Of a stretch of DNA of 64,000 nt, positions 1 through 64,000 are shown one piece after another. The DNA lies in sequence record PP601403.1; one strand, given 5' to 3'. Within the stretch, counting starts at the first letter, position 1; each line of letters begins with the position of its first letter. A model generated the notes under the pieces. It ran no database searches, was not told where the DNA came from, and saw only the letters and a list, made by a program, of their open reading frames with translations. Position numbers and translations under genes: made by a program.

Positions 1-8
1 ATTACATC

Positions 9-365
9 ATGTATTGGTTAGAGATTAAACGTAACTATGCAAGATTTGATTCCCCTGGATTAGATGAATTAGAAATTCTTGAGAAAGTTGCTAAGTATGT
101 TTTCTCTGCTTATAAGGAATATCATATTCAAGAAGTCAATGATAAGTTCGGTGTTGCTAAGCAATCTGACATGACACTGATGGATTACATCAAAGGCACT
201 TGGATGTATGGTGAACAGTTCCAAGAGAACATCTCATTTATAAGCCACCTAGCTGTCTATAGAGAAGAGAATAACCTTTCCCAGTCCCATCACATTACCC
301 AGAGCTCAAGTGATCTCCTACGTGATCTGATGGCTCTTAAGAACAGGTCAGGGATGGGGGATTAA
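9..365 (+). CDS. Hypothetical protein, probably 5'-truncated by the window edge
   Basis: The frame is open upstream of the ATG to the window edge; the stop is 2 nt before the next gene, suggesting an operon. Confidence 0.6.
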   Translation: MYWLEIKRNYARFDSPGLDELEILEKVAKYVFSAYKEYHIQEVNDKFGVAKQSDMTLMDYIKGTWMYGEQFQENISFISHLAVYREENNLSQSHHITQSSSDLLRDLMALKNRSGMGD

Positions 366-367
366 TT

Positions 368-1714
368 ATGGGTTTAAACAGCCAAATAGAAGGTTTCTTA
401 AAACAAGCCGGTATTGTTGAAAAGAGATCTGATAAACTAATCGATAGTACTAGAATTAAAGCTGTAGTGATAACACCTAAAGCACAGTTTAAAGCATTGG
501 GTGTAACACACTTTACAGAAGTAGCGGATTTCATTTATAACCGGGCAGAAGTGGTAGCTATTAAACTAAGACTTCAGCCAAGTATTTATTTCGATCACGT
601 TGTTCCTTATCGTGATGATCTAATTATTCAAGTTATTATGGATTCAGAATCAGATATGGTGATACGAGAGTTTGTAGCTTCCCCTATGGGAGATAAAGAC
701 TTTCGAGCTCAAGGTAATAACTCTCAACAAGCTAACTTAGATGCTTTTGATGAAACCAATATGGTTGAATATGAGTTTCAGTTAATTGATAAGGGTTATA
801 ACGTCCTTAAGAATATTCCTGTATCTGAAAACTTTATGATGTGTAAACCAGGTGATGTACTTCCTCTGGTAATGGAGACATATAGTAAACAAGCTAAAAT
901 GCCAAGTGGGGTAAAATACAAAGGTCTGTATTTACACCAACCCATCGATAATCAGAATAACTATAGACAAATACTTATTCCCCAAGGTACAAGGTTAATT
1001 GATGTACCAAGTTATTTACAAGCTCATGACGAGTACGGGATTTACTCTAAGGGGTTGGGTAGTTTCTATAAGCAGGGTTATTGGTGGATCTATCCGCTCT
1101 TTAATACAGAACTTGCTGATAAACATTATCGCCCTATCGACATTATCCGTGTCCCTCAGGATAAAATACCCACTCTTGATATGACGTTTGTTAAAACTGC
1201 TGATGCATTAACTATTATCTCTACTGGTTATTCTGAACACAGTGATAACGCTGATGTGAGGAAACAAAACAGTGGTGTAGGTAAGCGTATAGTAATGGCG
1301 GATGCTATTGCTGGTGATACTGGTTATCATTATACCAAAGGTAGAGCTGTTACTACTAGAGCAGATTCTCTCCAAGAGTATAAACTATCAGATAGACGTA
1401 ATGGTCAAGAGTACATCCCACTTGATCTGAATCCCACTAGTAACGTTTCTCTCCCTATGAGTGAGAACGCTATGAACGAAGGTGAGTTCATTGAAGTAGA
1501 ATGGCACAACGGCGATGTAGGGTATTTGGAACCAGGACATCCTGTTAAATACCAGTACATGGGTGAAGGTAACGATATGGTAGTAAGAAAAGGATCTTTG
1601 TTAGGTTATCGACAAGATCATCTTCCTATTACCAGTGGATTAGAACCAGATATGAAACGTGTCTGTAAATTACTTCTATTCCTCAAACGCCAAGAAAAGT
1701 ATAAAGCAACATAG
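368..1714 (+). CDS. Putative virion structural protein (possibly baseplate hub-like)
   Basis: 448-aa ORF with genome-typical codon usage in a virion-gene neighbourhood. Function is inferred from context only. Confidence 0.45.
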   Translation: MGLNSQIEGFLKQAGIVEKRSDKLIDSTRIKAVVITPKAQFKALGVTHFTEVADFIYNRAEVVAIKLRLQPSIYFDHVVPYRDDLIIQVIMDSESDMVIREFVASPMGDKDFRAQGNNSQQANLDAFDETNMVEYEFQLIDKGYNVLKNIPVSENFMMCKPGDVLPLVMETYSKQAKMPSGVKYKGLYLHQPIDNQNNYRQILIPQGTRLIDVPSYLQAHDEYGIYSKGLGSFYKQGYWWIYPLFNTELADKHYRPIDIIRVPQDKIPTLDMTFVKTADALTIISTGYSEHSDNADVRKQNSGVGKRIVMADAIAGDTGYHYTKGRAVTTRADSLQEYKLSDRRNGQEYIPLDLNPTSNVSLPMSENAMNEGEFIEVEWHNGDVGYLEPGHPVKYQYMGEGNDMVVRKGSLLGYRQDHLPITSGLEPDMKRVCKLLLFLKRQEKYKAT

Positions 1715-1733
1715 CTAAAGGGTAATAAAATAA

Positions 1734-1985
1734 ATGAATGTTAATATTGATAACCTTGAACATGTGTTTGATACATTGAATGGGTTTGAATCTCTCTCTA
1801 ATGGAGATCTTACTTCTCCAGATTCTATTTATGCCAAGACGGTATTGAAACTCAACGGTGTAGATTTTAAAGGCAGAGAAGGTTCTGAGAGTTTTGTCTC
1901 TTCTGTTAAAGCAGGTGCTCAAAAAGTTTATGAAATGATTAAGAACTTTATAAAAGCTATTAGAGATTTCTTCTTTGGTAGTAAA
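1734..1985 (+). repeat. Left arm of a 252-bp inverted repeat (partner 14355..14606)
   Basis: Manual alignment shows exact blocks of 67 nt (1828..1894 vs 14446..14512), 32 nt and 33 nt; similarity ends abruptly after FFFGSK. Confidence 0.95.
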
Positions 1986-2657
1986 ACAAAAGTTTCCAAT
2001 GACATCAAAATTACTGAAAATAACACAAAGGAATTGGACACACTAATATTTGGAATCCCGAAGAGTGAATACGATGTATTTAAAGCCAAAGTTTCTGAAA
2101 TTAAATTTGAAGGCGAACCTTTGTTTAATATCGGGATGGAATTGGACACGTATGTTACTGGTTTAAATGGCTGGGAAGGTGGAGTAGAAAAGCGAGGGTT
2201 TACAGGTCCAACATTATCAGTTGCAAAACTATTAAATGTTCCTAATATAGATTTTCACCACGTTACCAAAGTGGGGTTATTAGGTAAAGAAGTCACAAAC
2301 ACCCTGTCAAAAATAGAAGCTAACACTTTCTTTACTATGAATGTCGAAGCTCTAACTAAAATTAAATCAGATATTAAGAAAATCTTACCAGCTAGTGCAA
2401 AGTTTAACGAAGAAGGTACCAAAACTCTTGAACACTGGACTAAGTTTCTGGAAAAATGTAATGAGGATTGTAAGGGTAGAACGGTTTCTAATGAAGAATG
2501 GAAACGTGAATTTAATGTTAGGTACGATATACTTACTTCCATAACCGTCAGTAAAGAACTAATCAGGGAATTAAAACACTGTCTTGATTATAACGCTAAA
2601 CTCGTTGAAAAAATGAAAAACATGACTGGTAGGTGGAAAAAATATTTAGAACAATAA
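1734..2657 (+). CDS. Internal head protein paralogue A (phiKZ-type internal protein family; conserved 84-aa leader plus variable C-terminus)
   Basis: First 84 aa nearly identical to 13653..14606; carries GFES and GSES, which fit the S/A/G-x-E prohead-protease motif of phiKZ-like head proteins. Confidence 0.65.
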   Translation: MNVNIDNLEHVFDTLNGFESLSNGDLTSPDSIYAKTVLKLNGVDFKGREGSESFVSSVKAGAQKVYEMIKNFIKAIRDFFFGSKTKVSNDIKITENNTKELDTLIFGIPKSEYDVFKAKVSEIKFEGEPLFNIGMELDTYVTGLNGWEGGVEKRGFTGPTLSVAKLLNVPNIDFHHVTKVGLLGKEVTNTLSKIEANTFFTMNVEALTKIKSDIKKILPASAKFNEEGTKTLEHWTKFLEKCNEDCKGRTVSNEEWKREFNVRYDILTSITVSKELIRELKHCLDYNAKLVEKMKNMTGRWKKYLEQ

Positions 2658-2667
2658 TAAACATATT

Positions 2668-2699
2668 GCTAACTCTAGACCTCGAGGTCTAGAGTTAGC
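2668..2699. terminator. Perfect 32-nt palindrome, probable bidirectional terminator
   Basis: GCTAACTCTAGACCTCGAGGTCTAGAGTTAGC is its own reverse complement and lies between convergent genes. Confidence 0.8.
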
Positions 2700-2709
2700 T
2701 TATTATGAA

Positions 2710-3024
2710 TTAATTAGTACTAATACCAAAACTTCGATGACATACTACTTGATGTGTGTACGCATAACCACAAACAACACTAACAAGTCTAACACCACAC
2801 TTGTCGTGAAAATTATATTGTAGTTTATTTTCGCTGTCGTCTTTTAATACCAAATTAGTATCAGAGAACTTACTGTTAGTAACGAGAACTTTGGCATTTA
2901 TATTTGAAATATAACCACCGCTATCGATATCACAACCATTGATAACTACATTGGAAGATTTATCCATCATCGTGTTCAAATCTTCAGTGTTAATGCGTTC
3001 TTCATTAACCATTAAACTAATCAT
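2710..3024 (-). CDS. Hypothetical protein
   Basis: 104 aa; AAGGA RBS upstream; directly downstream of the helicase gene. Confidence 0.7.
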   Translation of the reverse strand: MISLMVNEERINTEDLNTMMDKSSNVVINGCDIDSGGYISNINAKVLVTNSKFSDTNLVLKDDSENKLQYNFHDKCGVRLVSVVCGYAYTHQVVCHRSFGISTN

Positions 3025-3057
3025 GTTTATTTCCTTTTACTCGGTCAGTAAAGTTAA

Positions 3058-4596
3058 TTAACCCATGTCATCAAAATCAGAACCACCGCCCATAGCTTCA
3101 CTGCGATGAGAGAGTGACTTTCTGAAAGTCTTCTTATCAAAGTTTATATCGTGAACTAACCCGTTTAGAGGGTCTAGTGGATAGATACCAAATCTAGCTG
3201 ATTCAGCAGCACCTTCACCACGCATCTTACCTACATAGTAAGTAAAGTAACATTCATCATTACTCATCTTAGCAACATGGAACGTAATCTCTACATCTAC
3301 CTCGTTGGTCAGCTTGGTAGAACCCTCAGTCATTGATTTACCACCAATGTCTCTTGCAAAGTAAATTTCAGAATCATCATCAGATTCACGAATAAACTTT
3401 TTAGCATCAGGGTTTAATTGATGAGGAGTAAAGAATGCAGCACCACGTGAACTAAAGAAGTTTCGAGCACGACGATACAAGTCTTGAAGTCTATCGGAAC
3501 GAGATTCGCCTTGACAACCAGTAAGATCAGCCATAGCCAAGTAATCATAAGCACCTACGATGATTTCATGACCACGAATTTCCAAGTTACGAACACGTTG
3601 CATAATTTCTGTGATGTTATCGTGACTTGGGTTTACGCGAAAGAACTGGAAATCCCAACCATTATCTTTAAACCCGCTGATGATAGTTTCTACAACTGTA
3701 TCAGTAGTTGCTTCAAAGAAGTTTGGTTTAACACCTGTTTTAGCAGTAACAAAAAGCTCGTACATACGTTTGAAAATCAAACCAAGAGAATCCTCAGCAG
3801 ACATTAAACAAACAGTAGGAATACGACTCTTATCACGCAATACAGGTTTATTATAAAGTGGAACAGATGCCAAGATATGAGCTAGACCAAATGACTTACC
3901 ACGGTTAGTCAGTGCGTTGATCATGTAGAACAATCCACGACGAATACCTAAGTCTGGATAAAGTGCTTCATTCAAACCAGCTAAACCAGTTTTCATGATA
4001 CCTTCAGCAGAAGTCTCTACTTTCAATAGATCGATTACAGCTGCGATTGACTTTGGATCATTACTACTGGATTTCTCGACAACTGCTTTATCAAAGTTAT
4101 TATCGGTATCTGAAATCTTAGCGGAGATAAGTTCGTTAATTTTAATCCAATCTTCTCTTGTTAGATCTTCTTCACCATCAAACAAGAATGGGCGAACCAT
4201 GGACTTAAATTCATAACCAAATTTATTCTTAACATCATTATCACGAAGTTCTTTGATAATCTCAAAAATAAGTTTACGACTATCTTCTTCGTTATATTGA
4301 TCGTTAAATGTATTATTAAGAAGTTTCTCTAAAGTAGGATCAAGAATAACAATTTCACCAACTTTACTGACTGACAAAGATGTTATGATGTTGGAATCAA
4401 CAGGTTGTTCCCTTATCCAAACTAAAAGTTTACGTAAGAGCGCTTCTACTCGTTTATCTTGTTGAACAAGACTTTCCTTACTTTTAGGAACCGATTCAGC
4501 CAACAAACTCAATTCATCCATCATGTCTGTATCGTGCAACCGCCAAGCTTGAAACATTGCTGTTGCTATTTTGACAAGACGAATTAGGTTATTCAT
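3058..4596 (-). CDS. dnaB: DnaB-like replicative helicase (phiKZ gp118-like)
   Basis: Walker A ALTNRGKS, SAED, DYL and HQLN motifs; position next to the capsid gene matches phiKZ-like synteny. Confidence 0.9.
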   Translation of the reverse strand: MNNLIRLVKIATAMFQAWRLHDTDMMDELSLLAESVPKSKESLVQQDKRVEALLRKLLVWIREQPVDSNIITSLSVSKVGEIVILDPTLEKLLNNTFNDQYNEEDSRKLIFEIIKELRDNDVKNKFGYEFKSMVRPFLFDGEEDLTREDWIKINELISAKISDTDNNFDKAVVEKSSSNDPKSIAAVIDLLKVETSAEGIMKTGLAGLNEALYPDLGIRRGLFYMINALTNRGKSFGLAHILASVPLYNKPVLRDKSRIPTVCLMSAEDSLGLIFKRMYELFVTAKTGVKPNFFEATTDTVVETIISGFKDNGWDFQFFRVNPSHDNITEIMQRVRNLEIRGHEIIVGAYDYLAMADLTGCQGESRSDRLQDLYRRARNFFSSRGAAFFTPHQLNPDAKKFIRESDDDSEIYFARDIGGKSMTEGSTKLTNEVDVEITFHVAKMSNDECYFTYYVGKMRGEGAAESARFGIYPLDPLNGLVHDINFDKKTFRKSLSHRSEAMGGGSDFDDMG

Positions 4597-4634
4597 GCGT
4601 AACTCCTTGGTGAAAATTCTGTTAGGTAACTAAT

Positions 4635-5186
4635 ATGCAAGTTAAATTGGGATTGAAAGAGACCAACGTCTATTTCCTAAGGGAACAAGACCTTGATCTT
4701 TTGAATGCAAACAAGCTTCGACTTGTTGATCTACCTTATCTGCCTAAATTTGATAATGTGGTTGACAGTGACTGCTTGGACTGGTTGGAATACCAACGAG
4801 CAGTGGAAAAGCAATACTGTGGTTTTAAGAATACAACTTATACACCTCTTGGTGATATTAAAAATGTTGAGTTTAACCGGACAGGTACGGTCTATAAAAC
4901 AAAGTATCAAGATGTTCTAAATTCCGACAAGAAGGTTAAAACAGGAAAGCATTTTTACTTCCACACAGCTGGTGGTCAGGTATTCATCCTCAATAGTAAT
5001 AATATTGTGAAGAACGCCTTGTTCACTGAAGTGCCGGGAGATCTGTCTACTGCTGTTTATCGTTCCCTGCTAAATGCAGTGGGTTCTGTAGAGTTTTATT
5101 TCCGAGACTCTAAGGACTTATTCAAAACGTGCGAAGAACGTGGTTTCGTTGATCCTGGTTTTATTCTGTCCAAAGTAGTTGCGTAA
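4635..5186 (+). CDS. Conserved protein upstream of the capsid gene, probable minor head protein
   Basis: 183 aa between DnaB and MCP, as in phiKZ-like phages (synteny only). Confidence 0.55.
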   Translation: MQVKLGLKETNVYFLREQDLDLLNANKLRLVDLPYLPKFDNVVDSDCLDWLEYQRAVEKQYCGFKNTTYTPLGDIKNVEFNRTGTVYKTKYQDVLNSDKKVKTGKHFYFHTAGGQVFILNSNNIVKNALFTEVPGDLSTAVYRSLLNAVGSVEFYFRDSKDLFKTCEERGFVDPGFILSKVVA

Positions 5187-5228
5187 TGCTTTGTGATTAA
5201 TAAGGATAGTTATACGTTTAATGAATGT

Positions 5229-5232
5229 TATG
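5229..5232 (+). promoter_or_regulatory. Candidate late promoter core (TATG) for the capsid gene
   Basis: TATG in the AT-rich intergenic region about 80 nt upstream of the MCP start. TATG is the known phiKZ late-promoter core, but it is short, so the call is weak. Confidence 0.4.
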
Positions 5233-5312
5233 CGTAAAACTCACTCCTGTTGCGCAAACAAATATATTTGTTTTCGATATCGACATGTCTTTTTAAATGG
5301 GAATTTCTCTTT

Positions 5313-7484
5313 ATGACTATCCAATTTTCCGTGAAGGGTGCTGGCAACAAAGGCGCTCACCTGAAGAACGTAATGGCTAACCTGCAAGCTGTACAATTCA
5401 AAGAAGGTAACGTCTGGGCTGGTATTACCGGTAACGAATCTCTGAACGCTGTTGAAACCACCATCAATGCCGGTATCGGTTTTAACCAGAAGAATGCTCT
5501 GGCTTCCGCTATTGGTTCTTTTGCTGATCAAAGCTTTGCTGATCGTGCTGCTAAATTTGCTGACATGGTTAAAGTCGGTGGTATGGAATCTTTCTCTGCT
5601 TCTATGGAAGCTGGTAAGATCAACCGTCACAAAGCCGCTACTCTGGAACTGAACGCTCGTGGTAACCGTCAATGGGATGCTGCTGAAGAACTGTTCAAAA
5701 CTGTTACCATCGGCTATGCTGACGAAAACCTGCAACTGCCGATCGACGTAGCTGGTGTTGGTGCTTATAACGTTTCTGGTAACGTAAACGAATCTTTCGA
5801 AGATCTGCGCCCGATTGCTTCTGTTCTGGCTGATGACAAGTTCTCCTCAGGTGATGACCTGAAACTGGTTCCGGTTTATCCTTCCGATGCAAGCAACCCC
5901 AATCGCGCAGCTTTCGTTGCTGAAGCCGACTGGACTCCTTGGGACGAAGCTTATGAAGCCAATGACCTGCTGGGTCGTGAAGCTCACAAGACCAACTATC
6001 TGGCAATCCGCAAAGCTAACAACCTGATGAGTCTGTGTCAAGCTCCTGGTGCTCCGCGTTTTGAACAGAACGATGAAATCGAATCTGGTTCCATCCGTCT
6101 GAACAGCTTCCTGCTGAAGATCAAAACCAAAGATGGTGAGGGTTTTGCTACCCTGGACACTTCTACCATGTCCTCCACCGCTATGCGTCCTGGTACCGGT
6201 CTGACCTCTGATGAGAAGCGTCAAATCGCTTTCGTTATCAACGGTATGGACGTCGCCAACCTGAAGACCAAAGCTGGTGCGCCGACCCAACTGTTCAAAA
6301 CCCTGACTGATGCCGGTCTGCAAGTCTTTGTACAGTTCGAGTACTCTGCTACCTATCAGCGCTCTACCCGTGCTCTGTCCCCGACTGTATCTCCTGTTAC
6401 CATTGCTTATGTAATGAAGAACGGTGAGAAGCTGGTTCCGGGTACCGCTGGTATGCCTGCTGATATTCAAGCTCTGATCACTGCTCAGGTTGTAGAAGCT
6501 TCTGTTCACGGTGTTGTTCTGAAAATGAACCACAACAACGTTAACCAGAGCCGCTACGGTACCACCGTTGTGTTCGCTAACACCATCAAGAACTACGGTG
6601 TTCGTCGTCGTAACCCGATCTCTGTTAAGTATCCGATGCAAGGTGATGACACCAACGCTGACGTACTGGCTCAGCTGATCAAGCAGATGGATGTACTGGT
6701 TACTCGTGAAATGTCCCATGACGCATTCCGTGCAGCCCATGGTCACTTTGCATACCTGTATGACAACAACGGCCAGCAGATGGTTAACATCAACGATGAT
6801 AGCTCCTCTGTTCTGCCGGGTCAGCACTTCCTGAACACCACCGCTGTACACAGCAAGTTCAAGCTGCTGGAGCAAGTGTCTACTCTGGATTCCAAAGACG
6901 CTCTGGAGAACATCCGCGCTGTCCTGGTTAACAAGATCTATGACATCATCACCGCTCTGCGTGTGAACTCCAACGTAGCTGCTTTGAAAGAGCTGGATGG
7001 TCGTGCTGAAGAGTATCGCGTAATCGCTCACTCCTCCATGGCTCCGTTCCTGATGAACGCAGGTGACTACCGTACCTTTGGTAACAACGTCAAGTTTGAA
7101 GTTGTTGAAACCAACATCAACTCTGAGAAGGGTCTACTGTGGGTTGTACCGAAGTCCAACACTAAAGATGACGAAATCGACATCTACGGTGGTATGGGTA
7201 TCTGTGTGACCAAGGAACTGCTGGTTATCGAAGGTGCTGTAACCCAAGCTGATCGTCAGTACCGTATGCTGATCACCCAGCCTGCTTATCAGCACCACGC
7301 TCTGAGTTGTGTTGCTGGCCTGGCCGAGATCGAAGACATTGCTCAGCTGCTGAGTGACGAAGGTCTGATCAGTGCTGTCAACAAGCACATGGTACAAGTC
7401 AGTGGTTCCACCAATCCTGCCGGTGTCCAGAAGGTAGAAGTAACTAACTTCCCGGCTGGGGCTGGTACTGTAACTGTACCGTAA
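5313..7484 (+). CDS. Major capsid protein (phiKZ gp120-like), 723 aa from MTIQFSVKG
   Basis: Size, synteny, very strong highly-expressed codon bias (CTG, GCT, AAC, ATC), propeptide sites GNES/GMES/SME, and a strong downstream hairpin. The upstream 21 codons of the ORF call lack the bias. Confidence 0.9.
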   Translation: MTIQFSVKGAGNKGAHLKNVMANLQAVQFKEGNVWAGITGNESLNAVETTINAGIGFNQKNALASAIGSFADQSFADRAAKFADMVKVGGMESFSASMEAGKINRHKAATLELNARGNRQWDAAEELFKTVTIGYADENLQLPIDVAGVGAYNVSGNVNESFEDLRPIASVLADDKFSSGDDLKLVPVYPSDASNPNRAAFVAEADWTPWDEAYEANDLLGREAHKTNYLAIRKANNLMSLCQAPGAPRFEQNDEIESGSIRLNSFLLKIKTKDGEGFATLDTSTMSSTAMRPGTGLTSDEKRQIAFVINGMDVANLKTKAGAPTQLFKTLTDAGLQVFVQFEYSATYQRSTRALSPTVSPVTIAYVMKNGEKLVPGTAGMPADIQALITAQVVEASVHGVVLKMNHNNVNQSRYGTTVVFANTIKNYGVRRRNPISVKYPMQGDDTNADVLAQLIKQMDVLVTREMSHDAFRAAHGHFAYLYDNNGQQMVNINDDSSSVLPGQHFLNTTAVHSKFKLLEQVSTLDSKDALENIRAVLVNKIYDIITALRVNSNVAALKELDGRAEEYRVIAHSSMAPFLMNAGDYRTFGNNVKFEVVETNINSEKGLLWVVPKSNTKDDEIDIYGGMGICVTKELLVIEGAVTQADRQYRMLITQPAYQHHALSCVAGLAEIEDIAQLLSDEGLISAVNKHMVQVSGSTNPAGVQKVEVTNFPAGAGTVTVP

Positions 7485-7524
7485 TAACTACGTAATGTAG
7501 TTAAGTTGTTAATACGCTAACTAA

Positions 7525-7557
7525 AACTCCTACTCTCCCAAAAGGAGAGTAGGAGTT
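7525..7557. terminator. Stem-loop terminator after MCP
   Basis: AACTCCTACTCTCC-CAAAA-GGAGAGTAGGAGTT, 14-bp stem. Confidence 0.85.
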
Positions 7558-7579
7558 ATGTTTTGTCCTCTATTTTCTT

Positions 7580-7612
7580 TGTTCTATATTTTTTCAGATA
7601 GATATTATTAAG
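7580..7612 (+). promoter_or_regulatory. Early-type (virion RNAP) promoter
   Basis: TGTTCTATATTTTTTCAGATAGATATTATTAAG, identical over 33 nt to 48051..48083; resembles the phiKZ early AT-rich/TATATTAC motif and precedes the operon containing the nvRNAP subunit. Confidence 0.75.
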
Positions 7613-7664
7613 TTGTAATGTCAGGGAGGTTTATTTCTGATGTATTAATAGTAGAGAAAATAAG

Positions 7665-8693
7665 ATGAACAATTCACGAGTACATAAAAACTCTGAATTT
7701 GGATTTCGTTCTCTTATTGAGAACAATACTTTCGAAGATCTTTATCTAATTCACCGATCTGGCGTGAAGACCATTCTTCCAGCTAAGACCAGTGAAACGT
7801 TGAATAGAGATCCTTTCATGGTTAATCAATTGATTATCTATGGGGAAGTAGGAGTACCCGATTGTGTATTAACAGATGTGATTGACACCAAAACTGGTGA
7901 AAGTCCTTTTCTGTTGGAACAACTGGGTAAACATCTATCCGAATTCAAACAAGAACATCCTTATTGCCAACATTGGGCAACACCTTGGGATCGTGCTTTC
8001 CATACCTGTCACGATATTAACAAGAACTATTTTGTTAGTGAATCACTGGGAGTATTGGTTTGTAAAGTTCCAGAGTTAGATAACGTTTTAGCTAAATCGG
8101 GATTTCTTCCCATGTACGCACTTCATAAAGAGATGCCAGAACCTAAGTTAGGTGACGACATGTCTATTGAGGACCGTAACTTTAGCAATAGTGATATTCT
8201 TCACGCAACAGCTGTAGTAATTGACAAGCGTAATAAAATGGGTACTCTCTGGACTACTGTGTTCGGACAGACTTACGAATTACCAGTCATCACCAACTCC
8301 CAATTGGAAGATGGTGTATATTTGAAATCAGGTAGCACTGGCAACGGTCCTTTTGAGTTTATTGCTTATAGCTCTACTGATTTTGATAAGCTGATTCGTG
8401 AACGCAATATCCATCGTAAACGTGACGATGCAATCTTTGATCCGAGTAATAAAGAACTGGCAGCTAAGTTAACTGAACTCAGTAAACTAAAAGCTGAACA
8501 TAAGAAAGTAAAACTCGAATTACAAGAGTTGATAATTGAGCACAAGAAAGTCAAGGAGAAACATAAAGACGAGTTTGATACTTTAAAAGGTAACAGGCTC
8601 AATAATACTATACTGGATTGGTTTAGAGCAATCATGGGTCCGTTTGGAGGGGATATCAAACGTCTCATAGGTGGATTATTTACGTTTGCTTAG
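7665..8693 (+). CDS. Conserved hypothetical protein with C-terminal coiled coil and amphipathic tail
   Basis: 342 aa; heptad-like LAAKLTELSKLKAEHKKVKLELQEL; ends LDWFRAIMGPFGGDIKRLIGGLF. Confidence 0.7.
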   Translation: MNNSRVHKNSEFGFRSLIENNTFEDLYLIHRSGVKTILPAKTSETLNRDPFMVNQLIIYGEVGVPDCVLTDVIDTKTGESPFLLEQLGKHLSEFKQEHPYCQHWATPWDRAFHTCHDINKNYFVSESLGVLVCKVPELDNVLAKSGFLPMYALHKEMPEPKLGDDMSIEDRNFSNSDILHATAVVIDKRNKMGTLWTTVFGQTYELPVITNSQLEDGVYLKSGSTGNGPFEFIAYSSTDFDKLIRERNIHRKRDDAIFDPSNKELAAKLTELSKLKAEHKKVKLELQELIIEHKKVKEKHKDEFDTLKGNRLNNTILDWFRAIMGPFGGDIKRLIGGLFTFA

Positions 8694-8751
8694 TTGATAA
8701 ACTAACTAGTAATGGATATAACAAGCACGACTAACATACAAAGGAGAAGCA

Positions 8752-10452
8752 ATGGATCCGCAGTTGCTAAGAAAGATCTCCAAGACCAGAGAACCGTTTA
8801 CACCGGAACTGGTTGAAGGGTGGCACGAAAAAGATTTGAACAAGAGTGTCACGTATCTTGAAAACTGTTTTAGAAATATGTTTAGATCGTTAGAAGAAAA
8901 AGGATATGTTTTCGACGGGATCGAAAAAGTTCCTCCTCTGGAGTTTTATAACGCAATCACCAAACCAGGTAACGGAACGAGTTCCGGAACAAAAGAGTTT
9001 GAAATTGCTAAGAACTCTTTTTATGGTGTGCGCGTAAAACATCACTTCAAAGACCCTGTAACAGGTGTATGTCAAGAACTCAAAGAACCTTTGATGTTCC
9101 TACCTTACACTAATCGACATGGAGATATTTATACTCGTAACTCACTGTATGGTTTACAGTACGTGTTATCAGAACGAGGTCCTTCTGTAGATGGGGGTAA
9201 AGATAAAACTATCTTTATTCGTGTAACGGGATACAAGTTCAAAGTAACCAAGGAATTACATACCTTTAACAGGGTATATAAAGCAGGTGAGAATACAATC
9301 ACCAATGCAATGAATATGACACTTCCCGCAAACCGCTTTTATCAAGCGCGTAAAGATCGTCGTATTACCAACACTAAGATTCCTATTCCTTTGTTGAGTT
9401 GGTATCTGTTTGGTAAATATGGTTTCTCTCACTGTATGGAAGAGTACGGTGAATGCGAGTATCGACTAGATACTGTTGACACTTTGCTTGAACATTATAA
9501 AGAGAAAGATGGTTGGGAGATTTATAGTAATACAGGTGCAATTCACCCAAAGGCTTTTGATAGACCAGTTGGTATGCCTTTGATGGACGATCCTGCAATT
9601 GCTATTCGTAGTAAAAATAAAGACGGACAGGTTAGTAACCTAGCACTGCAATATACTGCTGGACTGCTATACATGTTCGGAGTATTCAACCATGATCTTG
9701 ATATTACCAAATTGGATGATATCAATTATTGGCGTTTAATCATTGGTCGCTGTTCTATTAAGTTAGCGCTGCGTACTGAAGATGATATTTATCTGAAACA
9801 GATGAACGAACATTTCCTGTCTGTTGAAGAGTACGCTGATGATCTTACCATTGACAAGTACAACAAGTTCGATATTGAAGTAAAGAACACGTACGACTTG
9901 CTCAATTATCTCATGTTGAATTACTCAAACCTGATTAAGTTGTATGATCCAGCTGACATGCTCCACAAGGAACTCTCCTCTATGGAATTCCTAATGGATT
10001 ACATGATCAACCAAGCTAACAACTTTAAGTTCCAAATCAGGAATAAAGCAGTTATCATTCCAAAGATCATTAATCGCGAAATTGATACGTTCTTCCGTCT
10101 GTTTAACATAGACAAGAGTGTTCGTGATAATAATGTCTGCTTGGAACAAACCGGAACGGATAATCCGTTTATCGATTATGGATTGGGTGTGATTCTTCAA
10201 ACCAAGGCTAATGTTGGAAAAGGTCCTGGTAGAAAGAAAGAAGACTTCGATCCCAATCATCCGGGATCCAAGATTCATGCGTCACAACCCTTTGTCTGTA
10301 GTTATCAATTTACAACTAAACCGAATCCAGATGGACGAGGGCTACTACAACCACGAGTAAGATTGGTTGCTGGTAGATTCGTAGCACTCCATCCGGAGGA
10401 TCGACAGTTGTATGAAGCAACGAATCATCGCCTCAAGTTTAGAGAGCGCTAA
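8752..10452 (+). CDS. Non-virion RNA polymerase beta subunit, N-terminal half (phiKZ gp123-like)
   Basis: RpoB-like segments (PYTNRHGDIY...LYGLQYVLSERG; HASQPFVCSYQFTTKPNPDGRGLL); size and synteny after MCP. Confidence 0.8.
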   Translation: MDPQLLRKISKTREPFTPELVEGWHEKDLNKSVTYLENCFRNMFRSLEEKGYVFDGIEKVPPLEFYNAITKPGNGTSSGTKEFEIAKNSFYGVRVKHHFKDPVTGVCQELKEPLMFLPYTNRHGDIYTRNSLYGLQYVLSERGPSVDGGKDKTIFIRVTGYKFKVTKELHTFNRVYKAGENTITNAMNMTLPANRFYQARKDRRITNTKIPIPLLSWYLFGKYGFSHCMEEYGECEYRLDTVDTLLEHYKEKDGWEIYSNTGAIHPKAFDRPVGMPLMDDPAIAIRSKNKDGQVSNLALQYTAGLLYMFGVFNHDLDITKLDDINYWRLIIGRCSIKLALRTEDDIYLKQMNEHFLSVEEYADDLTIDKYNKFDIEVKNTYDLLNYLMLNYSNLIKLYDPADMLHKELSSMEFLMDYMINQANNFKFQIRNKAVIIPKIINREIDTFFRLFNIDKSVRDNNVCLEQTGTDNPFIDYGLGVILQTKANVGKGPGRKKEDFDPNHPGSKIHASQPFVCSYQFTTKPNPDGRGLLQPRVRLVAGRFVALHPEDRQLYEATNHRLKFRER

Positions 10453-10471
10453 CGCATAAGGTGGTATTATA

Positions 10472-12883
10472 ATGAACGGCGGAACACTTCTAGGTCGTAA
10501 CACCCAGATGTTTAACAACAATAACAGTAACCAACCGCAAGGTAATCTGCAACAACCCCAAGGTAATATGAACCAAGGTAACCAGTTACTTGGTCAATTG
10601 ATCCAGTTGTCAAAGGGTGGTGCTAACCTTAATCAACAAGGTGGTGGTTCTAGTAGTCTGTATAACTTTAATAATGGTAGTGATCCGTCTTTTAACCAAT
10701 TCCTTGATCTTAGCGATGCTCAAAGTAATGAAATCCTTAAGGGACAATCATTAGCTGAAGCAAGTCAACTTGCTGGTGTGGTTTTGCAACATGGATTTAG
10801 GCGTATTCAAGGTCCGTATTACAATGCCATTCGTCAAGGTATGGAACTATTCCGTAGATTGGATCGCAACTCTCCACATTTGGTTGATGATACGAGTGAG
10901 CTGTTTTATAACCAGATCATGAGTAACAACAACTTGTACAATCATATTGTCGCTAATAGCTGTTTGCAGCTTTCTGCTTTGGCCGCTATGCGACTAATGA
11001 ATGGTGAGAACATTCGCGGGAACGCTAATGTAATTACTGAAATGATTGTAGATGCCGTTGGTGCAACCTGTGGTCTCCAGCTGCTGGATTGGATTTGTAA
11101 GAATCCTAATGGTTCTACCATCTTCCATAACTCCAGTCAGAACTTTAAAGCACTCCTTCGTCGTGTAGAAGGTTGCTGGGATAGTATCAAAGCTCGATAC
11201 GATTTCATCCCTGGTTCTGTAATTCCCTGGGAACGTGGACAGTTGACAGCTACCATGCGTAAAAATGATCTTCCCAATTACTTGCTTGATGCAAGAATGG
11301 GATTTAACTTTGAAGGTTTGATCGGTAACAGTTATCAAGCTGTGCAAGATCTTACTCCTTCCCACCATACTGTTAAAGATCATAATCAGGGTATTGACCC
11401 GGCTGGTTATCAATTGATGATGGACTACTTCAATCGCACCAAGTGTTCTGTTGAAGACGGCACATACCCAACTGCCCCTAGTAAGGAAGAACGAGTTCAG
11501 CAACGTCAAGATTATCATAACGTTAATGATTTTGACCGCGAAGTTAAATCCACCAAGTACTTTACTATGGATACTCGTTTTGATTATCACTTTGACGATT
11601 ACTTCGTTCAGATTGGTGATACTGGTTGGTACGTTGCTGAGAACCAGGTCATGATCGATATCATGTCCAAGTTCACCAACGTTAACACTGGTAAGAAATT
11701 TGTTAAATCTGAAGTGTTCTATCTTAACCTTGAATGGGTTTCACTGTGTCGTTTTGATGTAGCTAACGGAACTGCTGAAATCAAATTCTTACGTATCCCA
11801 GGAGAAGATGCATTGAGATTCGCTCTTACAGACCCGAATCGTGTTCTTCCATTTATGTGGGAACACAATGGAGAAGTTGTTTCCTCGTTTGTTGCTAATC
11901 CGGCAGAAACCAATGACTTTGTTCGTGATAATAAAGTTATTAGTCTGGGTGAAATGCAACCTCTGGAGAAAGAACCGAACATCCTGTCTTCCAGTAATGT
12001 AGTTAAAGTAAACTCTGAAAGTGAAGCTTTTGCTAAGGTAGATGCTTCTCTGAAGACTTTTGACAAGCAAAATCATCTTGATGCATTCATTATGGCAACT
12101 GAACTGAATGCACCATTTACATTTGAAGAAGGAGTTGAATCAAAGAAATTCTACGAGATGTTTAACACCTTGGTTATTGGAGAGGAATTGGATTACTCTA
12201 ATAGCTATGACATGTTCAAATCTCTGGAACGTAAAGTTAAGCAGTTTGGTTCTGCTATGTTTGAACAGTTCCTACGTACTCAACTTACCAACTTGGTTAA
12301 TCGTTGGTTGAATGAGTGCCGTGGGTTCCCTGCTGAAAACGATGGTGTAAACTTCTTTGTTAAACTTGATGATCTGTTTGATGATCTGGATGCTTTCTGT
12401 GAACTGCTGAAGAATAAGGATCATGAGTCACTTCGTGCTTTCCTAAATCTAGCCGATAATGAATTCCTAAAGAGTAATTTGCAATTTATCAAACCAGCAA
12501 AGGAAACTGAAGAAGAACTGTTTAAGAATGTAGATAAAGATGATCCGGTAGCCGTAGCCGTAGCTACTAATGAGTTTGCTCAGTCGGTCGTACTCAAACG
12601 TCAAGTTATGATCACACAACTGAGAAAAGAGATCGGTCCTGTAAGTAACGATAAAGTAACTTTGATGGAATCACTTTCACCAGCAGTATTTGCTATTGTA
12701 AAAGAAGCACGTAAACGTTCAGAGTTGTTGTTTGGACGTCAAGTTCCTGTGTTGCTGGAATTTGAAACTCCAAGTGGTAATCACACTCGTTCTGCTACGT
12801 ACTGTGATTTTGATCAATCTGTTATGAACATCTCGGCACTGAAAGGTCTGGGTGAACTTATCTTACTTCGTACTGTAGATTAA
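10472..12883 (+). CDS. Large conserved hypothetical protein with an N/Q/G-rich N-terminus
   Basis: 803 aa; AAGGTGG RBS; low-complexity first 80 aa or so. Confidence 0.75.
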   Translation: MNGGTLLGRNTQMFNNNNSNQPQGNLQQPQGNMNQGNQLLGQLIQLSKGGANLNQQGGGSSSLYNFNNGSDPSFNQFLDLSDAQSNEILKGQSLAEASQLAGVVLQHGFRRIQGPYYNAIRQGMELFRRLDRNSPHLVDDTSELFYNQIMSNNNLYNHIVANSCLQLSALAAMRLMNGENIRGNANVITEMIVDAVGATCGLQLLDWICKNPNGSTIFHNSSQNFKALLRRVEGCWDSIKARYDFIPGSVIPWERGQLTATMRKNDLPNYLLDARMGFNFEGLIGNSYQAVQDLTPSHHTVKDHNQGIDPAGYQLMMDYFNRTKCSVEDGTYPTAPSKEERVQQRQDYHNVNDFDREVKSTKYFTMDTRFDYHFDDYFVQIGDTGWYVAENQVMIDIMSKFTNVNTGKKFVKSEVFYLNLEWVSLCRFDVANGTAEIKFLRIPGEDALRFALTDPNRVLPFMWEHNGEVVSSFVANPAETNDFVRDNKVISLGEMQPLEKEPNILSSSNVVKVNSESEAFAKVDASLKTFDKQNHLDAFIMATELNAPFTFEEGVESKKFYEMFNTLVIGEELDYSNSYDMFKSLERKVKQFGSAMFEQFLRTQLTNLVNRWLNECRGFPAENDGVNFFVKLDDLFDDLDAFCELLKNKDHESLRAFLNLADNEFLKSNLQFIKPAKETEEELFKNVDKDDPVAVAVATNEFAQSVVLKRQVMITQLRKEIGPVSNDKVTLMESLSPAVFAIVKEARKRSELLFGRQVPVLLEFETPSGNHTRSATYCDFDQSVMNISALKGLGELILLRTVD

Positions 12884-12909
12884 AGAGTTATTCGCGAATA
12901 AATCTAAAG

Positions 12910-12937
12910 CCTATACCTGGATCACTCCAGGTATAGG
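12910..12937. terminator. Stem-loop terminator
   Basis: CCTATACCTGGA-TCAC-TCCAGGTATAGG. Confidence 0.8.
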
Positions 12938-13072
12938 TCTATTTCATCGTGTAATTCTTTTTAAGCAATTGTTTATGTTAATCCAACAGAATGTATGGGA
13001 TACTTGTTACTATTGATTAGAAAGCGTTATATGAGCTTTGGTGTTATTTTAAGATCCAAGAAATCTCAGACC

Positions 13073-13080
13073 TATATTAC
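13073..13080 (+). promoter_or_regulatory. Early promoter core TATATTAC
   Basis: Exact match to the phiKZ early-promoter core, in an intergenic region upstream of 13153. Confidence 0.6.
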
Positions 13081-13129
13081 TATAGTGTATAAACATGACA
13101 AGTGTTTATCATATTCAGATATTTTCCAC

Positions 13130-13146
13130 AAGTCTAGATAAGGAAT
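13130..13146 (+). promoter_or_regulatory. Recurrent pre-RBS element AAGTCTAGATAAGGAAT, copy 1
   Basis: 17-nt identity with 38154..38170; variants at 52219 and 54359. Confidence 0.6.
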
Positions 13147-13152
13147 GTAATT

Positions 13153-13602
13153 ATGCCTATTATTAACACTTCTGCACTGAATCTGAACTCCGACATGTCC
13201 GCTCCAGCGCCTACCGTATCTACCAACACTGATAATCTCAGTCCGAACAAATGGATCGTTGCTGGCGTAGCTATCTCCGCTGCTCTGGCTGTTAACCTGA
13301 CCGAACAGGTTAAAGAAGATCGTTTTGATCTGGTGTCAAACGTTGCAACTGTAAGCGCTGCTGTGCTGGCTGGTGGTGTATCGTACAAGCTAGCCAAAGA
13401 CGTTGAAGGCGTACCTACTTCACTAGTGGCCACCATGGGTGGTTCCTTGGGGATCCTGTCATCAGTAGTTGTAGCGCCTGCTGTTAACGTTCTGGGTAAC
13501 AAGGTTAAAGATCACTTCTCTACCAAGGTAGAAGAACAACCTGTTATGATCGTTGATAACGATGCACTACAGGAATACCTGGAACAGAAAGAAGTTGCAT
13601 AA
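13153..13602 (+). CDS. Putative early membrane-associated protein
   Basis: 149 aa; three small-residue-rich hydrophobic segments; highly-expressed codon bias; has its own promoter and terminator. Confidence 0.7.
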   Translation: MPIINTSALNLNSDMSAPAPTVSTNTDNLSPNKWIVAGVAISAALAVNLTEQVKEDRFDLVSNVATVSAAVLAGGVSYKLAKDVEGVPTSLVATMGGSLGILSSVVVAPAVNVLGNKVKDHFSTKVEEQPVMIVDNDALQEYLEQKEVA

Positions 13603-13608
13603 TAAGTT

Positions 13609-13640
13609 TTCCTACCTACCCTTAATTGGGTAGGTAGGAA
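13609..13640. terminator. Bidirectional stem-loop terminator
   Basis: TTCCTACCTACCC-TTAATT-GGGTAGGTAGGAA between convergent genes. Confidence 0.85.
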
Positions 13641-13652
13641 CTTAAGATTTTT

Positions 13653-14606
13653 TTATTCTTTATTGTCTTCAACAATCTTTTTAAGTTTACTAATTCCAGA
13701 TTCAATTTGTAAAATTTGGTTATCACAATGTTTAATCAAAGAGGTATTATTATTAGAAGCTTGAACCATGTGTTTACACAGTTTTTCAATTTCTTTTCCA
13801 CGTTTGATAAAGACTTCTTCTTTATCATTCAAATACTTCTTCGCTATTTCATTGTTATACTCAAGATCTTTGGTAACTTCAGCAAGACCTTGGGTTGCGA
13901 CGTTCCGCATTTCTTGATAAAGCCCTTGGAGAGTTACTAGCGGAGCAATAGTTTTAAAAGAACTTATGAAGGTTGCAGGGGTCTTAATATCGTTAAAAAC
14001 TCTATGCTCGGATGCCACCTTATTAATCTTTTCATAAATTTCTTTAATCTCTTTAAACTTAAAACCTGAATCTGAAACTTTAGGACCAGGGACGTTCTCA
14101 ACATCAAACCATTTTAATAAAGCCTCATGCTGACCAGCTGTGTATGTGTCTTTAAACTTATAGTAATGATCAAAAGCAAGTGCAACCTCTTTGTTTTCCA
14201 TGAGGTTTGTAATGCGCTCCATTTGTTTTTCAATCCTCTCCTTTGCTTCTTGAGTAAGTCCTGTAATTTCCACTGGTTTTATATTAGTTAAAAAAGTTAA
14301 CTGACTCTTAGTACTTTTAACTGCATCATCAATAGTTTTAGTTTGTTTAGATCCTTTACTACCAAAGAAGAAATCTCTAATAGCTTTCAAGAAGTTCTTA
14401 ATCATTTCATAAACTTTTTGAGCGCCAGCTTTCACAGAACCCATGAAACTCTCAGAACCTTCTCTGCCTTTAAAATCTACACCGTTGAGTTTCAATACCG
14501 TCTTGGCATAAACAGAATCTGGAGAAGTAAAATCTCCATTAGAAAGAGATTCAAAACCAGTTAAAGTACTTAATACATGTTCAAGATTATCAATATTAAC
14601 ATTCAT
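13653..14606 (-). CDS. Internal head protein paralogue B
   Basis: Shares the 84-aa leader with 1734..2657; no recognisable similarity in the C-terminal 233 aa. Confidence 0.65.
   Translation of the reverse strand: MNVNIDNLEHVLSTLTGFESLSNGDFTSPDSVYAKTVLKLNGVDFKGREGSESFMGSVKAGAQKVYEMIKNFLKAIRDFFFGSKGSKQTKTIDDAVKSTKSQLTFLTNIKPVEITGLTQEAKERIEKQMERITNLMENKEVALAFDHYYKFKDTYTAGQHEALLKWFDVENVPGPKVSDSGFKFKEIKEIYEKINKVASEHRVFNDIKTPATFISSFKTIAPLVTLQGLYQEMRNVATQGLAEVTKDLEYNNEIAKKYLNDKEEVFIKRGKEIEKLCKHMVQASNNNTSLIKHCDNQILQIESGISKLKKIVEDNKE
14355..14606 (-). repeat. Right arm of the 252-bp inverted repeat (partner 1734..1985)
   Basis: Its reverse complement aligns with 1734..1985; similarity extends about 25 nt into the RBS region. 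Confidence 0.95.
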
Positions 14607-14648
14607 TTAATTTATTCCCTTTTAGTTAAATACAAAGCATTTATAAAG

Positions 14649-14679
14649 TTATACACCTACCTTCTTGATAGGTGTATAA
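14649..14679. terminator. Stem-loop between the portal gene and paralogue B
   Basis: TTATACACCTA-9 nt-TAGGTGTATAA. Confidence 0.6.
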
Positions 14680-14692
14680 AGATTAGTTATTT

Positions 14693-17620
14693 TTATTCTT
14701 CGTCAGGAAGTTTATCCTCGGGAACTACTTCTTCCTCATCATTTTCATTAGAGGTGTTTTCGTCTACCACGATATCAGGATCAGCTGCCGGTAATTCATC
14801 TTCAGCAAATGGATCAGTATCGTTACTGTCACCACTTAAGAATGAATCACCTCCACCCATTGGATCTACTTGAGTTTCATCGACACCAAGGTCATTACCT
14901 TCCGGTTCATCAAACTTGGTATCTTGTTTCTCTTTCTTCTCAACGAGCTTCTTCATTTCCCTACGAGGTTTCTCTTGACCTTTGACATACTCACCAAGGA
15001 ACTTAATTACGTTACATTGCAAGTTAGTAATATCATTGACCATACTCAACATACCGCCTCCATCGCCATTATTAAGAATCATCTCAAATGGAGAAGGAAT
15101 GTTAAAACGCTCAAACGCATGTTGTAACAAAGCGGCTTTAATCTGACCAAGAAGTTCATCAGGCTCAATATTAAGTTCTTCAGCTTTCTTCTCAATAAAC
15201 TTAACACCACCACCCATTTCAATCCAAGCAGAAACAAGCTTATTAATAGATTCGATCTTATCTTCGATCTTGTTAATAGTCTCGTTAATAGCAGGAGAAG
15301 GAAGTTCCACAAAGAAGTTATTGATAAAGTCAAGTAAGACCATTTCAACATCATCAATTTCCTGAGATTGTTCTTCAGGAGTAATAACTTCTACGCCATC
15401 ACCTTCAACGTTCTCAGGATCCTGTTCTTCTTCTTTTTTCTTCTTACCTTTCTTAGTTCCTTCTACTTCTAACTCTTGCGCTTCTTCTTTTACTTCTTCA
15501 GAATCACGTTGAGCATGAAGGGAACCAGTTTGATCGGGTTTGGTATAAAGAGCTTTGTTCTCTTTAATAATAGTAATCAGATCAGTAAGAAGCGGTTCGT
15601 TACACCTAATATGCTTCTTCATGAAGTCAGAGAAGAACCCGCTAAACAAACGTGACCATTCGGCGGTTTGGTTGCGAAGAAGTTCCTGATCAGCAAGAGC
15701 TTCAATAGCAAAGTCATTACCTTCACCAGTGTCTTCCAACCAACTGCGTTTCAAGCAGAAGTAACCAGCAATAGTGTTAAGCAAACCTTCTTTACTAGAC
15801 GGATCAATAGTCTTCAAAGGTTCGCGGCTCATCTGACTAGTTTCGATAGTGGGAGCAATAACATGTTTGTTATCCCCAGCATCTACTTTAATAGTCAGAC
15901 TCTGTTCCTTAAAACGATCCAATACAGCATCAATGCTAACGTTGTTATAACCCATGATGTCGTGAAGCGTCGGGTTATTCGCGAAGTATTCATCTCGTAC
16001 CAGAGCAATAGTGTTGCGAGCATTGACATCTTCTTTCTCTAAACCAATGCGAAGTTCAGAGTGAGAGATGGCGTTCTCAACGTTAGCTAGGATGTCGGCA
16101 GTTTCCAGAATAGCTAAACGAGTAATGTGAAGTTTAGCTTCTTCAACCAAAGAACGGCCAATACCAGCATTAGAGAAGTCCACAGCTATATAAGTGACAT
16201 ATTCAGCAGGAACAAATACACAACGCACACCTTGCTGTTTAAATGCACGAGATAAGAACAACTTCTTATTGTTTTCGCTCAGTGATACAGTTACAGATTT
16301 CTCCAGATCGCCATTAATGAAACCTTCAATGAACTCTTTCTCCAAAATAGCTGAGCTCATTTCTACCATCCACTCCATGTCAAGATTACACTCTTCACCT
16401 TGAGCAATCTGACGGATATGGTTAGCCATTTCATTAACTGAGCCAAATGCTGGACGTTGTGTCCCGCCTGTGTTATAAAACTTGCTATCACTAGTAGATT
16501 TCAGGTATTCGCCAGTCTTAGGATCAACCATCAGGATATAACCAAATGGTTTACCAATCTCACCATTAACATGAACTGGAATACATGCTTCACTAGGAAT
16601 GTGGTAAGTAACACCTAATCCACGACCAGTACCAGTGTAGAACTTACTTTGACGAACAGAGAGATGTTCATTATAAGCAAAGTTACGATTAGGATATAAC
16701 TTACTTAATTGTTGATCTAAAGATTTCTTCTCAGCAATAGCTACATTATTGGCATTAGCTTTATGACGAGTGTGTTTCTTTTTCTCAAAGACATTACCCA
16801 AGACAGTTTGCAGAGTTTCTTGACCGGCCAAACTTGCTAAACGATCTGCCCGGAGTTTCTGTTTAACTTCACCAACTTTCAATACGTTTACGTTATCAGT
16901 GAAAGTCCAGCCTAATGCATCATTAACTAAGTTATACTCAGCCCCAGCTTCAGGGAGTTTACCGTACAGAGATTCAAATCCAGTTAGTTCATTAGCTGGT
17001 TTAGTTTTACGAATAAAACCGATGTTACGAACTTTAGTGTAAGTTTCATCAGCATAAACTTGACTCAGTTGAGCTGTAGCTACTGTTTTGAAACTTTCTG
17101 TACCAGCGAGTTCATAACCATTAATAAGATGGTCTAAAGCTGAATGAGGAAGATTTAACAAGACATATGAACCAGTACGGCACAGAACGTCTTTAATAAT
17201 TTGAGCTGGCATTTCTTCAAAGGGATATTCTACTGTAAAGTAGTTTTCTACTCTTTGTAGAAGTGTATCATGCAACTTACCATTTTTTACAGCAGAACTA
17301 GTGGTGTCATACTGTAGAATATCTTGATTACCATTTGGTTTAAGAAGTAGTGTAGTCCAGATCTGTTCAGCACGTTTGATGTAATGTGTAACAGTGCGAA
17401 GATCATTAGCAGCCTGGATATTACTACTGATAATTTCTGATAAACGTTTAACTTTACGAATAGGAGCCTTAGCGCTCTCTTCTACCCGTTTTTCGCTACG
17501 GTGTTCCCTGTCTCTTACTAACAGTGCTTGGAGACCTTTCTCCAAAGGAGAGGGGTTCTTTGTCCTGTTACTAAGAGCAGCGCGATCAATCGGTTTAAAA
17601 CCTTTCGGTAGTCCACTCAC
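14693..17620 (-). CDS. Putative portal protein (phiKZ gp129-like)
   Basis: 975 aa, GTG start with AGGGAG RBS; size and synteny; G-x-E sites (AGTES, TGFES, AGQET); acidic C-terminal tail. Confidence 0.65.
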   Translation of the reverse strand: MSGLPKGFKPIDRAALSNRTKNPSPLEKGLQALLVRDREHRSEKRVEESAKAPIRKVKRLSEIISSNIQAANDLRTVTHYIKRAEQIWTTLLLKPNGNQDILQYDTTSSAVKNGKLHDTLLQRVENYFTVEYPFEEMPAQIIKDVLCRTGSYVLLNLPHSALDHLINGYELAGTESFKTVATAQLSQVYADETYTKVRNIGFIRKTKPANELTGFESLYGKLPEAGAEYNLVNDALGWTFTDNVNVLKVGEVKQKLRADRLASLAGQETLQTVLGNVFEKKKHTRHKANANNVAIAEKKSLDQQLSKLYPNRNFAYNEHLSVRQSKFYTGTGRGLGVTYHIPSEACIPVHVNGEIGKPFGYILMVDPKTGEYLKSTSDSKFYNTGGTQRPAFGSVNEMANHIRQIAQGEECNLDMEWMVEMSSAILEKEFIEGFINGDLEKSVTVSLSENNKKLFLSRAFKQQGVRCVFVPAEYVTYIAVDFSNAGIGRSLVEEAKLHITRLAILETADILANVENAISHSELRIGLEKEDVNARNTIALVRDEYFANNPTLHDIMGYNNVSIDAVLDRFKEQSLTIKVDAGDNKHVIAPTIETSQMSREPLKTIDPSSKEGLLNTIAGYFCLKRSWLEDTGEGNDFAIEALADQELLRNQTAEWSRLFSGFFSDFMKKHIRCNEPLLTDLITIIKENKALYTKPDQTGSLHAQRDSEEVKEEAQELEVEGTKKGKKKKEEEQDPENVEGDGVEVITPEEQSQEIDDVEMVLLDFINNFFVELPSPAINETINKIEDKIESINKLVSAWIEMGGGVKFIEKKAEELNIEPDELLGQIKAALLQHAFERFNIPSPFEMILNNGDGGGMLSMVNDITNLQCNVIKFLGEYVKGQEKPRREMKKLVEKKEKQDTKFDEPEGNDLGVDETQVDPMGGGDSFLSGDSNDTDPFAEDELPAADPDIVVDENTSNENDEEEVVPEDKLPDEE

Positions 17621-17646
17621 GTTTATATTCTCCCTTAGGAAACATT

Positions 17647-19755
17647 ATGCTAGACAATGTAGAGTTTAACGCTTATATCCAAAAGACGATCGCATTCGCT
17701 CGTACTATTGTGATTAAGTGTGAAGATCTCGCATTGCTTGATAACCGGTTGATGGAACAGTACTACGGGATTAACTCCGGGACAGATAAGTCCAAATGGC
17801 GTTATTATCTCCACCTCAATGGCGAGTATCATAGCACTGATGAGATCATGAAAGTACAGTCACTAGATAATAGTGACGTTATTGATTTTACAAAGGCTAA
17901 TCTGGATATTCATCCAGCCACTAAACGTGCATATAGACTAGGTAGTTACTACTACACTAGACTTACGGAAAAATATCCAGCTCAGTCTAATTTAATTAAT
18001 GGTATTATAAACCCGATTCCACCTTCGGAATCCATACCAGCAAATAATTACCAAATCCTAAGATATAACAAAGATTATGTCCTTTGGAATGAGTATCAGT
18101 TGATTCCTGCTTTGCAAGAACATATTAATACCATGGTTATGACATCTTTCAAAACCGAATATCTGTACACAGATAACTTGATGTTAACTATTTTGCTAGG
18201 TAATTTATACGCTTCACTGGTATCAGCTATTCTGATGATTAGGGAAGAGGCCGAAGGTACACGGTATGTACACGAATTCCACATCTGGTCAAAGTTAACA
18301 AGTCATGGTATTAGTCCGATTTATAAATCGGTTCTTGATAACAAACAAACCATGTGGCTATACCGTAACATCGATTGGGTACTTCGTAAGCAAGGTAGAA
18401 TGCAAACCTTTGACTCTTTAGTGGATATTATTCTTACCCATAGAAACATTCCACTAGCAAGACATGAGGCTCTACAAACTACTACCGACCAGTTAGAGAA
18501 GTTAATCCCTACTCCTGCGTTTATTTCTAGACCAGTTAACTTACAGAATAAACTTGGTTTATCAAGCCGGATGTTAACTGTTAATGAGTTGATTGTTAAG
18601 GAAAACAAAGTAGCAATTGATAACGCACAGGAAGAGTCCTACAGCATTGCAACTGCTGAGTACGACATCTCTACTGGCGTGCACTCAGACATCCCCACAA
18701 AGGTGTTAGAGTCCACTATGGTGGATGCTACAGATCGCAACCCAAATACGATCATGAGAGTTCTTCATAATCACTGGATTTATTTAACGGCTAATGATCT
18801 TTATCAAATCAACCACGATTTCGTTGACTTTAGAACCGGAACACACTTTAAATTATCTACTAAAGATGCCTACATTCTCTGGGCTTACTTACTAGATAGA
18901 AATAGAAAAACTACTCAAGAGTTTATTCCAGCTTACACTTACTTTAACGTAAGAAAGATCCTGCCTCCTAACTACCTTGTCTTAATGGGATTGGGAGATA
19001 AAGATATTCTCACTGAGGATGTTGCAAAAGACATTCTTAAAGTAACTGTTGAGTATTCAAGGATTATTTCTCCTGATGTATTTTTCCTTAAAGCAAAAGA
19101 GATCTTTGATAAACAGTGGGATCATCGTAAACTCTATTCCAGAGTACTAAACCTTTTTACCCACACCAGAGTTAAAAATGCGGTAGAGAGTTTATATGAA
19201 ACTGGTGCTGTTAAGTTAACCAATGAAACTCGTTATAAAGATTGGTTAAATAAACTAGAACTTAACTTTGATGATTACAGTGAAGACGATTGTTTAGAAT
19301 TGGCTTGGAACATCTGGAAGAAAGTAACTGGATGGGAAAATGCTGCATTCATGACAATTGCTGATCAACAGAAACAGTTGATTAACTTGATGAGAGATCT
19401 CACCAGTTACACTGTCCAGTACATCGGTTCTACTACTGAGGGTGAGGTAGAAGGACAAATCCAGTTAATGGATTTAGTTGATTCTGATATTTGGTCCCCT
19501 AATTCAGAAACTGGATTAGAGTCTGATAATAAAGATCAACTTGTACTAGATGCATTAAAGGGTACTAAAGAAGCTAGTTTAACAGCTAAAGAGTATCGAG
19601 GTTCCCCAGAAGGTAATATGGTTGATCACTTAGAAATCGAATCGATTGGTTCTGGTGATATTCCTATTAATAGTTATTTGAAATACGTAGAAGCTGAACC
19701 TGATTTCTCTCCATTCCATTTAAATGTCGGGTTAAGACTTCGAGAAGCTGTTTAA
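17647..19755 (+). CDS. Putative virion structural protein (baseplate wedge-like)
   Basis: 702 aa, divergent from the portal as in phiKZ-like structural blocks. Confidence 0.55.
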   Translation: MLDNVEFNAYIQKTIAFARTIVIKCEDLALLDNRLMEQYYGINSGTDKSKWRYYLHLNGEYHSTDEIMKVQSLDNSDVIDFTKANLDIHPATKRAYRLGSYYYTRLTEKYPAQSNLINGIINPIPPSESIPANNYQILRYNKDYVLWNEYQLIPALQEHINTMVMTSFKTEYLYTDNLMLTILLGNLYASLVSAILMIREEAEGTRYVHEFHIWSKLTSHGISPIYKSVLDNKQTMWLYRNIDWVLRKQGRMQTFDSLVDIILTHRNIPLARHEALQTTTDQLEKLIPTPAFISRPVNLQNKLGLSSRMLTVNELIVKENKVAIDNAQEESYSIATAEYDISTGVHSDIPTKVLESTMVDATDRNPNTIMRVLHNHWIYLTANDLYQINHDFVDFRTGTHFKLSTKDAYILWAYLLDRNRKTTQEFIPAYTYFNVRKILPPNYLVLMGLGDKDILTEDVAKDILKVTVEYSRIISPDVFFLKAKEIFDKQWDHRKLYSRVLNLFTHTRVKNAVESLYETGAVKLTNETRYKDWLNKLELNFDDYSEDDCLELAWNIWKKVTGWENAAFMTIADQQKQLINLMRDLTSYTVQYIGSTTEGEVEGQIQLMDLVDSDIWSPNSETGLESDNKDQLVLDALKGTKEASLTAKEYRGSPEGNMVDHLEIESIGSGDIPINSYLKYVEAEPDFSPFHLNVGLRLREAV

Positions 19756-19763
19756 GGATAAAG

Positions 19764-20084
19764 ATGCAACGACTAAAAGACCGTTATCCTGATAGTCGTT
19801 CTTTCCATGTATTGGCTAATCAAGAACAGGAAGTTCTACTCCTACTTGATAACAGACATGTGAAACACGAAAAGGATAACTTAGCATATCTCACCGGAAT
19901 ACTAGATAAAACGAATAAACCTGATTTAAATGAACGTGATGTGGTAAGTCACGTATTTGAAAAGTATCCGTTTTTGTATTCTGAAGATATCGAAAAGATT
20001 CAAGAGTTCGATAACTATTTTACAGTAAGTGTTTATCCTAATACACTTATTCACTTTGGACAGTTTAATATCTATAAGGGTTAA
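19764..20084 (+). CDS. Hypothetical protein, possibly structural
   Basis: 106 aa; AAGGA RBS; tightly packed in an operon. Confidence 0.65.
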   Translation: MQRLKDRYPDSRSFHVLANQEQEVLLLLDNRHVKHEKDNLAYLTGILDKTNKPDLNERDVVSHVFEKYPFLYSEDIEKIQEFDNYFTVSVYPNTLIHFGQFNIYKG

Positions 20085-20086
20085 TC

Positions 20087-21004
20087 ATGGTAGATGTAAT
20101 TGATAATGGTCGTACTAAAAGTAAGCTCCCAAGTCAACTGATCTCTCCTACTGCATTTGGTACAGTGGTTTCAGCGGCTGTGAACTGTAAACAACCTTTT
20201 AATGTTCCTGCTAATACTACTCTTAATGAGAAGTACGATGTTCTTGCTGTTGAATCTGTTGGCATGAAACACGGTAAGGATTTCAGTCTAGGTTATTACG
20301 GTATCGGTATTGGCGGGTCTCGCTCAGTCGGCGCAGATACTAATGGGTTGGAAGGTCGTAAAGTTTATCAACATAAAGCTACCGACCAAGCTGCTTTCTA
20401 CCCAATTCCTTTCTTGATTCGTACCATTGATAATGACATTGATCCCGCTATTCGTGAAAACTATCGGATGCGTGTAGTTCGTAAGATCGGTGAAATTACT
20501 TATGTAATGTATTATCTTAAGAAGATCGGATTCCAGCTGTTTGATCCGTCTGTTAAGATCGGTACTCGTGATGAGACCACCGGTAATGAAACCGAATATC
20601 CTTACGAGTACAAGAAAGAAGATCTTTCACCTACTCCGTATGAACTTCTCACCACTGATAGTATTCCGCTTTCCAATACTTATGCTAATGGCACTGGTAA
20701 ACTGGATCTCTCTTTGAACAGCAGTGATCTTAATGAGATCCGTAACGTTTGTACCATTCTCTTTAACGACGTTACTAAAGCCGCTATCAATGAGATGTAT
20801 CTGGTACACGGGATTGAAACTACCTTTGATGGTCAGATTGGCTCCGGTGGTACTGTTAACTATAAAGAGCTTCTCTCAGCAGTAACAAGTTTCACTATCA
20901 CTGAAGCTTGGGCTCGGGATGCTAATGCTAACTCTACCATGCCTTGGTATTTCCATATTGGTAACTCTCTGCCTATGTTGGTTGCTCAAGACGCTTTAGT
21001 ATAA
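20087..21004 (+). CDS. Putative virion structural protein
   Basis: 305 aa in the structural operon; no catalytic motif seen. Confidence 0.5.
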   Translation: MVDVIDNGRTKSKLPSQLISPTAFGTVVSAAVNCKQPFNVPANTTLNEKYDVLAVESVGMKHGKDFSLGYYGIGIGGSRSVGADTNGLEGRKVYQHKATDQAAFYPIPFLIRTIDNDIDPAIRENYRMRVVRKIGEITYVMYYLKKIGFQLFDPSVKIGTRDETTGNETEYPYEYKKEDLSPTPYELLTTDSIPLSNTYANGTGKLDLSLNSSDLNEIRNVCTILFNDVTKAAINEMYLVHGIETTFDGQIGSGGTVNYKELLSAVTSFTITEAWARDANANSTMPWYFHIGNSLPMLVAQDALV

Positions 21005-21015
21005 AGGAGTATTCA

Positions 21016-21210
21016 ATGCCAAATAAAAATGGTATCCATCATGTTGTTAAAGAACCAGATAGTAAACTTTGGCCAAAGATAACACTTTGTGGTAAAGAAG
21101 TTTGGTATCATGACATGCCAATTGGCATTGAACATGCTAAAGCTTGTGTAGAACAAGGTACGTATCTTCAGCCTTGTAAGAAGTGCGTGAAGAAAGCACC
21201 TAAAGAGTAG
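21016..21210 (+). CDS. Small protein with a possible Zn-binding site
   Basis: AAGGAG RBS; HH...TLCG...C...PCKKC pattern. Confidence 0.6.
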   Translation: MPNKNGIHHVVKEPDSKLWPKITLCGKEVWYHDMPIGIEHAKACVEQGTYLQPCKKCVKKAPKE

Positions 21211-21218
21211 GAGTGATT

Positions 21219-21713
21219 ATGACTGATCAATTCAGTCAGTTTTCTCCAAAGGACAGTTACTCCCAATCAGGGAGTAACTATTCTGGATCTAACTGGCGAG
21301 CTCAACAACTTCCTAGTGAAGCTGTAAAGAACAGTGATGAATTGGAATATAAACTCCATCCTAAAGAGTGTCAGTTTCCATTGATTAATAAACACTTCAC
21401 TGTTCAGATTAATACTAAAGTGGAATTAGCGTTTCTAAGTAACGTTGAACAGAATAGTCCTTTTGATTATAAGAAATTTGGATTAACTATTCCAAGACAA
21501 CTCATGACATTATTGAACCAATATAATATCGGAGATGGTTGGAGTTGTAATCCACAGCGTGGTAACAGTGTTGCTGCTTTCTCTCTACTCTATTTTGGAG
21601 TAGGTTCCTTAACCCCAACACAATACCAGTTGAATCGTAAAGCTCCTCTAGTGGCAATTGTAGAAGTCGATACGTTTAACGGTAAAGAGGTGTTAAGTCT
21701 TGCTGTGAGATAA
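21219..21713 (+). CDS. Hypothetical protein
   Basis: ATG 5 nt after AGGAG; alternative GTG start at 21213. Confidence 0.65.
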   Translation: MTDQFSQFSPKDSYSQSGSNYSGSNWRAQQLPSEAVKNSDELEYKLHPKECQFPLINKHFTVQINTKVELAFLSNVEQNSPFDYKKFGLTIPRQLMTLLNQYNIGDGWSCNPQRGNSVAAFSLLYFGVGSLTPTQYQLNRKAPLVAIVEVDTFNGKEVLSLAVR

Positions 21714-21715
21714 AC

Positions 21716-22288
21716 ATGACTATAAAAATACTCGGGATTGACCCAGGAACTAATAGCTTAGGGTGTGCAGCTCTTGAGTTAGATGTTTATAACAAGAAAT
21801 CATTTAAACTAATTTATGCTGATACTATTCTAGGTCAGAATAATGAGTTTGGTGTTCAGAATGATAATCCTCATCAGGTAAGAGCTAAAGGACTTACAAG
21901 AGTCTATTCTCACATCTTTGATATGATTGATCCTAATGTAGTAGCTTGCGAAGATAACTTCTTAGGAATCAATCCTGCTTCGTTTAAACGCCTTATCGAA
22001 GTAGTCTCGTACTTTAATATCCACACTGTGATGAATAAATCTGATTGTCCATTTAAACTAGTACTCCCAAGACTTGCTAAACAAATTGTTAAAGCAGACT
22101 TTAAAGGTAGCACTAAGGATGATGTAACAATTGGATTAAAGAACTGTCCTTTTTTAGATTTAAATGGATTTGACTTAGATCAACTTACTGAACACGCTAA
22201 CGATGCAATTCTTCTGGCCCTTTATATTGCAGTGCAATACTACAAAGATTTAGGGTGGGATATTGTAAATGACAGTAAACAACAATAA
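21716..22288 (+). CDS. ruvC: RuvC-like Holliday junction resolvase
   Basis: ILGIDPGT, VACED and HANDAILLA give the RuvC acidic catalytic residues. Confidence 0.9.
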   Translation: MTIKILGIDPGTNSLGCAALELDVYNKKSFKLIYADTILGQNNEFGVQNDNPHQVRAKGLTRVYSHIFDMIDPNVVACEDNFLGINPASFKRLIEVVSYFNIHTVMNKSDCPFKLVLPRLAKQIVKADFKGSTKDDVTIGLKNCPFLDLNGFDLDQLTEHANDAILLALYIAVQYYKDLGWDIVNDSKQQ

Positions 22289-22925
22289 AGAAATCACAGA
22301 TAAGAATGATCCAGCTTATTACGATTGGATTCCTGCTGTATTAAGATCTACAGCAGGATTTAACTCTTGTATGACTGTTGCCGTTACTAGCTTAATATTT
22401 ATTATGACCATTTACCATGGTGTAATAGAAAATCAAAAAGGTTGGTTTAACGGCGTTCAGATGGTGTTGATGCTCTGCGGCCCGATAGTTATTGCATGGA
22501 ATTTTTCTAATGCTAAGTCTATTCTCTCAACTGTATTAACAATAGATGAAACAGAAACTATCGAGCAAACTAAGAAAGAGATAAAGATACCACAAACAGC
22601 AGGTGTGGTAACGGACAATGACATCGCTATTGAAAGAGAGCTATTTGGTCTAAGTACTGTTCTCATGAGAGCTATAGCTGGCTGTATTTCCGTACATGTT
22701 ATCTGTTTTGTTAGTATTGTATTCACAATTACTATTAGGCAAGCTGCTATAGATGGAAAAGTTCTACCAAGTGATATGGAAGTATTACTGGCTGTCATTG
22801 GACCAGTGATTACCAGTTGGTCTTTTGTTAGAGCAGCTAATACTCTTGCTGTACTAATGAGCTCCGGTAGTAGTTTAATAAACCTTAGAGAAAAACTTGC
22901 AGATATCATCAGACCAAGTAAATAA
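22269..22925 (+). CDS. Four-TM membrane protein with internal duplication; holin candidate
   Basis: Two similar TM hairpins ending GPIVIAWNF / GPVITSWSF; converges on the spanin pair. Confidence 0.5.
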   Translation: MTVNNNKEITDKNDPAYYDWIPAVLRSTAGFNSCMTVAVTSLIFIMTIYHGVIENQKGWFNGVQMVLMLCGPIVIAWNFSNAKSILSTVLTIDETETIEQTKKEIKIPQTAGVVTDNDIAIERELFGLSTVLMRAIAGCISVHVICFVSIVFTITIRQAAIDGKVLPSDMEVLLAVIGPVITSWSFVRAANTLAVLMSSGSSLINLREKLADIIRPSK

Positions 22926-22935
22926 ACATAAGACA

Positions 22936-22969
22936 TAACTCTCACTCTCCAGTAGGAGAGTGAGAGTTA
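22936..22969. terminator. Bidirectional stem-loop terminator
   Basis: TAACTCTCACTCTCC-AGTA-GGAGAGTGAGAGTTA. Confidence 0.85.
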
Positions 22970-22982
22970 ACTTATCATTAAG

Positions 22983-23405
22983 TTATTTTTCGTTCAAGCT
23001 AGTGATAATCAAATCAATATTTTTAATGAGTTTATCTACAACTTGATTCAACCCATTGATTTGTTCACTAGAGACATCTAATTCCTTAGTGGTTGCAATA
23101 AGGATTAAACGAGTAGTTGCATAACAAGCATCTTTCGCTACTTCCTTAGTGCAGTCATTGTGTTCAAGGAATTGATTAAGTTTATCCATCCTGGATTCAC
23201 GCTTCTTCCAGTCAGGAACGTAAACAGAACTTGGTACATCAGTTAGGTTTTGTTTTAGTGCTACTAGCTGATCCTTGTAAAGCTGAAGCTTTGCTAACTC
23301 CGACTTCATCTCCACGTAGTTTCCCGCTGCTGTTACTTTCGGTTGCGATGAGCAACTGCCGAGCGTAAAGATCATCAAGAGGACTGTCAATAGCCGTGTT
23401 ATCAT
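22983..23405 (-). CDS. o-spanin (Rz1-like outer-membrane lipoprotein)
   Basis: Signal peptide with lipobox LLMIFTLGS-C then SS; coiled coil; begins inside the i-spanin gene in the +1 frame. Confidence 0.8.
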   Translation of the reverse strand: MITRLLTVLLMIFTLGSCSSQPKVTAAGNYVEMKSELAKLQLYKDQLVALKQNLTDVPSSVYVPDWKKRESRMDKLNQFLEHNDCTKEVAKDACYATTRLILIATTKELDVSSEQINGLNQVVDKLIKNIDLIITSLNEK

Positions 23406-23718
23406 ATCCGTATTTCTCATAGATGCCTTTGTAACCTCTTTCAAGAAGTCGATTATTAAGGATCAATTGTTGTTCCAAGTTAGCAGCCCACTCACGCTGT
23501 TTAATCGCGGCTTGCGTGATACTATCAGTGGCTTTAGCAAACTTATCAACAGCAACAACCAACTTATCTACCGTCTCTTGATTTAGTTTATTAGGATCTT
23601 CTCTAAAAAACAAAAAGAAAGTGAGACAAAACACCATTATCCAAATACCTAGGGTATTCAGTAGTTTAGTTTTATCCACTTCCCCAAGAAACGACAAGGG
23701 GGTTGGAATAAGACTCAT
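23239..23718 (-). CDS. i-spanin (Rz-like)
   Basis: Single N-terminal TM helix followed by a long helical periplasmic domain; overlaps the lipoprotein gene by 167 nt; GAGG RBS. Confidence 0.8.
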   Translation of the reverse strand: MSLIPTPLSFLGEVDKTKLLNTLGIWIMVFCLTFFLFFREDPNKLNQETVDKLVVAVDKFAKATDSITQAAIKQREWAANLEQQLILNNRLLERGYKGIYEKYGYDNTAIDSPLDDLYARQLLIATESNSSGKLRGDEVGVSKASALQGSASSTKTKPN

Positions 23719-23719
23719 C

Positions 23720-24952
23720 TCATACCGCCTCAAACGTCACGCCAGAGATCTTAAATAAATATCCCCTAGGAAGCACTCCAGGATCACCTTGGTTGATTTC
23801 CATACTGTTATATGGACTACCAGCCAGATTACCTGAGGATTGAATAGGATAGTATCTAGAGATTCTGACATCGTGGTTTAACAAACGCTGTCCAATCCCA
23901 TACGTCTTAATATATGGAACAGGGAACAGCCCATTATCTAGCACAATCGGATGTTGAAAACGTTCCTCAGTGTGCAAGACATTAGGATAATTAAAAGTTG
24001 TCAATGGTACAACCTCTATTCCTAATGTAGGGTTACTGACCAGTAGAATAAAAGAGTTATGCATAGTTAATGCATCTTTCTTATACTGATCAAGCTTAGT
24101 AAAGTTTGTTAGTTTGGGAGTACGAGTAAATTCACGATAAACTTGATAATGCCTAACAGCATCAAACCCGGATAGATTAACCATGACAGTATCTACACCG
24201 ACTTGATAAACCATTTCACTATCAGTTATCAATTGGCCATTAACTACCATCCAGATGGTTTTATTATTAAGGTCTGTATTTTCAAGTTTTACTTTCCAAC
24301 TCTTTACACCATTGCTATCATACTCAAAGAGATTATCTTTGGTAATAGGGATGGTTTTTAAATTACCTAGTTTCTCAAAGCTTAACGCAGAAGCTCTTAC
24401 GTCACGTTTAAGCTTAACATAGTCACTACCAGCACCAAGTAGATAAACACCGTCAGAACGCCCTACAGACCGATAGAAAACGCCATTTACATTAAAGAGT
24501 GCTTTATCAACCTGTTCATTGTAATTAATCCCACCAGTATACTTGTAGTGAGTTAATCGAATGTCAGGTGCTGCTTCAGAAATAAGGTCGTTTTGTCTAT
24601 CCTTTGCAAGATTAAGGTCTGCTGGATAGTGGTAAAATCCGTGAGTAAATAACCGCTCTAGCTTAACAAATTTACGGTCTTTTCCAGGTATCAAAGGAGA
24701 TTGTTTTAATACATCCCCTACCTTGGTATTTAACCATTCTTGAATAGTGATCAGTGGTGTTTTAGCAAAACTTAACCGGTAGTCATCAAGTGTTAAACAG
24801 ATCTTCGTATTATAAAGAGTATCTGTCGCTACAATGTAAAGTACACTGTAGAGTTTCTCTAGATCTCCAACAGGATAAGAAGAGATATTAACAACGTGAA
24901 ATCCCGGTTGATAATCCTTAAAACGTCCCACTGCATATAAGTAATTGTACAT
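23720..24952 (-). CDS. Putative virion (tail/baseplate) structural protein
   Basis: 410 aa, divergent from the tail-fibre cluster; context only. Confidence 0.5.
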   Translation of the reverse strand: MYNYLYAVGRFKDYQPGFHVVNISSYPVGDLEKLYSVLYIVATDTLYNTKICLTLDDYRLSFAKTPLITIQEWLNTKVGDVLKQSPLIPGKDRKFVKLERLFTHGFYHYPADLNLAKDRQNDLISEAAPDIRLTHYKYTGGINYNEQVDKALFNVNGVFYRSVGRSDGVYLLGAGSDYVKLKRDVRASALSFEKLGNLKTIPITKDNLFEYDSNGVKSWKVKLENTDLNNKTIWMVVNGQLITDSEMVYQVGVDTVMVNLSGFDAVRHYQVYREFTRTPKLTNFTKLDQYKKDALTMHNSFILLVSNPTLGIEVVPLTTFNYPNVLHTEERFQHPIVLDNGLFPVPYIKTYGIGQRLLNHDVRISRYYPIQSSGNLAGSPYNSMEINQGDPGVLPRGYLFKISGVTFEAV

Positions 24953-24984
24953 GCATTTTCACCTTTTGATACAGAGGTTCATCT

Positions 24985-25746
24985 ATGACAAATAATACCT
25001 CGGCGCTACAAGGACAACTGGTTTATCCTTGGAACCCGTTCCAAGATCTAGCGAGTAATGATATTAAAGGTGAGGTTCACCACATTCCCGCTAATGCAGC
25101 AGGAAGTATTATTATTCCTCGTTGTTCACCTTTATTCTCACGTAATGTAAAGATTAAACAACTGGATAGTTCTAGAGAGTTGTCTCTAGAAGCTGGTGAT
25201 TACTCTTTTGTTTTCCCATTTGGTAATTTCATTGGTAAGTACAATCGACTGGTATACGGCGGGATTGTAATTAACAATGTCTCTAGTCCGATTAACATTG
25301 AACTAGATTACTCAACCATTGGTGGTGACTTCGTACTTGACGAGATTAAGTACTTAGAAGCTGTAGCTAACGCTCAGATTGCACCGCGCCGCGAAGATTG
25401 GGATAAGATCATTAATCTCCCAACCGTGTGGCCGGTAGATCCTCATCCTCATCCTGCTTCCGATACTTATAACTACCAAGACATGATCACTGTCATGCGT
25501 AGCTATATTGACGCAATGTCAGGGACTGAGAACCCATTAGCTGTTCAGCAACTTCTAGAGGAACATCTCAAAGCTAATCTTCAATCTGCTCATAAAGCTG
25601 ATCTACAATCACTGGGTGTAACTAACCTGGAAGACTGGAGGATGGCAACAGTTGATGATCTAGCTGGAAGTAGTACTGAACTCCTAGTAAACGTCAATGT
25701 CCTCAAACATGCTATTCGGGGATTTGCACAAGGTACTTGGAAATAA
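24985..25746 (+). CDS. Tail-associated paralogue 1 (phiKZ gp131-like family)
   Basis: Shares the N-terminal IIP..PLF/APFY domain, WxxIxxxPxxF/WP..HxH motif and HxxxxxLGxxN motif with the next genes. Confidence 0.6.
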   Translation: MTNNTSALQGQLVYPWNPFQDLASNDIKGEVHHIPANAAGSIIIPRCSPLFSRNVKIKQLDSSRELSLEAGDYSFVFPFGNFIGKYNRLVYGGIVINNVSSPINIELDYSTIGGDFVLDEIKYLEAVANAQIAPRREDWDKIINLPTVWPVDPHPHPASDTYNYQDMITVMRSYIDAMSGTENPLAVQQLLEEHLKANLQSAHKADLQSLGVTNLEDWRMATVDDLAGSSTELLVNVNVLKHAIRGFAQGTWK

Positions 25747-25783
25747 TATCTCCGGTATTTTCTTTTAGAAGGATGTATCGTGT

Positions 25784-27058
25784 ATGATGCTAACTCCAGA
25801 TGTACCTCGTTTTAAGTTAGACCTGGAGGGAAACTCTAAGTTTAACTTTATCCCAAAAGAGTACGGTAAACGAAGTAAAGAGAAGAACAATGATATCTTT
25901 GTTCCTCAATATGCTCCGTTTTACATGAACAGTTTTAAGATGTATTTCAAAACCGGTGAACCAATGGTCCTTGACGAGGATTATGAGTTCTACGGGATTA
26001 TGTCAAAGTTAACCGAATACACTGCTAAACCAGTAGGTTTGTTTGTTAAACTACTCAAACCAGAAATTACTGAATGGTATAGTAGTTACCAAGTAGTAGG
26101 TAACTTTAACAAAGTCAATGACGATATTATTCTGATGCTAAAAGCCATTGCTGAAGATGATCGAACAGTTGACTGGAATAACATCGACGGTAAACCAGAA
26201 TGGTTTAATCCAAAACTTCACCAGCACGATCTTACTTATGAAATCTTTGGCTTTACTGATTTGATTAATGCTTGGGAAATGCTCATTGATAAAGATATCC
26301 TTGGGAAAGGTAATCTTACAATGATGTTAGAGTCATTCGAAGAGAAGCTAGATGTTTATATCAATGGATTTAAGCAACAAACAGTTAAACTCCTAGAAAG
26401 ACATAAAGCGAATAAATCGGATGGTCATGGTGTACAGAAAGATCAGATTGGTTTAGATAAACTAGATAACTTTAAAACAGCTAGTTTGAATGAGACAGTA
26501 GAAGGTAAAGCTACCGATCGACACATCACAGTTTATAATGCTGCGAAAGTAGCGACTATGATGACAGGACAGAATGCACGGTTATTAGATAGTGGCAAAC
26601 TCCCTATCTTTACCTTTGCTTGTGACCCGCTAGATCCGGTGATTACCAAATCTACTGTTCCAGGGGAATACGTTCTTTACTGTAAAGCTGTACCGATGTG
26701 TATTGTTGGCGGTAAACGTTACTCTATCCCTGAAACTATTATCGATATTACTGATACCATTACTAACCCAGTTAACAAAACTCTGTATGTTTATTTGAAC
26801 TATAAATCAGGTTCTGTTAATTACGTTATTACTGAGATTGAAACTCAGGAAACAACTAGTAATGGATTAGTTGCATTGTTGACTTGTAATGCTTCTGGAA
26901 TTAATTTCCTTGAGTGTTATGACAGGTTTACGATTGTCGGATTGGGTATTACTGATGTTAGAACTGGTAGTGCGATACTCGCCACCAATGAATCCATTTA
27001 CGCCCAAACTAATGCGAGTGATATCTTTAATAAAGCGACTGACTTGTTACCAGAATAA
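25784..27058 (+). CDS. Tail-associated paralogue 2 (tail fibre/baseplate)
   Basis: HKANKSDGHGVQKDQIGLDKLDNF tail-fibre motif; shared C-terminal domain. Confidence 0.65.
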   Translation: MMLTPDVPRFKLDLEGNSKFNFIPKEYGKRSKEKNNDIFVPQYAPFYMNSFKMYFKTGEPMVLDEDYEFYGIMSKLTEYTAKPVGLFVKLLKPEITEWYSSYQVVGNFNKVNDDIILMLKAIAEDDRTVDWNNIDGKPEWFNPKLHQHDLTYEIFGFTDLINAWEMLIDKDILGKGNLTMMLESFEEKLDVYINGFKQQTVKLLERHKANKSDGHGVQKDQIGLDKLDNFKTASLNETVEGKATDRHITVYNAAKVATMMTGQNARLLDSGKLPIFTFACDPLDPVITKSTVPGEYVLYCKAVPMCIVGGKRYSIPETIIDITDTITNPVNKTLYVYLNYKSGSVNYVITEIETQETTSNGLVALLTCNASGINFLECYDRFTIVGLGITDVRTGSAILATNESIYAQTNASDIFNKATDLLPE

Positions 27059-27069
27059 CCTTTAATTAC

Positions 27070-27103
27070 TTAGAGAGTGCGATCTTTTGATCGCACTCTC
27101 TAA
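27070..27103. terminator. Stem-loop between tail genes
   Basis: TTAGAGAGTGCGATC-TTTT-GATCGCACTCTCTAA. Confidence 0.75.
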
Positions 27104-27120
27104 TCACATCTGAGGTTCCC

Positions 27121-29709
27121 ATGAAAGATTTAAATATAGTCGATATTGACTATACGGGATCCAATTCGGCTTATCGTAAAGAAGATCTTGTCGATACTTC
27201 TACTCTTTCCGGATTTTGGATAGTACCAGAGGAAGCGCCTTTTTATACTGATTCTCTTCGTATCTTAAATGGTGGAACATTTCTAACCAAAGGTGACGAT
27301 TATGAACCAGTAGAACCAGTTACTGATTTAACTGAACTAACTGGTAAAAGTGTTTCCCTATATATCGAATTAAAACCGCACTTAGTAAACAACAAACACA
27401 ACTTAGTTGTTATCTACCAGAAAGTAGGAAGTCCTGTCATTAGTCGTAAAGTCCTATTAAAGCTTTTCGAAGATATGGGGGTTTCTGGCGGGATTGTAGA
27501 TTTCAACAAGAATGTGGTAAACATTCCTGAGACTGTTCCTAGTGCTCATCACCTGATGGATATGTCAAGCTCTGATGAGATGATTGGTTTCGGTGGACTA
27601 GTTGAACTCTTTAAACATTTTACTGCTGATGAACGTAGTAAGTATTCAGCTGTCGATGGTTTATTGGAACAAACTCAACAAGACATTTTTACCCAATTAA
27701 ATCTACAGCATAAAGTTCGTAAAGATCAACTGTTTGCTCATATTCAAAATTACCTCAATCCACACGGTTTAAAACCAAGTGATATTGAACTCGGTAATTT
27801 GAGTAACTTTAGTACCGCTCATCCTCAGCAGGACTTGGATGGCGAACGTAGTGATCTTTATTCTACCCCTTATGGTTTACGTAGAGTAATTGAAGAGACC
27901 GAACCAGATACTGATCCTTGGGTACTTCAAAACGAACTCCCGATGAGTTTCTACGGCACTGGTATTTACCTACCACCTCCTATTTACTCTGGTGTAGTGG
28001 AATCTACCACTGAATATCAGAATGGGGTTTTTGTTAAAGAAGCTAATGGTTGGATCATTGGATTAGTAAAACGAGTATACGGTGGCACTCGCGGTCTTTA
28101 TTACATTCACAATGATAAACTAATTAATCGTTATAACAAAGATAAGTTTAGACATTCCAATGAGAAATATGATCACTCTCACTTCACTACTGTTGGGTTA
28201 ACTCCTGATGCAGTGTTATCTGGTTCTGGTGATGAATTCCTTATTACACTTGATAGCGTGGCTAAACGCGGATTCATTACTTACAGCCAATCTAGTTTAG
28301 ATCCTAGAAAACACAAGTATAAAGAGATTGATTTTACTTTAATCAGGAATGCAACTGGAGCAGAAGACTTTATTGCTAATTCTCATTTTGCTAAAATTGG
28401 TGATTACATTTATTTGTTTGTAAATACTAATCAAGTAAGTGAAGAACAAGCTTTAGGTAATTATGTACCAGCTGGAACTGGTGAAGATGATCGTAGTCGT
28501 AACTGGACAACTAAGGTCTTTAGATTCCCTGTTAGTGAAGTAAGTTCTGCTAGTAGTTCTATTGTACCTACTTTGGTAACTTTGAACTACGACAACGTTG
28601 ATCGTGTCAGACGCACTAACCAGAATCGGTTTAACTTGTGTAATCATGTTAAAGGTGACGGAACTAAGTTACTCTCCTCATTAGTTAACTACAGCGCACC
28701 AGTTACTAATTCAGTTCTAGCTAAACGACGTTCTTATTTCATTGTAGAGAATCCTAATAACAAAACCCAAGCAAGAGTGAGAATTCTTGCACCACACTTC
28801 TGTAATACAGGGCAAGGTGGTAAGTACTTTGTTATTGTTGTTGATTACCTCTTTGACACTGTTACTAATACATTGACGTTAGATCCTAATTGGGTGAAAC
28901 CAACTCTGGATGTTGTTAATAACACGTTTACTAATCTCAATGAGCAACAATATCTAAAAGAGATCGCTCTAGGGTCTCTAGAAAGCTTCTGTTTAAACGG
29001 AGATGAGATGACTAATAGTTGGGTAGTCGGATTCGGTCCGATCACTGTAACGTCGTCTCAGGGCCTTAGAGATCGCATGAAGAAAATCATCGATAATGCG
29101 ATTAATGCTTGTTGGCCTAACTCTATCTTTGAACCTAAGTTAGATCTGGATGTAGTTCCACCTTTATCTGTCGTGTACTTACAAAGTAATCATTGGGATA
29201 ATCATCTTCGTGATTACGAATCCATGGGATTGCCAGTAAACCAGTTAAACGACATTGATGATCTTAATAGTTTCAGTGAAGTTATGGTTGTAGATAAAAC
29301 TGACGAGGGAATTCCTATTCCAAGTTACCCTTGGGTGCTTAGAGTAGGTGCCGATATGGAAGTGGTGTTTAATGGAATCTCTGTGAAAGCAAAACAGACC
29401 ATGTTTAACTTAAGTGGAATTGCAACTGTTTATAAAAACACTGTGTTCTATTTATACTGTATGTTAAATGGCTCTACTGGCACTTACGAGATCACTAAGC
29501 AACTTAGGTTCACTAGTGGTACACAACTACTAGTGGCTAAAGTTACCACTAATGAAACTGGCATCAGTAACATTGAACGTTATAGTCCAATTGCTATTTC
29601 CGGATTCCCGATTACTCGAGTACGAGAAACAGGCATTCCTGCCACTGAAGGAATGTTAAGTGAACCAGGTGAATACCAGTTCCTAAAAGCGTCAGAACTT
29701 ATTAGCTAA
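27121..29709 (+). CDS. Tail fibre/scaffold paralogue 3
   Basis: 862 aa; HIQNYLNPHGLKPSDIELGNLSNF motif; shared N- and C-terminal domains. Confidence 0.65.
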   Translation: MKDLNIVDIDYTGSNSAYRKEDLVDTSTLSGFWIVPEEAPFYTDSLRILNGGTFLTKGDDYEPVEPVTDLTELTGKSVSLYIELKPHLVNNKHNLVVIYQKVGSPVISRKVLLKLFEDMGVSGGIVDFNKNVVNIPETVPSAHHLMDMSSSDEMIGFGGLVELFKHFTADERSKYSAVDGLLEQTQQDIFTQLNLQHKVRKDQLFAHIQNYLNPHGLKPSDIELGNLSNFSTAHPQQDLDGERSDLYSTPYGLRRVIEETEPDTDPWVLQNELPMSFYGTGIYLPPPIYSGVVESTTEYQNGVFVKEANGWIIGLVKRVYGGTRGLYYIHNDKLINRYNKDKFRHSNEKYDHSHFTTVGLTPDAVLSGSGDEFLITLDSVAKRGFITYSQSSLDPRKHKYKEIDFTLIRNATGAEDFIANSHFAKIGDYIYLFVNTNQVSEEQALGNYVPAGTGEDDRSRNWTTKVFRFPVSEVSSASSSIVPTLVTLNYDNVDRVRRTNQNRFNLCNHVKGDGTKLLSSLVNYSAPVTNSVLAKRRSYFIVENPNNKTQARVRILAPHFCNTGQGGKYFVIVVDYLFDTVTNTLTLDPNWVKPTLDVVNNTFTNLNEQQYLKEIALGSLESFCLNGDEMTNSWVVGFGPITVTSSQGLRDRMKKIIDNAINACWPNSIFEPKLDLDVVPPLSVVYLQSNHWDNHLRDYESMGLPVNQLNDIDDLNSFSEVMVVDKTDEGIPIPSYPWVLRVGADMEVVFNGISVKAKQTMFNLSGIATVYKNTVFYLYCMLNGSTGTYEITKQLRFTSGTQLLVAKVTTNETGISNIERYSPIAISGFPITRVRETGIPATEGMLSEPGEYQFLKASELIS

Positions 29710-29767
29710 TTGTAAATAACGAAAGGGGAGGTAACACTTCCCTTCTTCCTTAAAGGAGTTGGTCTTT

Positions 29768-32700
29768 ATGTATGTTAATAAGGACAGACCTTTACCGATA
29801 TTGGAAGATAAGAAAGATCCACTAGGTGGATTAATCAACTCTTTCATTAAGGTAGAACGAGAACGTGATAAGTTACAAGGTGATCCGGCTGGACAACTAA
29901 AACAGATCGCTGATTTTAAAACTAGAATGCAAAGTAAAGTTAATACTTTTAGTAGTGATCTAAATAGTTTAATTTTAGGTCATAGTGAAGCTAAAGGTGC
30001 TTTGCACGGTGAAACTAAAGAGACGGTTGGTTTAGGTAATAAAGATAACTTTGCTATGGGTACAATCGATGATCATATTTCTGGTCTTCGAAAGGATCTG
30101 TTCTGTAATCCAGAAGGTTTAAGTTATCTTGTTAAAGATCGTGTAACTATCGATCCCAATAGTTATCTTCCAGCCAAAGCTATCCCAATTGCTTCTGGTG
30201 GAATCTTTGGTGAAGTTCCTCAGATTACTTACCATATTAACAGAAATGATACAGAGCAGAGTTCTGCTAATCCTGTTAACTACATTGGTGAGTCTAACTG
30301 GGAGTTTTGTACACCAGCTGGAATGTTCATTTATCCAATGATGAACAACTCTCCTATTGTGGGAGTATTTTCAGACGCTAGTAGTGAAGCTGCTAAAACA
30401 GTTCAAACCCCTTGGGGTGGAACTAAAGTAAGATACTACGAGAAAGGCATCGTACCAAGACGCACCAGACCTGTCACAATGACTTCCGATAAGTTAGCTG
30501 GACAAGGTGGCGGAGAGATGCTCAGAAGCGCTGAGGCGTTGTTTGAACGTTCTACGGTGCACTATCTGGAAGGTGGAGTACAAAAGGTACGAGCATTAAA
30601 TAGAAATCATCTACCTTTTGATGTGTTTGATACTGAGGAAACAAATAACAAAGCCTTTGGTGGAGTTTTTGCTTCTAGGGAAAACATGTTGTATCACATT
30701 CTGGTGGACATGGATCTTGGTGAACTATTACCTATTGACCAGAGACCAATGCTTGATTACATTGCTAACCAAGTTTGGCCTCGTTCTTCCCAGTATCCGT
30801 TTGATGAAAAGAATCGCTCTAGATTTGACTTTATTGTTAATAGGGATTTACCTCCTATCCCGGATGATCCTTATAACGGTCCGATCAGACGTTTCTTTGA
30901 TAAAGCACTAAACTTTACTTATCCGAAAGATCCAGTAAAACGGCATCGTAATAAGTTCATGGAATATATCGACCGTGGCTTGAATGCGATGTGGCCTGTT
31001 AGTAGAACTTCTATCTATAGTAGAGAGGAGTTAGAACTGGTTGATATGGTAATTAACAAGTTCTGGCCAGGACCTCGTTCTGAGAGTCAAGTTGAAGGTG
31101 AGATTATCATCAAACTAGACTTTGTTATCAGATCAATGTTGGAACGTGATTATCCGTTATCTACTAAGAGTACTGAAGGTGATGAGTTAATCTACAAAAC
31201 CAATAAGAAGTTTAGTCAACAGTTCTTAGTTCCGGCTCACGGTAAGATTACTTCTAAGCTAAGAGATACTGGTACATTAGGTTTAGATATCAAACTTAAA
31301 GATATCATTGAACACGATGTAAGTGGTTACGGTAAACTCATCAGACATATCGATAAGACACGTTGTCAATTGGTCTCTTTTGCTTGGCGTAATCGACTGG
31401 AAGGTAAGGCGACTGTTAGGTTAAGTATTGGCTGGTACACTGTTAACAAGAGTAACTATGTTCACGCTTATCTTGATTTGGATTTACATTTTGATGATAA
31501 TGCAGGAACAGTTACCTCTACCGTAAACGTTGAAACAAGTGATAGTTGGAACCGTGTTAAACAGAAACTTAATGACAATCTGGAAGTAGTTACCGAAGGT
31601 TTGTTTAAGATGTACTCTGGGGATGTAAAAGAGCAACCTACCCACCCAGCGGTGATTGGTGGGGTGTTTGAAACCCAAGGTGGTCATATGAAGTCTTATA
31701 ACTTCTATAACCGCCAGTACATTGGTTACTATCGACATGCTGTAGGTTCTACCCTTGAGTTTATTAATCAAGAGAATAACCTTATTCCAACTCCAACTGA
31801 ATACAGTTACAACATCCAGTCTGTAATTAATGGTGATATGTTCTACGGTGATCACTTACGTCATATTCCGGTTAAAGTAGATACTACTAATAAAACAGTT
31901 CTGTATCTTACCCAAACCAGGGATTGGAAGAACAACTATCGTTGGGCTTTTGTAAACGTAGAGTCAGAAACACCTGTGGTTCAACCTAATGGTTATGTTG
32001 GTCCTAAACGGTTAAGTCGTAAATGGGTAGAGGATCGTAAAGCTTACGTTCCCAGTATGCTAATTGAGAACGATGAAACAAGCGCTACGATGAACATCTC
32101 CCCAGTGGTATTTAACAACTGGAATAACTTTACTGGTTACACTAACTACACCCTTGATGAGAACTCTGATCGTCACCCAATTACGGGTGTGAACGAAGTT
32201 CAATTGAGTGTAGAAATTACTAACTGGATTAAGAACCACGTTGTGGACTGGAAGAGTAGCTATAAACAGTACTTCTTACTGCAAGGTAATTTGTATTGGA
32301 TTGTACAAACTCTTGATAGCAAAGAGATGTTATCCGATGGAACAGATTGTTACTACGGTGTTATTAAGAGCTGTAGTATTCAAACTACCCAGGAGAACAT
32401 TAAAACTGTAATTACTAATAACTCTATTGCTAGTTCTATCACAGTGAGTAAAACCAATGTCAACACCAAAGCCAGTTTAGATATCGATACTGGTTCAGTG
32501 TTTGGGTTTGATCAATTAGCAGGACTGGATGTCTACGCTTTGAAAGTATTGGATGATGCAAGGGAAACTAAGTATGAGGTTATGCTTAACGTTGCACCTT
32601 TCAATAACTTCTATGTGGAAATGAGAATTAAGATTAACAAGCAAACTGGGGAAGTTATTTTCGAACCTAAGTATGATGCTGTTGATCCTATATTCCCTTA

Positions 32701-33289
32701 CAGTACAGCAATTGGTTATCAGATTGACTACGATTCATTGAACAAGTATGGAACTAAGATTCCTCATCGTGTTCATGTTAACTATCAATCACCTGTGATG
32801 TTGAAAAAGGGCTTATCTAGTTTTAGAAAGACACCTAATAACTACGGGTTCTTTACTAAGTCAGATGGCTTCGTTGTGATCAATGGAAGAGTCGAAGATA
32901 AAGTTCAAGGTATTCCTTTATATCCGTTGGGTTCTGCTATTACCATTGGTGGTGAAACATTAGTTATTAAACAACCCATTGATTTGTTTAGTAGTGATTT
33001 TCCCACTAATGACGAACTGTTTGTAACTAGAGATAGTAACAACCAGTTTAAGGTATTTGGGCGTTATAACAACAAAGGGTTTAATATTGAACCTAGTTTG
33101 AATTGTGTTCCTGTTGGTTTTATTAATGATGGTAAGTTTACTTATCACGATCCTAACAGTTATCGCAATTCACTGTTCCCTGTATTTGAGAATAAACGTC
33201 TCAATATAGGTAATGCTGGTCAATCTATTCCAGCATTCTACGGTAAACCCGGGTCTAAAACTCCTAATAACCTTTTCTTTAAGAAATAA
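29768..33289 (+). CDS. Large tail fibre/scaffold paralogue 4 containing a 24-aa repeat array
   Basis: ATG 9 nt after AAGGAG; HSEAKGALHGETKETVGLGNKDNF motif; gp131-like C-terminus. Confidence 0.65.
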   Translation: MYVNKDRPLPILEDKKDPLGGLINSFIKVERERDKLQGDPAGQLKQIADFKTRMQSKVNTFSSDLNSLILGHSEAKGALHGETKETVGLGNKDNFAMGTIDDHISGLRKDLFCNPEGLSYLVKDRVTIDPNSYLPAKAIPIASGGIFGEVPQITYHINRNDTEQSSANPVNYIGESNWEFCTPAGMFIYPMMNNSPIVGVFSDASSEAAKTVQTPWGGTKVRYYEKGIVPRRTRPVTMTSDKLAGQGGGEMLRSAEALFERSTVHYLEGGVQKVRALNRNHLPFDVFDTEETNNKAFGGVFASRENMLYHILVDMDLGELLPIDQRPMLDYIANQVWPRSSQYPFDEKNRSRFDFIVNRDLPPIPDDPYNGPIRRFFDKALNFTYPKDPVKRHRNKFMEYIDRGLNAMWPVSRTSIYSREELELVDMVINKFWPGPRSESQVEGEIIIKLDFVIRSMLERDYPLSTKSTEGDELIYKTNKKFSQQFLVPAHGKITSKLRDTGTLGLDIKLKDIIEHDVSGYGKLIRHIDKTRCQLVSFAWRNRLEGKATVRLSIGWYTVNKSNYVHAYLDLDLHFDDNAGTVTSTVNVETSDSWNRVKQKLNDNLEVVTEGLFKMYSGDVKEQPTHPAVIGGVFETQGGHMKSYNFYNRQYIGYYRHAVGSTLEFINQENNLIPTPTEYSYNIQSVINGDMFYGDHLRHIPVKVDTTNKTVLYLTQTRDWKNNYRWAFVNVESETPVVQPNGYVGPKRLSRKWVEDRKAYVPSMLIENDETSATMNISPVVFNNWNNFTGYTNYTLDENSDRHPITGVNEVQLSVEITNWIKNHVVDWKSSYKQYFLLQGNLYWIVQTLDSKEMLSDGTDCYYGVIKSCSIQTTQENIKTVITNNSIASSITVSKTNVNTKASLDIDTGSVFGFDQLAGLDVYALKVLDDARETKYEVMLNVAPFNNFYVEMRIKINKQTGEVIFEPKYDAVDPIFPYSTAIGYQIDYDSLNKYGTKIPHRVHVNYQSPVMLKKGLSSFRKTPNNYGFFTKSDGFVVINGRVEDKVQGIPLYPLGSAITIGGETLVIKQPIDLFSSDFPTNDELFVTRDSNNQFKVFGRYNNKGFNIEPSLNCVPVGFINDGKFTYHDPNSYRNSLFPVFENKRLNIGNAGQSIPAFYGKPGSKTPNNLFFKK
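30743..31102 (+). repeat. Five degenerate tandem units of exactly 72 nt (24 aa)
   Basis: Units start at 30743, 30815, 30887, 30959 and 31031; consensus xxx[LFIV]DxxxNxx[WYL]P plus 11 variable aa. Confidence 0.85.
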
Positions 33290-33295
33290 CTAATA

Positions 33296-33329
33296 AACTC
33301 TCTACTCCCTTAATTGGGAGTAGAGGGTT
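33296..33329. terminator. Bidirectional stem-loop terminator
   Basis: AACTCTCTACTCCC-TTAATT-GGGAGTAGAGGGTT. Confidence 0.85.
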
Positions 33330-33343
33330 ACTTTTATGTTTGT

Positions 33344-34297
33344 TTAATGTGCAGTACTGGTATCTTGCCCGTCACCTTGTTCTCTGTGAACGTGTTTGAG
33401 CATACTGATGTCACCAGCAGAAACGTCACCACTAGATTTCATATCACCGGCAGAACTAATGCCCGCTGTGTTAGTGAGTGTTCCTGATTGGGTCATATTC
33501 CCTTCATGGGTTATATCTCCCACTAGTTTAATAGTTGGAGATTTAATAGTAGCTGAAGCTGTCGCTGACATATCAAATGTTTCACATGCAGCGGTAATAC
33601 GTTTAGCCTTCAAACCGATATGTTCTTTACCATGAAATAGGATCTCGTCTTCACAAGAAGCTATAATCTTTTTCTTATCTATAGCAAATGTAGATTTCTC
33701 TTGATTTGAAAACGACCAGAAATGTTTTATAGAGTTTAGAATGAACATGTTCTGTTCACCATCTACTAAACTGAATCCACCTTCACCAGTATCTAGTGTT
33801 ATAGCGTAATTTGTTGCTTCGCCGTTACCCTGACCGGTTAGTAATTGAATCTTTTTAGTGTGGGAAGAGATTAAGAAGATATAATAGTTATCTGGAGTTA
33901 GAGGAGCGTCTTCTTTTACATTAGGGGTGGCCGAGAAAGCGTATATAACTGTCTCTAGACGAAGTGTACCGTCCATCCCGAAGTACATCCACCTAAACAA
34001 GTTCTGACCTTTAAACTTATAGACTACAACTTTACTACCTTTTCTGACATCAGGGGCTGTTATCCTATTGGTATTAAAAGGTAACCACTTCATCATTACA
34101 GCGTTAGAACTTAATCCAGAACTGGAGGTAGTATCTCCTGTCGGGGATTGTATTGTTACATCTTTCTTTTCTGCTTGGGCTACTACTTCTCCATCTGCTT
34201 CTGGATATAGAGAAGGAAGATATACCAATACTTCATCAGTGTCAGTAGCTTTATCCTCAGCTACTGTAGCAACACCATAACACTCTAATACATTCAT
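33344..34297 (-). CDS. Baseplate central spike (phiKZ gp164 / phi92 gp138 / P2 gpV-like)
   Basis: OB-fold-like N-terminus, beta-helix-like repeats and a terminal KHVH metal-binding apex motif. Confidence 0.8.
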   Translation of the reverse strand: MNVLECYGVATVAEDKATDTDEVLVYLPSLYPEADGEVVAQAEKKDVTIQSPTGDTTSSSGLSSNAVMMKWLPFNTNRITAPDVRKGSKVVVYKFKGQNLFRWMYFGMDGTLRLETVIYAFSATPNVKEDAPLTPDNYYIFLISSHTKKIQLLTGQGNGEATNYAITLDTGEGGFSLVDGEQNMFILNSIKHFWSFSNQEKSTFAIDKKKIIASCEDEILFHGKEHIGLKAKRITAACETFDMSATASATIKSPTIKLVGDITHEGNMTQSGTLTNTAGISSAGDMKSSGDVSAGDISMLKHVHREQGDGQDTSTAH

Positions 34298-34321
34298 AAC
34301 GAACATCCTTAAGAGGAATCT

Positions 34322-36805
34322 ATGATAACTGGTTTGATTTTGAAAAACTATTCTCCTCTTTATAAAAAGGGAGTTAAGTATATTGAGCTTGATACCAAAG
34401 AAATCTTTAACATTATCTTAGGTAGAAATGGCTTTGGTAAAACCTCATTACTACAAGAACTTTCTCCTCTGCCACCTGATAACGGAAGTTATGAACAAGG
34501 CGGTTATAAGGAAGTTAGGCTAGTTAATGAAAACGGAACTTATATCCTCAAATCATCAACTGGTAAATCTAGCCATCACGAGTTTATTCACAATGGTAAG
34601 AACCTTAACGAAGGTAACACACTATTGGTACAAAAGGAGTTAGTGAAGATTCACTTCAAGCTAACTAACAATGTCAAGAACATTTTAAGTGGATTGGATG
34701 TAAGAGATCTCTTTACTACATTAAGTACTGCTAGACGTAAAGATTTCTTAATGTCCATCAATCCTAACGATACAAGTTATGCATTGAAAATATTTGAGAA
34801 GCTTAAGTCTAACTTAAGCACTATCAAAGGCGGACTGAAAACACAGCGTCAACGTTTAGTATCCGAGGAATCAAGAGCTAAACAACTAGCTTCCCTTTCT
34901 CCAGAAGAGTTGCAAAAAGAAATTAATTTGATGGATAATCAAATTAAGAATGCGTTGTTAATTCACGGAATGTTTTCTAATGTTGAATTTGAACAATATG
35001 GTGATTTGAAAAACCAGATTGGTAACATTATCTCTAGATTAATGAGCAATGATGTTAGAATCAAATTCCCTAAGAGTACTTATCAAGAACAGTTAGATTT
35101 TCGTTATAAGGAGCTTGATCGTTCTGAAAAGATGAATCTAAAGTTAACTACTGTACTTGCTGAAGTAACTACTCAGTTACAAGGTTTGGATTCTTCTACT
35201 CAAAGTTTAGATGGTTATAAATCTAGACTGGAGATGATCGAGACTAGTTTGGAGTTATTTACTCAAGAAATCGATAATGTTCAAAGTTACTTTGTTAGTC
35301 ATGAGTTGTTTAATGACAATCAACTTTATAAGAACGAAGTAGTTTATCGTTATTGTAATGAACTGATTGATCAGCTACAACAAGTTAGTCGTGCTAGGGA
35401 TTTGGATATCACTAGTCAAGTGTTTGCTAAAGCTCAACAAGATTTGGTACACGCTACTAATGAGAAGAGTAATATTGATAGAGAGATAAGTTCTATCAAT
35501 CACTCTATTGAACACTTTAACAAAGCTGAATCAGTAGAATGTCCAGATTGTAATAACAAATTCAAATTAGGATTTGAGAAGTTTAACATTAAAGAACTTG
35601 AAGTTAAATGCAATGACTTAGTAAGAGTAAAGGAGAACCTCACAGAACGCATCCAGAAGCTCTCAGATTACATTGAGGCTAACGAAGACTGGTATTCGTC
35701 TATGCAAGGGTTCCATCGCTTCCTACGTCGATTGGAGAGCTCTGAAGTAATCTATCAGATTGTTGATCATTATCAAGTTGGTAAGAAAGATCTCACTAGT
35801 TTGATTGAATTGCTAAGAAGAACTATTCGTTATAATGATCTAGTTAAACAAATTGACTTGTTAGAGAAAGAACAAGTTCAAGTAAAAGCCCAAATTAACT
35901 TCTTGGAAAGTTCTGATATCAACGCATTGTTTCAACGAGCCGAAGATGTAGAGCGAGAGTTGGCTATTACACAACGTTCTATCGGTAGATTGAAAGTGGA
36001 GATTAAAGAACATCTGGAGTTAATCGATATTATCAATGGCGATGAACAACTAAGAGATCAACTACACATTCTGGTAGAAGAGTTAAAAGAGAAAGTTGAG
36101 AATAATGGGAAGTATAAAGTAAAGCAGAAAGTAGAACAACTTATTTCTGACTTAACTCCTCGTAAAGATCAACTTATAAGTAACTTAATTCGAGCAGAAT
36201 CTTTGAACTCTGTTATTCAGTCTATAGCCGATAATATCAAAGAACTGGAGAAACGCGAGAGACACACTTTACTGTTGATGGATGGTCTATCACCTGTTAA
36301 AGGTCTGATCGGGTATTTGATGAACGATTTCTTGGTTGCTGTAATTGCTAATATGAATGCCCTCATTCAACCTATTTGGAGTAATCGTTTACAGATACTC
36401 AATTGCTCAACTAGTAAGTCTGATGATGACGTTGATCTTAGTTACGTGTTCCCGGCAATAACTGGTGATAACAATACTCCGGTTAAAGATATTGGTGACT
36501 GTTCTAGCGGTGAACGTGATATTATCAATATGTCTTTCCGTTGGGTTATTCTTCAGTATTTGGGTAAGAACTGTGGGATGCCATTGATAATGGATGAAGT
36601 AGGTGCTGCGTTTGATGAACTACATAAAGGTAGGTTGTCAGCTTGGGTATCTGAGCAAAACCGTTTAGACAAAATACCGCAGTGTTTCCTTGTTAGTCAT
36701 AGTTATAAGGAATATGCTTCCCACGGAATGGCTAATATAATTGCCCTTAATACAGAAGGACTAACTGTTCCATTTAAAGTAAATAGTAAAACAATAATTA
36801 AATAA
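34322..36805 (+). CDS. sbcC: SbcC/Rad50-like SMC ATPase
   Basis: Walker A GRNGFGKT, coiled coils with a CPDC zinc hook, signature CSSGE, Walker B LIMDEVGAAFD. Confidence 0.9.
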   Translation: MITGLILKNYSPLYKKGVKYIELDTKEIFNIILGRNGFGKTSLLQELSPLPPDNGSYEQGGYKEVRLVNENGTYILKSSTGKSSHHEFIHNGKNLNEGNTLLVQKELVKIHFKLTNNVKNILSGLDVRDLFTTLSTARRKDFLMSINPNDTSYALKIFEKLKSNLSTIKGGLKTQRQRLVSEESRAKQLASLSPEELQKEINLMDNQIKNALLIHGMFSNVEFEQYGDLKNQIGNIISRLMSNDVRIKFPKSTYQEQLDFRYKELDRSEKMNLKLTTVLAEVTTQLQGLDSSTQSLDGYKSRLEMIETSLELFTQEIDNVQSYFVSHELFNDNQLYKNEVVYRYCNELIDQLQQVSRARDLDITSQVFAKAQQDLVHATNEKSNIDREISSINHSIEHFNKAESVECPDCNNKFKLGFEKFNIKELEVKCNDLVRVKENLTERIQKLSDYIEANEDWYSSMQGFHRFLRRLESSEVIYQIVDHYQVGKKDLTSLIELLRRTIRYNDLVKQIDLLEKEQVQVKAQINFLESSDINALFQRAEDVERELAITQRSIGRLKVEIKEHLELIDIINGDEQLRDQLHILVEELKEKVENNGKYKVKQKVEQLISDLTPRKDQLISNLIRAESLNSVIQSIADNIKELEKRERHTLLLMDGLSPVKGLIGYLMNDFLVAVIANMNALIQPIWSNRLQILNCSTSKSDDDVDLSYVFPAITGDNNTPVKDIGDCSSGERDIINMSFRWVILQYLGKNCGMPLIMDEVGAAFDELHKGRLSAWVSEQNRLDKIPQCFLVSHSYKEYASHGMANIIALNTEGLTVPFKVNSKTIIK

Positions 36806-36838
36806 ATACTGCTAGTTTAATATGTTATGTAACTGTAT

Positions 36839-36867
36839 CCGGTAAATACCTCACTGGTATTTACCGG
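36839..36867. terminator. Stem-loop terminator
   Basis: CCGGTAAATACC-TCACT-GGTATTTACCGG. Confidence 0.75.
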
Positions 36868-36889
36868 GATTTAACAGTCATTTTAACCT

Positions 36890-36918
36890 TTCTATATTTT
36901 TTCAAACATATATTATTA
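36890..36918 (+). promoter_or_regulatory. Early-type promoter variant
   Basis: TTCTATATTTTTTCAAACATATATTATTA aligns with the 7580/48051/51042 motif. Confidence 0.65.
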
Positions 36919-36991
36919 TCGTGTACCAGTAGGAGTGTTACTCTAAGTCACTGAAACAAACTGTATAACCAAACTTAAGGAAATGATCGAA

Positions 36992-37759
36992 ATGAAGACT
37001 CTAACCCTAATGCTTGTTCTGTTTCTGACGAGCATGACAGTGAACGCCTCACAGTCGACCACCACCCGTAAGTATAGCGAACACAGTAAAGCCGTTATGC
37101 TAGAGCGTTTTGACCAGATCAAAGGAGATCTGTACCACGCATCAGTTACTGCCGGAATCTCAATGGCAGAACTTACAGCTCTTGGAAGTCTAGAATCTAA
37201 ACTAAGAGTGAAAGCTAAGAACCCACACAGTACAGCAGCAGGCGTTCTCCAGTACACTAGCGGCACTTGGAAGAGTAAGAAGAAGCTCTACGGTAAAGAG
37301 CTAGGTATTAAACCTAACGCACATCAGTATGATGTAAAAGCCAATCTACTGATTGGTGCTAAAGATATGCAAGAAACCAAGAAAACCATTATCGAGAAAA
37401 CTCACTTGACCAATGAGACTATTCGACTTGGTGATCTGTATATCTTGCACTTCGTCGGAACGGATGGTGGACTTAAACTAATTAACTCTTATTCCCATAA
37501 GCCGATTAATCAGATCATCAAACTCCATAAGGGTAATAGCCGTTACTATTACAAACCTAATGGACAAGTGCGTACAGCAAGGGAGTTCCGTCAATTCATG
37601 GACACTATTGCTCAAGCTGAACTCAAGGTTTATGAACAACGTATTGTAAAGTACCAGATGAAACAGTTCTTCCGAGATATCAAACAGGTTGTAACTGATT
37701 TCAATCCAGTACTGGAAATCGCCAAACTGAGTCGATATCAAGATCGACCATTTGGTTAA
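36992..37759 (+). CDS. Soluble lytic transglycosylase (phiKZ gp144 catalytic-domain-like) with N-terminal signal peptide
   Basis: LGSLES catalytic Glu, AAGVLQY and LYILHFVG SLT motifs; leader MKTLTLMLVLFLTSMTVNA. Confidence 0.8.
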   Translation: MKTLTLMLVLFLTSMTVNASQSTTTRKYSEHSKAVMLERFDQIKGDLYHASVTAGISMAELTALGSLESKLRVKAKNPHSTAAGVLQYTSGTWKSKKKLYGKELGIKPNAHQYDVKANLLIGAKDMQETKKTIIEKTHLTNETIRLGDLYILHFVGTDGGLKLINSYSHKPINQIIKLHKGNSRYYYKPNGQVRTAREFRQFMDTIAQAELKVYEQRIVKYQMKQFFRDIKQVVTDFNPVLEIAKLSRYQDRPFG

Positions 37760-37827
37760 AACAATACGACGACCTTGATGTTCTGAACAAGATATAATAA
37801 TTTTCATTTTCATAAGGTATTATTGCT

Positions 37828-38088
37828 ATGTTGCAGCAACTTCATTGCGTCGTTAATAATGATTACACTCTTTCTCCCGTTCCTTCTCCTGTTAGTAATG
37901 GTGTAATTGTTTCTTTAGCAGTTAGTTCCGATCCAGTGGGTGGAACAACTGGGGTGTTGAGTTGGAATAACCAACCGCAAGCATTCATCGTTTACGATCT
38001 AACTGGTACTCGTATTAATGGCTATACGCCTGTAAGTACAGACCCTGTTACCATTAGATCAATTGACAATATCATTCAGTCTTTGTAA
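37828..38088 (+). CDS. Hypothetical protein
   Basis: 86-aa ORF, AAGGT RBS, followed by a hairpin. Confidence 0.55.
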   Translation: MLQQLHCVVNNDYTLSPVPSPVSNGVIVSLAVSSDPVGGTTGVLSWNNQPQAFIVYDLTGTRINGYTPVSTDPVTIRSIDNIIQSL

Positions 38089-38106
38089 TGTTAAGTGTAA
38101 AGGTTA

Positions 38107-38142
38107 AACTCTAGAGCTGACCGCTTGGTCAGCTCTAGAGTT
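38107..38142. terminator. Stem-loop terminator
   Basis: AACTCTAGAGCTGACC-GCTT-GGTCAGCTCTAGAGTT. Confidence 0.85.
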
Positions 38143-38153
38143 ATGTTTATCCA

Positions 38154-38170
38154 AAGTCTAGATAAGGAAT
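38154..38170 (+). promoter_or_regulatory. Recurrent pre-RBS element AAGTCTAGATAAGGAAT, copy 2
   Basis: Identical to 13130..13146. Confidence 0.6.
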
Positions 38171-38174
38171 ATTA

Positions 38175-38861
38175 ATGAATTATAACAAAGTACGTTCTTA
38201 TTCTAAATCGTTTCTAACTACCAAAGTTGGAAATACTTCTGTTCAAGCTACTAGATTGATAACTGGTGTATTCTCTTTTGATGTTTGGTTTAATCCTGCT
38301 CAGAGCGATGTCTGTTATAATGTCGGATTTGAGTTTGAAGGTAAACCAGGTAGAGAGAAAGTTTATAACCTCTTTATGGAAACTGTCACAACTGAGTATG
38401 AAAGTTTTCCAGATGAAATTAAAGTGGTTGTAGACGATTTTATTAAACAACTTCGAAAAGGTAGAACTAAAGGTAACCTTTTAACACTATTCCATCGCTG
38501 CATAAAAGAAGTGCTATACGACTATGAGAAGTTGGAAAACGTTAATAGCGTTAAATCATCCTTTAACTACAAAGTTAATCTAGGTGAAAAAGAAACTTTG
38601 ATTCTAACCTTTGGTTTCTCTCAAGGTAAGCGTCACGTTAGCGCTAACTTTGTATTAGGTGTTCAAACGTTTGGATTTAGAGATGTATTAGGACAATGGA
38701 GTCTAGAAGGTATTTTATCTGAGATTCGTAGACAGCTTGATTTGAGAGATATTGCTAGAAAAGAAAAGTTCTTTAATATAATTTCCACACACGTTCGTGG
38801 TAATAAGGAACAACTGGAACATTTATTGTACAGGTTTAATAATAACTTAAATATATTCTAG
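38175..38861 (+). CDS. Hypothetical protein
   Basis: 228 aa with a strong RBS. Confidence 0.7.
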   Translation: MNYNKVRSYSKSFLTTKVGNTSVQATRLITGVFSFDVWFNPAQSDVCYNVGFEFEGKPGREKVYNLFMETVTTEYESFPDEIKVVVDDFIKQLRKGRTKGNLLTLFHRCIKEVLYDYEKLENVNSVKSSFNYKVNLGEKETLILTFGFSQGKRHVSANFVLGVQTFGFRDVLGQWSLEGILSEIRRQLDLRDIARKEKFFNIISTHVRGNKEQLEHLLYRFNNNLNIF

Positions 38862-38870
38862 GGATAAGAA

Positions 38871-39050
38871 ATGGGAACCACTGTTATATACGAAAGAGAA
38901 GAGATTGTATTAAACTTTGAAAAGTTCACTTTAGTTAAAGTAGAGACTGACAAAGGTACTTATCAATCTAGTCTACGTGGACATGATCATAATCACGATA
39001 AATTAAAACGTACTGCGCAAGGAATTGTTCAGTATGTAAACACACATTAA
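38871..39050 (+). CDS. Small hypothetical protein (59 aa, missed by the ORF track)
   Basis: ATG...TAA fills the gap between neighbours; translates to MGTTVIYEREEIVLNFEKFTLVKVETDKGTYQSSLRGHDHNHDKLKRTAQGIVQYVNTH. Confidence 0.65.
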   Translation: MGTTVIYEREEIVLNFEKFTLVKVETDKGTYQSSLRGHDHNHDKLKRTAQGIVQYVNTH

Positions 39051-39064
39051 AGGGGGATTTAATA

Positions 39065-39820
39065 ATGAAACATTTTGACTCCACTGTTACCCGCTTGGTT
39101 GTATTTCAAAATAGTACTAATCAAATCGTTGCTACTATTTCCAGAAGTTCTGCAAACATCTATACCTTGTTGATGACTTTGTGCGATATAAAGAACGCTT
39201 ACATCAAATCTCACACAACTACTCACACCACTCCAATTACAATGCGTATTTTGGAAAATCATGTTAGTGAGATGATTGATAATAGTGTCGGTCTTCTAGA
39301 AGGAGACTTTGGAGCTCTTGTACAGTTCCGTGAGCAGTTTAGTCGTACCAACCCAAGGAAACGTATTAGTAAACAACTGAAATTGTTTACAGCGGGTTTG
39401 ATGTACCAATACGAGAACCAGAGTTGGTACTCTAGGTATAAAGGCAATGCAGTTATTGAATTGGTAAAGAAAGTTTATGTTGATCTTGAACAATCTGTAG
39501 ATGAACAAGACAATAATAAAGTCTTTCTAAAGCTACATAACGTGGTAGATAAACTAGGTGATTACTCTTTTGTTCTCGAGTATCGTTTACTGGTTGGTGA
39601 AGAATATGTCCCAGGACGTGTTATTCTCAAAGAGAAAATTAAAGATAATGACGATTTTGTTTCACTAATCAGAAAAGGACTGTTGGTAGCTAAACAACGT
39701 GGTAAACTATCAATCCATGAAGTTGAAGCTTTCTATAAAGAAGTCACTTCTTTTGTAATGAATAATGAATTTGCAATAGAAGAGATCATTGATCGACTGA
39801 ATGCTAGACTTCCGATTTAA
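39065..39820 (+). CDS. Hypothetical protein
   Basis: 251 aa, GGGGGA RBS, operon context. Confidence 0.7.
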   Translation: MKHFDSTVTRLVVFQNSTNQIVATISRSSANIYTLLMTLCDIKNAYIKSHTTTHTTPITMRILENHVSEMIDNSVGLLEGDFGALVQFREQFSRTNPRKRISKQLKLFTAGLMYQYENQSWYSRYKGNAVIELVKKVYVDLEQSVDEQDNNKVFLKLHNVVDKLGDYSFVLEYRLLVGEEYVPGRVILKEKIKDNDDFVSLIRKGLLVAKQRGKLSIHEVEAFYKEVTSFVMNNEFAIEEIIDRLNARLPI

Positions 39821-39829
39821 GGAGTTAAT

Positions 39830-41767
39830 ATGAAAAATGGTATTAAAGAGCTTCTTGAATTGGAAGCTAAAATTCGTTATCACGACTATTTGTATTTTGT
39901 TGCCGATAAACCATCTATTTCAGATACGGAATATGACCAACTGGTTTACAAACGTGAAGAACTACTTAAAGAGAATCCTGGATATCGCCCCGGATTACCA
40001 CCTGGGTTTATTGAAGACAACAGTGGTTTGAAAACCGTTGTTATTGATGAACCTATGATTTCGGTGGTTAAGAAGAAAACACGTGACGATATTGAACTCT
40101 GGCGTAAACGCAATGTAAAGGGTACTGTAAGCTACGAAGAGAAACTGGATGGATTGTCCATCCGGTTAGTCTATCGTCACGGTAAGCTCGTACAGGGACA
40201 TTTAAGGGGGACTGGCTTAGAGGGGACTGACGTTACCCACAGACTTCATATGTTACGAGATGTTCCCACTGAAATCCCTGAGTATAAGGACATACCTTAT
40301 TTCAAAGTAACTGGTGAAGGATACTGTACTTATAAGGATCTTCTTGATTACTGCGAACAATGGGATCTTGATCCTAAGGAAACGGAAAGTAGAACTACTT
40401 GTTCTGGTATCATGAAACGTCTTTATCCTAGTGAGAAAGATACACTTTATCTGTACTTTAAAGCTTACAATGTAAGTAAAGTACTAAGGGATAAAGTTAG
40501 TACTTATCCAGAACTTCGTGAGTTGATGGTTAATATGGGATTTGATATCCCAATGCCGTTTAACGGAAGTCTACTTAATGAACTGTTCTCATTAAAAGAG
40601 AAACCTAATTTTGGTTACGCTATTGATGGGATCGTTGTTAAGGATGATGACTTAAGTGTTTGGAAAGATGACAAGATGCAAGGCTATTGGAATTATGCAG
40701 CTTGTTATAAGTTTCCGACTGCTTCAATGACCACTACTCTGATTGGTGTAGAGTGGGGATTGACTACCAAAGGTTATTTAACAGGAACATTAGTTTACGA
40801 ACCTGTTAACTACGATGGCACCACATTACGTCGTGCTAAGTTTGACTATCCAGATAAGTACATCAAAGATGGATTACGAATTGGCAGTGTGATCCAGATT
40901 ACCAAGTCTAATGAAATCATTCCTAACATCATTGGGATGAAGGAAGCTGGAACTGGTAAGAAGGTAGAGTTCCCTAAATTCTGTCCATGTTGTAATCAGC
41001 CTGTAGTAGTAGAATCACCTAGCATGGTTCGTTGTGTTAACGATAGCTGTGTAGGGCTACTAATCTCTCATCTAGAGCGTTTGGGTGAGAAGAAGGGTCT
41101 GAATATACTTGGGTTGGGAAGTGCTCGTATAACGGCTCTGGTGGACGCTGGGTACCTGTCAGAACCTAGCGATATCTTCAAGATTACTTTTGAAGATTAT
41201 ATTAAGTTAGATTTGGTTGATGAGAACACTGCAAGATCAATCGTTGATCAAGTAGAGAACTCAAGTAAACTCTCTTTACAAAACTGGATCTTTGCAGCTT
41301 GTATTCCCAACATCGGATATGTGCGAGCCGGAGAACTTGCTGATCAACAGGGAATATTGTTTACTGAATTAAATACTTTCTTAGCAGCTATGAAAGATCA
41401 GAAAGTAATGGAAGAACTTTTTGGTTTAGACGGCGTAGTAGCTTGCGAGTATGTCAATAGTAATGAAAACGAGTTGGTTAATTTCTTTATTCATTATGAT
41501 TTTGATAAGGAGATTAAAGTACAAGATAAGTTAATTCCAATTGGGATTACTGGTTCTTGGAATATCACTCGTGATCAGTTAACAGAACAACTAGCAGAAG
41601 TTGGTTATGAACTTGCTGATAAAGTAAGTAAAAGTATCACTAAACTGTTAGTTGGTAAAACACCTAGTCCAGGTAAGATTGCTAAAGCAGGGAAATGGAA
41701 TATCCCTGTAATAGAAATCACCCCTATGACCACCTTTGATCAAATCGTAAAGAAATTGAGAGGTTAA
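39830..41767 (+). CDS. ligA: NAD-dependent DNA ligase
   Basis: EEKLDG adenylation motif, IDGIVVK, AYKF-like ACYKF, OB fold, CPCC...C zinc finger, HhH repeats and a C-terminal BRCT. Confidence 0.95.
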   Translation: MKNGIKELLELEAKIRYHDYLYFVADKPSISDTEYDQLVYKREELLKENPGYRPGLPPGFIEDNSGLKTVVIDEPMISVVKKKTRDDIELWRKRNVKGTVSYEEKLDGLSIRLVYRHGKLVQGHLRGTGLEGTDVTHRLHMLRDVPTEIPEYKDIPYFKVTGEGYCTYKDLLDYCEQWDLDPKETESRTTCSGIMKRLYPSEKDTLYLYFKAYNVSKVLRDKVSTYPELRELMVNMGFDIPMPFNGSLLNELFSLKEKPNFGYAIDGIVVKDDDLSVWKDDKMQGYWNYAACYKFPTASMTTTLIGVEWGLTTKGYLTGTLVYEPVNYDGTTLRRAKFDYPDKYIKDGLRIGSVIQITKSNEIIPNIIGMKEAGTGKKVEFPKFCPCCNQPVVVESPSMVRCVNDSCVGLLISHLERLGEKKGLNILGLGSARITALVDAGYLSEPSDIFKITFEDYIKLDLVDENTARSIVDQVENSSKLSLQNWIFAACIPNIGYVRAGELADQQGILFTELNTFLAAMKDQKVMEELFGLDGVVACEYVNSNENELVNFFIHYDFDKEIKVQDKLIPIGITGSWNITRDQLTEQLAEVGYELADKVSKSITKLLVGKTPSPGKIAKAGKWNIPVIEITPMTTFDQIVKKLRG

Positions 41768-41768
41768 A

Positions 41769-42275
41769 ATGCAATTAGTTATTTCTGCTTTTCCAGGTTG
41801 TGGTAAATCAAGTATTTTTAATAATGGTCAGGAATATGATTTAGTTCCCGTCCCGTTTAATAAAGATTTGCTTGAACTAGGTAAGATCGAGCGTAAGGAA
41901 GGTCAAACTTTAGTTTTTGATTCCGATAGCTCTAATTTTGATAAAACGCATTTCCCAGGTAACTACATTAGTTATATTAAGTCACTGTTGGAAATGTTTG
42001 ACGATGTTGTCGTCTTTGTTTCGTCCCATATTGGTGTAAGGGAAGCTCTTGCTGAAGCCGGGGTGGAATATGTTCTTGTATATCCAGAACCTTATTTGAA
42101 ACAACAATATCTTGATCGCTATGTAAAACGCGGTTCTCCAGAAGGGTTTATTAAACTACTGGATGAAAAGTGGTTGGAATGGTTAGATTCCTGCGATAAA
42201 GACGAAAATGCCATTAGTCATTATAAATTGTCCAATGGTCAGTATTTAAGTGACCTGTTTGAAAACTTAAATTAA
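41769..42275 (+). CDS. P-loop NTPase / nucleotide kinase-like protein
   Basis: N-terminal VISAFPGCGKS Walker A. Confidence 0.65.
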   Translation: MQLVISAFPGCGKSSIFNNGQEYDLVPVPFNKDLLELGKIERKEGQTLVFDSDSSNFDKTHFPGNYISYIKSLLEMFDDVVVFVSSHIGVREALAEAGVEYVLVYPEPYLKQQYLDRYVKRGSPEGFIKLLDEKWLEWLDSCDKDENAISHYKLSNGQYLSDLFENLN

Positions 42276-42280
42276 GCTAT

Positions 42281-42309
42281 ACCTTACACTCCAACTAGGA
42301 GTGTAAGGT
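42281..42309. terminator. Stem-loop terminator
   Basis: ACCTTACACTCC-AACTA-GGAGTGTAAGGT. Confidence 0.8.
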
Positions 42310-42375
42310 TATTTATTTGTTTACTGTAGCGACTTTATATGAAAGTAAACAATTTATTCTAGGAGATAAGAAATT

Positions 42376-42696
42376 ATGTCAAACTCTATGAAAATCCATC
42401 TGACTTTTAAATCTGATATTACTGAACGTCAGGTTAAAGATTTGTCTACAGCTTTAGATGGATCCGATAACGTTCGTATTTACGATTATACCAAACGTAC
42501 TATCGTAGTGATCGTACTGGATCGTCAGAAAACTAATAATCAGATATTTGATCAACTGGCTAACGTTATGTGTTGTAAGGTTGTAACACAAACCGGTTGT
42601 GACGATCGTGGTGACAACATCTATGTTTTCGTATCTCCGTCCAGAACTATTGTTGATACCTCAGCTACTGCTAACGCTGTTCAGAAACTCTTTTAA
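42376..42696 (+). CDS. Hypothetical protein
   Basis: 106 aa, AGGAG RBS. Confidence 0.7.
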   Translation: MSNSMKIHLTFKSDITERQVKDLSTALDGSDNVRIYDYTKRTIVVIVLDRQKTNNQIFDQLANVMCCKVVTQTGCDDRGDNIYVFVSPSRTIVDTSATANAVQKLF

Positions 42697-42708
42697 AAGG
42701 AATTTATC

Positions 42709-43323
42709 ATGTCAATGGTCATTGATGTAGAAATTGGTGAAAAAGAACGTCGTGTTGATATCTTTAATGGAGAACAACGTTTAGTATTCGTATCTGATAA
42801 TGTAACCACTAAAGTGTTTAACAATGAAGGCGAACATGTACTTTGGGTAGAGTGTCATATCAGTTTTGCAACTGACTATCCAGGGATCACTGAGATCGTT
42901 AAGAAGTACATAGCTGGTATCAACCTTGGGTTTGATACACGGTTACTAGTTAATCAACGCCACATCTACTTCCAGTTGTTAAGCGAATATATAGAAATTG
43001 TGGAAGGTAGGAAAACTCCTTCGGGTCTTAGTACTGGCGAAACAGAATGGGTTCGGTTACCTCTAGGTGGGATTAGTGGTAAACTTTCAACCTCTGATGA
43101 GCAAGGCAATGAAATTACTTACGAAGTTCATCGTAAGATCAAACATCGTGAATTCGTTACTCATATCGTAAAGAAGATTAATCAAAAGTCGGAAGACTTT
43201 ACTGATCGTAATCAGATTGAACATGTGAATACTTATCACATCCACACTCAGATCGCAAACCCTTTGAAGAGTATTGCAGATATTGAGAAGTTCCTATGCG
43301 ATCACGTACGAGGATATAAATAA
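42709..43323 (+). CDS. Hypothetical protein
   Basis: 204 aa, AAGGA RBS. Confidence 0.7.
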   Translation: MSMVIDVEIGEKERRVDIFNGEQRLVFVSDNVTTKVFNNEGEHVLWVECHISFATDYPGITEIVKKYIAGINLGFDTRLLVNQRHIYFQLLSEYIEIVEGRKTPSGLSTGETEWVRLPLGGISGKLSTSDEQGNEITYEVHRKIKHREFVTHIVKKINQKSEDFTDRNQIEHVNTYHIHTQIANPLKSIADIEKFLCDHVRGYK

Positions 43324-43709
43324 TGAAAAGAGATCCTAAATTAAATCCTTTTGATCCACGTAATCCAGAGTACTGGTTTCGTAAGCACTTGATTGGTACT
43401 ACTAAGGTTGACTATAGTGTCAGTGTTAACCCTACCCCAGGAAACTGGGGTTATAACCAGTATCTGTTTGAACCTAAAGCTATTTCGTTAATCAATCCAG
43501 CTTTGATCAAAGATTGGAATGAACGTAGTTATGCTGTTTCTATGGATCCTAATCCAGCTGAAGAAGAACTTGTGTTTATGTTAGCGCAGGAATATCCTGC
43601 TGATCCAGATTTCATTAAAGAGATTCTGGAGAATCCTGACACTGATCCTTGGATTCTGAACAAGATCAAAGAAACCAAGAAAATGATGGAAAATAAAATT
43701 ACCCATTAA
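43323..43709 (+). CDS. Hypothetical Pro/Asn-rich protein
   Basis: 128 aa, translationally coupled (TAATG overlap). Confidence 0.7.
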   Translation: MKRDPKLNPFDPRNPEYWFRKHLIGTTKVDYSVSVNPTPGNWGYNQYLFEPKAISLINPALIKDWNERSYAVSMDPNPAEEELVFMLAQEYPADPDFIKEILENPDTDPWILNKIKETKKMMENKITH

Positions 43710-43729
43710 AATTAATTAGGAGTCTAGGA

Positions 43730-44416
43730 ATGTTTAATGCTAGATTAATTGATTTCTGTTTCCATATTTGCCCTGAAAAGACATTTGGTGAGATGTCAAA
43801 GTTTGCTGAAGAGTTGTTTAAGATCAGAGATGGTCTTGCTAACGGAACAGAATACAATCCAATCATTGGAATAGTAGACGGTCAACAGATCATCTTGACG
43901 CCCATTTCTACTGAAAACTCTATTACTTATAAACTAGAACTAGGTTCTCTTATTTGGGTTATACATGATAACATCAATGAAGAACCTAATCAGGATTTTA
44001 GTAGACAAATTTTACAGTACATGGCTTGGCATTTTAATGATAAGACTTTGTACGATATTTTTAACTTGGAACATCGAGTAGTTAAACCGAAGATTTCTGA
44101 TCTTTATGCTCTTTGGATTAAACTAATTGACGGGTTTAACTTGAACCCATTGGGATTTAGCGAAAGGACGATATCCCTAGGGCAAGAAAAATGCATTAGG
44201 ATAATTAAACCGCGGACCACTAAGTATCCTGATCTTGTCATTGGTAGAGTGGATATCATAGATAACGGCGTCCTTGATAGTTTTGTGTTCACTACAGACG
44301 GAATACCCTTTAAGGAAGCTATGAAACTTAGAACTACTCTGATTAAACAGAAAGGCAGTTTTATTCCACAACCAACTCTTAGTTCTAATCCAGATTTTAC
44401 CCAGAAGGAATTTTAA
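43730..44416 (+). CDS. Hypothetical protein
   Basis: 228 aa, AGGAG RBS. Confidence 0.7.
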   Translation: MFNARLIDFCFHICPEKTFGEMSKFAEELFKIRDGLANGTEYNPIIGIVDGQQIILTPISTENSITYKLELGSLIWVIHDNINEEPNQDFSRQILQYMAWHFNDKTLYDIFNLEHRVVKPKISDLYALWIKLIDGFNLNPLGFSERTISLGQEKCIRIIKPRTTKYPDLVIGRVDIIDNGVLDSFVFTTDGIPFKEAMKLRTTLIKQKGSFIPQPTLSSNPDFTQKEF

Positions 44417-44417
44417 A

Positions 44418-45092
44418 ATGGATATGTTTCAAGAAAAGCTCAAGTCTTATGAAGAAGTACTAGAAGCTGTCACTTATCGTAGACAGATGGTCAGAGACCC
44501 CTCAATTGGTCAGGAACAGATAGTCGATCAATTGATCGTGTATAAACACGGGTTCTTTATCAATTGCAATAAAACTGTTGTGGAGATTTGTCCTACAGTT
44601 AGTTCATATTCGGGTGGTTTTTCGCACTTAGGAAATAGCGTAAAGATAGGTGTTAAGCTACTTATCAATGGTGATGAAGTTTTATCCATTAAAGAAGTAC
44701 AACATGTAGACGACTGGATCGACTATAAGAACATTAAAATGATCGACTTCGTTGCAAACATGGTTGTTCTTGGGTATTTAAAACCAGGTTACGAACTTGA
44801 TAAAGTTATCGGATTACTGTATCCTTGTTTTCAATCATTAGGTATTGTTTATCATTCCAGTGTTGAAAATTGGGTGGATATTCCATTTGCCGATGGTGAT
44901 ATTCAAAAATCTATAGATGGTAAGACTTATTGGTGTATGAGAAAATACAGTAATGGTTATTATGTAACCAAGTATATGTCATCAAGTTACCATAAGCGCT
45001 TGGAATGTCCTGGTAGTAAAGTGGTAATTAGTGAGAAAACTAAAGAAGCACTCCCTGTGACTTTACAGGAGGCTTTAGACGCCTTGTCATAA
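44418..45092 (+). CDS. Hypothetical protein
   Basis: 224 aa, coupled to the upstream gene. Confidence 0.7.
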   Translation: MDMFQEKLKSYEEVLEAVTYRRQMVRDPSIGQEQIVDQLIVYKHGFFINCNKTVVEICPTVSSYSGGFSHLGNSVKIGVKLLINGDEVLSIKEVQHVDDWIDYKNIKMIDFVANMVVLGYLKPGYELDKVIGLLYPCFQSLGIVYHSSVENWVDIPFADGDIQKSIDGKTYWCMRKYSNGYYVTKYMSSSYHKRLECPGSKVVISEKTKEALPVTLQEALDALS

Positions 45093-45102
45093 GGAGTTTG
45101 TA

Positions 45103-45657
45103 ATGGAAGATTGTAAAGAGACTAAAAGTTGGGTTTGTTACACTGACGGGAGTTGCTTTGAACAAAATGGAGGCAGTGGTGGAAATGGTGCGTGGGCATT
45201 TCACGCTATTTTCGGAGAATTGATAGTAGAGAAGTCTTGTGGGTATTTTAAGACTACTAATAATAGGATGGAGATATTGGCTATTATTTCTTTCCTAGAG
45301 GAGTTTCAAGAACCCACTAAGGTTACTATACGAAGTGATTCTCAGTACACTATCGATGCTGTTACTAAATGGATCTATGGTTGGATTAAGAATGACTGGG
45401 TAACTTCTCAAGGACAACCTGTAAAGAACAAAGACTTATTTGAACGATTGTTTAAATTAGTAAAGTTCCATACAGTGAAGTTTGAGAAGGTAAAGGCCCA
45501 CTCTAATATTCCCGGTAATGAAAGAGCCGACACTTTAGCTAAGGAAGCTGCTGGTAATCCAACATTAATCGATGAGGGTTATATTCCTCCCGATCCTAAT
45601 GAAGTTAAACCCGTGGTTGTAAAGAAACCTTGGTGGGTAAAATATAAAAAGAAATAA
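45103..45657 (+). CDS. rnhA: Ribonuclease HI
   Basis: YTDGSC, NNRMEILA, SDSQY and VKAHS..GNERAD motifs. Confidence 0.95.
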   Translation: MEDCKETKSWVCYTDGSCFEQNGGSGGNGAWAFHAIFGELIVEKSCGYFKTTNNRMEILAIISFLEEFQEPTKVTIRSDSQYTIDAVTKWIYGWIKNDWVTSQGQPVKNKDLFERLFKLVKFHTVKFEKVKAHSNIPGNERADTLAKEAAGNPTLIDEGYIPPDPNEVKPVVVKKPWWVKYKKK

Positions 45658-45660
45658 AAT

Positions 45661-45694
45661 AACTCTACTTACTCCTAAGGGAGTAAGTAGAGTT
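45661..45694. terminator. Bidirectional terminator, near-identical to 57903..57935
   Basis: AACTCTACTTACTCC-TAAG-GGAGTAAGTAGAGTT. Confidence 0.9.
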
Positions 45695-45713
45695 TAAATT
45701 AATTAAATTTTAT

Positions 45714-47882
45714 TTATCTCGAAAAGTTATTATGTTCCACAAACTCAGTATAATTAGTTTTAGAATATGGTTTATCGCAATTTATGGTTAAATTATTATA
45801 AATCTCAGCTGTAGTAGAGTAGTCATAACTTATTCCGATATCAAAGTTAGATACCCTACAGCCAGAAACTCTATAGTTATTTGAAGATAACCCAGCACCA
45901 GCTGCTTTATCACCGTCTTTTTCTACTAAAGTGTCTATAAAAATAGAATCATTAGAGACTAACGCCCCATAAGTCCCACCTGTGGTTTTTAATCTTACCG
46001 ATTTTATTTTAACAACCCCAGAAGAAGTAGAACTTGAGGTAAGAATTGGAATCCCTGAACTTGTGATGTAACCGCCACTCATATCGAAAATTAAAGCATC
46101 GTGTGTGGATTTGAATAATCCTACAGCTGTACATGTTATTTCTGATCCACCATCAATAACAATAATCCCGGTAGCCGCCAAAGAAACAATACCGTTACCA
46201 GTATTAATAATTTTAAAATTATTAATACTTAGAGTTTCTATATTACCAGAAACAACCACCAACCCAGCACCAGTTCCAGTAAGACTGTAAACAGAAGTAT
46301 TGGTTATACTCCCCCACCTAGAATTTTCTACCTCTATACCTCCGTAGTTGATTACATCAGGGATATTGCCCTTTATTCTTATCTCTGTGTTACTTACTTT
46401 GAAAAAGTCGGACCCGCCATAGAACTTTATTGGTGCCGCGTTTCCTATTGTTTCTATTGAACTGTTCACAATCTTAGTGTTAGCAGCCGAAGATGTCACA
46501 CCGATCCCGGTGGCATTCTTAATTGTCACATCGTTTATAACTGTATTAACACCGTATGTTTCTAGTGACGCTAAACAATTAGTACCGTCAATTAATGAGT
46601 TAGAAACAGAACAATTGGGCGCCTGAACCTTAATACCACGTTTTTTAACACCACTAACTTTAACATTGTTAATGTTAAACTTACTTCTATTATCTATATT
46701 AGTGTATCCGCCATGAAATAGCTGAATACCATCACTATCTTCGGCCGGATCTATACCGCCAGAACTGACATTTTTAACTGTACCAGAAATACTTACGTTC
46801 GGAGTAGAAGCGGCGTCGTTAAAAGCCACTAAAATCCCTCTTGCGGTCCCACCACTATCTCCAATCGTCCCATTAGATTTTGCCATTATATCGGAAACAT
46901 GCGCATTGATGCTAGCAGTTATGTTTTGGTTTATAACAGAACTAGAAGATTTATATAAAGCCACACCGATACACTGTTCTGTATCGGTATTATTTTTAAT
47001 ATCTGTTACAACACAATCTATCATGACCTTATCACTAGAAACCACCAAACCTACATCAGTAAATAAACCGTATTGTAAGTTATCGCATTCTCTACCATCT
47101 AAATTAGTTATTATTTTGGCAGGTCTGTCACAGTAAATTGCTGCGTTTAGTTCGGTCTGCATATTTAATCCAGTTGGTTTAAATATACTTTTAGCAGCAA
47201 GAAGAGATCCCTTTAAGTTAAGCTGTTTATTATGGATATAAACAGATCCAGGTAACCCATTTATCTCTTTATTTGTACAATACGCGAATGCTGCGTTTAT
47301 TGCCAGGGATGATTCTTTACCACTTTTTGCACCGAAGTATTCTATAAACATTTTTTGGTTTGGGTATAAAACTGCGGTATTCCCATTCGAAGCATCTAGT
47401 ATACCATACCCATCGGGAACACCTCCCTTTACAACCTCAAATAAAGCACCAGCGCGATCTGATAAAAACAAAAAAGATCCAATGTTAAATAGACCGGATT
47501 TTATTTCCTCTACCGAACTGACACCGATATAAGAAGAATTTTTCTCCACTACTTTCCAGCCTTTTTTACCACCTGGGGTAGGAGAACTATTAGCTTGAAC
47601 TACATAAGGTAATTTACCATTCCAACTGTACCAGTATCCATCTGTTGGATAAAAGACACATTTATCCCGATCACCAATACCTAAAGTTCCGCCACTAACA
47701 AAATCAAAACCTGCTGGTTTAAACCCAACATCTTTCAAAGCTTGTTGTACAGTTTTATGTTGTTTACCGAAACGATCCTGCCACAAAGCAGCAGGAGAGT
47801 TCATCGCATAATCAAACGAAATGGCGTTATCTTGTAAGTCTTCTGTTGCTGAAGATCCAATAGGGTTTTGTGTGAAAATCAT
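45714..47882 (-). CDS. Tailspike 1, putative polysaccharide depolymerase
   Basis: Shared N-terminal anchor (DLQDNAISFDYAMNS..WQDRFG), one Tail_spike_N-like domain (GFDFVSGGTL), and a parallel beta-helix body (DSDGIQ, KRGIKVQ). Confidence 0.85.
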   Translation of the reverse strand: MIFTQNPIGSSATEDLQDNAISFDYAMNSPAALWQDRFGKQHKTVQQALKDVGFKPAGFDFVSGGTLGIGDRDKCVFYPTDGYWYSWNGKLPYVVQANSSPTPGGKKGWKVVEKNSSYIGVSSVEEIKSGLFNIGSFLFLSDRAGALFEVVKGGVPDGYGILDASNGNTAVLYPNQKMFIEYFGAKSGKESSLAINAAFAYCTNKEINGLPGSVYIHNKQLNLKGSLLAAKSIFKPTGLNMQTELNAAIYCDRPAKIITNLDGRECDNLQYGLFTDVGLVVSSDKVMIDCVVTDIKNNTDTEQCIGVALYKSSSSVINQNITASINAHVSDIMAKSNGTIGDSGGTARGILVAFNDAASTPNVSISGTVKNVSSGGIDPAEDSDGIQLFHGGYTNIDNRSKFNINNVKVSGVKKRGIKVQAPNCSVSNSLIDGTNCLASLETYGVNTVINDVTIKNATGIGVTSSAANTKIVNSSIETIGNAAPIKFYGGSDFFKVSNTEIRIKGNIPDVINYGGIEVENSRWGSITNTSVYSLTGTGAGLVVVSGNIETLSINNFKIINTGNGIVSLAATGIIVIDGGSEITCTAVGLFKSTHDALIFDMSGGYITSSGIPILTSSSTSSGVVKIKSVRLKTTGGTYGALVSNDSIFIDTLVEKDGDKAAGAGLSSNNYRVSGCRVSNFDIGISYDYSTTAEIYNNLTINCDKPYSKTNYTEFVEHNNFSR

Positions 47883-47942
47883 ATAAAACCTCTTTGATTA
47901 ATAGGTAGTTAAAGAAGTCATTTAAGCTTCTTTAAAATCAGT

Positions 47943-47953
47943 TCATAAGATCT
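47943..47953 (-). promoter_or_regulatory. Candidate late promoter AGATCTTATGA for tailspike 1
   Basis: Same 11-mer lies upstream of tailspike 2 (55467..55477); contains TATG. Confidence 0.6.
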
Positions 47954-47993
47954 GAGTTAATGATCGGCACGTTCTTACTCTATTTAATAAAAC

Positions 47994-48025
47994 ATCCCAC
48001 CTAACCAATCACGGTTAGGTGGGAT
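47994..48025. terminator. Stem-loop
   Basis: ATCCCACCTAACC-AATCAC-GGTTAGGTGGGAT in a divergent intergenic region. Confidence 0.6.
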
Positions 48026-48050
48026 AATCAGTATAATTAAAAATTTACTG

Positions 48051-48083
48051 TGTTCTATATTTTTTCAGATAGATATTATTAAG
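48051..48083 (+). promoter_or_regulatory. Early-type promoter
   Basis: 33-nt identity with 7580..7612. Confidence 0.75.
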
Positions 48084-48129
48084 ATGGTAAACCAAGTAAG
48101 TTATTTCAAAATAGTCTAGGAGAATGATT

Positions 48130-48501
48130 ATGCGTTTTAAACACGATAGTTTAATGAAAGTAAAGAAGGTTTTAATGACTCGTGTAAGTTACATCATTAA
48201 CTTACAAATCCGGAATGGTGAGAAAGCTGTTGATCTCGCTACCAAGTACAAAATCAACCCCAGTACTATTTCTGAACTGAAACTTCAGAAAGTTGATAAG
48301 ATGAGCTTAGATCGTCTTATTACTTGTGTTGATAAAATGGGATTAGAATACTCCATCGGGATTGCTAATTCCAATGGTTATAAAACAATAGACGTTTCTT
48401 TACCGAAGTATGACAATGATCCAGTTATTCGTCAGATTGATATGACGCGTCATCAAGACAAACATGAATCTAGCAAAAACGTAACTACTCGAGCGGTATA
48501 A
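48130..48501 (+). CDS. XRE-family helix-turn-helix protein (HTH_37-like)
   Basis: KAVDLATKYKINPSTISELKLQKVDKMSLDRLI; ATG 7 nt after AGGAG (ORF track start 48124). Confidence 0.75.
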   Translation: MRFKHDSLMKVKKVLMTRVSYIINLQIRNGEKAVDLATKYKINPSTISELKLQKVDKMSLDRLITCVDKMGLEYSIGIANSNGYKTIDVSLPKYDNDPVIRQIDMTRHQDKHESSKNVTTRAV

Positions 48502-48505
48502 AAAG

Positions 48506-48847
48506 ATGATCAAAGAAATTCTATCTAACAGCGAATGTGTAGAGAAACAACTCATTAAAACATTCCCTGAGTTTAATCAACAGTTTCCAGAAGAGTTGAA
48601 ACTAACTCTGATCAATATGATCAAACACGATGAAACGGTTACTGTATTCCCTAACACTGTGGAAGTTCAAAACAGTACTTTCAAACAACTTGTAATCAAG
48701 ATCTGTAAAGAGTGGCTAATCTTTATTACCGAAGAGTTGACTGAATACACTTGTTTCTATCGACAAGCTAATTTGGATAAACTTAAATCTTTTATTGCGC
48801 TACACAGTGAACAAACACTAGTAGGAGAATTATACGCTAAGTGTTAG
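48506..48847 (+). CDS. Hypothetical protein
   Basis: 113 aa, operon context. Confidence 0.6.
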   Translation: MIKEILSNSECVEKQLIKTFPEFNQQFPEELKLTLINMIKHDETVTVFPNTVEVQNSTFKQLVIKICKEWLIFITEELTEYTCFYRQANLDKLKSFIALHSEQTLVGELYAKC

Positions 48848-48860
48848 GAGATTTGTTAAA

Positions 48861-48962
48861 ATGAAATTAACAAAACGTTCCGGAACAGTTATTGTGATTA
48901 CAGTAGTGTTCTGGGTAATAACTGGTATAGTTGGATACCAACTCTACCATGCCGCAGTGTAA
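48861..48962 (+). CDS. 33-aa single-pass membrane peptide (missed by the ORF track)
   Basis: AGGAG 10 nt upstream; MKLTKRSGTVIVITVVFWVITGIVGYQLYHAAV. Confidence 0.6.
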   Translation: MKLTKRSGTVIVITVVFWVITGIVGYQLYHAAV

Positions 48963-48976
48963 AAGGAAACAGTGAA

Positions 48977-50314
48977 ATGACTAAGAAAAACAAAGAAGCT
49001 AAATCAACAGAAGTTCCCCCGGTAGAAACTACCGAAGTTGTAGTTGAAAAAATTAAAGATCAGTCAGAAGCTACTTTTGATTTCTCGGAACTGCTGAAAC
49101 CAGAAACACTCCCCTCTGTAGAATTGGAAAATGTTGAAGTTAAACCCAAGTACGTTCTCGATAATATTACTAACAAACCAAAGCTGAAAGTTGGTGATAA
49201 AGAAATTGAACTTAAAGAAGTTCAACTCACCACTGACTATTTCTTTAACATTACTGGATATCGTTATCGTCCAAGTCATTACCGGTTTAGTAACCACTAC
49301 AATGAAAATGAAATGAAGAAGGTTGAAGGTCACCCTAAATGGTACGGTGCTGAAGTTAACGGGATTCAATTCTTCCTGACCCAAGGTTCTGTTGTAGAAG
49401 TCAAGCGCCTTGATAACCAAACTAGTTATAACGGATCCAACACCGATAGTCGTAAACCTTGCGTTAAAGTAGCTTACTCAACCATCATTGCTGATAACCT
49501 TTCTGTCCGTGGATTTGAAGAGAATAGACTATTTAATGTAGGGTTGATTGGGGGCTTGATTTCCTTTGACAAGGTTTCTTTGTCAGATGGTAAGGTGGAT
49601 ATTGAAAACTCTATTGATCTTACAAATATGGATCTAAGTGTTTTCAGTATTACTCGCGCAAACTCTCTTAATGTTAATCGGTTTAACGGAAGTCGGGTTT
49701 CATTGGATGGGTTTAATTCGATCAACATTTACAACAGTAGTTGTTACTGTCATAACGATAGTTCGTTCATTCTTGAATTGTCAAATAAGAAGATGGTCGA
49801 CCTTTCTATTGGCAAAACCACTCTTAGTGATTTCAAGTTTGTTAACTTTAGTCATAATCTTTGCGAGGGGTTGGATGTTAACTCTAAAATCGTTATCGAT
49901 AAACGCATTGATTATGGTTATATCACTGGGCTAAAACCTGTTCCGTTTGTCCGAGTCGGTCGTAGTGGAATCCTGGTAGGCAATCAACACTTCACCGCTG
50001 TGGAGATGTTGGGTAAAATCAGTACTACTACTTTGCACGAAATTACACCTATCTCCCCGTGGTACCCAACCCCGACCTTTGGTTCTCCAAGGACACTAGA
50101 ACCGTTGGTTGGTCGCGATACTGCCGATAAAGCTTATAACGTAGCTTTTAACGCTGGCGGAAAGGGGAAAGTTCCTGATCATCAACCTGATCAAATCGTG
50201 GTGGATGTTGTTCAAACTACAATTGATCAAATTCGATCTAAGGTTAAAGTGTTTGCTTTGATCGACACTCTGAATCCTGGTGACTTTGAATATGCCGATG
50301 AATATCCGTACTGA
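48977..50314 (+). CDS. Hypothetical protein with a beta-solenoid-like central region
   Basis: 445 aa; acidic N-terminus; short beta-strand repeats in the middle. Confidence 0.7.
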   Translation: MTKKNKEAKSTEVPPVETTEVVVEKIKDQSEATFDFSELLKPETLPSVELENVEVKPKYVLDNITNKPKLKVGDKEIELKEVQLTTDYFFNITGYRYRPSHYRFSNHYNENEMKKVEGHPKWYGAEVNGIQFFLTQGSVVEVKRLDNQTSYNGSNTDSRKPCVKVAYSTIIADNLSVRGFEENRLFNVGLIGGLISFDKVSLSDGKVDIENSIDLTNMDLSVFSITRANSLNVNRFNGSRVSLDGFNSINIYNSSCYCHNDSSFILELSNKKMVDLSIGKTTLSDFKFVNFSHNLCEGLDVNSKIVIDKRIDYGYITGLKPVPFVRVGRSGILVGNQHFTAVEMLGKISTTTLHEITPISPWYPTPTFGSPRTLEPLVGRDTADKAYNVAFNAGGKGKVPDHQPDQIVVDVVQTTIDQIRSKVKVFALIDTLNPGDFEYADEYPY

Positions 50315-50999
50315 TACGTTAGAACGATTAACTAGAAAATTTGGGAATTTATTTCTCCATATTTCTGGTGAAAGCAAGGTGTCTTTCTTAGGTCTGAAAG
50401 GTAGCTCTTGGAATGGGTTTATCACGACCTGTTTTGACGGAGACTTAGGTTGCATGGAGCGGATTGAAGATGAACGACCTTCCGCCCTAGACAATGCTTT
50501 TCAGTTTATGAGAGATTTGACCATAACTCCTCATTTAAACTTAGATGAAAACTCTAAGTACACTCTTACAGAAGAAGAGTGGAATAGTGAACTCGATCAG
50601 TTTCTAGAGTTTATTGAAAGCAATCCCTTCAATAAAACGTATCAACATTATGTTTACCATAAAGGTGAAACTAATAAGATTGAAACTGTCATCACTATCC
50701 AACTTAAACCTCTTTGCAATACGTACGTTATTGGTGAATATCAAGCTAGTAATGAAGCGGAGTTTGTTGGGGAGGTAACCGCTGTTAAGAGTAAGGATGG
50801 GTTTGATACACTAATTTTCTCACAGGATAAATTTGCTTTTCTATTGGAAACAACCAATGATAAACATCTTTATACAAATGAGAACTCTATAAAGTACCGT
50901 GAGCTCATTCCTACCAAAGGTGATTATCTTTTACGGGATAATGGAACTGGTAAATTAGTAATCTTACCTAAGAATGATTATGTAGGTTATTACCATTAA
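50280..50999 (+). CDS. Hypothetical protein (start uncertain: 50280, 50292 or 50298)
   Basis: About 235 aa, overlapping the end of the upstream gene. Confidence 0.65.
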   Translation: MTLNMPMNIRTDTLERLTRKFGNLFLHISGESKVSFLGLKGSSWNGFITTCFDGDLGCMERIEDERPSALDNAFQFMRDLTITPHLNLDENSKYTLTEEEWNSELDQFLEFIESNPFNKTYQHYVYHKGETNKIETVITIQLKPLCNTYVIGEYQASNEAEFVGEVTAVKSKDGFDTLIFSQDKFAFLLETTNDKHLYTNENSIKYRELIPTKGDYLLRDNGTGKLVILPKNDYVGYYH

Positions 51000-51004
51000 G
51001 TTAG

Positions 51005-51032
51005 AGTGCAACTGGGAGCTCCCAGTTGCACT
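51005..51032. terminator. Perfect 28-nt palindrome
   Basis: AGTGCAACTGGGAGCTCCCAGTTGCACT. Confidence 0.8.
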
Positions 51033-51041
51033 ATTTTACCC

Positions 51042-51074
51042 GTTCTATAATTTTTCAAGTAGATATTATTTAAG
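51042..51074 (+). promoter_or_regulatory. Early-type promoter variant
   Basis: GTTCTATAATTTTTCAAGTAGATATTATTTAAG. Confidence 0.7.
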
Positions 51075-51106
51075 TGTAAATCTAGGAGTGTACAAAGGAA
51101 ACTAAG

Positions 51107-51904
51107 ATGTCTAATAAGAAAAAGAGAAATGAAGCTAAAAATCAGAAGAAGAAACAAGCTATTGCTGCTCACAAACAGTTCTTCGCTCATCGTGCTAAAG
51201 TTACACGTATCACTCAATCTCTTAATCACGCTCTAGGTAAGTTTTATATCATTGGCGATAAGAATCATCTTCCTATGACGTTTGGGTTGTGTGAACTTAA
51301 GAACCGGTTAAAAGGAGAAGATCTTAAAATCGGGTTAGAAGAAGCTATGAAGTTCCTACTCGATACTCCCAATACTTGGGTAATTACGATTTATCATTTC
51401 TTTGATATTGATGGAATGGTGGAAGTGATTCCTGTTACCTGTACAGTTCCAGATTTCACCTTAGGTATTGCTTGTGATCTAGTTCCTGCTTTAATAGAGG
51501 AAACTAAAGAGTGTATTCTGGAAACAGAAGAGTATAAAGATCTTAAAGATTATTACTCTCACCATGGGTATTACATTAACTACGGAAATGATCTTAATTT
51601 CGATAAAATGGATGGTGATTTAATTAACGCCATGTTCACCGTCAGTAAAGACCTTCAGATGACTTCTGATAACATTCCAGAGGTAAACGGATATAAAGTA
51701 CTAGATAACATTCTGAAGGATCCTAGCGAGGTTACAGGAAGTTCTGAGAGTGTTCCTCTTTGTAGTAATATGGTGGAACTAACTGAGGAATTGTTAAATA
51801 GTTTTATTTTGAATAAAGAAGAAAGTGTAGACGAGCTGGATGAGTTGTTTTCTGGAATTATGGGAGAGCAATTAGATGAATCAGTTGCAGTTGAGTGTTG
51901 TTAA
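51107..51904 (+). CDS. Hypothetical early protein with basic N-terminus and acidic C-terminus
   Basis: 265 aa; MSNKKKRNEAKNQKKKQ at the start, EESVDELDE near the end. Confidence 0.7.
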   Translation: MSNKKKRNEAKNQKKKQAIAAHKQFFAHRAKVTRITQSLNHALGKFYIIGDKNHLPMTFGLCELKNRLKGEDLKIGLEEAMKFLLDTPNTWVITIYHFFDIDGMVEVIPVTCTVPDFTLGIACDLVPALIEETKECILETEEYKDLKDYYSHHGYYINYGNDLNFDKMDGDLINAMFTVSKDLQMTSDNIPEVNGYKVLDNILKDPSEVTGSSESVPLCSNMVELTEELLNSFILNKEESVDELDELFSGIMGEQLDESVAVECC

Positions 51905-52205
51905 TAGTCAAGCAAATATTGAAACATTTCTCAAAGCTAGTTTTGAAGCCGGGTTTAATACAGGTGAAACTCTGGATCTTTGTCTTTCCGATAAACTTCA
52001 TCTTACTGTTACACTACATGCGGATAGTAAACAGGGTTGGTTTCAACCTTGGCTGTTTTTAAAGAACGGTGAAAACTACTGGGAAGACAGTACCGGATAT
52101 TACCTTAATACCATTTACTGTAAATCGAATAACATTGATAAGGTTGCAAATATTGTTTCGCATCAACTTCACCAAGTTGTATTGAATCAACTTTGTAATC
52201 TTTAA
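51876..52205 (+). CDS. Hypothetical protein
   Basis: 109 aa, GGAG RBS. Confidence 0.6.
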   Translation: MNQLQLSVVNSQANIETFLKASFEAGFNTGETLDLCLSDKLHLTVTLHADSKQGWFQPWLFLKNGENYWEDSTGYYLNTIYCKSNNIDKVANIVSHQLHQVVLNQLCNL

Positions 52206-52218
52206 TACCAACTTAATT

Positions 52219-52236
52219 AGTCTAGATAAAAGGAAT
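52219..52236 (+). promoter_or_regulatory. Pre-RBS element variant AGTCTAGATAAAAGGAAT
   Basis: Variant of the 13130/38154 motif. Confidence 0.5.
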
Positions 52237-52243
52237 ATAGAAA

Positions 52244-52621
52244 ATGAAACAACAACACATTGATAAACTTGCTTCCCTGATGACCAACGAGAAGTCAGAG
52301 TTTCGGATGCATGTTTCTGCTCTAAATGGCAAAGGTGAACTGCGTATCGGTGGAAGTACCTTTGCAGTAGGCACTTTCGAGATCGTCGCGCATTATGACG
52401 GCAAAGAAGTAACATGTTCTGGTCACATGGGTCGTCAGTACCTCACTATGACACAAGTCAGTAACGCTGAAATTGATCCCAGTAAACCTTGCTTCAAAGT
52501 TAACATCACTCGTCGCAATGGTGCTTTTATCAAGAACGATCAGTACATCAAAGCTGAAGAACACGCCGTAGCTAAGTTCTTCACTGACTGGAGCATTGAT
52601 GTAGAACTTGATAATAAATAG
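52244..52621 (+). CDS. Hypothetical protein
   Basis: 125 aa, strong RBS. Confidence 0.7.
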   Translation: MKQQHIDKLASLMTNEKSEFRMHVSALNGKGELRIGGSTFAVGTFEIVAHYDGKEVTCSGHMGRQYLTMTQVSNAEIDPSKPCFKVNITRRNGAFIKNDQYIKAEEHAVAKFFTDWSIDVELDNK

Positions 52622-52630
52622 GAACTTGTA

Positions 52631-53023
52631 ATGAGTACTATATCTACTAATGTCTTTAATCAGATCATTGACTCCATCATTAGTGCTGGTGGAGTCGGTT
52701 TCTGGGTAGAAGATAACTTAATTAGAACATTGAAACAGCATAATCATTTACAGTTCTGGCAAACAGCTAGTCATAGACCTGAACTGTCTATTGAAAGTCC
52801 TAAAGCTAAACTAGAGTTTCGTTTAGTTAATCCTCGTAATCATGAGTGGTCTTTCACCATTAGTTCTCAAACTGGAATGAGAAAGTCCGTAAGTCTAACC
52901 TGGATGGGGAACTTATCTAATCCTAAAACTAATCACGAACAAGGTAAATTACTTAGAAGTGAAGTAGGACTAGTGTTAAGACAGTTTCTAGTTCAATCAG
53001 GAATTAAATTCATTCCGAGTTAA
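52631..53023 (+). CDS. Hypothetical protein
   Basis: 130 aa. Confidence 0.65.
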   Translation: MSTISTNVFNQIIDSIISAGGVGFWVEDNLIRTLKQHNHLQFWQTASHRPELSIESPKAKLEFRLVNPRNHEWSFTISSQTGMRKSVSLTWMGNLSNPKTNHEQGKLLRSEVGLVLRQFLVQSGIKFIPS

Positions 53024-53035
53024 AGGGATATTGTT

Positions 53036-53431
53036 ATGCCAGATCCTAATTTGAAATTATTCCCTATTAGCAAAGATATTGTTTCAACTATTGATAAAAG
53101 TAATATTGATACTTGGACTAAACATCTGCTCCCTCACCCCACTCCTTTCTGGGAGTTCTGGAACACAGAGGAAGAGTTTAAATATCCATTTGTTTCTCTT
53201 TGTACCATTTATAATGAAGAGGGATTAATTAAACCTGAATTGTTGGTAGCGAAACCTGGTATTAATCACGAGGATGCAATTAAACATCTGGAATTGGTTT
53301 TAGTTCCAAATGCTTGGATCCTGCATGATGAAATTGGTATTCGTGTTGGTTCTTATTTAATTGCACTTTGGTTTACACCTGAAAGTGTTGCTTCTGAATT
53401 GAAAAGATTATTAGGAGATAAAAATGGATAG
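53036..53431 (+). CDS. Hypothetical protein
   Basis: 131 aa. Confidence 0.65.
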   Translation: MPDPNLKLFPISKDIVSTIDKSNIDTWTKHLLPHPTPFWEFWNTEEEFKYPFVSLCTIYNEEGLIKPELLVAKPGINHEDAIKHLELVLVPNAWILHDEIGIRVGSYLIALWFTPESVASELKRLLGDKNG

Positions 53432-54020
53432 TAATTTTCCATATAACAATCGTATTAACTACAATACTTTTATAACTGGTGTTTGGATCCCATATAACGG
53501 TTGGCGTGTAAAGAGTCTTCACGACATTAAACTTCACGATGGAAGTATTCTGAAACAGATGCAGCCAAATGCTTGTGCTTGGTTTGGTTCCGCAGGAAGG
53601 GTTGAAGATGATCAAGTCGTAGCTATCCGTGTAGTTCCTGATGAAGAACGTGGCAAATACGAATACACTGGTAAATCTAGAATTGATCGCGATCTTCGTT
53701 ATTTTGGTCACTCTATTCCAGTGTGGCTGGAAGATGAACAACGTTTCATTTATCCTGACGAAGTTCCTGAAGATAAATTTATTACTCCCTTGCAACAAGC
53801 TTTGTGGAAGAAGTGTTGCACAAAAGAAGGTGATAAAGAAGAATCGTGGGAAGTCATCGTTCTGACAGTAACTGGTAAACTTTCAGAAGTAGATCTTCGT
53901 AATTTATCATTTGGTGAATTAACATGTTTGTTTGAAGAGTCCGATGGAAGATTAGTTACACCAGATGTTCTTTCAGAAAGAATTAGAAATCGGGTTCTCT
54001 CTGGTTTCAACAGTTTTTAA
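53424..54020 (+). CDS. Hypothetical protein
   Basis: 198 aa, AGGAG RBS. Confidence 0.7.
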   Translation: MDSNFPYNNRINYNTFITGVWIPYNGWRVKSLHDIKLHDGSILKQMQPNACAWFGSAGRVEDDQVVAIRVVPDEERGKYEYTGKSRIDRDLRYFGHSIPVWLEDEQRFIYPDEVPEDKFITPLQQALWKKCCTKEGDKEESWEVIVLTVTGKLSEVDLRNLSFGELTCLFEESDGRLVTPDVLSERIRNRVLSGFNSF

Positions 54021-54030
54021 GGATAATCTA

Positions 54031-54348
54031 ATGGAAACAGTATTTGAAAACCTTACGGATAAAGGTAAAGAAAGATTGTTCTACGGACTGGAAACCAGTA
54101 TCAAATCTTTTAGTACATCTCGGCATAAAGATTTTAAAAGATTCAATCTATGTAATGGTTCTTCAGTTTTGGTAAAGTTGGAACCTCACATGGGTTACAA
54201 AGAACACCTATCAGTTTTAATTACAAATCCCAAGTCTAAGCAAGTTGTTAAAGAAGATTTCTATTTCCCTCTGACAGCTATAGGAAGGACGGGGGTGTTT
54301 GAAACTAAAGCTAAAGAAATGATTAAAGTTATTTCTGAATTAATGTAG
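54031..54348 (+). CDS. Hypothetical protein
   Basis: ATG after AAGGA at 54019; the ORF-track extension to 53965 overlaps the upstream gene. Confidence 0.65.
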   Translation: METVFENLTDKGKERLFYGLETSIKSFSTSRHKDFKRFNLCNGSSVLVKLEPHMGYKEHLSVLITNPKSKQVVKEDFYFPLTAIGRTGVFETKAKEMIKVISELM

Positions 54349-54358
54349 TAGTAACCTT

Positions 54359-54373
54359 AAGTCTAGATAAGGA
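54359..54373 (+). promoter_or_regulatory. Pre-RBS element AAGTCTAGATAAGGA, copy 3
   Basis: 15-nt identity with copies 1 and 2. Confidence 0.55.
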
Positions 54374-54379
54374 TATATC

Positions 54380-54730
54380 GTGAAAGCTCTTGTAACACTC
54401 TGTATTACATTTCTGTTAACTGTCTTTAGCTTCACAGCTATTAGTAAAGATAATCAACCTAATACCTCTCAGAAACGTTATATGAAAGGTACAGTTGTAC
54501 ACGTAGATAACTGCGATGTAGAAACTAGTTATCACAAACTCTGCGTTGTAGTTATTGAACATAATGGAGTGGATAAACCTGTTACTGTTCTAGGTAAAGT
54601 TGATATTGGATCTGTAGTTTACAAAGAGTGTAGAGTAAAGCTTGGCTCTATCCAGTGTAAAGAAGATTGGAAGAACTATATTAATGAAGACTTCTTAACT
54701 GGTGGAATTTACATTAAGGATAACACATGA
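54380..54730 (+). CDS. Exported/periplasmic small protein with four Cys in the mature part
   Basis: GTG start; signal peptide MKALVTLCITFLLTVFSFTAIS. Confidence 0.65.
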   Translation: MKALVTLCITFLLTVFSFTAISKDNQPNTSQKRYMKGTVVHVDNCDVETSYHKLCVVVIEHNGVDKPVTVLGKVDIGSVVYKECRVKLGSIQCKEDWKNYINEDFLTGGIYIKDNT

Positions 54731-55398
54731 CTTTGCAAGAACGTTTGGAACAAGAGGATTTGCTGTTTGGACTTAAAGGTTATGATGTAGACGGTTTCCT
54801 ACATCGTTGGAAGAAAGAACTTTCTTTATTGGAGAGTACTTGTTCTGAAGATCCAAAGTGTAGCTATCATAATTTCAGCCATGCTTTAGGTGTGGGAATG
54901 ATCATGGAGAAGTTGCTGGAGGAATCATGCAAGTTTTCAGTAAGCGAAAAACATCGTGGGGTGGTGGCTGCTATTTATCACGACTTCCTGTACGGTGGTC
55001 ACAAAGATGACAGTCTAAATATTCGCATTACCATTGATAGTTTCATGTTTACTGGACGATCGGTACTAGATCACGCTGTTGATCGTGATTTTGTTTGTAC
55101 CATTATTGCACAAACAAGATACCCATATAAACCAGATGACAGACTGACAGATCTTGGTAAGTTACTAAGAGATGCTGATCGTTTATATGGATTAGTATTT
55201 TCATCCACACAAATGGTTAACCGTCTTTATCTGGCTCTTGGTCATAAATTAGGCGTTTATTATCTAAATGATTTTGTTGAAAGGAATATCAAATTCCTTG
55301 AAGAGTTTGAATGTTTCTCCCAACAGGGAAAGAAACTTTATGATCAAACTGTACAACAGGCAATTGATATCCACAAACGTGTTTTGTGGAACGACTAA
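54727..55398 (+). CDS. HD-superfamily phosphohydrolase, class I PDE-like motif set
   Basis: YHNFSHALGV, AAIYHDF and LRDAD metal-binding motifs. Confidence 0.8.
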   Translation: MTLQERLEQEDLLFGLKGYDVDGFLHRWKKELSLLESTCSEDPKCSYHNFSHALGVGMIMEKLLEESCKFSVSEKHRGVVAAIYHDFLYGGHKDDSLNIRITIDSFMFTGRSVLDHAVDRDFVCTIIAQTRYPYKPDDRLTDLGKLLRDADRLYGLVFSSTQMVNRLYLALGHKLGVYYLNDFVERNIKFLEEFECFSQQGKKLYDQTVQQAIDIHKRVLWND

Positions 55399-55406
55399 GT
55401 GACATA

Positions 55407-55440
55407 AACTCTCTACTCCCAATTATGGGAGTAGAGAGTT
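55407..55440. terminator. Stem-loop terminator
   Basis: AACTCTCTACTCCCA-ATTA-TGGGAGTAGAGAGTT. Confidence 0.85.
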
Positions 55441-55466
55441 ATTAATTCTATTTGTTTTTTGTTTCA

Positions 55467-55477
55467 AGATCTTATGA
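55467..55477 (+). promoter_or_regulatory. Candidate late promoter AGATCTTATGA for tailspike 2
   Basis: Identical to the element upstream of tailspike 1. Confidence 0.6.
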
Positions 55478-55533
55478 CCGTTCTGAGGAATCACTTTAAT
55501 AGTGATCTGAATTTTCATAAGAGGAACAGATTA

Positions 55534-57894
55534 ATGTCCAGTAACAAACCTTTCCCATCGCCAGATCTTGACGTATTTAAAGAAAACTCACTTATATTAG
55601 ACAACTTTGTCAACAGTCAAGATAATGAACATCCTGATCGTTTTAACAGAAAAAGACCAACTATCACAGGGATTATCAAAGAAGCTTTTAACGTCCGTAC
55701 TGACATTTCCAATATGAACGAAACTCTTATTGGTCAAAGTCGTTGGGACGCGGTTCCTAAGAATACCAGTTTGAGTTTAGGTGGTGATAACGGAGCTTTG
55801 AACAAACAAGCTCAAGCTTTGTTTAACCGAACTGAAATGTTGAAAGTTCACGCGCGAGAAGCACTTCGTAGAACTTATCAAGAAGTGGGTTTAAATCTGG
55901 TTGAAGGTTCTTTTGAGGAAGGCGGAACCTTAAACACTGTTACCGACATTCTACTTGAGGAGAAAACTGGTAAAGTTTATAGCTGGACTGGGAGTTTTCC
56001 GAAAGTTGTTAATAAAGGAACTTTACCAACTAGCGAAGCTGAATTTTTAGAACAAAATATTAAATCTCTTTATGGTGTGTTATCAAGAACTTTTGATAAC
56101 GACGGTATTGTTTTTAGCACTGTAGAGTTAGAAAATACTTCACTACCCATCGGAACAACAATAAGGGTTGATGGGAGGTATGGGGGGAGATTTAAAATTA
56201 TACCCAGAGGGTCGAAGGTCCCTGACGGGTACTTTTTACTATCGGCTGGGGGCAATAAACTCGCAGAGTTGCAATTTTCTAATATTCTTAAGCCAGAATG
56301 GTTTGGGGTTTTTTCCAACGCGCCAGGATCATTAGAATCTGAAACTGCTGATGGCTTAAATGCCATGTTTTCAGCATTAAAAAATAAAACCGGGTTGGTT
56401 TTTGAACTTAATGGTGTTTATTATGTTAATAAACAAATTACAGTTCCATTCTGCGAAACTACTTCTCCGCATATCCTAAGAATTTTTACTATTTCAGGCA
56501 AAAATTCTATAATAGCAAGCTCACACCAACAAAAAACACTAGTAATTAAAACTTCTTCAGATATCGGTCGGCGTAATTATGGATTTTCAATAGAGGATTT
56601 AACACTTAGAAATACCGTAGGTTGGGTAAAGGGTACTGGGCTTTATATCGAGGGGTCTTTTAGCCCTATATTTTCTAGGGTTTTTTGTCATAACTTTGAC
56701 AAATGTTTTGAAATTTACTGTTCATCCGAAGTAATATTTGATAAATGCGTCGCTACCACGTGCAACTATGGTGTGTATGGTGACCAGCTGGCTAATCCTA
56801 ATGGAGTTAATGGTAACGATTACTCTGTCATTACTTATAATCAGTTTGTTTGCTTCGGATTTGAAAAATGTGCCATTAGATCTAATGGTGGTGGTTCAGC
56901 CAAACATATTGGCGGGACTATGGCATCACCCGGGCTAGCAGCTAGGAGCTTTATACAATATCAAGGTTCTATAAGAGACGTTGTGATAGAAGACGTTCTC
57001 TTGGAATGTCAAAATGTCACATTGGATGGTTGTATATCATTCCTAGGGAATGGATTAAAACGTTCCATTAAAATATCTGGGGTGGTACAAGAGGTTATTT
57101 CTTCACCCAATAATGTTCTTATAAGGGCAGATGGTGTTGAAAATATTACTATAGAAAACATTCCATTTACGGTTCAAGGTGATATATTTGAACATATAAA
57201 ATATGTTCGCATTGACGGAGCCAAGGTTGTTTCCTTTATCAACAATGCTCGTTCTTATAGCTATTTGAATAAAGTAGACTTATATGATGTAGAAGAGGTT
57301 TTTGTCGATGGATACAATTTTATAGAAATTAACCCCCAATCTACGATAAGATACACAACTACGGGTGAACCGGTTGGAATATACACGCTTAATAGTTATC
57401 AGCCAGGTGAATTATTGGACCATACTGGGAAGGCTGGATTTAAATGTTCTACAGTGTATAATCGTTTACATTTTTCGGAATTAATGGCTTTTCTTGCATC
57501 TAAAAAACCAATGATTTCTTGTGCCAAAGTTTTAACTCTTAGTGACGCATTGGGCGTTAAATTGGTCAATGGTAATGTTAACAAGGGTCAGTATACCTTT
57601 GGCTGTATTCCTGGAAGATGGAAGACACAGTTTTTTGTATTCCCTACTTCTGGATTAACCGTCGTAGATAGCAGTGTGAATGGACCTGTATATTTTAATA
57701 TCGCAGGTTGTTCAGGAGTTTATATGTTAACGCAAGAAAATTTTTATAACCCGCAAATTGCGATCCCAGAGAGTGAATTAAATAACATCACCGGTTGGCC
57801 TATCTATAAAACATTGTACAATACAGATACTACGCCCAATACACCAATAGGTTGGGTTAGTACCTATGGTGGTAAAAAGGCTATTAAAATTTAA
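55534..57894 (+). CDS. Tailspike 2, putative depolymerase (786 aa from MSSNKPF)
   Basis: GAGGA RBS; anchor region, LGGDNGALNKQAQALFNRT module, Tail_spike_N-like domain (GSFEEGG), beta-helix body. Confidence 0.85.
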   Translation: MSSNKPFPSPDLDVFKENSLILDNFVNSQDNEHPDRFNRKRPTITGIIKEAFNVRTDISNMNETLIGQSRWDAVPKNTSLSLGGDNGALNKQAQALFNRTEMLKVHAREALRRTYQEVGLNLVEGSFEEGGTLNTVTDILLEEKTGKVYSWTGSFPKVVNKGTLPTSEAEFLEQNIKSLYGVLSRTFDNDGIVFSTVELENTSLPIGTTIRVDGRYGGRFKIIPRGSKVPDGYFLLSAGGNKLAELQFSNILKPEWFGVFSNAPGSLESETADGLNAMFSALKNKTGLVFELNGVYYVNKQITVPFCETTSPHILRIFTISGKNSIIASSHQQKTLVIKTSSDIGRRNYGFSIEDLTLRNTVGWVKGTGLYIEGSFSPIFSRVFCHNFDKCFEIYCSSEVIFDKCVATTCNYGVYGDQLANPNGVNGNDYSVITYNQFVCFGFEKCAIRSNGGGSAKHIGGTMASPGLAARSFIQYQGSIRDVVIEDVLLECQNVTLDGCISFLGNGLKRSIKISGVVQEVISSPNNVLIRADGVENITIENIPFTVQGDIFEHIKYVRIDGAKVVSFINNARSYSYLNKVDLYDVEEVFVDGYNFIEINPQSTIRYTTTGEPVGIYTLNSYQPGELLDHTGKAGFKCSTVYNRLHFSELMAFLASKKPMISCAKVLTLSDALGVKLVNGNVNKGQYTFGCIPGRWKTQFFVFPTSGLTVVDSSVNGPVYFNIAGCSGVYMLTQENFYNPQIAIPESELNNITGWPIYKTLYNTDTTPNTPIGWVSTYGGKKAIKI
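55856..55878 (+). repeat. 23-nt exact repeat in three tailspike genes (also 58348..58370 and 62121..62143)
   Basis: GAGAAGCACTTCGTAGAACTTAT, encoding (R)EALRRTY. Confidence 0.9.
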
Positions 57895-57902
57895 ATAATT
57901 TA

Positions 57903-57935
57903 AACTCTACTTACTCCTAAGGAGTAAGTAGAGTT
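57903..57935. terminator. Stem-loop terminator
   Basis: AACTCTACTTACTCCT-A-AGGAGTAAGTAGAGTT; differs by 1 nt from 45661..45694. Confidence 0.9.
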
Positions 57936-57955
57936 ATTTTATATTATTTATTTTA

Positions 57956-58001
57956 TTGATTTTATGTACTTTGTTATTAACAGAGAAGGTAAGAACTTAT
58001 G
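57956..58001 (+). promoter_or_regulatory. Late-promoter/leader shared with 61704..61750
   Basis: TTGATTTTATGTACTTT and TAACAGAGAAGGTAA blocks are identical in both copies. Confidence 0.75.
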
Positions 58002-60872
58002 AATTCCACTGGTAATGATTTAGAATCCAATGACATCTTGGATTTTGAAGATAACTGTGAAAACTTAGATGTTTTAATGAATGCTGATCAAGACTATTGG
58101 ACTGATCGTCTTGGTAATAAACGTCCTACAATTGATTACGCTTTGCGTATGGCTGGATTTACACCAGCTGGATTTGATTTCACCACAGGTGGTGTTTTAA
58201 AGAATGGTGACAGAAACAAGTGTGTATTTAACCAAGCTGATCAAACTTGGTATAGTTGGTCAGGAGATCTTCCTTATAATGTAATTGCTGGAAGTACACC
58301 TGGGGAAGGTTGGAAAGTTGTTAATAGGAATGCTTTAACTATAGCAAGAGAAGCACTTCGTAGAACTTATCAGGAAGTTGGTTTAAACCTAGTTGAAGGT
58401 TCTTTTGAACAAGGCGGAGTGGTTTCCAGCATTACAGATGTGCTCTTGCGCGAGCGTGATGGTAAGGCTTATGGCTACACTGGGATCTTTCCGTTCACTG
58501 TAACCGGATCACAAATAGCTCCAGATCCACGCCTGTGGAAAGATAAAAGTCCCGTTAAAATAACTTTTAAACAACCGCAATTAGGTAGTGTAGAACGTGG
58601 TCTTCAAGACAAGTTGACAGATAACAGAACTACCTTGGATTATGGTGCTGTCGGTGACGGAGTGAATAACGACACTTCCGCATTCGTCATCATGTCAGCA
58701 CTGGCCTCAAACGTTCCTATTGATGGGCTGGGTAAGATCTATGTTGTTACCGATATTCCTCAGTCGGGGATATTTTTCAATGGAATGTGGAAAGTAGGTT
58801 CCACTCTTACACCATTCGAATACGTTGGTGCTATCAGAGCTGGTAATAATGTCATTGCGATCGGACCTAATGCGGCACCAAACTGTATTTCTGACGACTT
58901 CATAGCTATTGGTAACGGAGCGGCGCAATCCGTAGTTAGTGCTAGAAACGGCATTGCTATTGGCAAAAACTCAATGATGAGTAATATTTGGGGTCGCCAT
59001 AATCTAGGGTTTGGACTAGAGGCGCTACGGTCGCTGGTTGGGTCTCCTACTGATCAGATAGTAGGGTCTCGCAACATTGGCATGGGTGGTAACGCCGGTC
59101 GTTTTCTCACCGGTTCTCGTAACTTAATCTTTGGGCGAGATGCTGGACATAACCTCACTGACGCTCACCTTAACCTTATCATGGGTGTAGGATCGGTGAT
59201 GGGTGATGGACCCAACACGCTCAATCCAGGAGTTATTGAAAACCAAACACCTTTAACACCATCCTATACAGTTATGTTGGGTGCAGAATCTGGAAAATTT
59301 TGGAATGCCGGTTATGGTGTTGGTGTAGGACATCAAGTTCTGATGAACGTTAAATCTGACACCGGAATGGTGGGAGTTGGTGCTAACGCGTTCAGTCTAC
59401 ATCAATCAGACATGAGTCACTGGGGTACGACACAGCAATTAGTGAATCTTACCGGCACTTATGCTCAAAGTGCCGGTACATTAATAACTGTCACAATAAC
59501 TGGTCATGGGTTAGTTTCTGGATATCGGGCATTATTACGGTTCACCACTGGTCCAAATGGTGATGTCACCTTTAACGACGATAACTGGTTCGTGGTTACA
59601 GTTGTCGACGCCAACACCTTTACTATTTTATCTCCAGTGAGTTCTGTCGCCACCGGAAATGTTTCAGTTTCTAAGATAGCGACTACTATTCCGTATAGCG
59701 CATTAACTGGTGGCTGCGTGGGTGTAGGACGTGAGGTCGGTAACGGTGTTTCAAATTACAGATCAACAGGGATGGGTGATCGCGTCGGTAGTAAGGGTTT
59801 AGGAGTAGAAACATCTGGGTTCGGATATAACGTTTTCTTAAACTACGTCCCTGGTGCTGGTTCTAGTTCGTTTGGAGCTTATTCACAACAGAGTAACAAC
59901 AATGCTAGTGGGAACACTAGTTTTGGTGTTTTGACCATGGCTGGTAATGTCATTACTGGCGTTAGTAACTCCGCATTTGGACCTCAAGCACTAAGATACG
60001 TGTCAACAGGCGGGAACAACGCGGCTTTCGGTGGGAACGCTTTACGTGGACTAACTACTGGCAACTATAACTCTGCCTTTGGACCGGATTCCTTAAGGTT
60101 TGGTGTCGGTGGAATACTGGACCACAACTTCAATAACTGCGGTGGGTTCGGGTATCAAGCCTACGTGTCAGGGGATAACCAAATTCAGTTGGGCAATTCA
60201 GCCACCACTACCTATGTGTTTGGTACTGTCCAAAACCGTTGTGATGCTCGCGATAAGACCGATGTGCGTGATACTGAGCTCGGGATCGATTTTATCATGG
60301 GGTTGCGTCCAGTTGACTACCGACTGGATATGCGTGACGACTACGTTAAACAATATCCAGATCGACCAGAGTGTCCTGTTGAACCAACACCTCCGATAAA
60401 ACCAGAACCTGGACCGGTGGTTGAGACTACGGGAATAAATGATAGCAGTTCACAACCTGATGATTATAATGTTAAACTCCAGATGTACGAGAGCGAGTAT
60501 GTTGTATACGAAAATCTTTTATCTAAATATAAGACAGATTTGGCACAACACGAAAAATGTCTTGTTGAGTGGGAAATAGAGTGTAAGAAAATCAAAGCGT
60601 TCAACGAGCACGTATTTACTGGTGAAGGAAAGGACGGTAGTAAAGTTAGGACTCGTTTCCACCATGGGTTTATTGCGCAAGAAGTAAAGGCCCTTTCTGA
60701 TAAGTTAGGTTTAGACTTTGGCGGTTATCAAGATCACACTATTAATGGCGGCGCTGACGTTAGAACGCTTGGTTATGATGAATTCATCCCCTGTACAGTA
60801 AAAGCCATACAGACGTGTTGGAATCGTCTTGACGAACTAGAACAACGTATAGCTTCATTAGAAGAGAAATAA
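57999..60872 (+). CDS. Tail fibre/tailspike 3 with YadA-like head repeats and a C-terminal peptidase S74 intramolecular chaperone
   Basis: Anchor plus two Tail_spike_N-like domains, DYGAVGDG, IAIGxNA repeats, and CDARDK...LRPVDY...HHGFIAQEV...KAIQ. Confidence 0.9.
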   Translation: MNSTGNDLESNDILDFEDNCENLDVLMNADQDYWTDRLGNKRPTIDYALRMAGFTPAGFDFTTGGVLKNGDRNKCVFNQADQTWYSWSGDLPYNVIAGSTPGEGWKVVNRNALTIAREALRRTYQEVGLNLVEGSFEQGGVVSSITDVLLRERDGKAYGYTGIFPFTVTGSQIAPDPRLWKDKSPVKITFKQPQLGSVERGLQDKLTDNRTTLDYGAVGDGVNNDTSAFVIMSALASNVPIDGLGKIYVVTDIPQSGIFFNGMWKVGSTLTPFEYVGAIRAGNNVIAIGPNAAPNCISDDFIAIGNGAAQSVVSARNGIAIGKNSMMSNIWGRHNLGFGLEALRSLVGSPTDQIVGSRNIGMGGNAGRFLTGSRNLIFGRDAGHNLTDAHLNLIMGVGSVMGDGPNTLNPGVIENQTPLTPSYTVMLGAESGKFWNAGYGVGVGHQVLMNVKSDTGMVGVGANAFSLHQSDMSHWGTTQQLVNLTGTYAQSAGTLITVTITGHGLVSGYRALLRFTTGPNGDVTFNDDNWFVVTVVDANTFTILSPVSSVATGNVSVSKIATTIPYSALTGGCVGVGREVGNGVSNYRSTGMGDRVGSKGLGVETSGFGYNVFLNYVPGAGSSSFGAYSQQSNNNASGNTSFGVLTMAGNVITGVSNSAFGPQALRYVSTGGNNAAFGGNALRGLTTGNYNSAFGPDSLRFGVGGILDHNFNNCGGFGYQAYVSGDNQIQLGNSATTTYVFGTVQNRCDARDKTDVRDTELGIDFIMGLRPVDYRLDMRDDYVKQYPDRPECPVEPTPPIKPEPGPVVETTGINDSSSQPDDYNVKLQMYESEYVVYENLLSKYKTDLAQHEKCLVEWEIECKKIKAFNEHVFTGEGKDGSKVRTRFHHGFIAQEVKALSDKLGLDFGGYQDHTINGGADVRTLGYDEFIPCTVKAIQTCWNRLDELEQRIASLEEK

Positions 60873-60877
60873 TATTG

Positions 60878-60906
60878 CTAAGTACCTCTCCAAGAGAGGT
60901 ACTTAG
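60878..60906. terminator. Bidirectional stem-loop terminator
   Basis: CTAAGTACCTCTC-CAA-GAGAGGTACTTAG. Confidence 0.85.
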
Positions 60907-60907
60907 T

Positions 60908-61177
60908 TTATTTTTGATTGGGGTTTTTCATAGTCCCTATTAACGTATTGGAAACCTTAAGGAATCCCGGTAGCTGATCTTTACCAACAACACAGTTATT
61001 CTTCCAATTGAGATTAAATCCACCACATTGTAACCGTTCATGCTCTGGAATATCTGTAGCTTGTTGATCGTGATTTTCTCCACATACCTGCTGTGTTATT
61101 TCTGTCACTGGTGTATATTCATCCTTTCGAAGAAAGATTTGTTTAAACGAGGTTATAACACTCTGGATGATGTTCAT
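60908..61177 (-). CDS. Hypothetical protein
   Basis: 89 aa with a strong AAGGAG RBS on the minus strand. Confidence 0.65.
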   Translation of the reverse strand: MNIIQSVITSFKQIFLRKDEYTPVTEITQQVCGENHDQQATDIPEHERLQCGGFNLNWKNNCVVGKDQLPGFLKVSNTLIGTMKNPNQK

Positions 61178-61253
61178 GGTTTCTCCTTGTCACTAATAAC
61201 GCACTACACATCATGCATTGAAAAGTACCGAATAAATATAATGGTGACCTTTA

Positions 61254-61655
61254 ATGACTTTACAAGATTTCCTTTCTCACTATCAATACCAACCTGATCC
61301 TGTTAAGAAAGACATTTGGATTATTCCTAATAAAGTTAACAATCAATATCTTGACGATTGTGATGGTTTCTGTTTAGGAATACTTTACTATGTACTTGCT
61401 AATAGTTCACTTCTTACTTTCTGGTATTTGTTACTATTTACAGATACAAGAATTTATTACGTAATTACTAGTAAAAACATTGGTCATGTGGTATTGAGAT
61501 ATAAAGGTCTTTATATTGACACTTATTCAAAAGCTTGGGTGACTAAAGAACAGATGTTAGATTATGGACATAAGTTCCATTGGTCTAGAATGTTCTTTTT
61601 CTGGCAAGTTGCTTTGAAAATGTTAATTAGTAAGATCTTAGTTAAAATTAAATAG
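61254..61655 (+). CDS. Transglutaminase-like cysteine peptidase-fold protein
   Basis: DDCDGFC, GHVVL and YIDT give a Cys-His-Asp order. Confidence 0.6.
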   Translation: MTLQDFLSHYQYQPDPVKKDIWIIPNKVNNQYLDDCDGFCLGILYYVLANSSLLTFWYLLLFTDTRIYYVITSKNIGHVVLRYKGLYIDTYSKAWVTKEQMLDYGHKFHWSRMFFFWQVALKMLISKILVKIK

Positions 61656-61664
61656 TAATAACTT

Positions 61665-61694
61665 CTCTACTTCTCCAATTAAGGAGAAGTAGAG
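61665..61694. terminator. Stem-loop terminator
   Basis: CTCTACTTCTCC-AATTAA-GGAGAAGTAGAG. Confidence 0.8.
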
Positions 61695-61703
61695 GATCTT
61701 TAA

Positions 61704-61750
61704 TTGATTTTATGTACTTTAGTCAATAACAGAGAAGGTAAAGAATTATG
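61704..61750 (+). promoter_or_regulatory. Late-promoter/leader shared with 57956..58001
   Basis: Same two conserved blocks; TATG 34 nt before the start. Confidence 0.75.
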
Positions 61751-64000
61751 AGTTTTAATACAGGTAATGAACTTCCAAGTTTAGATGAGCGTGACCTATA
61801 CGACAATGCTCTTAATCTTGACAAAGCTATGAACAGTACCGATCCAACTTGGACAGACAGATTTGGAGTTGAGAAACCAACTATCGACACCGCTTTGAAA
61901 TCAACAGGGTTCATGCCAGCTGGGTTTGACTTTGTAACTGGCGGAACTCTCCAACCAGGTGATCGTAATAAAGCTGTTTATAATCCAGCACCTAACGGTG
62001 ATAATAATTGGTATCGTTGGAATGGTGCATTTCCGAAGGAAATTGCTGCTAACAGTCAACCTAATCCTAAAGATGAAAATAATTGGGTTCCTGTTTTAAT
62101 TAAAACAAGCTCAGTTGAAAGAGAAGCACTTCGTAGAACTTATTTAGAAGCTGGGTATAATCTTGTTCCTGGTAGTTTTGAGCAAGGAGCTGTTATAACT
62201 TCAGCTACTGACGTAGTACTTCATGAGAAAACAGGGAAGTGTTATTCTGGACCTATTGGTAATGTTTCCGCTGGGACCAACCCGACTGTCGGTGGGCAAT
62301 TTGTAGATGTTTCGCGTGTAACTAGCGTATCTGGAGGATTTAGATATGTAAGGACTCCAAAACCATTCGGGTCAGGGTTTTTATTGACCGATGTAAACCA
62401 AGTTGTGCTCCACTCTGATGGGATGTGGTATTACTATACTGGAACTTTGCCGCACGCTAATACCGAGCCTGAACCAATCTTTGAAGACGGGTGGAGGAAT
62501 GCTGGCCTTCTTGTTGGCGATAAGTATAACAGCCCATTAAACTACGGGGCCAAAGGAGATGGTGTCACCGGAGATGCCGTGGCAATCGGTTTGGCAATTA
62601 AGAACAATAATGACGTAGACATGACCTCACTACGATGGAGGATTGAAGACACTATCATCGTTGGGTCACGAAAAAATATCCGTGTAGACGGAAGTGTTCT
62701 TATATTAGACTGCGCCGGAAAAGTAGCTTTTAAAACAGAGGAGGGATCTCAGCTTATCTCCTTTACTGGAAGATCGTCACTGGTGTTGGGGGAGGCATTG
62801 GCGTTTATTCAACTAAGCGGCAAGACTGACTCGCCTACTGTGTTTGAAGACTACACACGTCTTGTTAACCTGATAGGTCTTACTCTTTCATCTCAGGATA
62901 TTGAATACTCGCTCATTTTCGATAAGTGCGTAAACGGGGTAACTATTGACGGGTGTCGTTTCACGACACGTAACGCAATCCTGTCTAATGGGAAATCAGT
63001 AGAGATCCACTGCTCTAACTCAATCTTCTTTGGGTGGAGCGTTGCTGGGTCAGTCGGCATAAAGATTACCTCATCCGGCAATGGCAACTCTTTCTCAGAG
63101 GGGTGGCATTTTGTAAACTGCTCAATGGATGCGTTTGAGACTACTATTAAAGTTCGCGATATCTTTGTCCTGACTATAGCTAATAGCTGGCTCACCTCCA
63201 AGAGAGGGGGTAAGGTGCTTGAATTCGACCGACCGGCCACCCTTAGCAACGCATCTATCGTAATAGGCGGTTGCGCTATTCTTGGGGAGATCTTCTTTAA
63301 CGACTCTCCTGGCGGGTACAACTACGATGCCAAGATTAACTCATGCACATTTACTGCCTTTGGTCGTATTACCATCGGTAGGGAGTGTGCAGGGATCGAT
63401 ATAGATGATGTGAGTTTCAAAAACGGAAGCGGGTACGCGATTCGGTTTCCTACAACATTTTCTACTACAGCTATCTCCATCACAAAATCAAGAGTGGATG
63501 GTACTTATACCGGTATAGTGGAGAACTTTTCAAACTATTCAGGCGGTGTATGTGTTAAAGATTGTAAAGGTAAAGTTTCATCTACCTTGGCAATGAAGGA
63601 GGATTCCGCATACTCCATGTTGTCATCTCAGTGGACACCTAGATTCGCTGTTTCGGCAAGTAGTATGGCAGGAGTTTCGGTATCAACTAATGAGTTCTTG
63701 TTTTCAACAGTTCCTGATTTCCCCTCTGGTGCCCACGGGATTATTAAAGGGCAGATAAGGACAACCAGTGCAACAGTTAACGGGCTGGCTTTCAAGGTTT
63801 ACTTAGATGGCTCAGAGATGATATCAGGTACAGGGTGGTCTACAAGGGAGGTGTACGCAGCCAATGGGTTGGCTATTATTGATATACCTATCTTCATTCC
63901 AGAGTCATATCAAGGCGTTAAATTACTGTCCGTCCAGTACGTGGGTGCAGGTAGCATAACTACCGCGCAAGGCTCTTATATACGGTTGGAGAAGTCATAA
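61748..64000 (+). CDS. Tailspike 4, putative depolymerase
   Basis: Anchor plus three Tail_spike_N-like domains, NYGAKGDG pectate-lyase-like start and a beta-helix; the stop codon falls at the window end. Confidence 0.85.
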   Translation: MSFNTGNELPSLDERDLYDNALNLDKAMNSTDPTWTDRFGVEKPTIDTALKSTGFMPAGFDFVTGGTLQPGDRNKAVYNPAPNGDNNWYRWNGAFPKEIAANSQPNPKDENNWVPVLIKTSSVEREALRRTYLEAGYNLVPGSFEQGAVITSATDVVLHEKTGKCYSGPIGNVSAGTNPTVGGQFVDVSRVTSVSGGFRYVRTPKPFGSGFLLTDVNQVVLHSDGMWYYYTGTLPHANTEPEPIFEDGWRNAGLLVGDKYNSPLNYGAKGDGVTGDAVAIGLAIKNNNDVDMTSLRWRIEDTIIVGSRKNIRVDGSVLILDCAGKVAFKTEEGSQLISFTGRSSLVLGEALAFIQLSGKTDSPTVFEDYTRLVNLIGLTLSSQDIEYSLIFDKCVNGVTIDGCRFTTRNAILSNGKSVEIHCSNSIFFGWSVAGSVGIKITSSGNGNSFSEGWHFVNCSMDAFETTIKVRDIFVLTIANSWLTSKRGGKVLEFDRPATLSNASIVIGGCAILGEIFFNDSPGGYNYDAKINSCTFTAFGRITIGRECAGIDIDDVSFKNGSGYAIRFPTTFSTTAISITKSRVDGTYTGIVENFSNYSGGVCVKDCKGKVSSTLAMKEDSAYSMLSSQWTPRFAVSASSMAGVSVSTNEFLFSTVPDFPSGAHGIIKGQIRTTSATVNGLAFKVYLDGSEMISGTGWSTREVYAANGLAIIDIPIFIPESYQGVKLLSVQYVGAGSITTAQGSYIRLEKS

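What the first reader, a model, noticed from the sequence alone, without database searches (positions are those of the whole stretch)
45661..64000. Tailspikes are organised as self-contained promoter-gene-hairpin cassettes in two regulatory lineages
Seen: TSP1 (minus strand) and TSP2 share the upstream AGATCTTATGA about 60 nt before the start and nearly identical downstream hairpins (45661 vs 57903, 1-nt difference). TSP3 and TSP4 share a 46-47-nt leader with 17- and 15-nt exact blocks. All four share an N-terminal anchor while their catalytic bodies are unrelated. Inference: a cassette-based system for acquiring, duplicating and exchanging receptor-binding modules, giving multi-serotype host range as described for capsule-targeting jumbo phages.
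Basis: partly seen in the sequence, partly recalled or inferred. Interest (0 to 1): 0.7.

Follow-up and report, generated by a model that had tools for sequence, protein, structure and literature searches.

The report
Swappable tailspike bodies on fixed anchors
A giant Aeromonas phage carries four tailspike genes, each with its own late promoter and terminator; relatives keep the promoter and the N-terminal anchor but swap the receptor-binding body, a familiar way for phages to change host specificity.

Summary
The window is the last 64 kb of Aeromonas phage ACP1 (PP601403.1), a phiKZ-like Ferozepurvirus.

**Observation: confirmed.** The shared 11-mer, the near-identical hairpins, the 17- and 15-nt leader blocks, the shared N-termini and the unrelated bodies are all real.

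**Interpretation: partly right.**
- Each tailspike is its own promoter-gene-hairpin transcription unit, and tailspike content varies strongly among relatives.
- Both "lineages" carry one promoter core, ATNNTATG. It is strongly avoided genome-wide and sits upstream of about 20 genes, including the major capsid gene. It contains the phiKZ late-promoter TATG.
- The hairpins belong to 63 intergenic hairpins genome-wide.
- The exchanged unit is not the whole cassette. Homology to relatives breaks inside each gene after the N-terminal anchor (aa 108-190). It resumes at the stop codon, the terminator or the next conserved gene.
- Bodies come from unrelated small phages. The TSP4 body is 88% DNA-identical to a podophage tailspike. 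The TSP2-type anchor carries 18 unrelated bodies in public data.
- The identical hairpin is part of an ~83-nt terminator-promoter block copied next to several tailspike genes, resembling PeSL elements of T4-type phages.

**Verdict:** new member of a known kind (modular receptor-binding proteins), moderate interest.

The parts
45714..47882 (-). TSP1 gene, 722 aa. Anchor is aa 1-109 (47556-47882); body is 45714-47555.
   Evidence: Annotated ACP1_0221. Tail_spike_N hit at 18.9 bits and a tail-spike PHROG hit. Homology to PS1, PS2 and pAEv1810 stops at 47556. The body is 58-64% identical in protein to P0004, on a 49-kb podophage-like contig.
45641..45712 (-). Partial copy of the hairpin-A block after TSP1; the hairpin itself is 45661-45694. 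It lies between the convergent RNase H gene and TSP1.
   Evidence: 15-bp perfect stem, -23.4 kcal/mol, z -7.3. Terminator-like, with a T-rich tail on the minus strand. 93% identical to the block upstream of ACP1_0083. Present here only in ACP1 and AVP1.
47943..47953 (-). Late-promoter-like motif of TSP1 (ATCTTATG at 47951-47944). Inferred transcription start at G 47944.
   Evidence: ATNNTATG is conserved in all five phages; the 11-mer core differs at one base in PS1.
55407..55440 (+). Terminator-type hairpin ending the upstream gene block, just before the TSP2 promoter.
   Evidence: 15-bp stem, -26.1 kcal/mol, z -6.2. A related hairpin lies at 33300-33325 (family D7).
55467..55477 (+). Late-promoter-like motif of TSP2 (ATCTTATG at 55469-55476). 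Inferred transcription start at G 55476.
   Evidence: Conserved in all five phages and in contigs L018 and L019.
55534..57894 (+). TSP2 gene, 786 aa. Anchor plus joint is about aa 1-170; the joint-coding repeat is 55856-55980. The body follows.
   Evidence: Annotated ACP1_0236. Tail_spike_N at 26 bits. Homology to PS1/PS2 ends at 55928 and to pAEv1810 at 56018. The TSP2-type anchor carries 18 unrelated bodies in public data.
57884..57966 (+). Hairpin-A block: AT-rich lead-in, hairpin 57903-57935, T-rich spacer and the TSP3 late-promoter motif 57959-57966.
   Evidence: 95% identical over 83 nt to the block upstream of ACP1_0083. Present at this junction in all five phages and in contigs L017 and L018. 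pAEv1810 has one compensatory stem change.
57999..60872 (+). TSP3 gene, 957 aa. First anchor domain is aa 1-108 (57999-58322); the joint-coding repeat is 58348-58472. The body runs to the stop and includes a C-terminal chaperone domain.
   Evidence: phrog_4636 tail spike E 2.7e-131. Pfam Tail_spike_N and Peptidase_S74 above cut-off; End_N_terminal just below its cut-off at 25.9 against 26.3 bits. Homology to AVP1, PS1 and PS2 ends at 58318-58322. Body GC is 0.45. 743 homologous proteins carry several anchor types.
60878..60906 (+). Hairpin after TSP3. It belongs to the ACP1-specific segment that came with the TSP3 body.
   Evidence: 13-bp stem, -21.8 kcal/mol, z -4.9. Absent in AVP1, PS1 and PS2, where the TSP3 stop overlaps the next ORF's start.
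60908..61177 (-). 89-aa ORF of unknown function, inside the ACP1-specific segment.
   Evidence: Annotated ACP1_0238. No Pfam or PHROG hit. No match in the relatives: homology resumes at 61252.
61254..61655 (+). Conserved 133-aa ORF between TSP3 and TSP4. It marks the 3' limit of the variable TSP3 segment.
   Evidence: Present in all five phages and in contig L018. No family hit.
61665..61694 (+). Terminator-type hairpin after the 133-aa ORF, just before the TSP4 promoter.
   Evidence: 12-14-bp stem, -22.5 kcal/mol, z -5.2. Conserved in AVP1, PS1, pAEv1810 and L018.
61704..61741 (+). TSP4 late-promoter motif (61707-61714; inferred start at G 61714) and 5'UTR with the 17-nt and 15-nt blocks shared with TSP3.
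   Evidence: The 15-nt block occurs at TSP3 only in ACP1 and AVP1.
61748..64000 (+). TSP4 gene, 750 aa. Anchor plus joint is aa 1-172 (61748-62263); the joint-coding repeat is 62121-62245. The body is 62264-64000. Its terminator lies outside the window, at the start of the record.
   Evidence: Tail_spike_N at 42 bits. Body GC is 0.45. 62264-64000 is 87.8% DNA-identical to a tailspike on a 42-kb SU10-like podophage contig, and the homology ends at the stop codon. The 3' flank is L007:1-495.
5225..5232 (+). Reference copy of the same ATNNTATG motif, 80 nt upstream of the major capsid gene (5313-7484).
   Evidence: PF25620 PhiKZ_MCP, E 2.4e-180.
47994..48081 (+). Neighbour, not part of the TSP1 unit: hairpin 47994-48025 plus a 29-nt early-promoter-like motif from 48053, serving the divergent HTH gene.
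   Evidence: (family D2). HTH_37 hit.

Best explanation
The region holds four tailspike genes of a phiKZ-like (nucleus-forming) Aeromonas phage. A fifth, ACP1_0083, lies elsewhere in the genome.

Each gene is its own late transcription unit. It has a late promoter of the phage's non-virion RNA polymerase type (core ATNNTATG, start inferred at the final G). A 33-60-nt 5'UTR follows, then the ORF, then a strong stem-loop with a T-rich tail.

The promoter, the 5'UTR and the first 108-190 codons are resident scaffold. Those codons encode an anchor domain plus a conserved joint, which reads REALRRTYQEVGLNLVEGSFEQGG in TSP3. The rest of each gene, the receptor-binding body, is replaced by recombination:
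- The 5' crossover falls at or next to the joint-coding DNA. That DNA is repeated in the paralogues, and its protein motif is shared with tailspikes of unrelated Aeromonas phages.
- The 3' crossover falls at the stop codon, in the terminator region or at the next conserved gene.
- Incoming bodies often bring their own terminator and scraps of the donor's neighbouring DNA.

An ~83-nt terminator-plus-promoter block (hairpin A) is resident at the TSP2/TSP3 junction. It has been copied next to other tailspike genes. This records exchange between tailspike loci and supplies 3' homology.

Shown: the anatomy, the breakpoints, the donor relatives and the motif statistics. Inferred: promoter and terminator function, the recombination route, and the effect on host range.
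For: **Identity.** 100% match to ACP1. PhiKZ-type capsid protein. Tubulin and phiKZ-like inner-head annotations. The genus is placed in Chimalliviridae by PMC12837969.

**Promoter.**
- All four leaders share GATYTTATG. The ATNNTATG core is kept at all four loci in five phages.
- ATNNTATG is uniquely depleted in the genome: 33 seen against 123 expected, ratio 0.27. The 26 control patterns give 0.77-1.47.
- It is 17- to 24-fold enriched in sense orientation upstream of genes, including the major capsid gene.
- The phiKZ late promoter is TATG with the start at G (PMC4666361, PMC12809450).
- Sigma-70-like sites are not enriched (45 against 55.9 expected) and none lies in the leaders.

**Terminators.** Folding energies are -22 to -29 kcal/mol, z -4.9 to -7.3. 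Terminator-like sites number 32 against 11.9 expected. The genome has 63 intergenic hairpins.

**Breakpoints inside the ORFs.**
- TSP1: aa 109.
- TSP2: aa 131-161.
- TSP3: aa 107-140.
- TSP4: aa 119-189.
- Homology resumes at 45658, at 57883-57900 and at 61252.

**Diversity.** There are 14 distinct bodies over four positions in five phages. There are 18 unrelated bodies on TSP2-type anchors in a 1.84-billion-protein library.

**Donors.**
- TSP4 body: 87.8% DNA identity to an SU10-like podophage contig, ending at the stop codon.
- TSP1 body: 58-64% protein identity on a podophage-like contig whose terminator matches the flank hairpin after ACP1 TSP4.
- TSP3 body: a family of 743 proteins with P22-type, T7-type and Tail_spike_N anchors.
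- Bodies of TSP3 and TSP4 have GC 0.45, against 0.37 for the genome.
- The TSP4 3' flank holds an antisense relic of a small-phage gene, 87% identical over 53 aa. It also matches DNA downstream of tailspike-sized genes (annotated as tailspike only in phiA005) in phiA005 and phiA047.

**Joint.** The motif is present in most tailspikes here and in phiA005, phiA047 and the metagenomic podophage protein P0004.

**Hairpin-A block.** Copies are 93-95% identical. The copy after AVP1 TSP4 carries a truncated TSP3 promoter.
Against: - No transcript data exist. The promoter assignment rests on analogy with phiKZ and on sequence statistics.
- How phiKZ-type polymerases terminate at such hairpins was not tested here.
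- About 13 of the 33 ATNNTATG copies are not in an obvious promoter position.
- No body was found at two different loci among the five genomes. Exchange between loci is therefore inferred only from duplicated flanks.
- TSP1 and TSP2 bodies have the phage's own GC (0.365), so their foreign origin is old or absent. The closest TSP1 relative is only 58-64% identical.
- The enzymatic nature of the TSP1, TSP2 and TSP4 bodies is not established. There are no family or PDB hits beyond the N-terminus, and the TSP2 model was unusable.
- Only five genomes and three contigs were compared.
Confidence: 0.75

Rival explanations
1. One reading: whole promoter-gene-hairpin cassettes are the mobile units. They fall into two regulatory lineages (TSP1/TSP2 and TSP3/TSP4) and are duplicated and exchanged as blocks.
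For: - TSP1 and TSP2 share the 11-mer, a long 5'UTR and hairpin A. TSP3 and TSP4 share a leader.
- The hairpin-A block, which holds a terminator and a promoter, is copied next to tailspike genes.
- The flank after AVP1 TSP4 is a copy of the TSP2/TSP3 intergenic region.
Against: - In every comparison the promoter, the 5'UTR and the anchor stay while the body changes.
- The promoter core is common to all four genes and to about 16 others.
- Beyond that core, the TSP1 and TSP2 leaders are not similar.
- The TSP3/TSP4 15-nt block is present at TSP3 only in ACP1 and AVP1. It looks like a lineage-specific conversion, not an old lineage.
- By N-terminal sequence the groups are {TSP1, TSP3, TSP4} and {TSP2, ACP1_0083}, which cuts across the proposed lineages.
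Confidence: 0.1
2. The shared promoter and hairpin sequences reflect only functional constraint: the same polymerase and the same termination signal. They play no part in recombination, and body replacement happens by illegitimate recombination at random, filtered by selection for intact proteins.
For: - The motif and the hairpins are genome-wide classes.
- The TSP4 body joins the donor-like sequence exactly at the stop codon, with no shared flank.
- Breakpoints after the anchor are scattered over about 80 codons.
Against: - The hairpin-A block copies are 93-95% identical over 74-83 nt, spacers included. The other 60 intergenic hairpins all differ from it.
- The copy after AVP1 TSP4 keeps a truncated promoter that serves no gene.
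- The same foreign flank recurs after TSP1, TSP2 and TSP4 in different phages.
- The joint motif is 55-70% identical in protein to tailspikes of unrelated Aeromonas phages.
Confidence: 0.12
3. The leaders are host sigma-70 promoters (for example TTGATT read as a -35 box), and the tailspikes are transcribed by the host polymerase.
For: The TTGATT hexamer lies upstream of TSP3 and TSP4.
Against: - The scan finds no sigma-70-like site in any of the four leaders, and fewer sites than in shuffles overall (45 against 55.9).
- phiKZ development is independent of the host polymerase (PMC4666361).
- The conserved bases are ATNNTATG, not a -35/-10 pair.
Confidence: 0.03

Closest known systems
Modular receptor-binding proteins: a conserved N-terminal anchor with a horizontally exchanged C-terminal body. 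Described for Klebsiella and E. coli phages, including multi-tailspike Kuttervirus and jumbo phages (PMC6872550, PMC8262889, PMC10408124).
   Same: - The anchor is conserved within the genus and per locus, and the body is replaced. Bodies are shared with phages of other morphotypes.
- Conserved DNA on both sides of the body is a candidate recombination site, as PMC10408124 proposes.
- Several tailspikes sit on one virion.
   Different: - The host is Aeromonas and the carrier is a nucleus-forming Chimalliviridae phage.
- The tailspike genes are split over three genome places, one of them inverted.
- The 3' homology is a terminator-promoter block.
- The physical arrangement of the spikes (branched or not) is unknown.
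PeSLs, the composite promoter/terminator motifs that mediate modular shuffling in T4-type phages (PMC2839356, PMC4122927).
   Same: A repeated intergenic element of about 80-100 bp combines a stem-loop terminator and a promoter. It flanks variable genes and is found at the edges of replaced segments.
   Different: - PeSLs carry sigma-70-like early promoters and flank orphan genes in hyperplastic regions. In PeSLs both crossovers are intergenic, and mini-circles were shown.
- Here the promoter is a late TATG type and the genes are tailspikes. Only the 3' crossover can use the block, because the 5' crossover is inside the ORF.
- No circular intermediates were looked for.
phiKZ late promoters read by the non-virion RNA polymerase (PMC4666361, PMC12809450).
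   Same: A TATG lies upstream of late structural genes, including the major capsid gene. There are no -35/-10 elements.
   Different: In ACP1 the conserved and genome-avoided pattern is longer: AT two bases upstream of TATG. For phiKZ only the four bases are reported, and the extra determinants are described as unknown.

Membership tests
Tailspike with Tail_spike_N (PF18668) N-terminal domain | Match to the Pfam model above its gathering score | tested here: met
   TSP2 26.0, TSP3 35.0 and TSP4 42.3 bits, against a cut-off of 25. TSP1 scores 18.9, below the cut-off, but is homologous to its paralogues (blastp E 1e-27 to 1e-29). ACP1_0083 scores 27.7.
Tailspike with enzymatic beta-helix body | A right-handed beta-helix or another known depolymerase fold in the C-terminal body | tested here: inconclusive
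   - TSP3: tail-spike PHROG E 2.7e-131 plus the Peptidase_S74 chaperone.
- TSP1: 29% identical to P0007, which carries Pfam Beta_helix.
- TSP4: 34% identical over about 224 aa to E. coli phage tailspikes.
- TSP2: no hit, and the AF2 model has pLDDT 45.
- No PDB sequence match for any body.
Modular RBP system (conserved anchor, exchanged body) | Anchors cluster by phage lineage and locus while bodies do not | tested here: met
   Orthologous N-termini are 58-99% identical. Bodies are unrelated except in the ACP1-AVP1 pair and the PS1-PS2 pair. There are 18 bodies on TSP2-type anchors.
Modular RBP system (conserved anchor, exchanged body) | Bodies shared with phages outside the genus | tested here: met
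   - TSP4 body: 86-90% protein and 87.8% DNA identity to an SU10-like podophage contig.
- TSP3 body: up to 70% identity, on proteins with P22-type and T7-type anchors.
- TSP1 body: 58-64%.
Branched multi-tailspike complex (Kuttervirus CBA120 type) | Tailspikes attach to one another through extra N-terminal domains | not testable with these tools
   Only a hint. The N-termini form two groups: {TSP1, TSP3, TSP4}, and {TSP2, ACP1_0083} with a different, longer N-terminal part before the joint. A virion structure is needed.
PeSL (T4-type promoter-early stem-loop) | Composite repeated element with a stem-loop terminator next to a promoter | tested here: met
   The hairpin-A block, 57884-57966, with copies 93-95% identical. 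The 29-nt early-type motif also follows hairpins.
PeSL (T4-type promoter-early stem-loop) | Sigma-70-like early promoter; flanks orphan genes in hyperplastic regions | tested here: not met
   The block's promoter is the ATNNTATG type, with no sigma-70-like site, and it flanks tailspike genes. It works like a PeSL but is not one.
PeSL (T4-type promoter-early stem-loop) | Recombination between copies that yields mini-circles | not testable with these tools
   This needs reads or DNA from infected cells.
phiKZ-type late promoter | TATG at the transcription start of late genes | tested here: met
   The sequence is present upstream of the capsid gene and of all tailspikes, conserved in relatives and avoided elsewhere in the genome.
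phiKZ-type late promoter | Initiation at the G by the phage's non-virion polymerase, late in infection | not testable with these tools
   No transcript data are available for ACP1.
Intrinsic (factor-independent) terminator | Stable stem-loop followed by a T-rich tract on the transcribed strand | tested here: met
   Whether the phage polymerases terminate there is not testable here.

The most novel reading that the evidence does not exclude
In this nucleus-forming jumbo phage, the joint-coding DNA on the 5' side and the ~83-nt hairpin-A terminator/late-promoter block on the 3' side act together as a dedicated two-sided landing site. It captures receptor-binding bodies from small phages that replicate outside the phage nucleus and moves them between the phage's own tailspike loci.

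Alongside this, the longer ATNNTATG signal, avoided everywhere else in the genome, would be the missing specificity determinant of Chimalliviridae late promoters.
Probability: 0.25. Interest if true: 0.6.

Novelty: new member of a known kind. Interest (0 to 1): 0.4.

Why it matters
- **Where host specificity is written.** The result shows where specificity sits in a family of Aeromonas jumbo phages that are being isolated for aquaculture use. It also shows which parts of the tailspike genes are fixed and which are variable.
- **Exchange across the phage nucleus.** A nucleus-forming phage has exchanged tailspike bodies, with flanking DNA, with small unrelated phages. This bears on how isolated such phages really are genetically.
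- **Late-promoter specificity.** For phiKZ, TATG is reported as necessary but not sufficient for late transcription, and the extra determinants are described as unknown. ACP1 shows a longer pattern, ATNNTATG, that is strongly avoided outside promoter positions. This gives a testable lead on that question.

Tried and rejected
- **IMG/VR scan** with the TSP3 anchor: no relatives found.
- **PDB sequence searches**: only the N-terminal domains matched (9occ gp13, 8x8m, 9d80). No body matched, and TSP3 had no hit at all.
- **AlphaFold2 of TSP2** with a 4-sequence alignment: mean pLDDT 45, pTM 0.40. I did not send it to a fold search because matches would be meaningless.
- **Small stem-loops in the long 5'UTRs of TSP1 and TSP2**: not more stable than shuffles (z -1.6 and -0.05), so I dropped them as a feature.
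- **Sigma-70 promoter reading**: rejected.
- **Pfam and PHROG** on the 133-aa and 89-aa ORFs, and Pfam on the ORFs over the flank relics: nothing.
- **ACP1_0082**, upstream of the fifth tailspike, as a possible tailspike remnant: no similarity.
- **Same body at two different loci** among the five genomes: none found.
- **Not run**: the genome contigs and metagenome-contig scans. The protein searches had already identified donor-type relatives.

Full report
**What the window is.** Positions 45000-64000 match the end of GenBank record PP601403.1, Aeromonas phage ACP1, at 100% identity (236,165 bp, host A. caviae, genus Ferozepurvirus). Window coordinate = record coordinate minus 172,165. The window encodes a PhiKZ-type major capsid protein at 5313-7484 (PF25620, E 2.4e-180). 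The record annotates a tubulin and a phiKZ-like internal head protein. PMC12837969 places the genus in Chimalliviridae, the nucleus-forming phiKZ-like phages. The window ends exactly at the stop codon of the fourth tailspike, which is also the end of the record. That gene's 3' flank is therefore at the start of the record (L007).

- The four genes are TSP1 45714-47882 (-), TSP2 55534-57894, TSP3 57999-60872 and TSP4 61748-64000.
- The 11-mer lies 60 and 56 nt before the TSP1 and TSP2 start codons.
- The two hairpins have identical 15-bp stems and fold at about -23 kcal/mol, z about -7.
- The TSP3 and TSP4 leaders share exact 17- and 15-nt blocks.
- All four proteins share an N-terminal region and hit Tail_spike_N, TSP1 below the cut-off. 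The bodies show no similarity to each other.

**One promoter type, not two lineages.**
- All four leaders contain GAT(C/T)TTATG. The ATNNTATG core is kept at all four loci in ACP1, AVP1, PS1, PS2 and pAEv1810, while the surrounding leader varies.
- Genome-wide, ATNNTATG occurs 33 times on both strands where about 123 are expected, a ratio of 0.27. The other 15 XYNNTATG patterns give 0.84-1.47 and 11 permutations of the last four bases give 0.77-1.14.
- In my own ORF map the motif is 17- to 24-fold enriched in sense orientation in upstream intergenic DNA. Checked against the annotation, about 19-20 of the 33 copies lie within about 110 nt upstream of a start codon. These include the capsid gene (window 5225-5232), all four tailspikes and a fifth tailspike-like gene, ACP1_0083.
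- phiKZ late promoters are defined by TATG with the start at the G and are read by the non-virion polymerase. The further determinants are reported as unknown (PMC4666361, PMC12809450).
- I therefore read the shared 11-mer and the 17-mer as two versions of the phage's general late promoter. This is an inference from sequence and analogy.
- Sigma-70-like sites are not enriched, and none lies in the leaders.
- The sub-types are not tied to loci. TSP3 of PS1, PS2 and pAEv1810 reads TATGACC like TSP2, and a metagenomic TSP2 (L017) has the TSP3-type core.
- The 15-nt TSP3/TSP4 block is at TSP3 only in ACP1 and AVP1, so it looks like a recent conversion of the 5'UTR.
- By protein, the N-termini group as {TSP1, TSP3, TSP4} and {TSP2, ACP1_0083}.

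**Hairpins are a genome-wide class.**
- The genome has 69 hairpins with perfect stems of at least 11 bp, 63 of them intergenic. The window has 23 with stems of at least 10 bp.
- In 45000-64000 there are 32 terminator-like sites against 11.9 expected.
- Every tailspike gene is bracketed by such hairpins, so each is plausibly monocistronic (inferred).

**What actually varies among relatives.**
- All five phages keep the four positions. The bodies differ: 4 versions at TSP1, 3 at TSP2, 3 at TSP3 and 4 at TSP4.
- In PS1 and PS2, TSP3 is an anchor-only ORF with the body missing (one truncation each). In pAEv1810, TSP4 is annotated as two consecutive ORFs (one break).
- DNA homology to ACP1 runs through the promoter, the 5'UTR and the first part of each ORF. 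It stops at aa 109 in TSP1, aa 131-161 in TSP2, aa 107-140 in TSP3 and aa 119-189 in TSP4. It resumes at 45658 (the end of the RNase H gene), at 57883-57900 (just before hairpin A) and at 61252 (the start of the conserved 133-aa ORF).
- The unit that is replaced is therefore the body plus what follows it, not promoter-to-hairpin.
- ACP1 and AVP1 share TSP1 and TSP2 (96-99% protein identity) and differ in TSP3 and TSP4.

**The joint.**
- Just after the first anchor domain most tailspikes have a stretch that reads REALRRTYQEVGLNLVEGSFEQGG in TSP3 (from aa 118). It is found in 13 of the 21 Ferozepurvirus tailspike ORFs checked and in ACP1_0083.
- It is also found in tailspikes of the unrelated Aeromonas phages phiA005 and phiA047 and in the metagenomic podophage protein P0004. 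Identity there is 55-70% over about 70-140 aa.
- Its coding DNA is the 125-nt direct repeat at 55856, 58348 and 62121.
- Breakpoints fall either just before it (about aa 108) or after it (about aa 150-190).

**Where the bodies come from.**
- TSP4: window 62264-64000 is 87.8% identical in DNA to a tailspike on a 42-kb contig with SU10-type portal, capsid and adaptor genes. The homology ends at the stop codon.
- TSP3: its body has 743 relatives, up to 70% identical, carried on Tail_spike_N, P22 head-binding and T7 tail-fibre N-termini, some in enterobacterial genomes. Its C-terminus is 37-47% identical to a tailspike-sized protein (annotated hypothetical) of the small Aeromonas phage 62AhydR11PP.
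- TSP1: its body is 58-64% identical to a protein on a 49-kb podophage-like contig.
- TSP2: its body has only two distant relatives. Its anchor type (57-96% identical) is attached to 18 mutually unrelated bodies in a library of 1.84 billion representatives, with the junctions mostly at aa 163-204 and a few anchors extending to about aa 260-300.
- GC content: the TSP3 and TSP4 bodies have GC 0.45 against 0.37 for the genome. The TSP1 and TSP2 bodies have 0.365.

**Flanks travel with bodies.** There are two families of 3' flank.
- *Family A* is the hairpin-A block. It has an AT-rich lead-in, the 15-bp hairpin, a T-rich spacer and the late promoter (57884-57966). It sits at the TSP2/TSP3 junction in all five phages and in two metagenomic contigs, with one compensatory stem change in pAEv1810. 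Further copies, 93-95% identical, lie in these places:
  - after TSP1 in ACP1 and AVP1 only;
  - upstream of ACP1_0083;
  - after AVP1 TSP4, with a truncated promoter that serves no gene;
  - after AVP1_0062.
- *Family B* is GC-richer and begins with a different hairpin. It follows ACP1 TSP4 (L007:1-495), TSP4 of PS1 and PS2, TSP1 of PS1, PS2 and pAEv1810, and in part TSP2 of PS1 and PS2.
  - It holds an antisense relic of a gene of phage 62AhydR11PP, 87% identical over 53 aa.
  - It matches DNA downstream of tailspike-sized genes in phiA005 and phiA047 (annotated as tailspike only in phiA005).
  - Its hairpin also ends the tailspike gene of the podophage-like contig L016.
- The ACP1 TSP3 body brought its own hairpin (60878-60906) and an 89-aa antisense ORF (60908-61177). 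Both are absent from the relatives.
- These duplicated flanks are the evidence for import from small phages and for exchange between the phage's own loci.

**How it most likely works.**
- Shown: separate units with a shared promoter-like core and strong hairpins; fixed promoter, 5'UTR and anchor; variable bodies with donor-type relatives in unrelated phages; repeated DNA on both sides of the variable part.
- Inferred:
  - late transcription from ATNNTATG by the phage's non-virion polymerase;
  - termination at the hairpins;
  - homologous or short-homology recombination, with the 5' crossover near the joint and the 3' crossover at the stop codon, in the hairpin-A or foreign flank, or at the next conserved gene;
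  - a change of receptor specificity as the selective benefit.
- Weak distributional hints. PS1 and PS2 share a host strain and the TSP2 and TSP4 bodies. ACP1 (A. caviae) and AVP1 (A. veronii) differ in TSP3 and TSP4.

**Comparison with what is known.**
- The pattern matches the modular receptor-binding-protein model: conserved anchor, exchangeable body, conserved motifs around the body as recombination sites (PMC6872550, PMC8262889, PMC10408124).
- The hairpin-A block works like a PeSL of T4-type phages (PMC2839356, PMC4122927). It fails the PeSL definition on promoter type and gene context.
- The promoter matches the phiKZ late type in its TATG and appears to be longer.
- My verdict is a new member of a known kind.
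- Two side results lift the interest a little. The first is the genome-wide avoidance of ATNNTATG. The second is clear import of tailspike DNA from small phages into a nucleus-forming phage.

**Dead ends.** These are listed under Tried and rejected.

Noticed in passing
Whole ACP1 genome; window copies at 4380-4387, 5225-5232, 36822-36829, 47951-47944 (-), 55469-55476, 57959-57966 and 61707-61714: ATNNTATG is uniquely avoided in the genome: 33 seen against 123 expected, while 26 control patterns are near 1.0. Most of the surviving copies sit just upstream of genes. For phiKZ only TATG is reported, and the extra promoter determinants are described as unknown.
   Followed up: partly
Window 7582, 36890, 48053 and 51043 (motif starts); 23 copies in the genome: A 29-nt, highly conserved bipartite AT-rich motif occurs 23 times, always on the + strand. 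In the four window copies and several others it follows a hairpin (not in all 23), and it lies 40-80 nt before a gene. It is probably the early promoter class of the phage.
   Followed up: partly
Outside the window: PP601403.1 81512-84019 (L009:23512-26019): A fifth tailspike-like gene, ACP1_0083 (835 aa). It has the TSP2-type N-terminus, a Tail_spike_N hit and a near-cut-off Beta_helix hit (25.0 against 25.9 bits). A 95%-identical copy of the hairpin-A block lies directly upstream, and a related hairpin lies downstream.
   Followed up: partly
Window 61254-61655: A 133-aa ORF with no family hit lies between TSP3 and TSP4 in all five phages and in contig L018. In AVP1, PS1 and PS2 its start overlaps the TSP3 stop. 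It may be a tailspike-associated factor.
   Followed up: no
L007:167-325 (record start, 3' flank of TSP4); also L003, L004 and L005 flanks: An antisense relic of a gene of the small Aeromonas phage 62AhydR11PP (87% identical over 53 aa). It is carried in the flank after several tailspike bodies at different loci.
   Followed up: yes
L002:15917-16933; L003:5248-6732 and 22632-23678; L004:4421-5932; L017:3738-4772: HNH endonuclease genes lie right next to tailspike loci in AVP1, PS2, PS1 and a metagenomic contig, but not in ACP1. In AVP1 one replaces the phosphohydrolase gene upstream of TSP2. Homing-type endonucleases could promote co-conversion of neighbouring DNA.
   Followed up: no
Genome-wide, for example window 2670, 7525, 22937, 38107, 45661, 55407 and 57903: 13 of the 63 intergenic hairpins start with AACTC or AACTT and end with the complement. 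Many more have a pyrimidine-rich CTCTAC-type 5' arm. This suggests either spread by copying or a sequence-specific reader.
   Followed up: partly
L003:21728-22120, L004:20045-20440, L005:23056-25094, L017 after 3545: Damaged tailspike positions in relatives. TSP3 of PS1 and PS2 is anchor-only (one truncation each). TSP4 of pAEv1810 is annotated as two ORFs (one break). TSP3 of contig L017 is interrupted (one insertion).
   Followed up: no
L017:1095-3545: One of the bodies on a TSP2-type anchor carries a GDSL/SGNH lipase-esterase domain (precomputed Pfam hit). This hints at a deacetylase-type rather than a lyase- or hydrolase-type tailspike.
   Followed up: no
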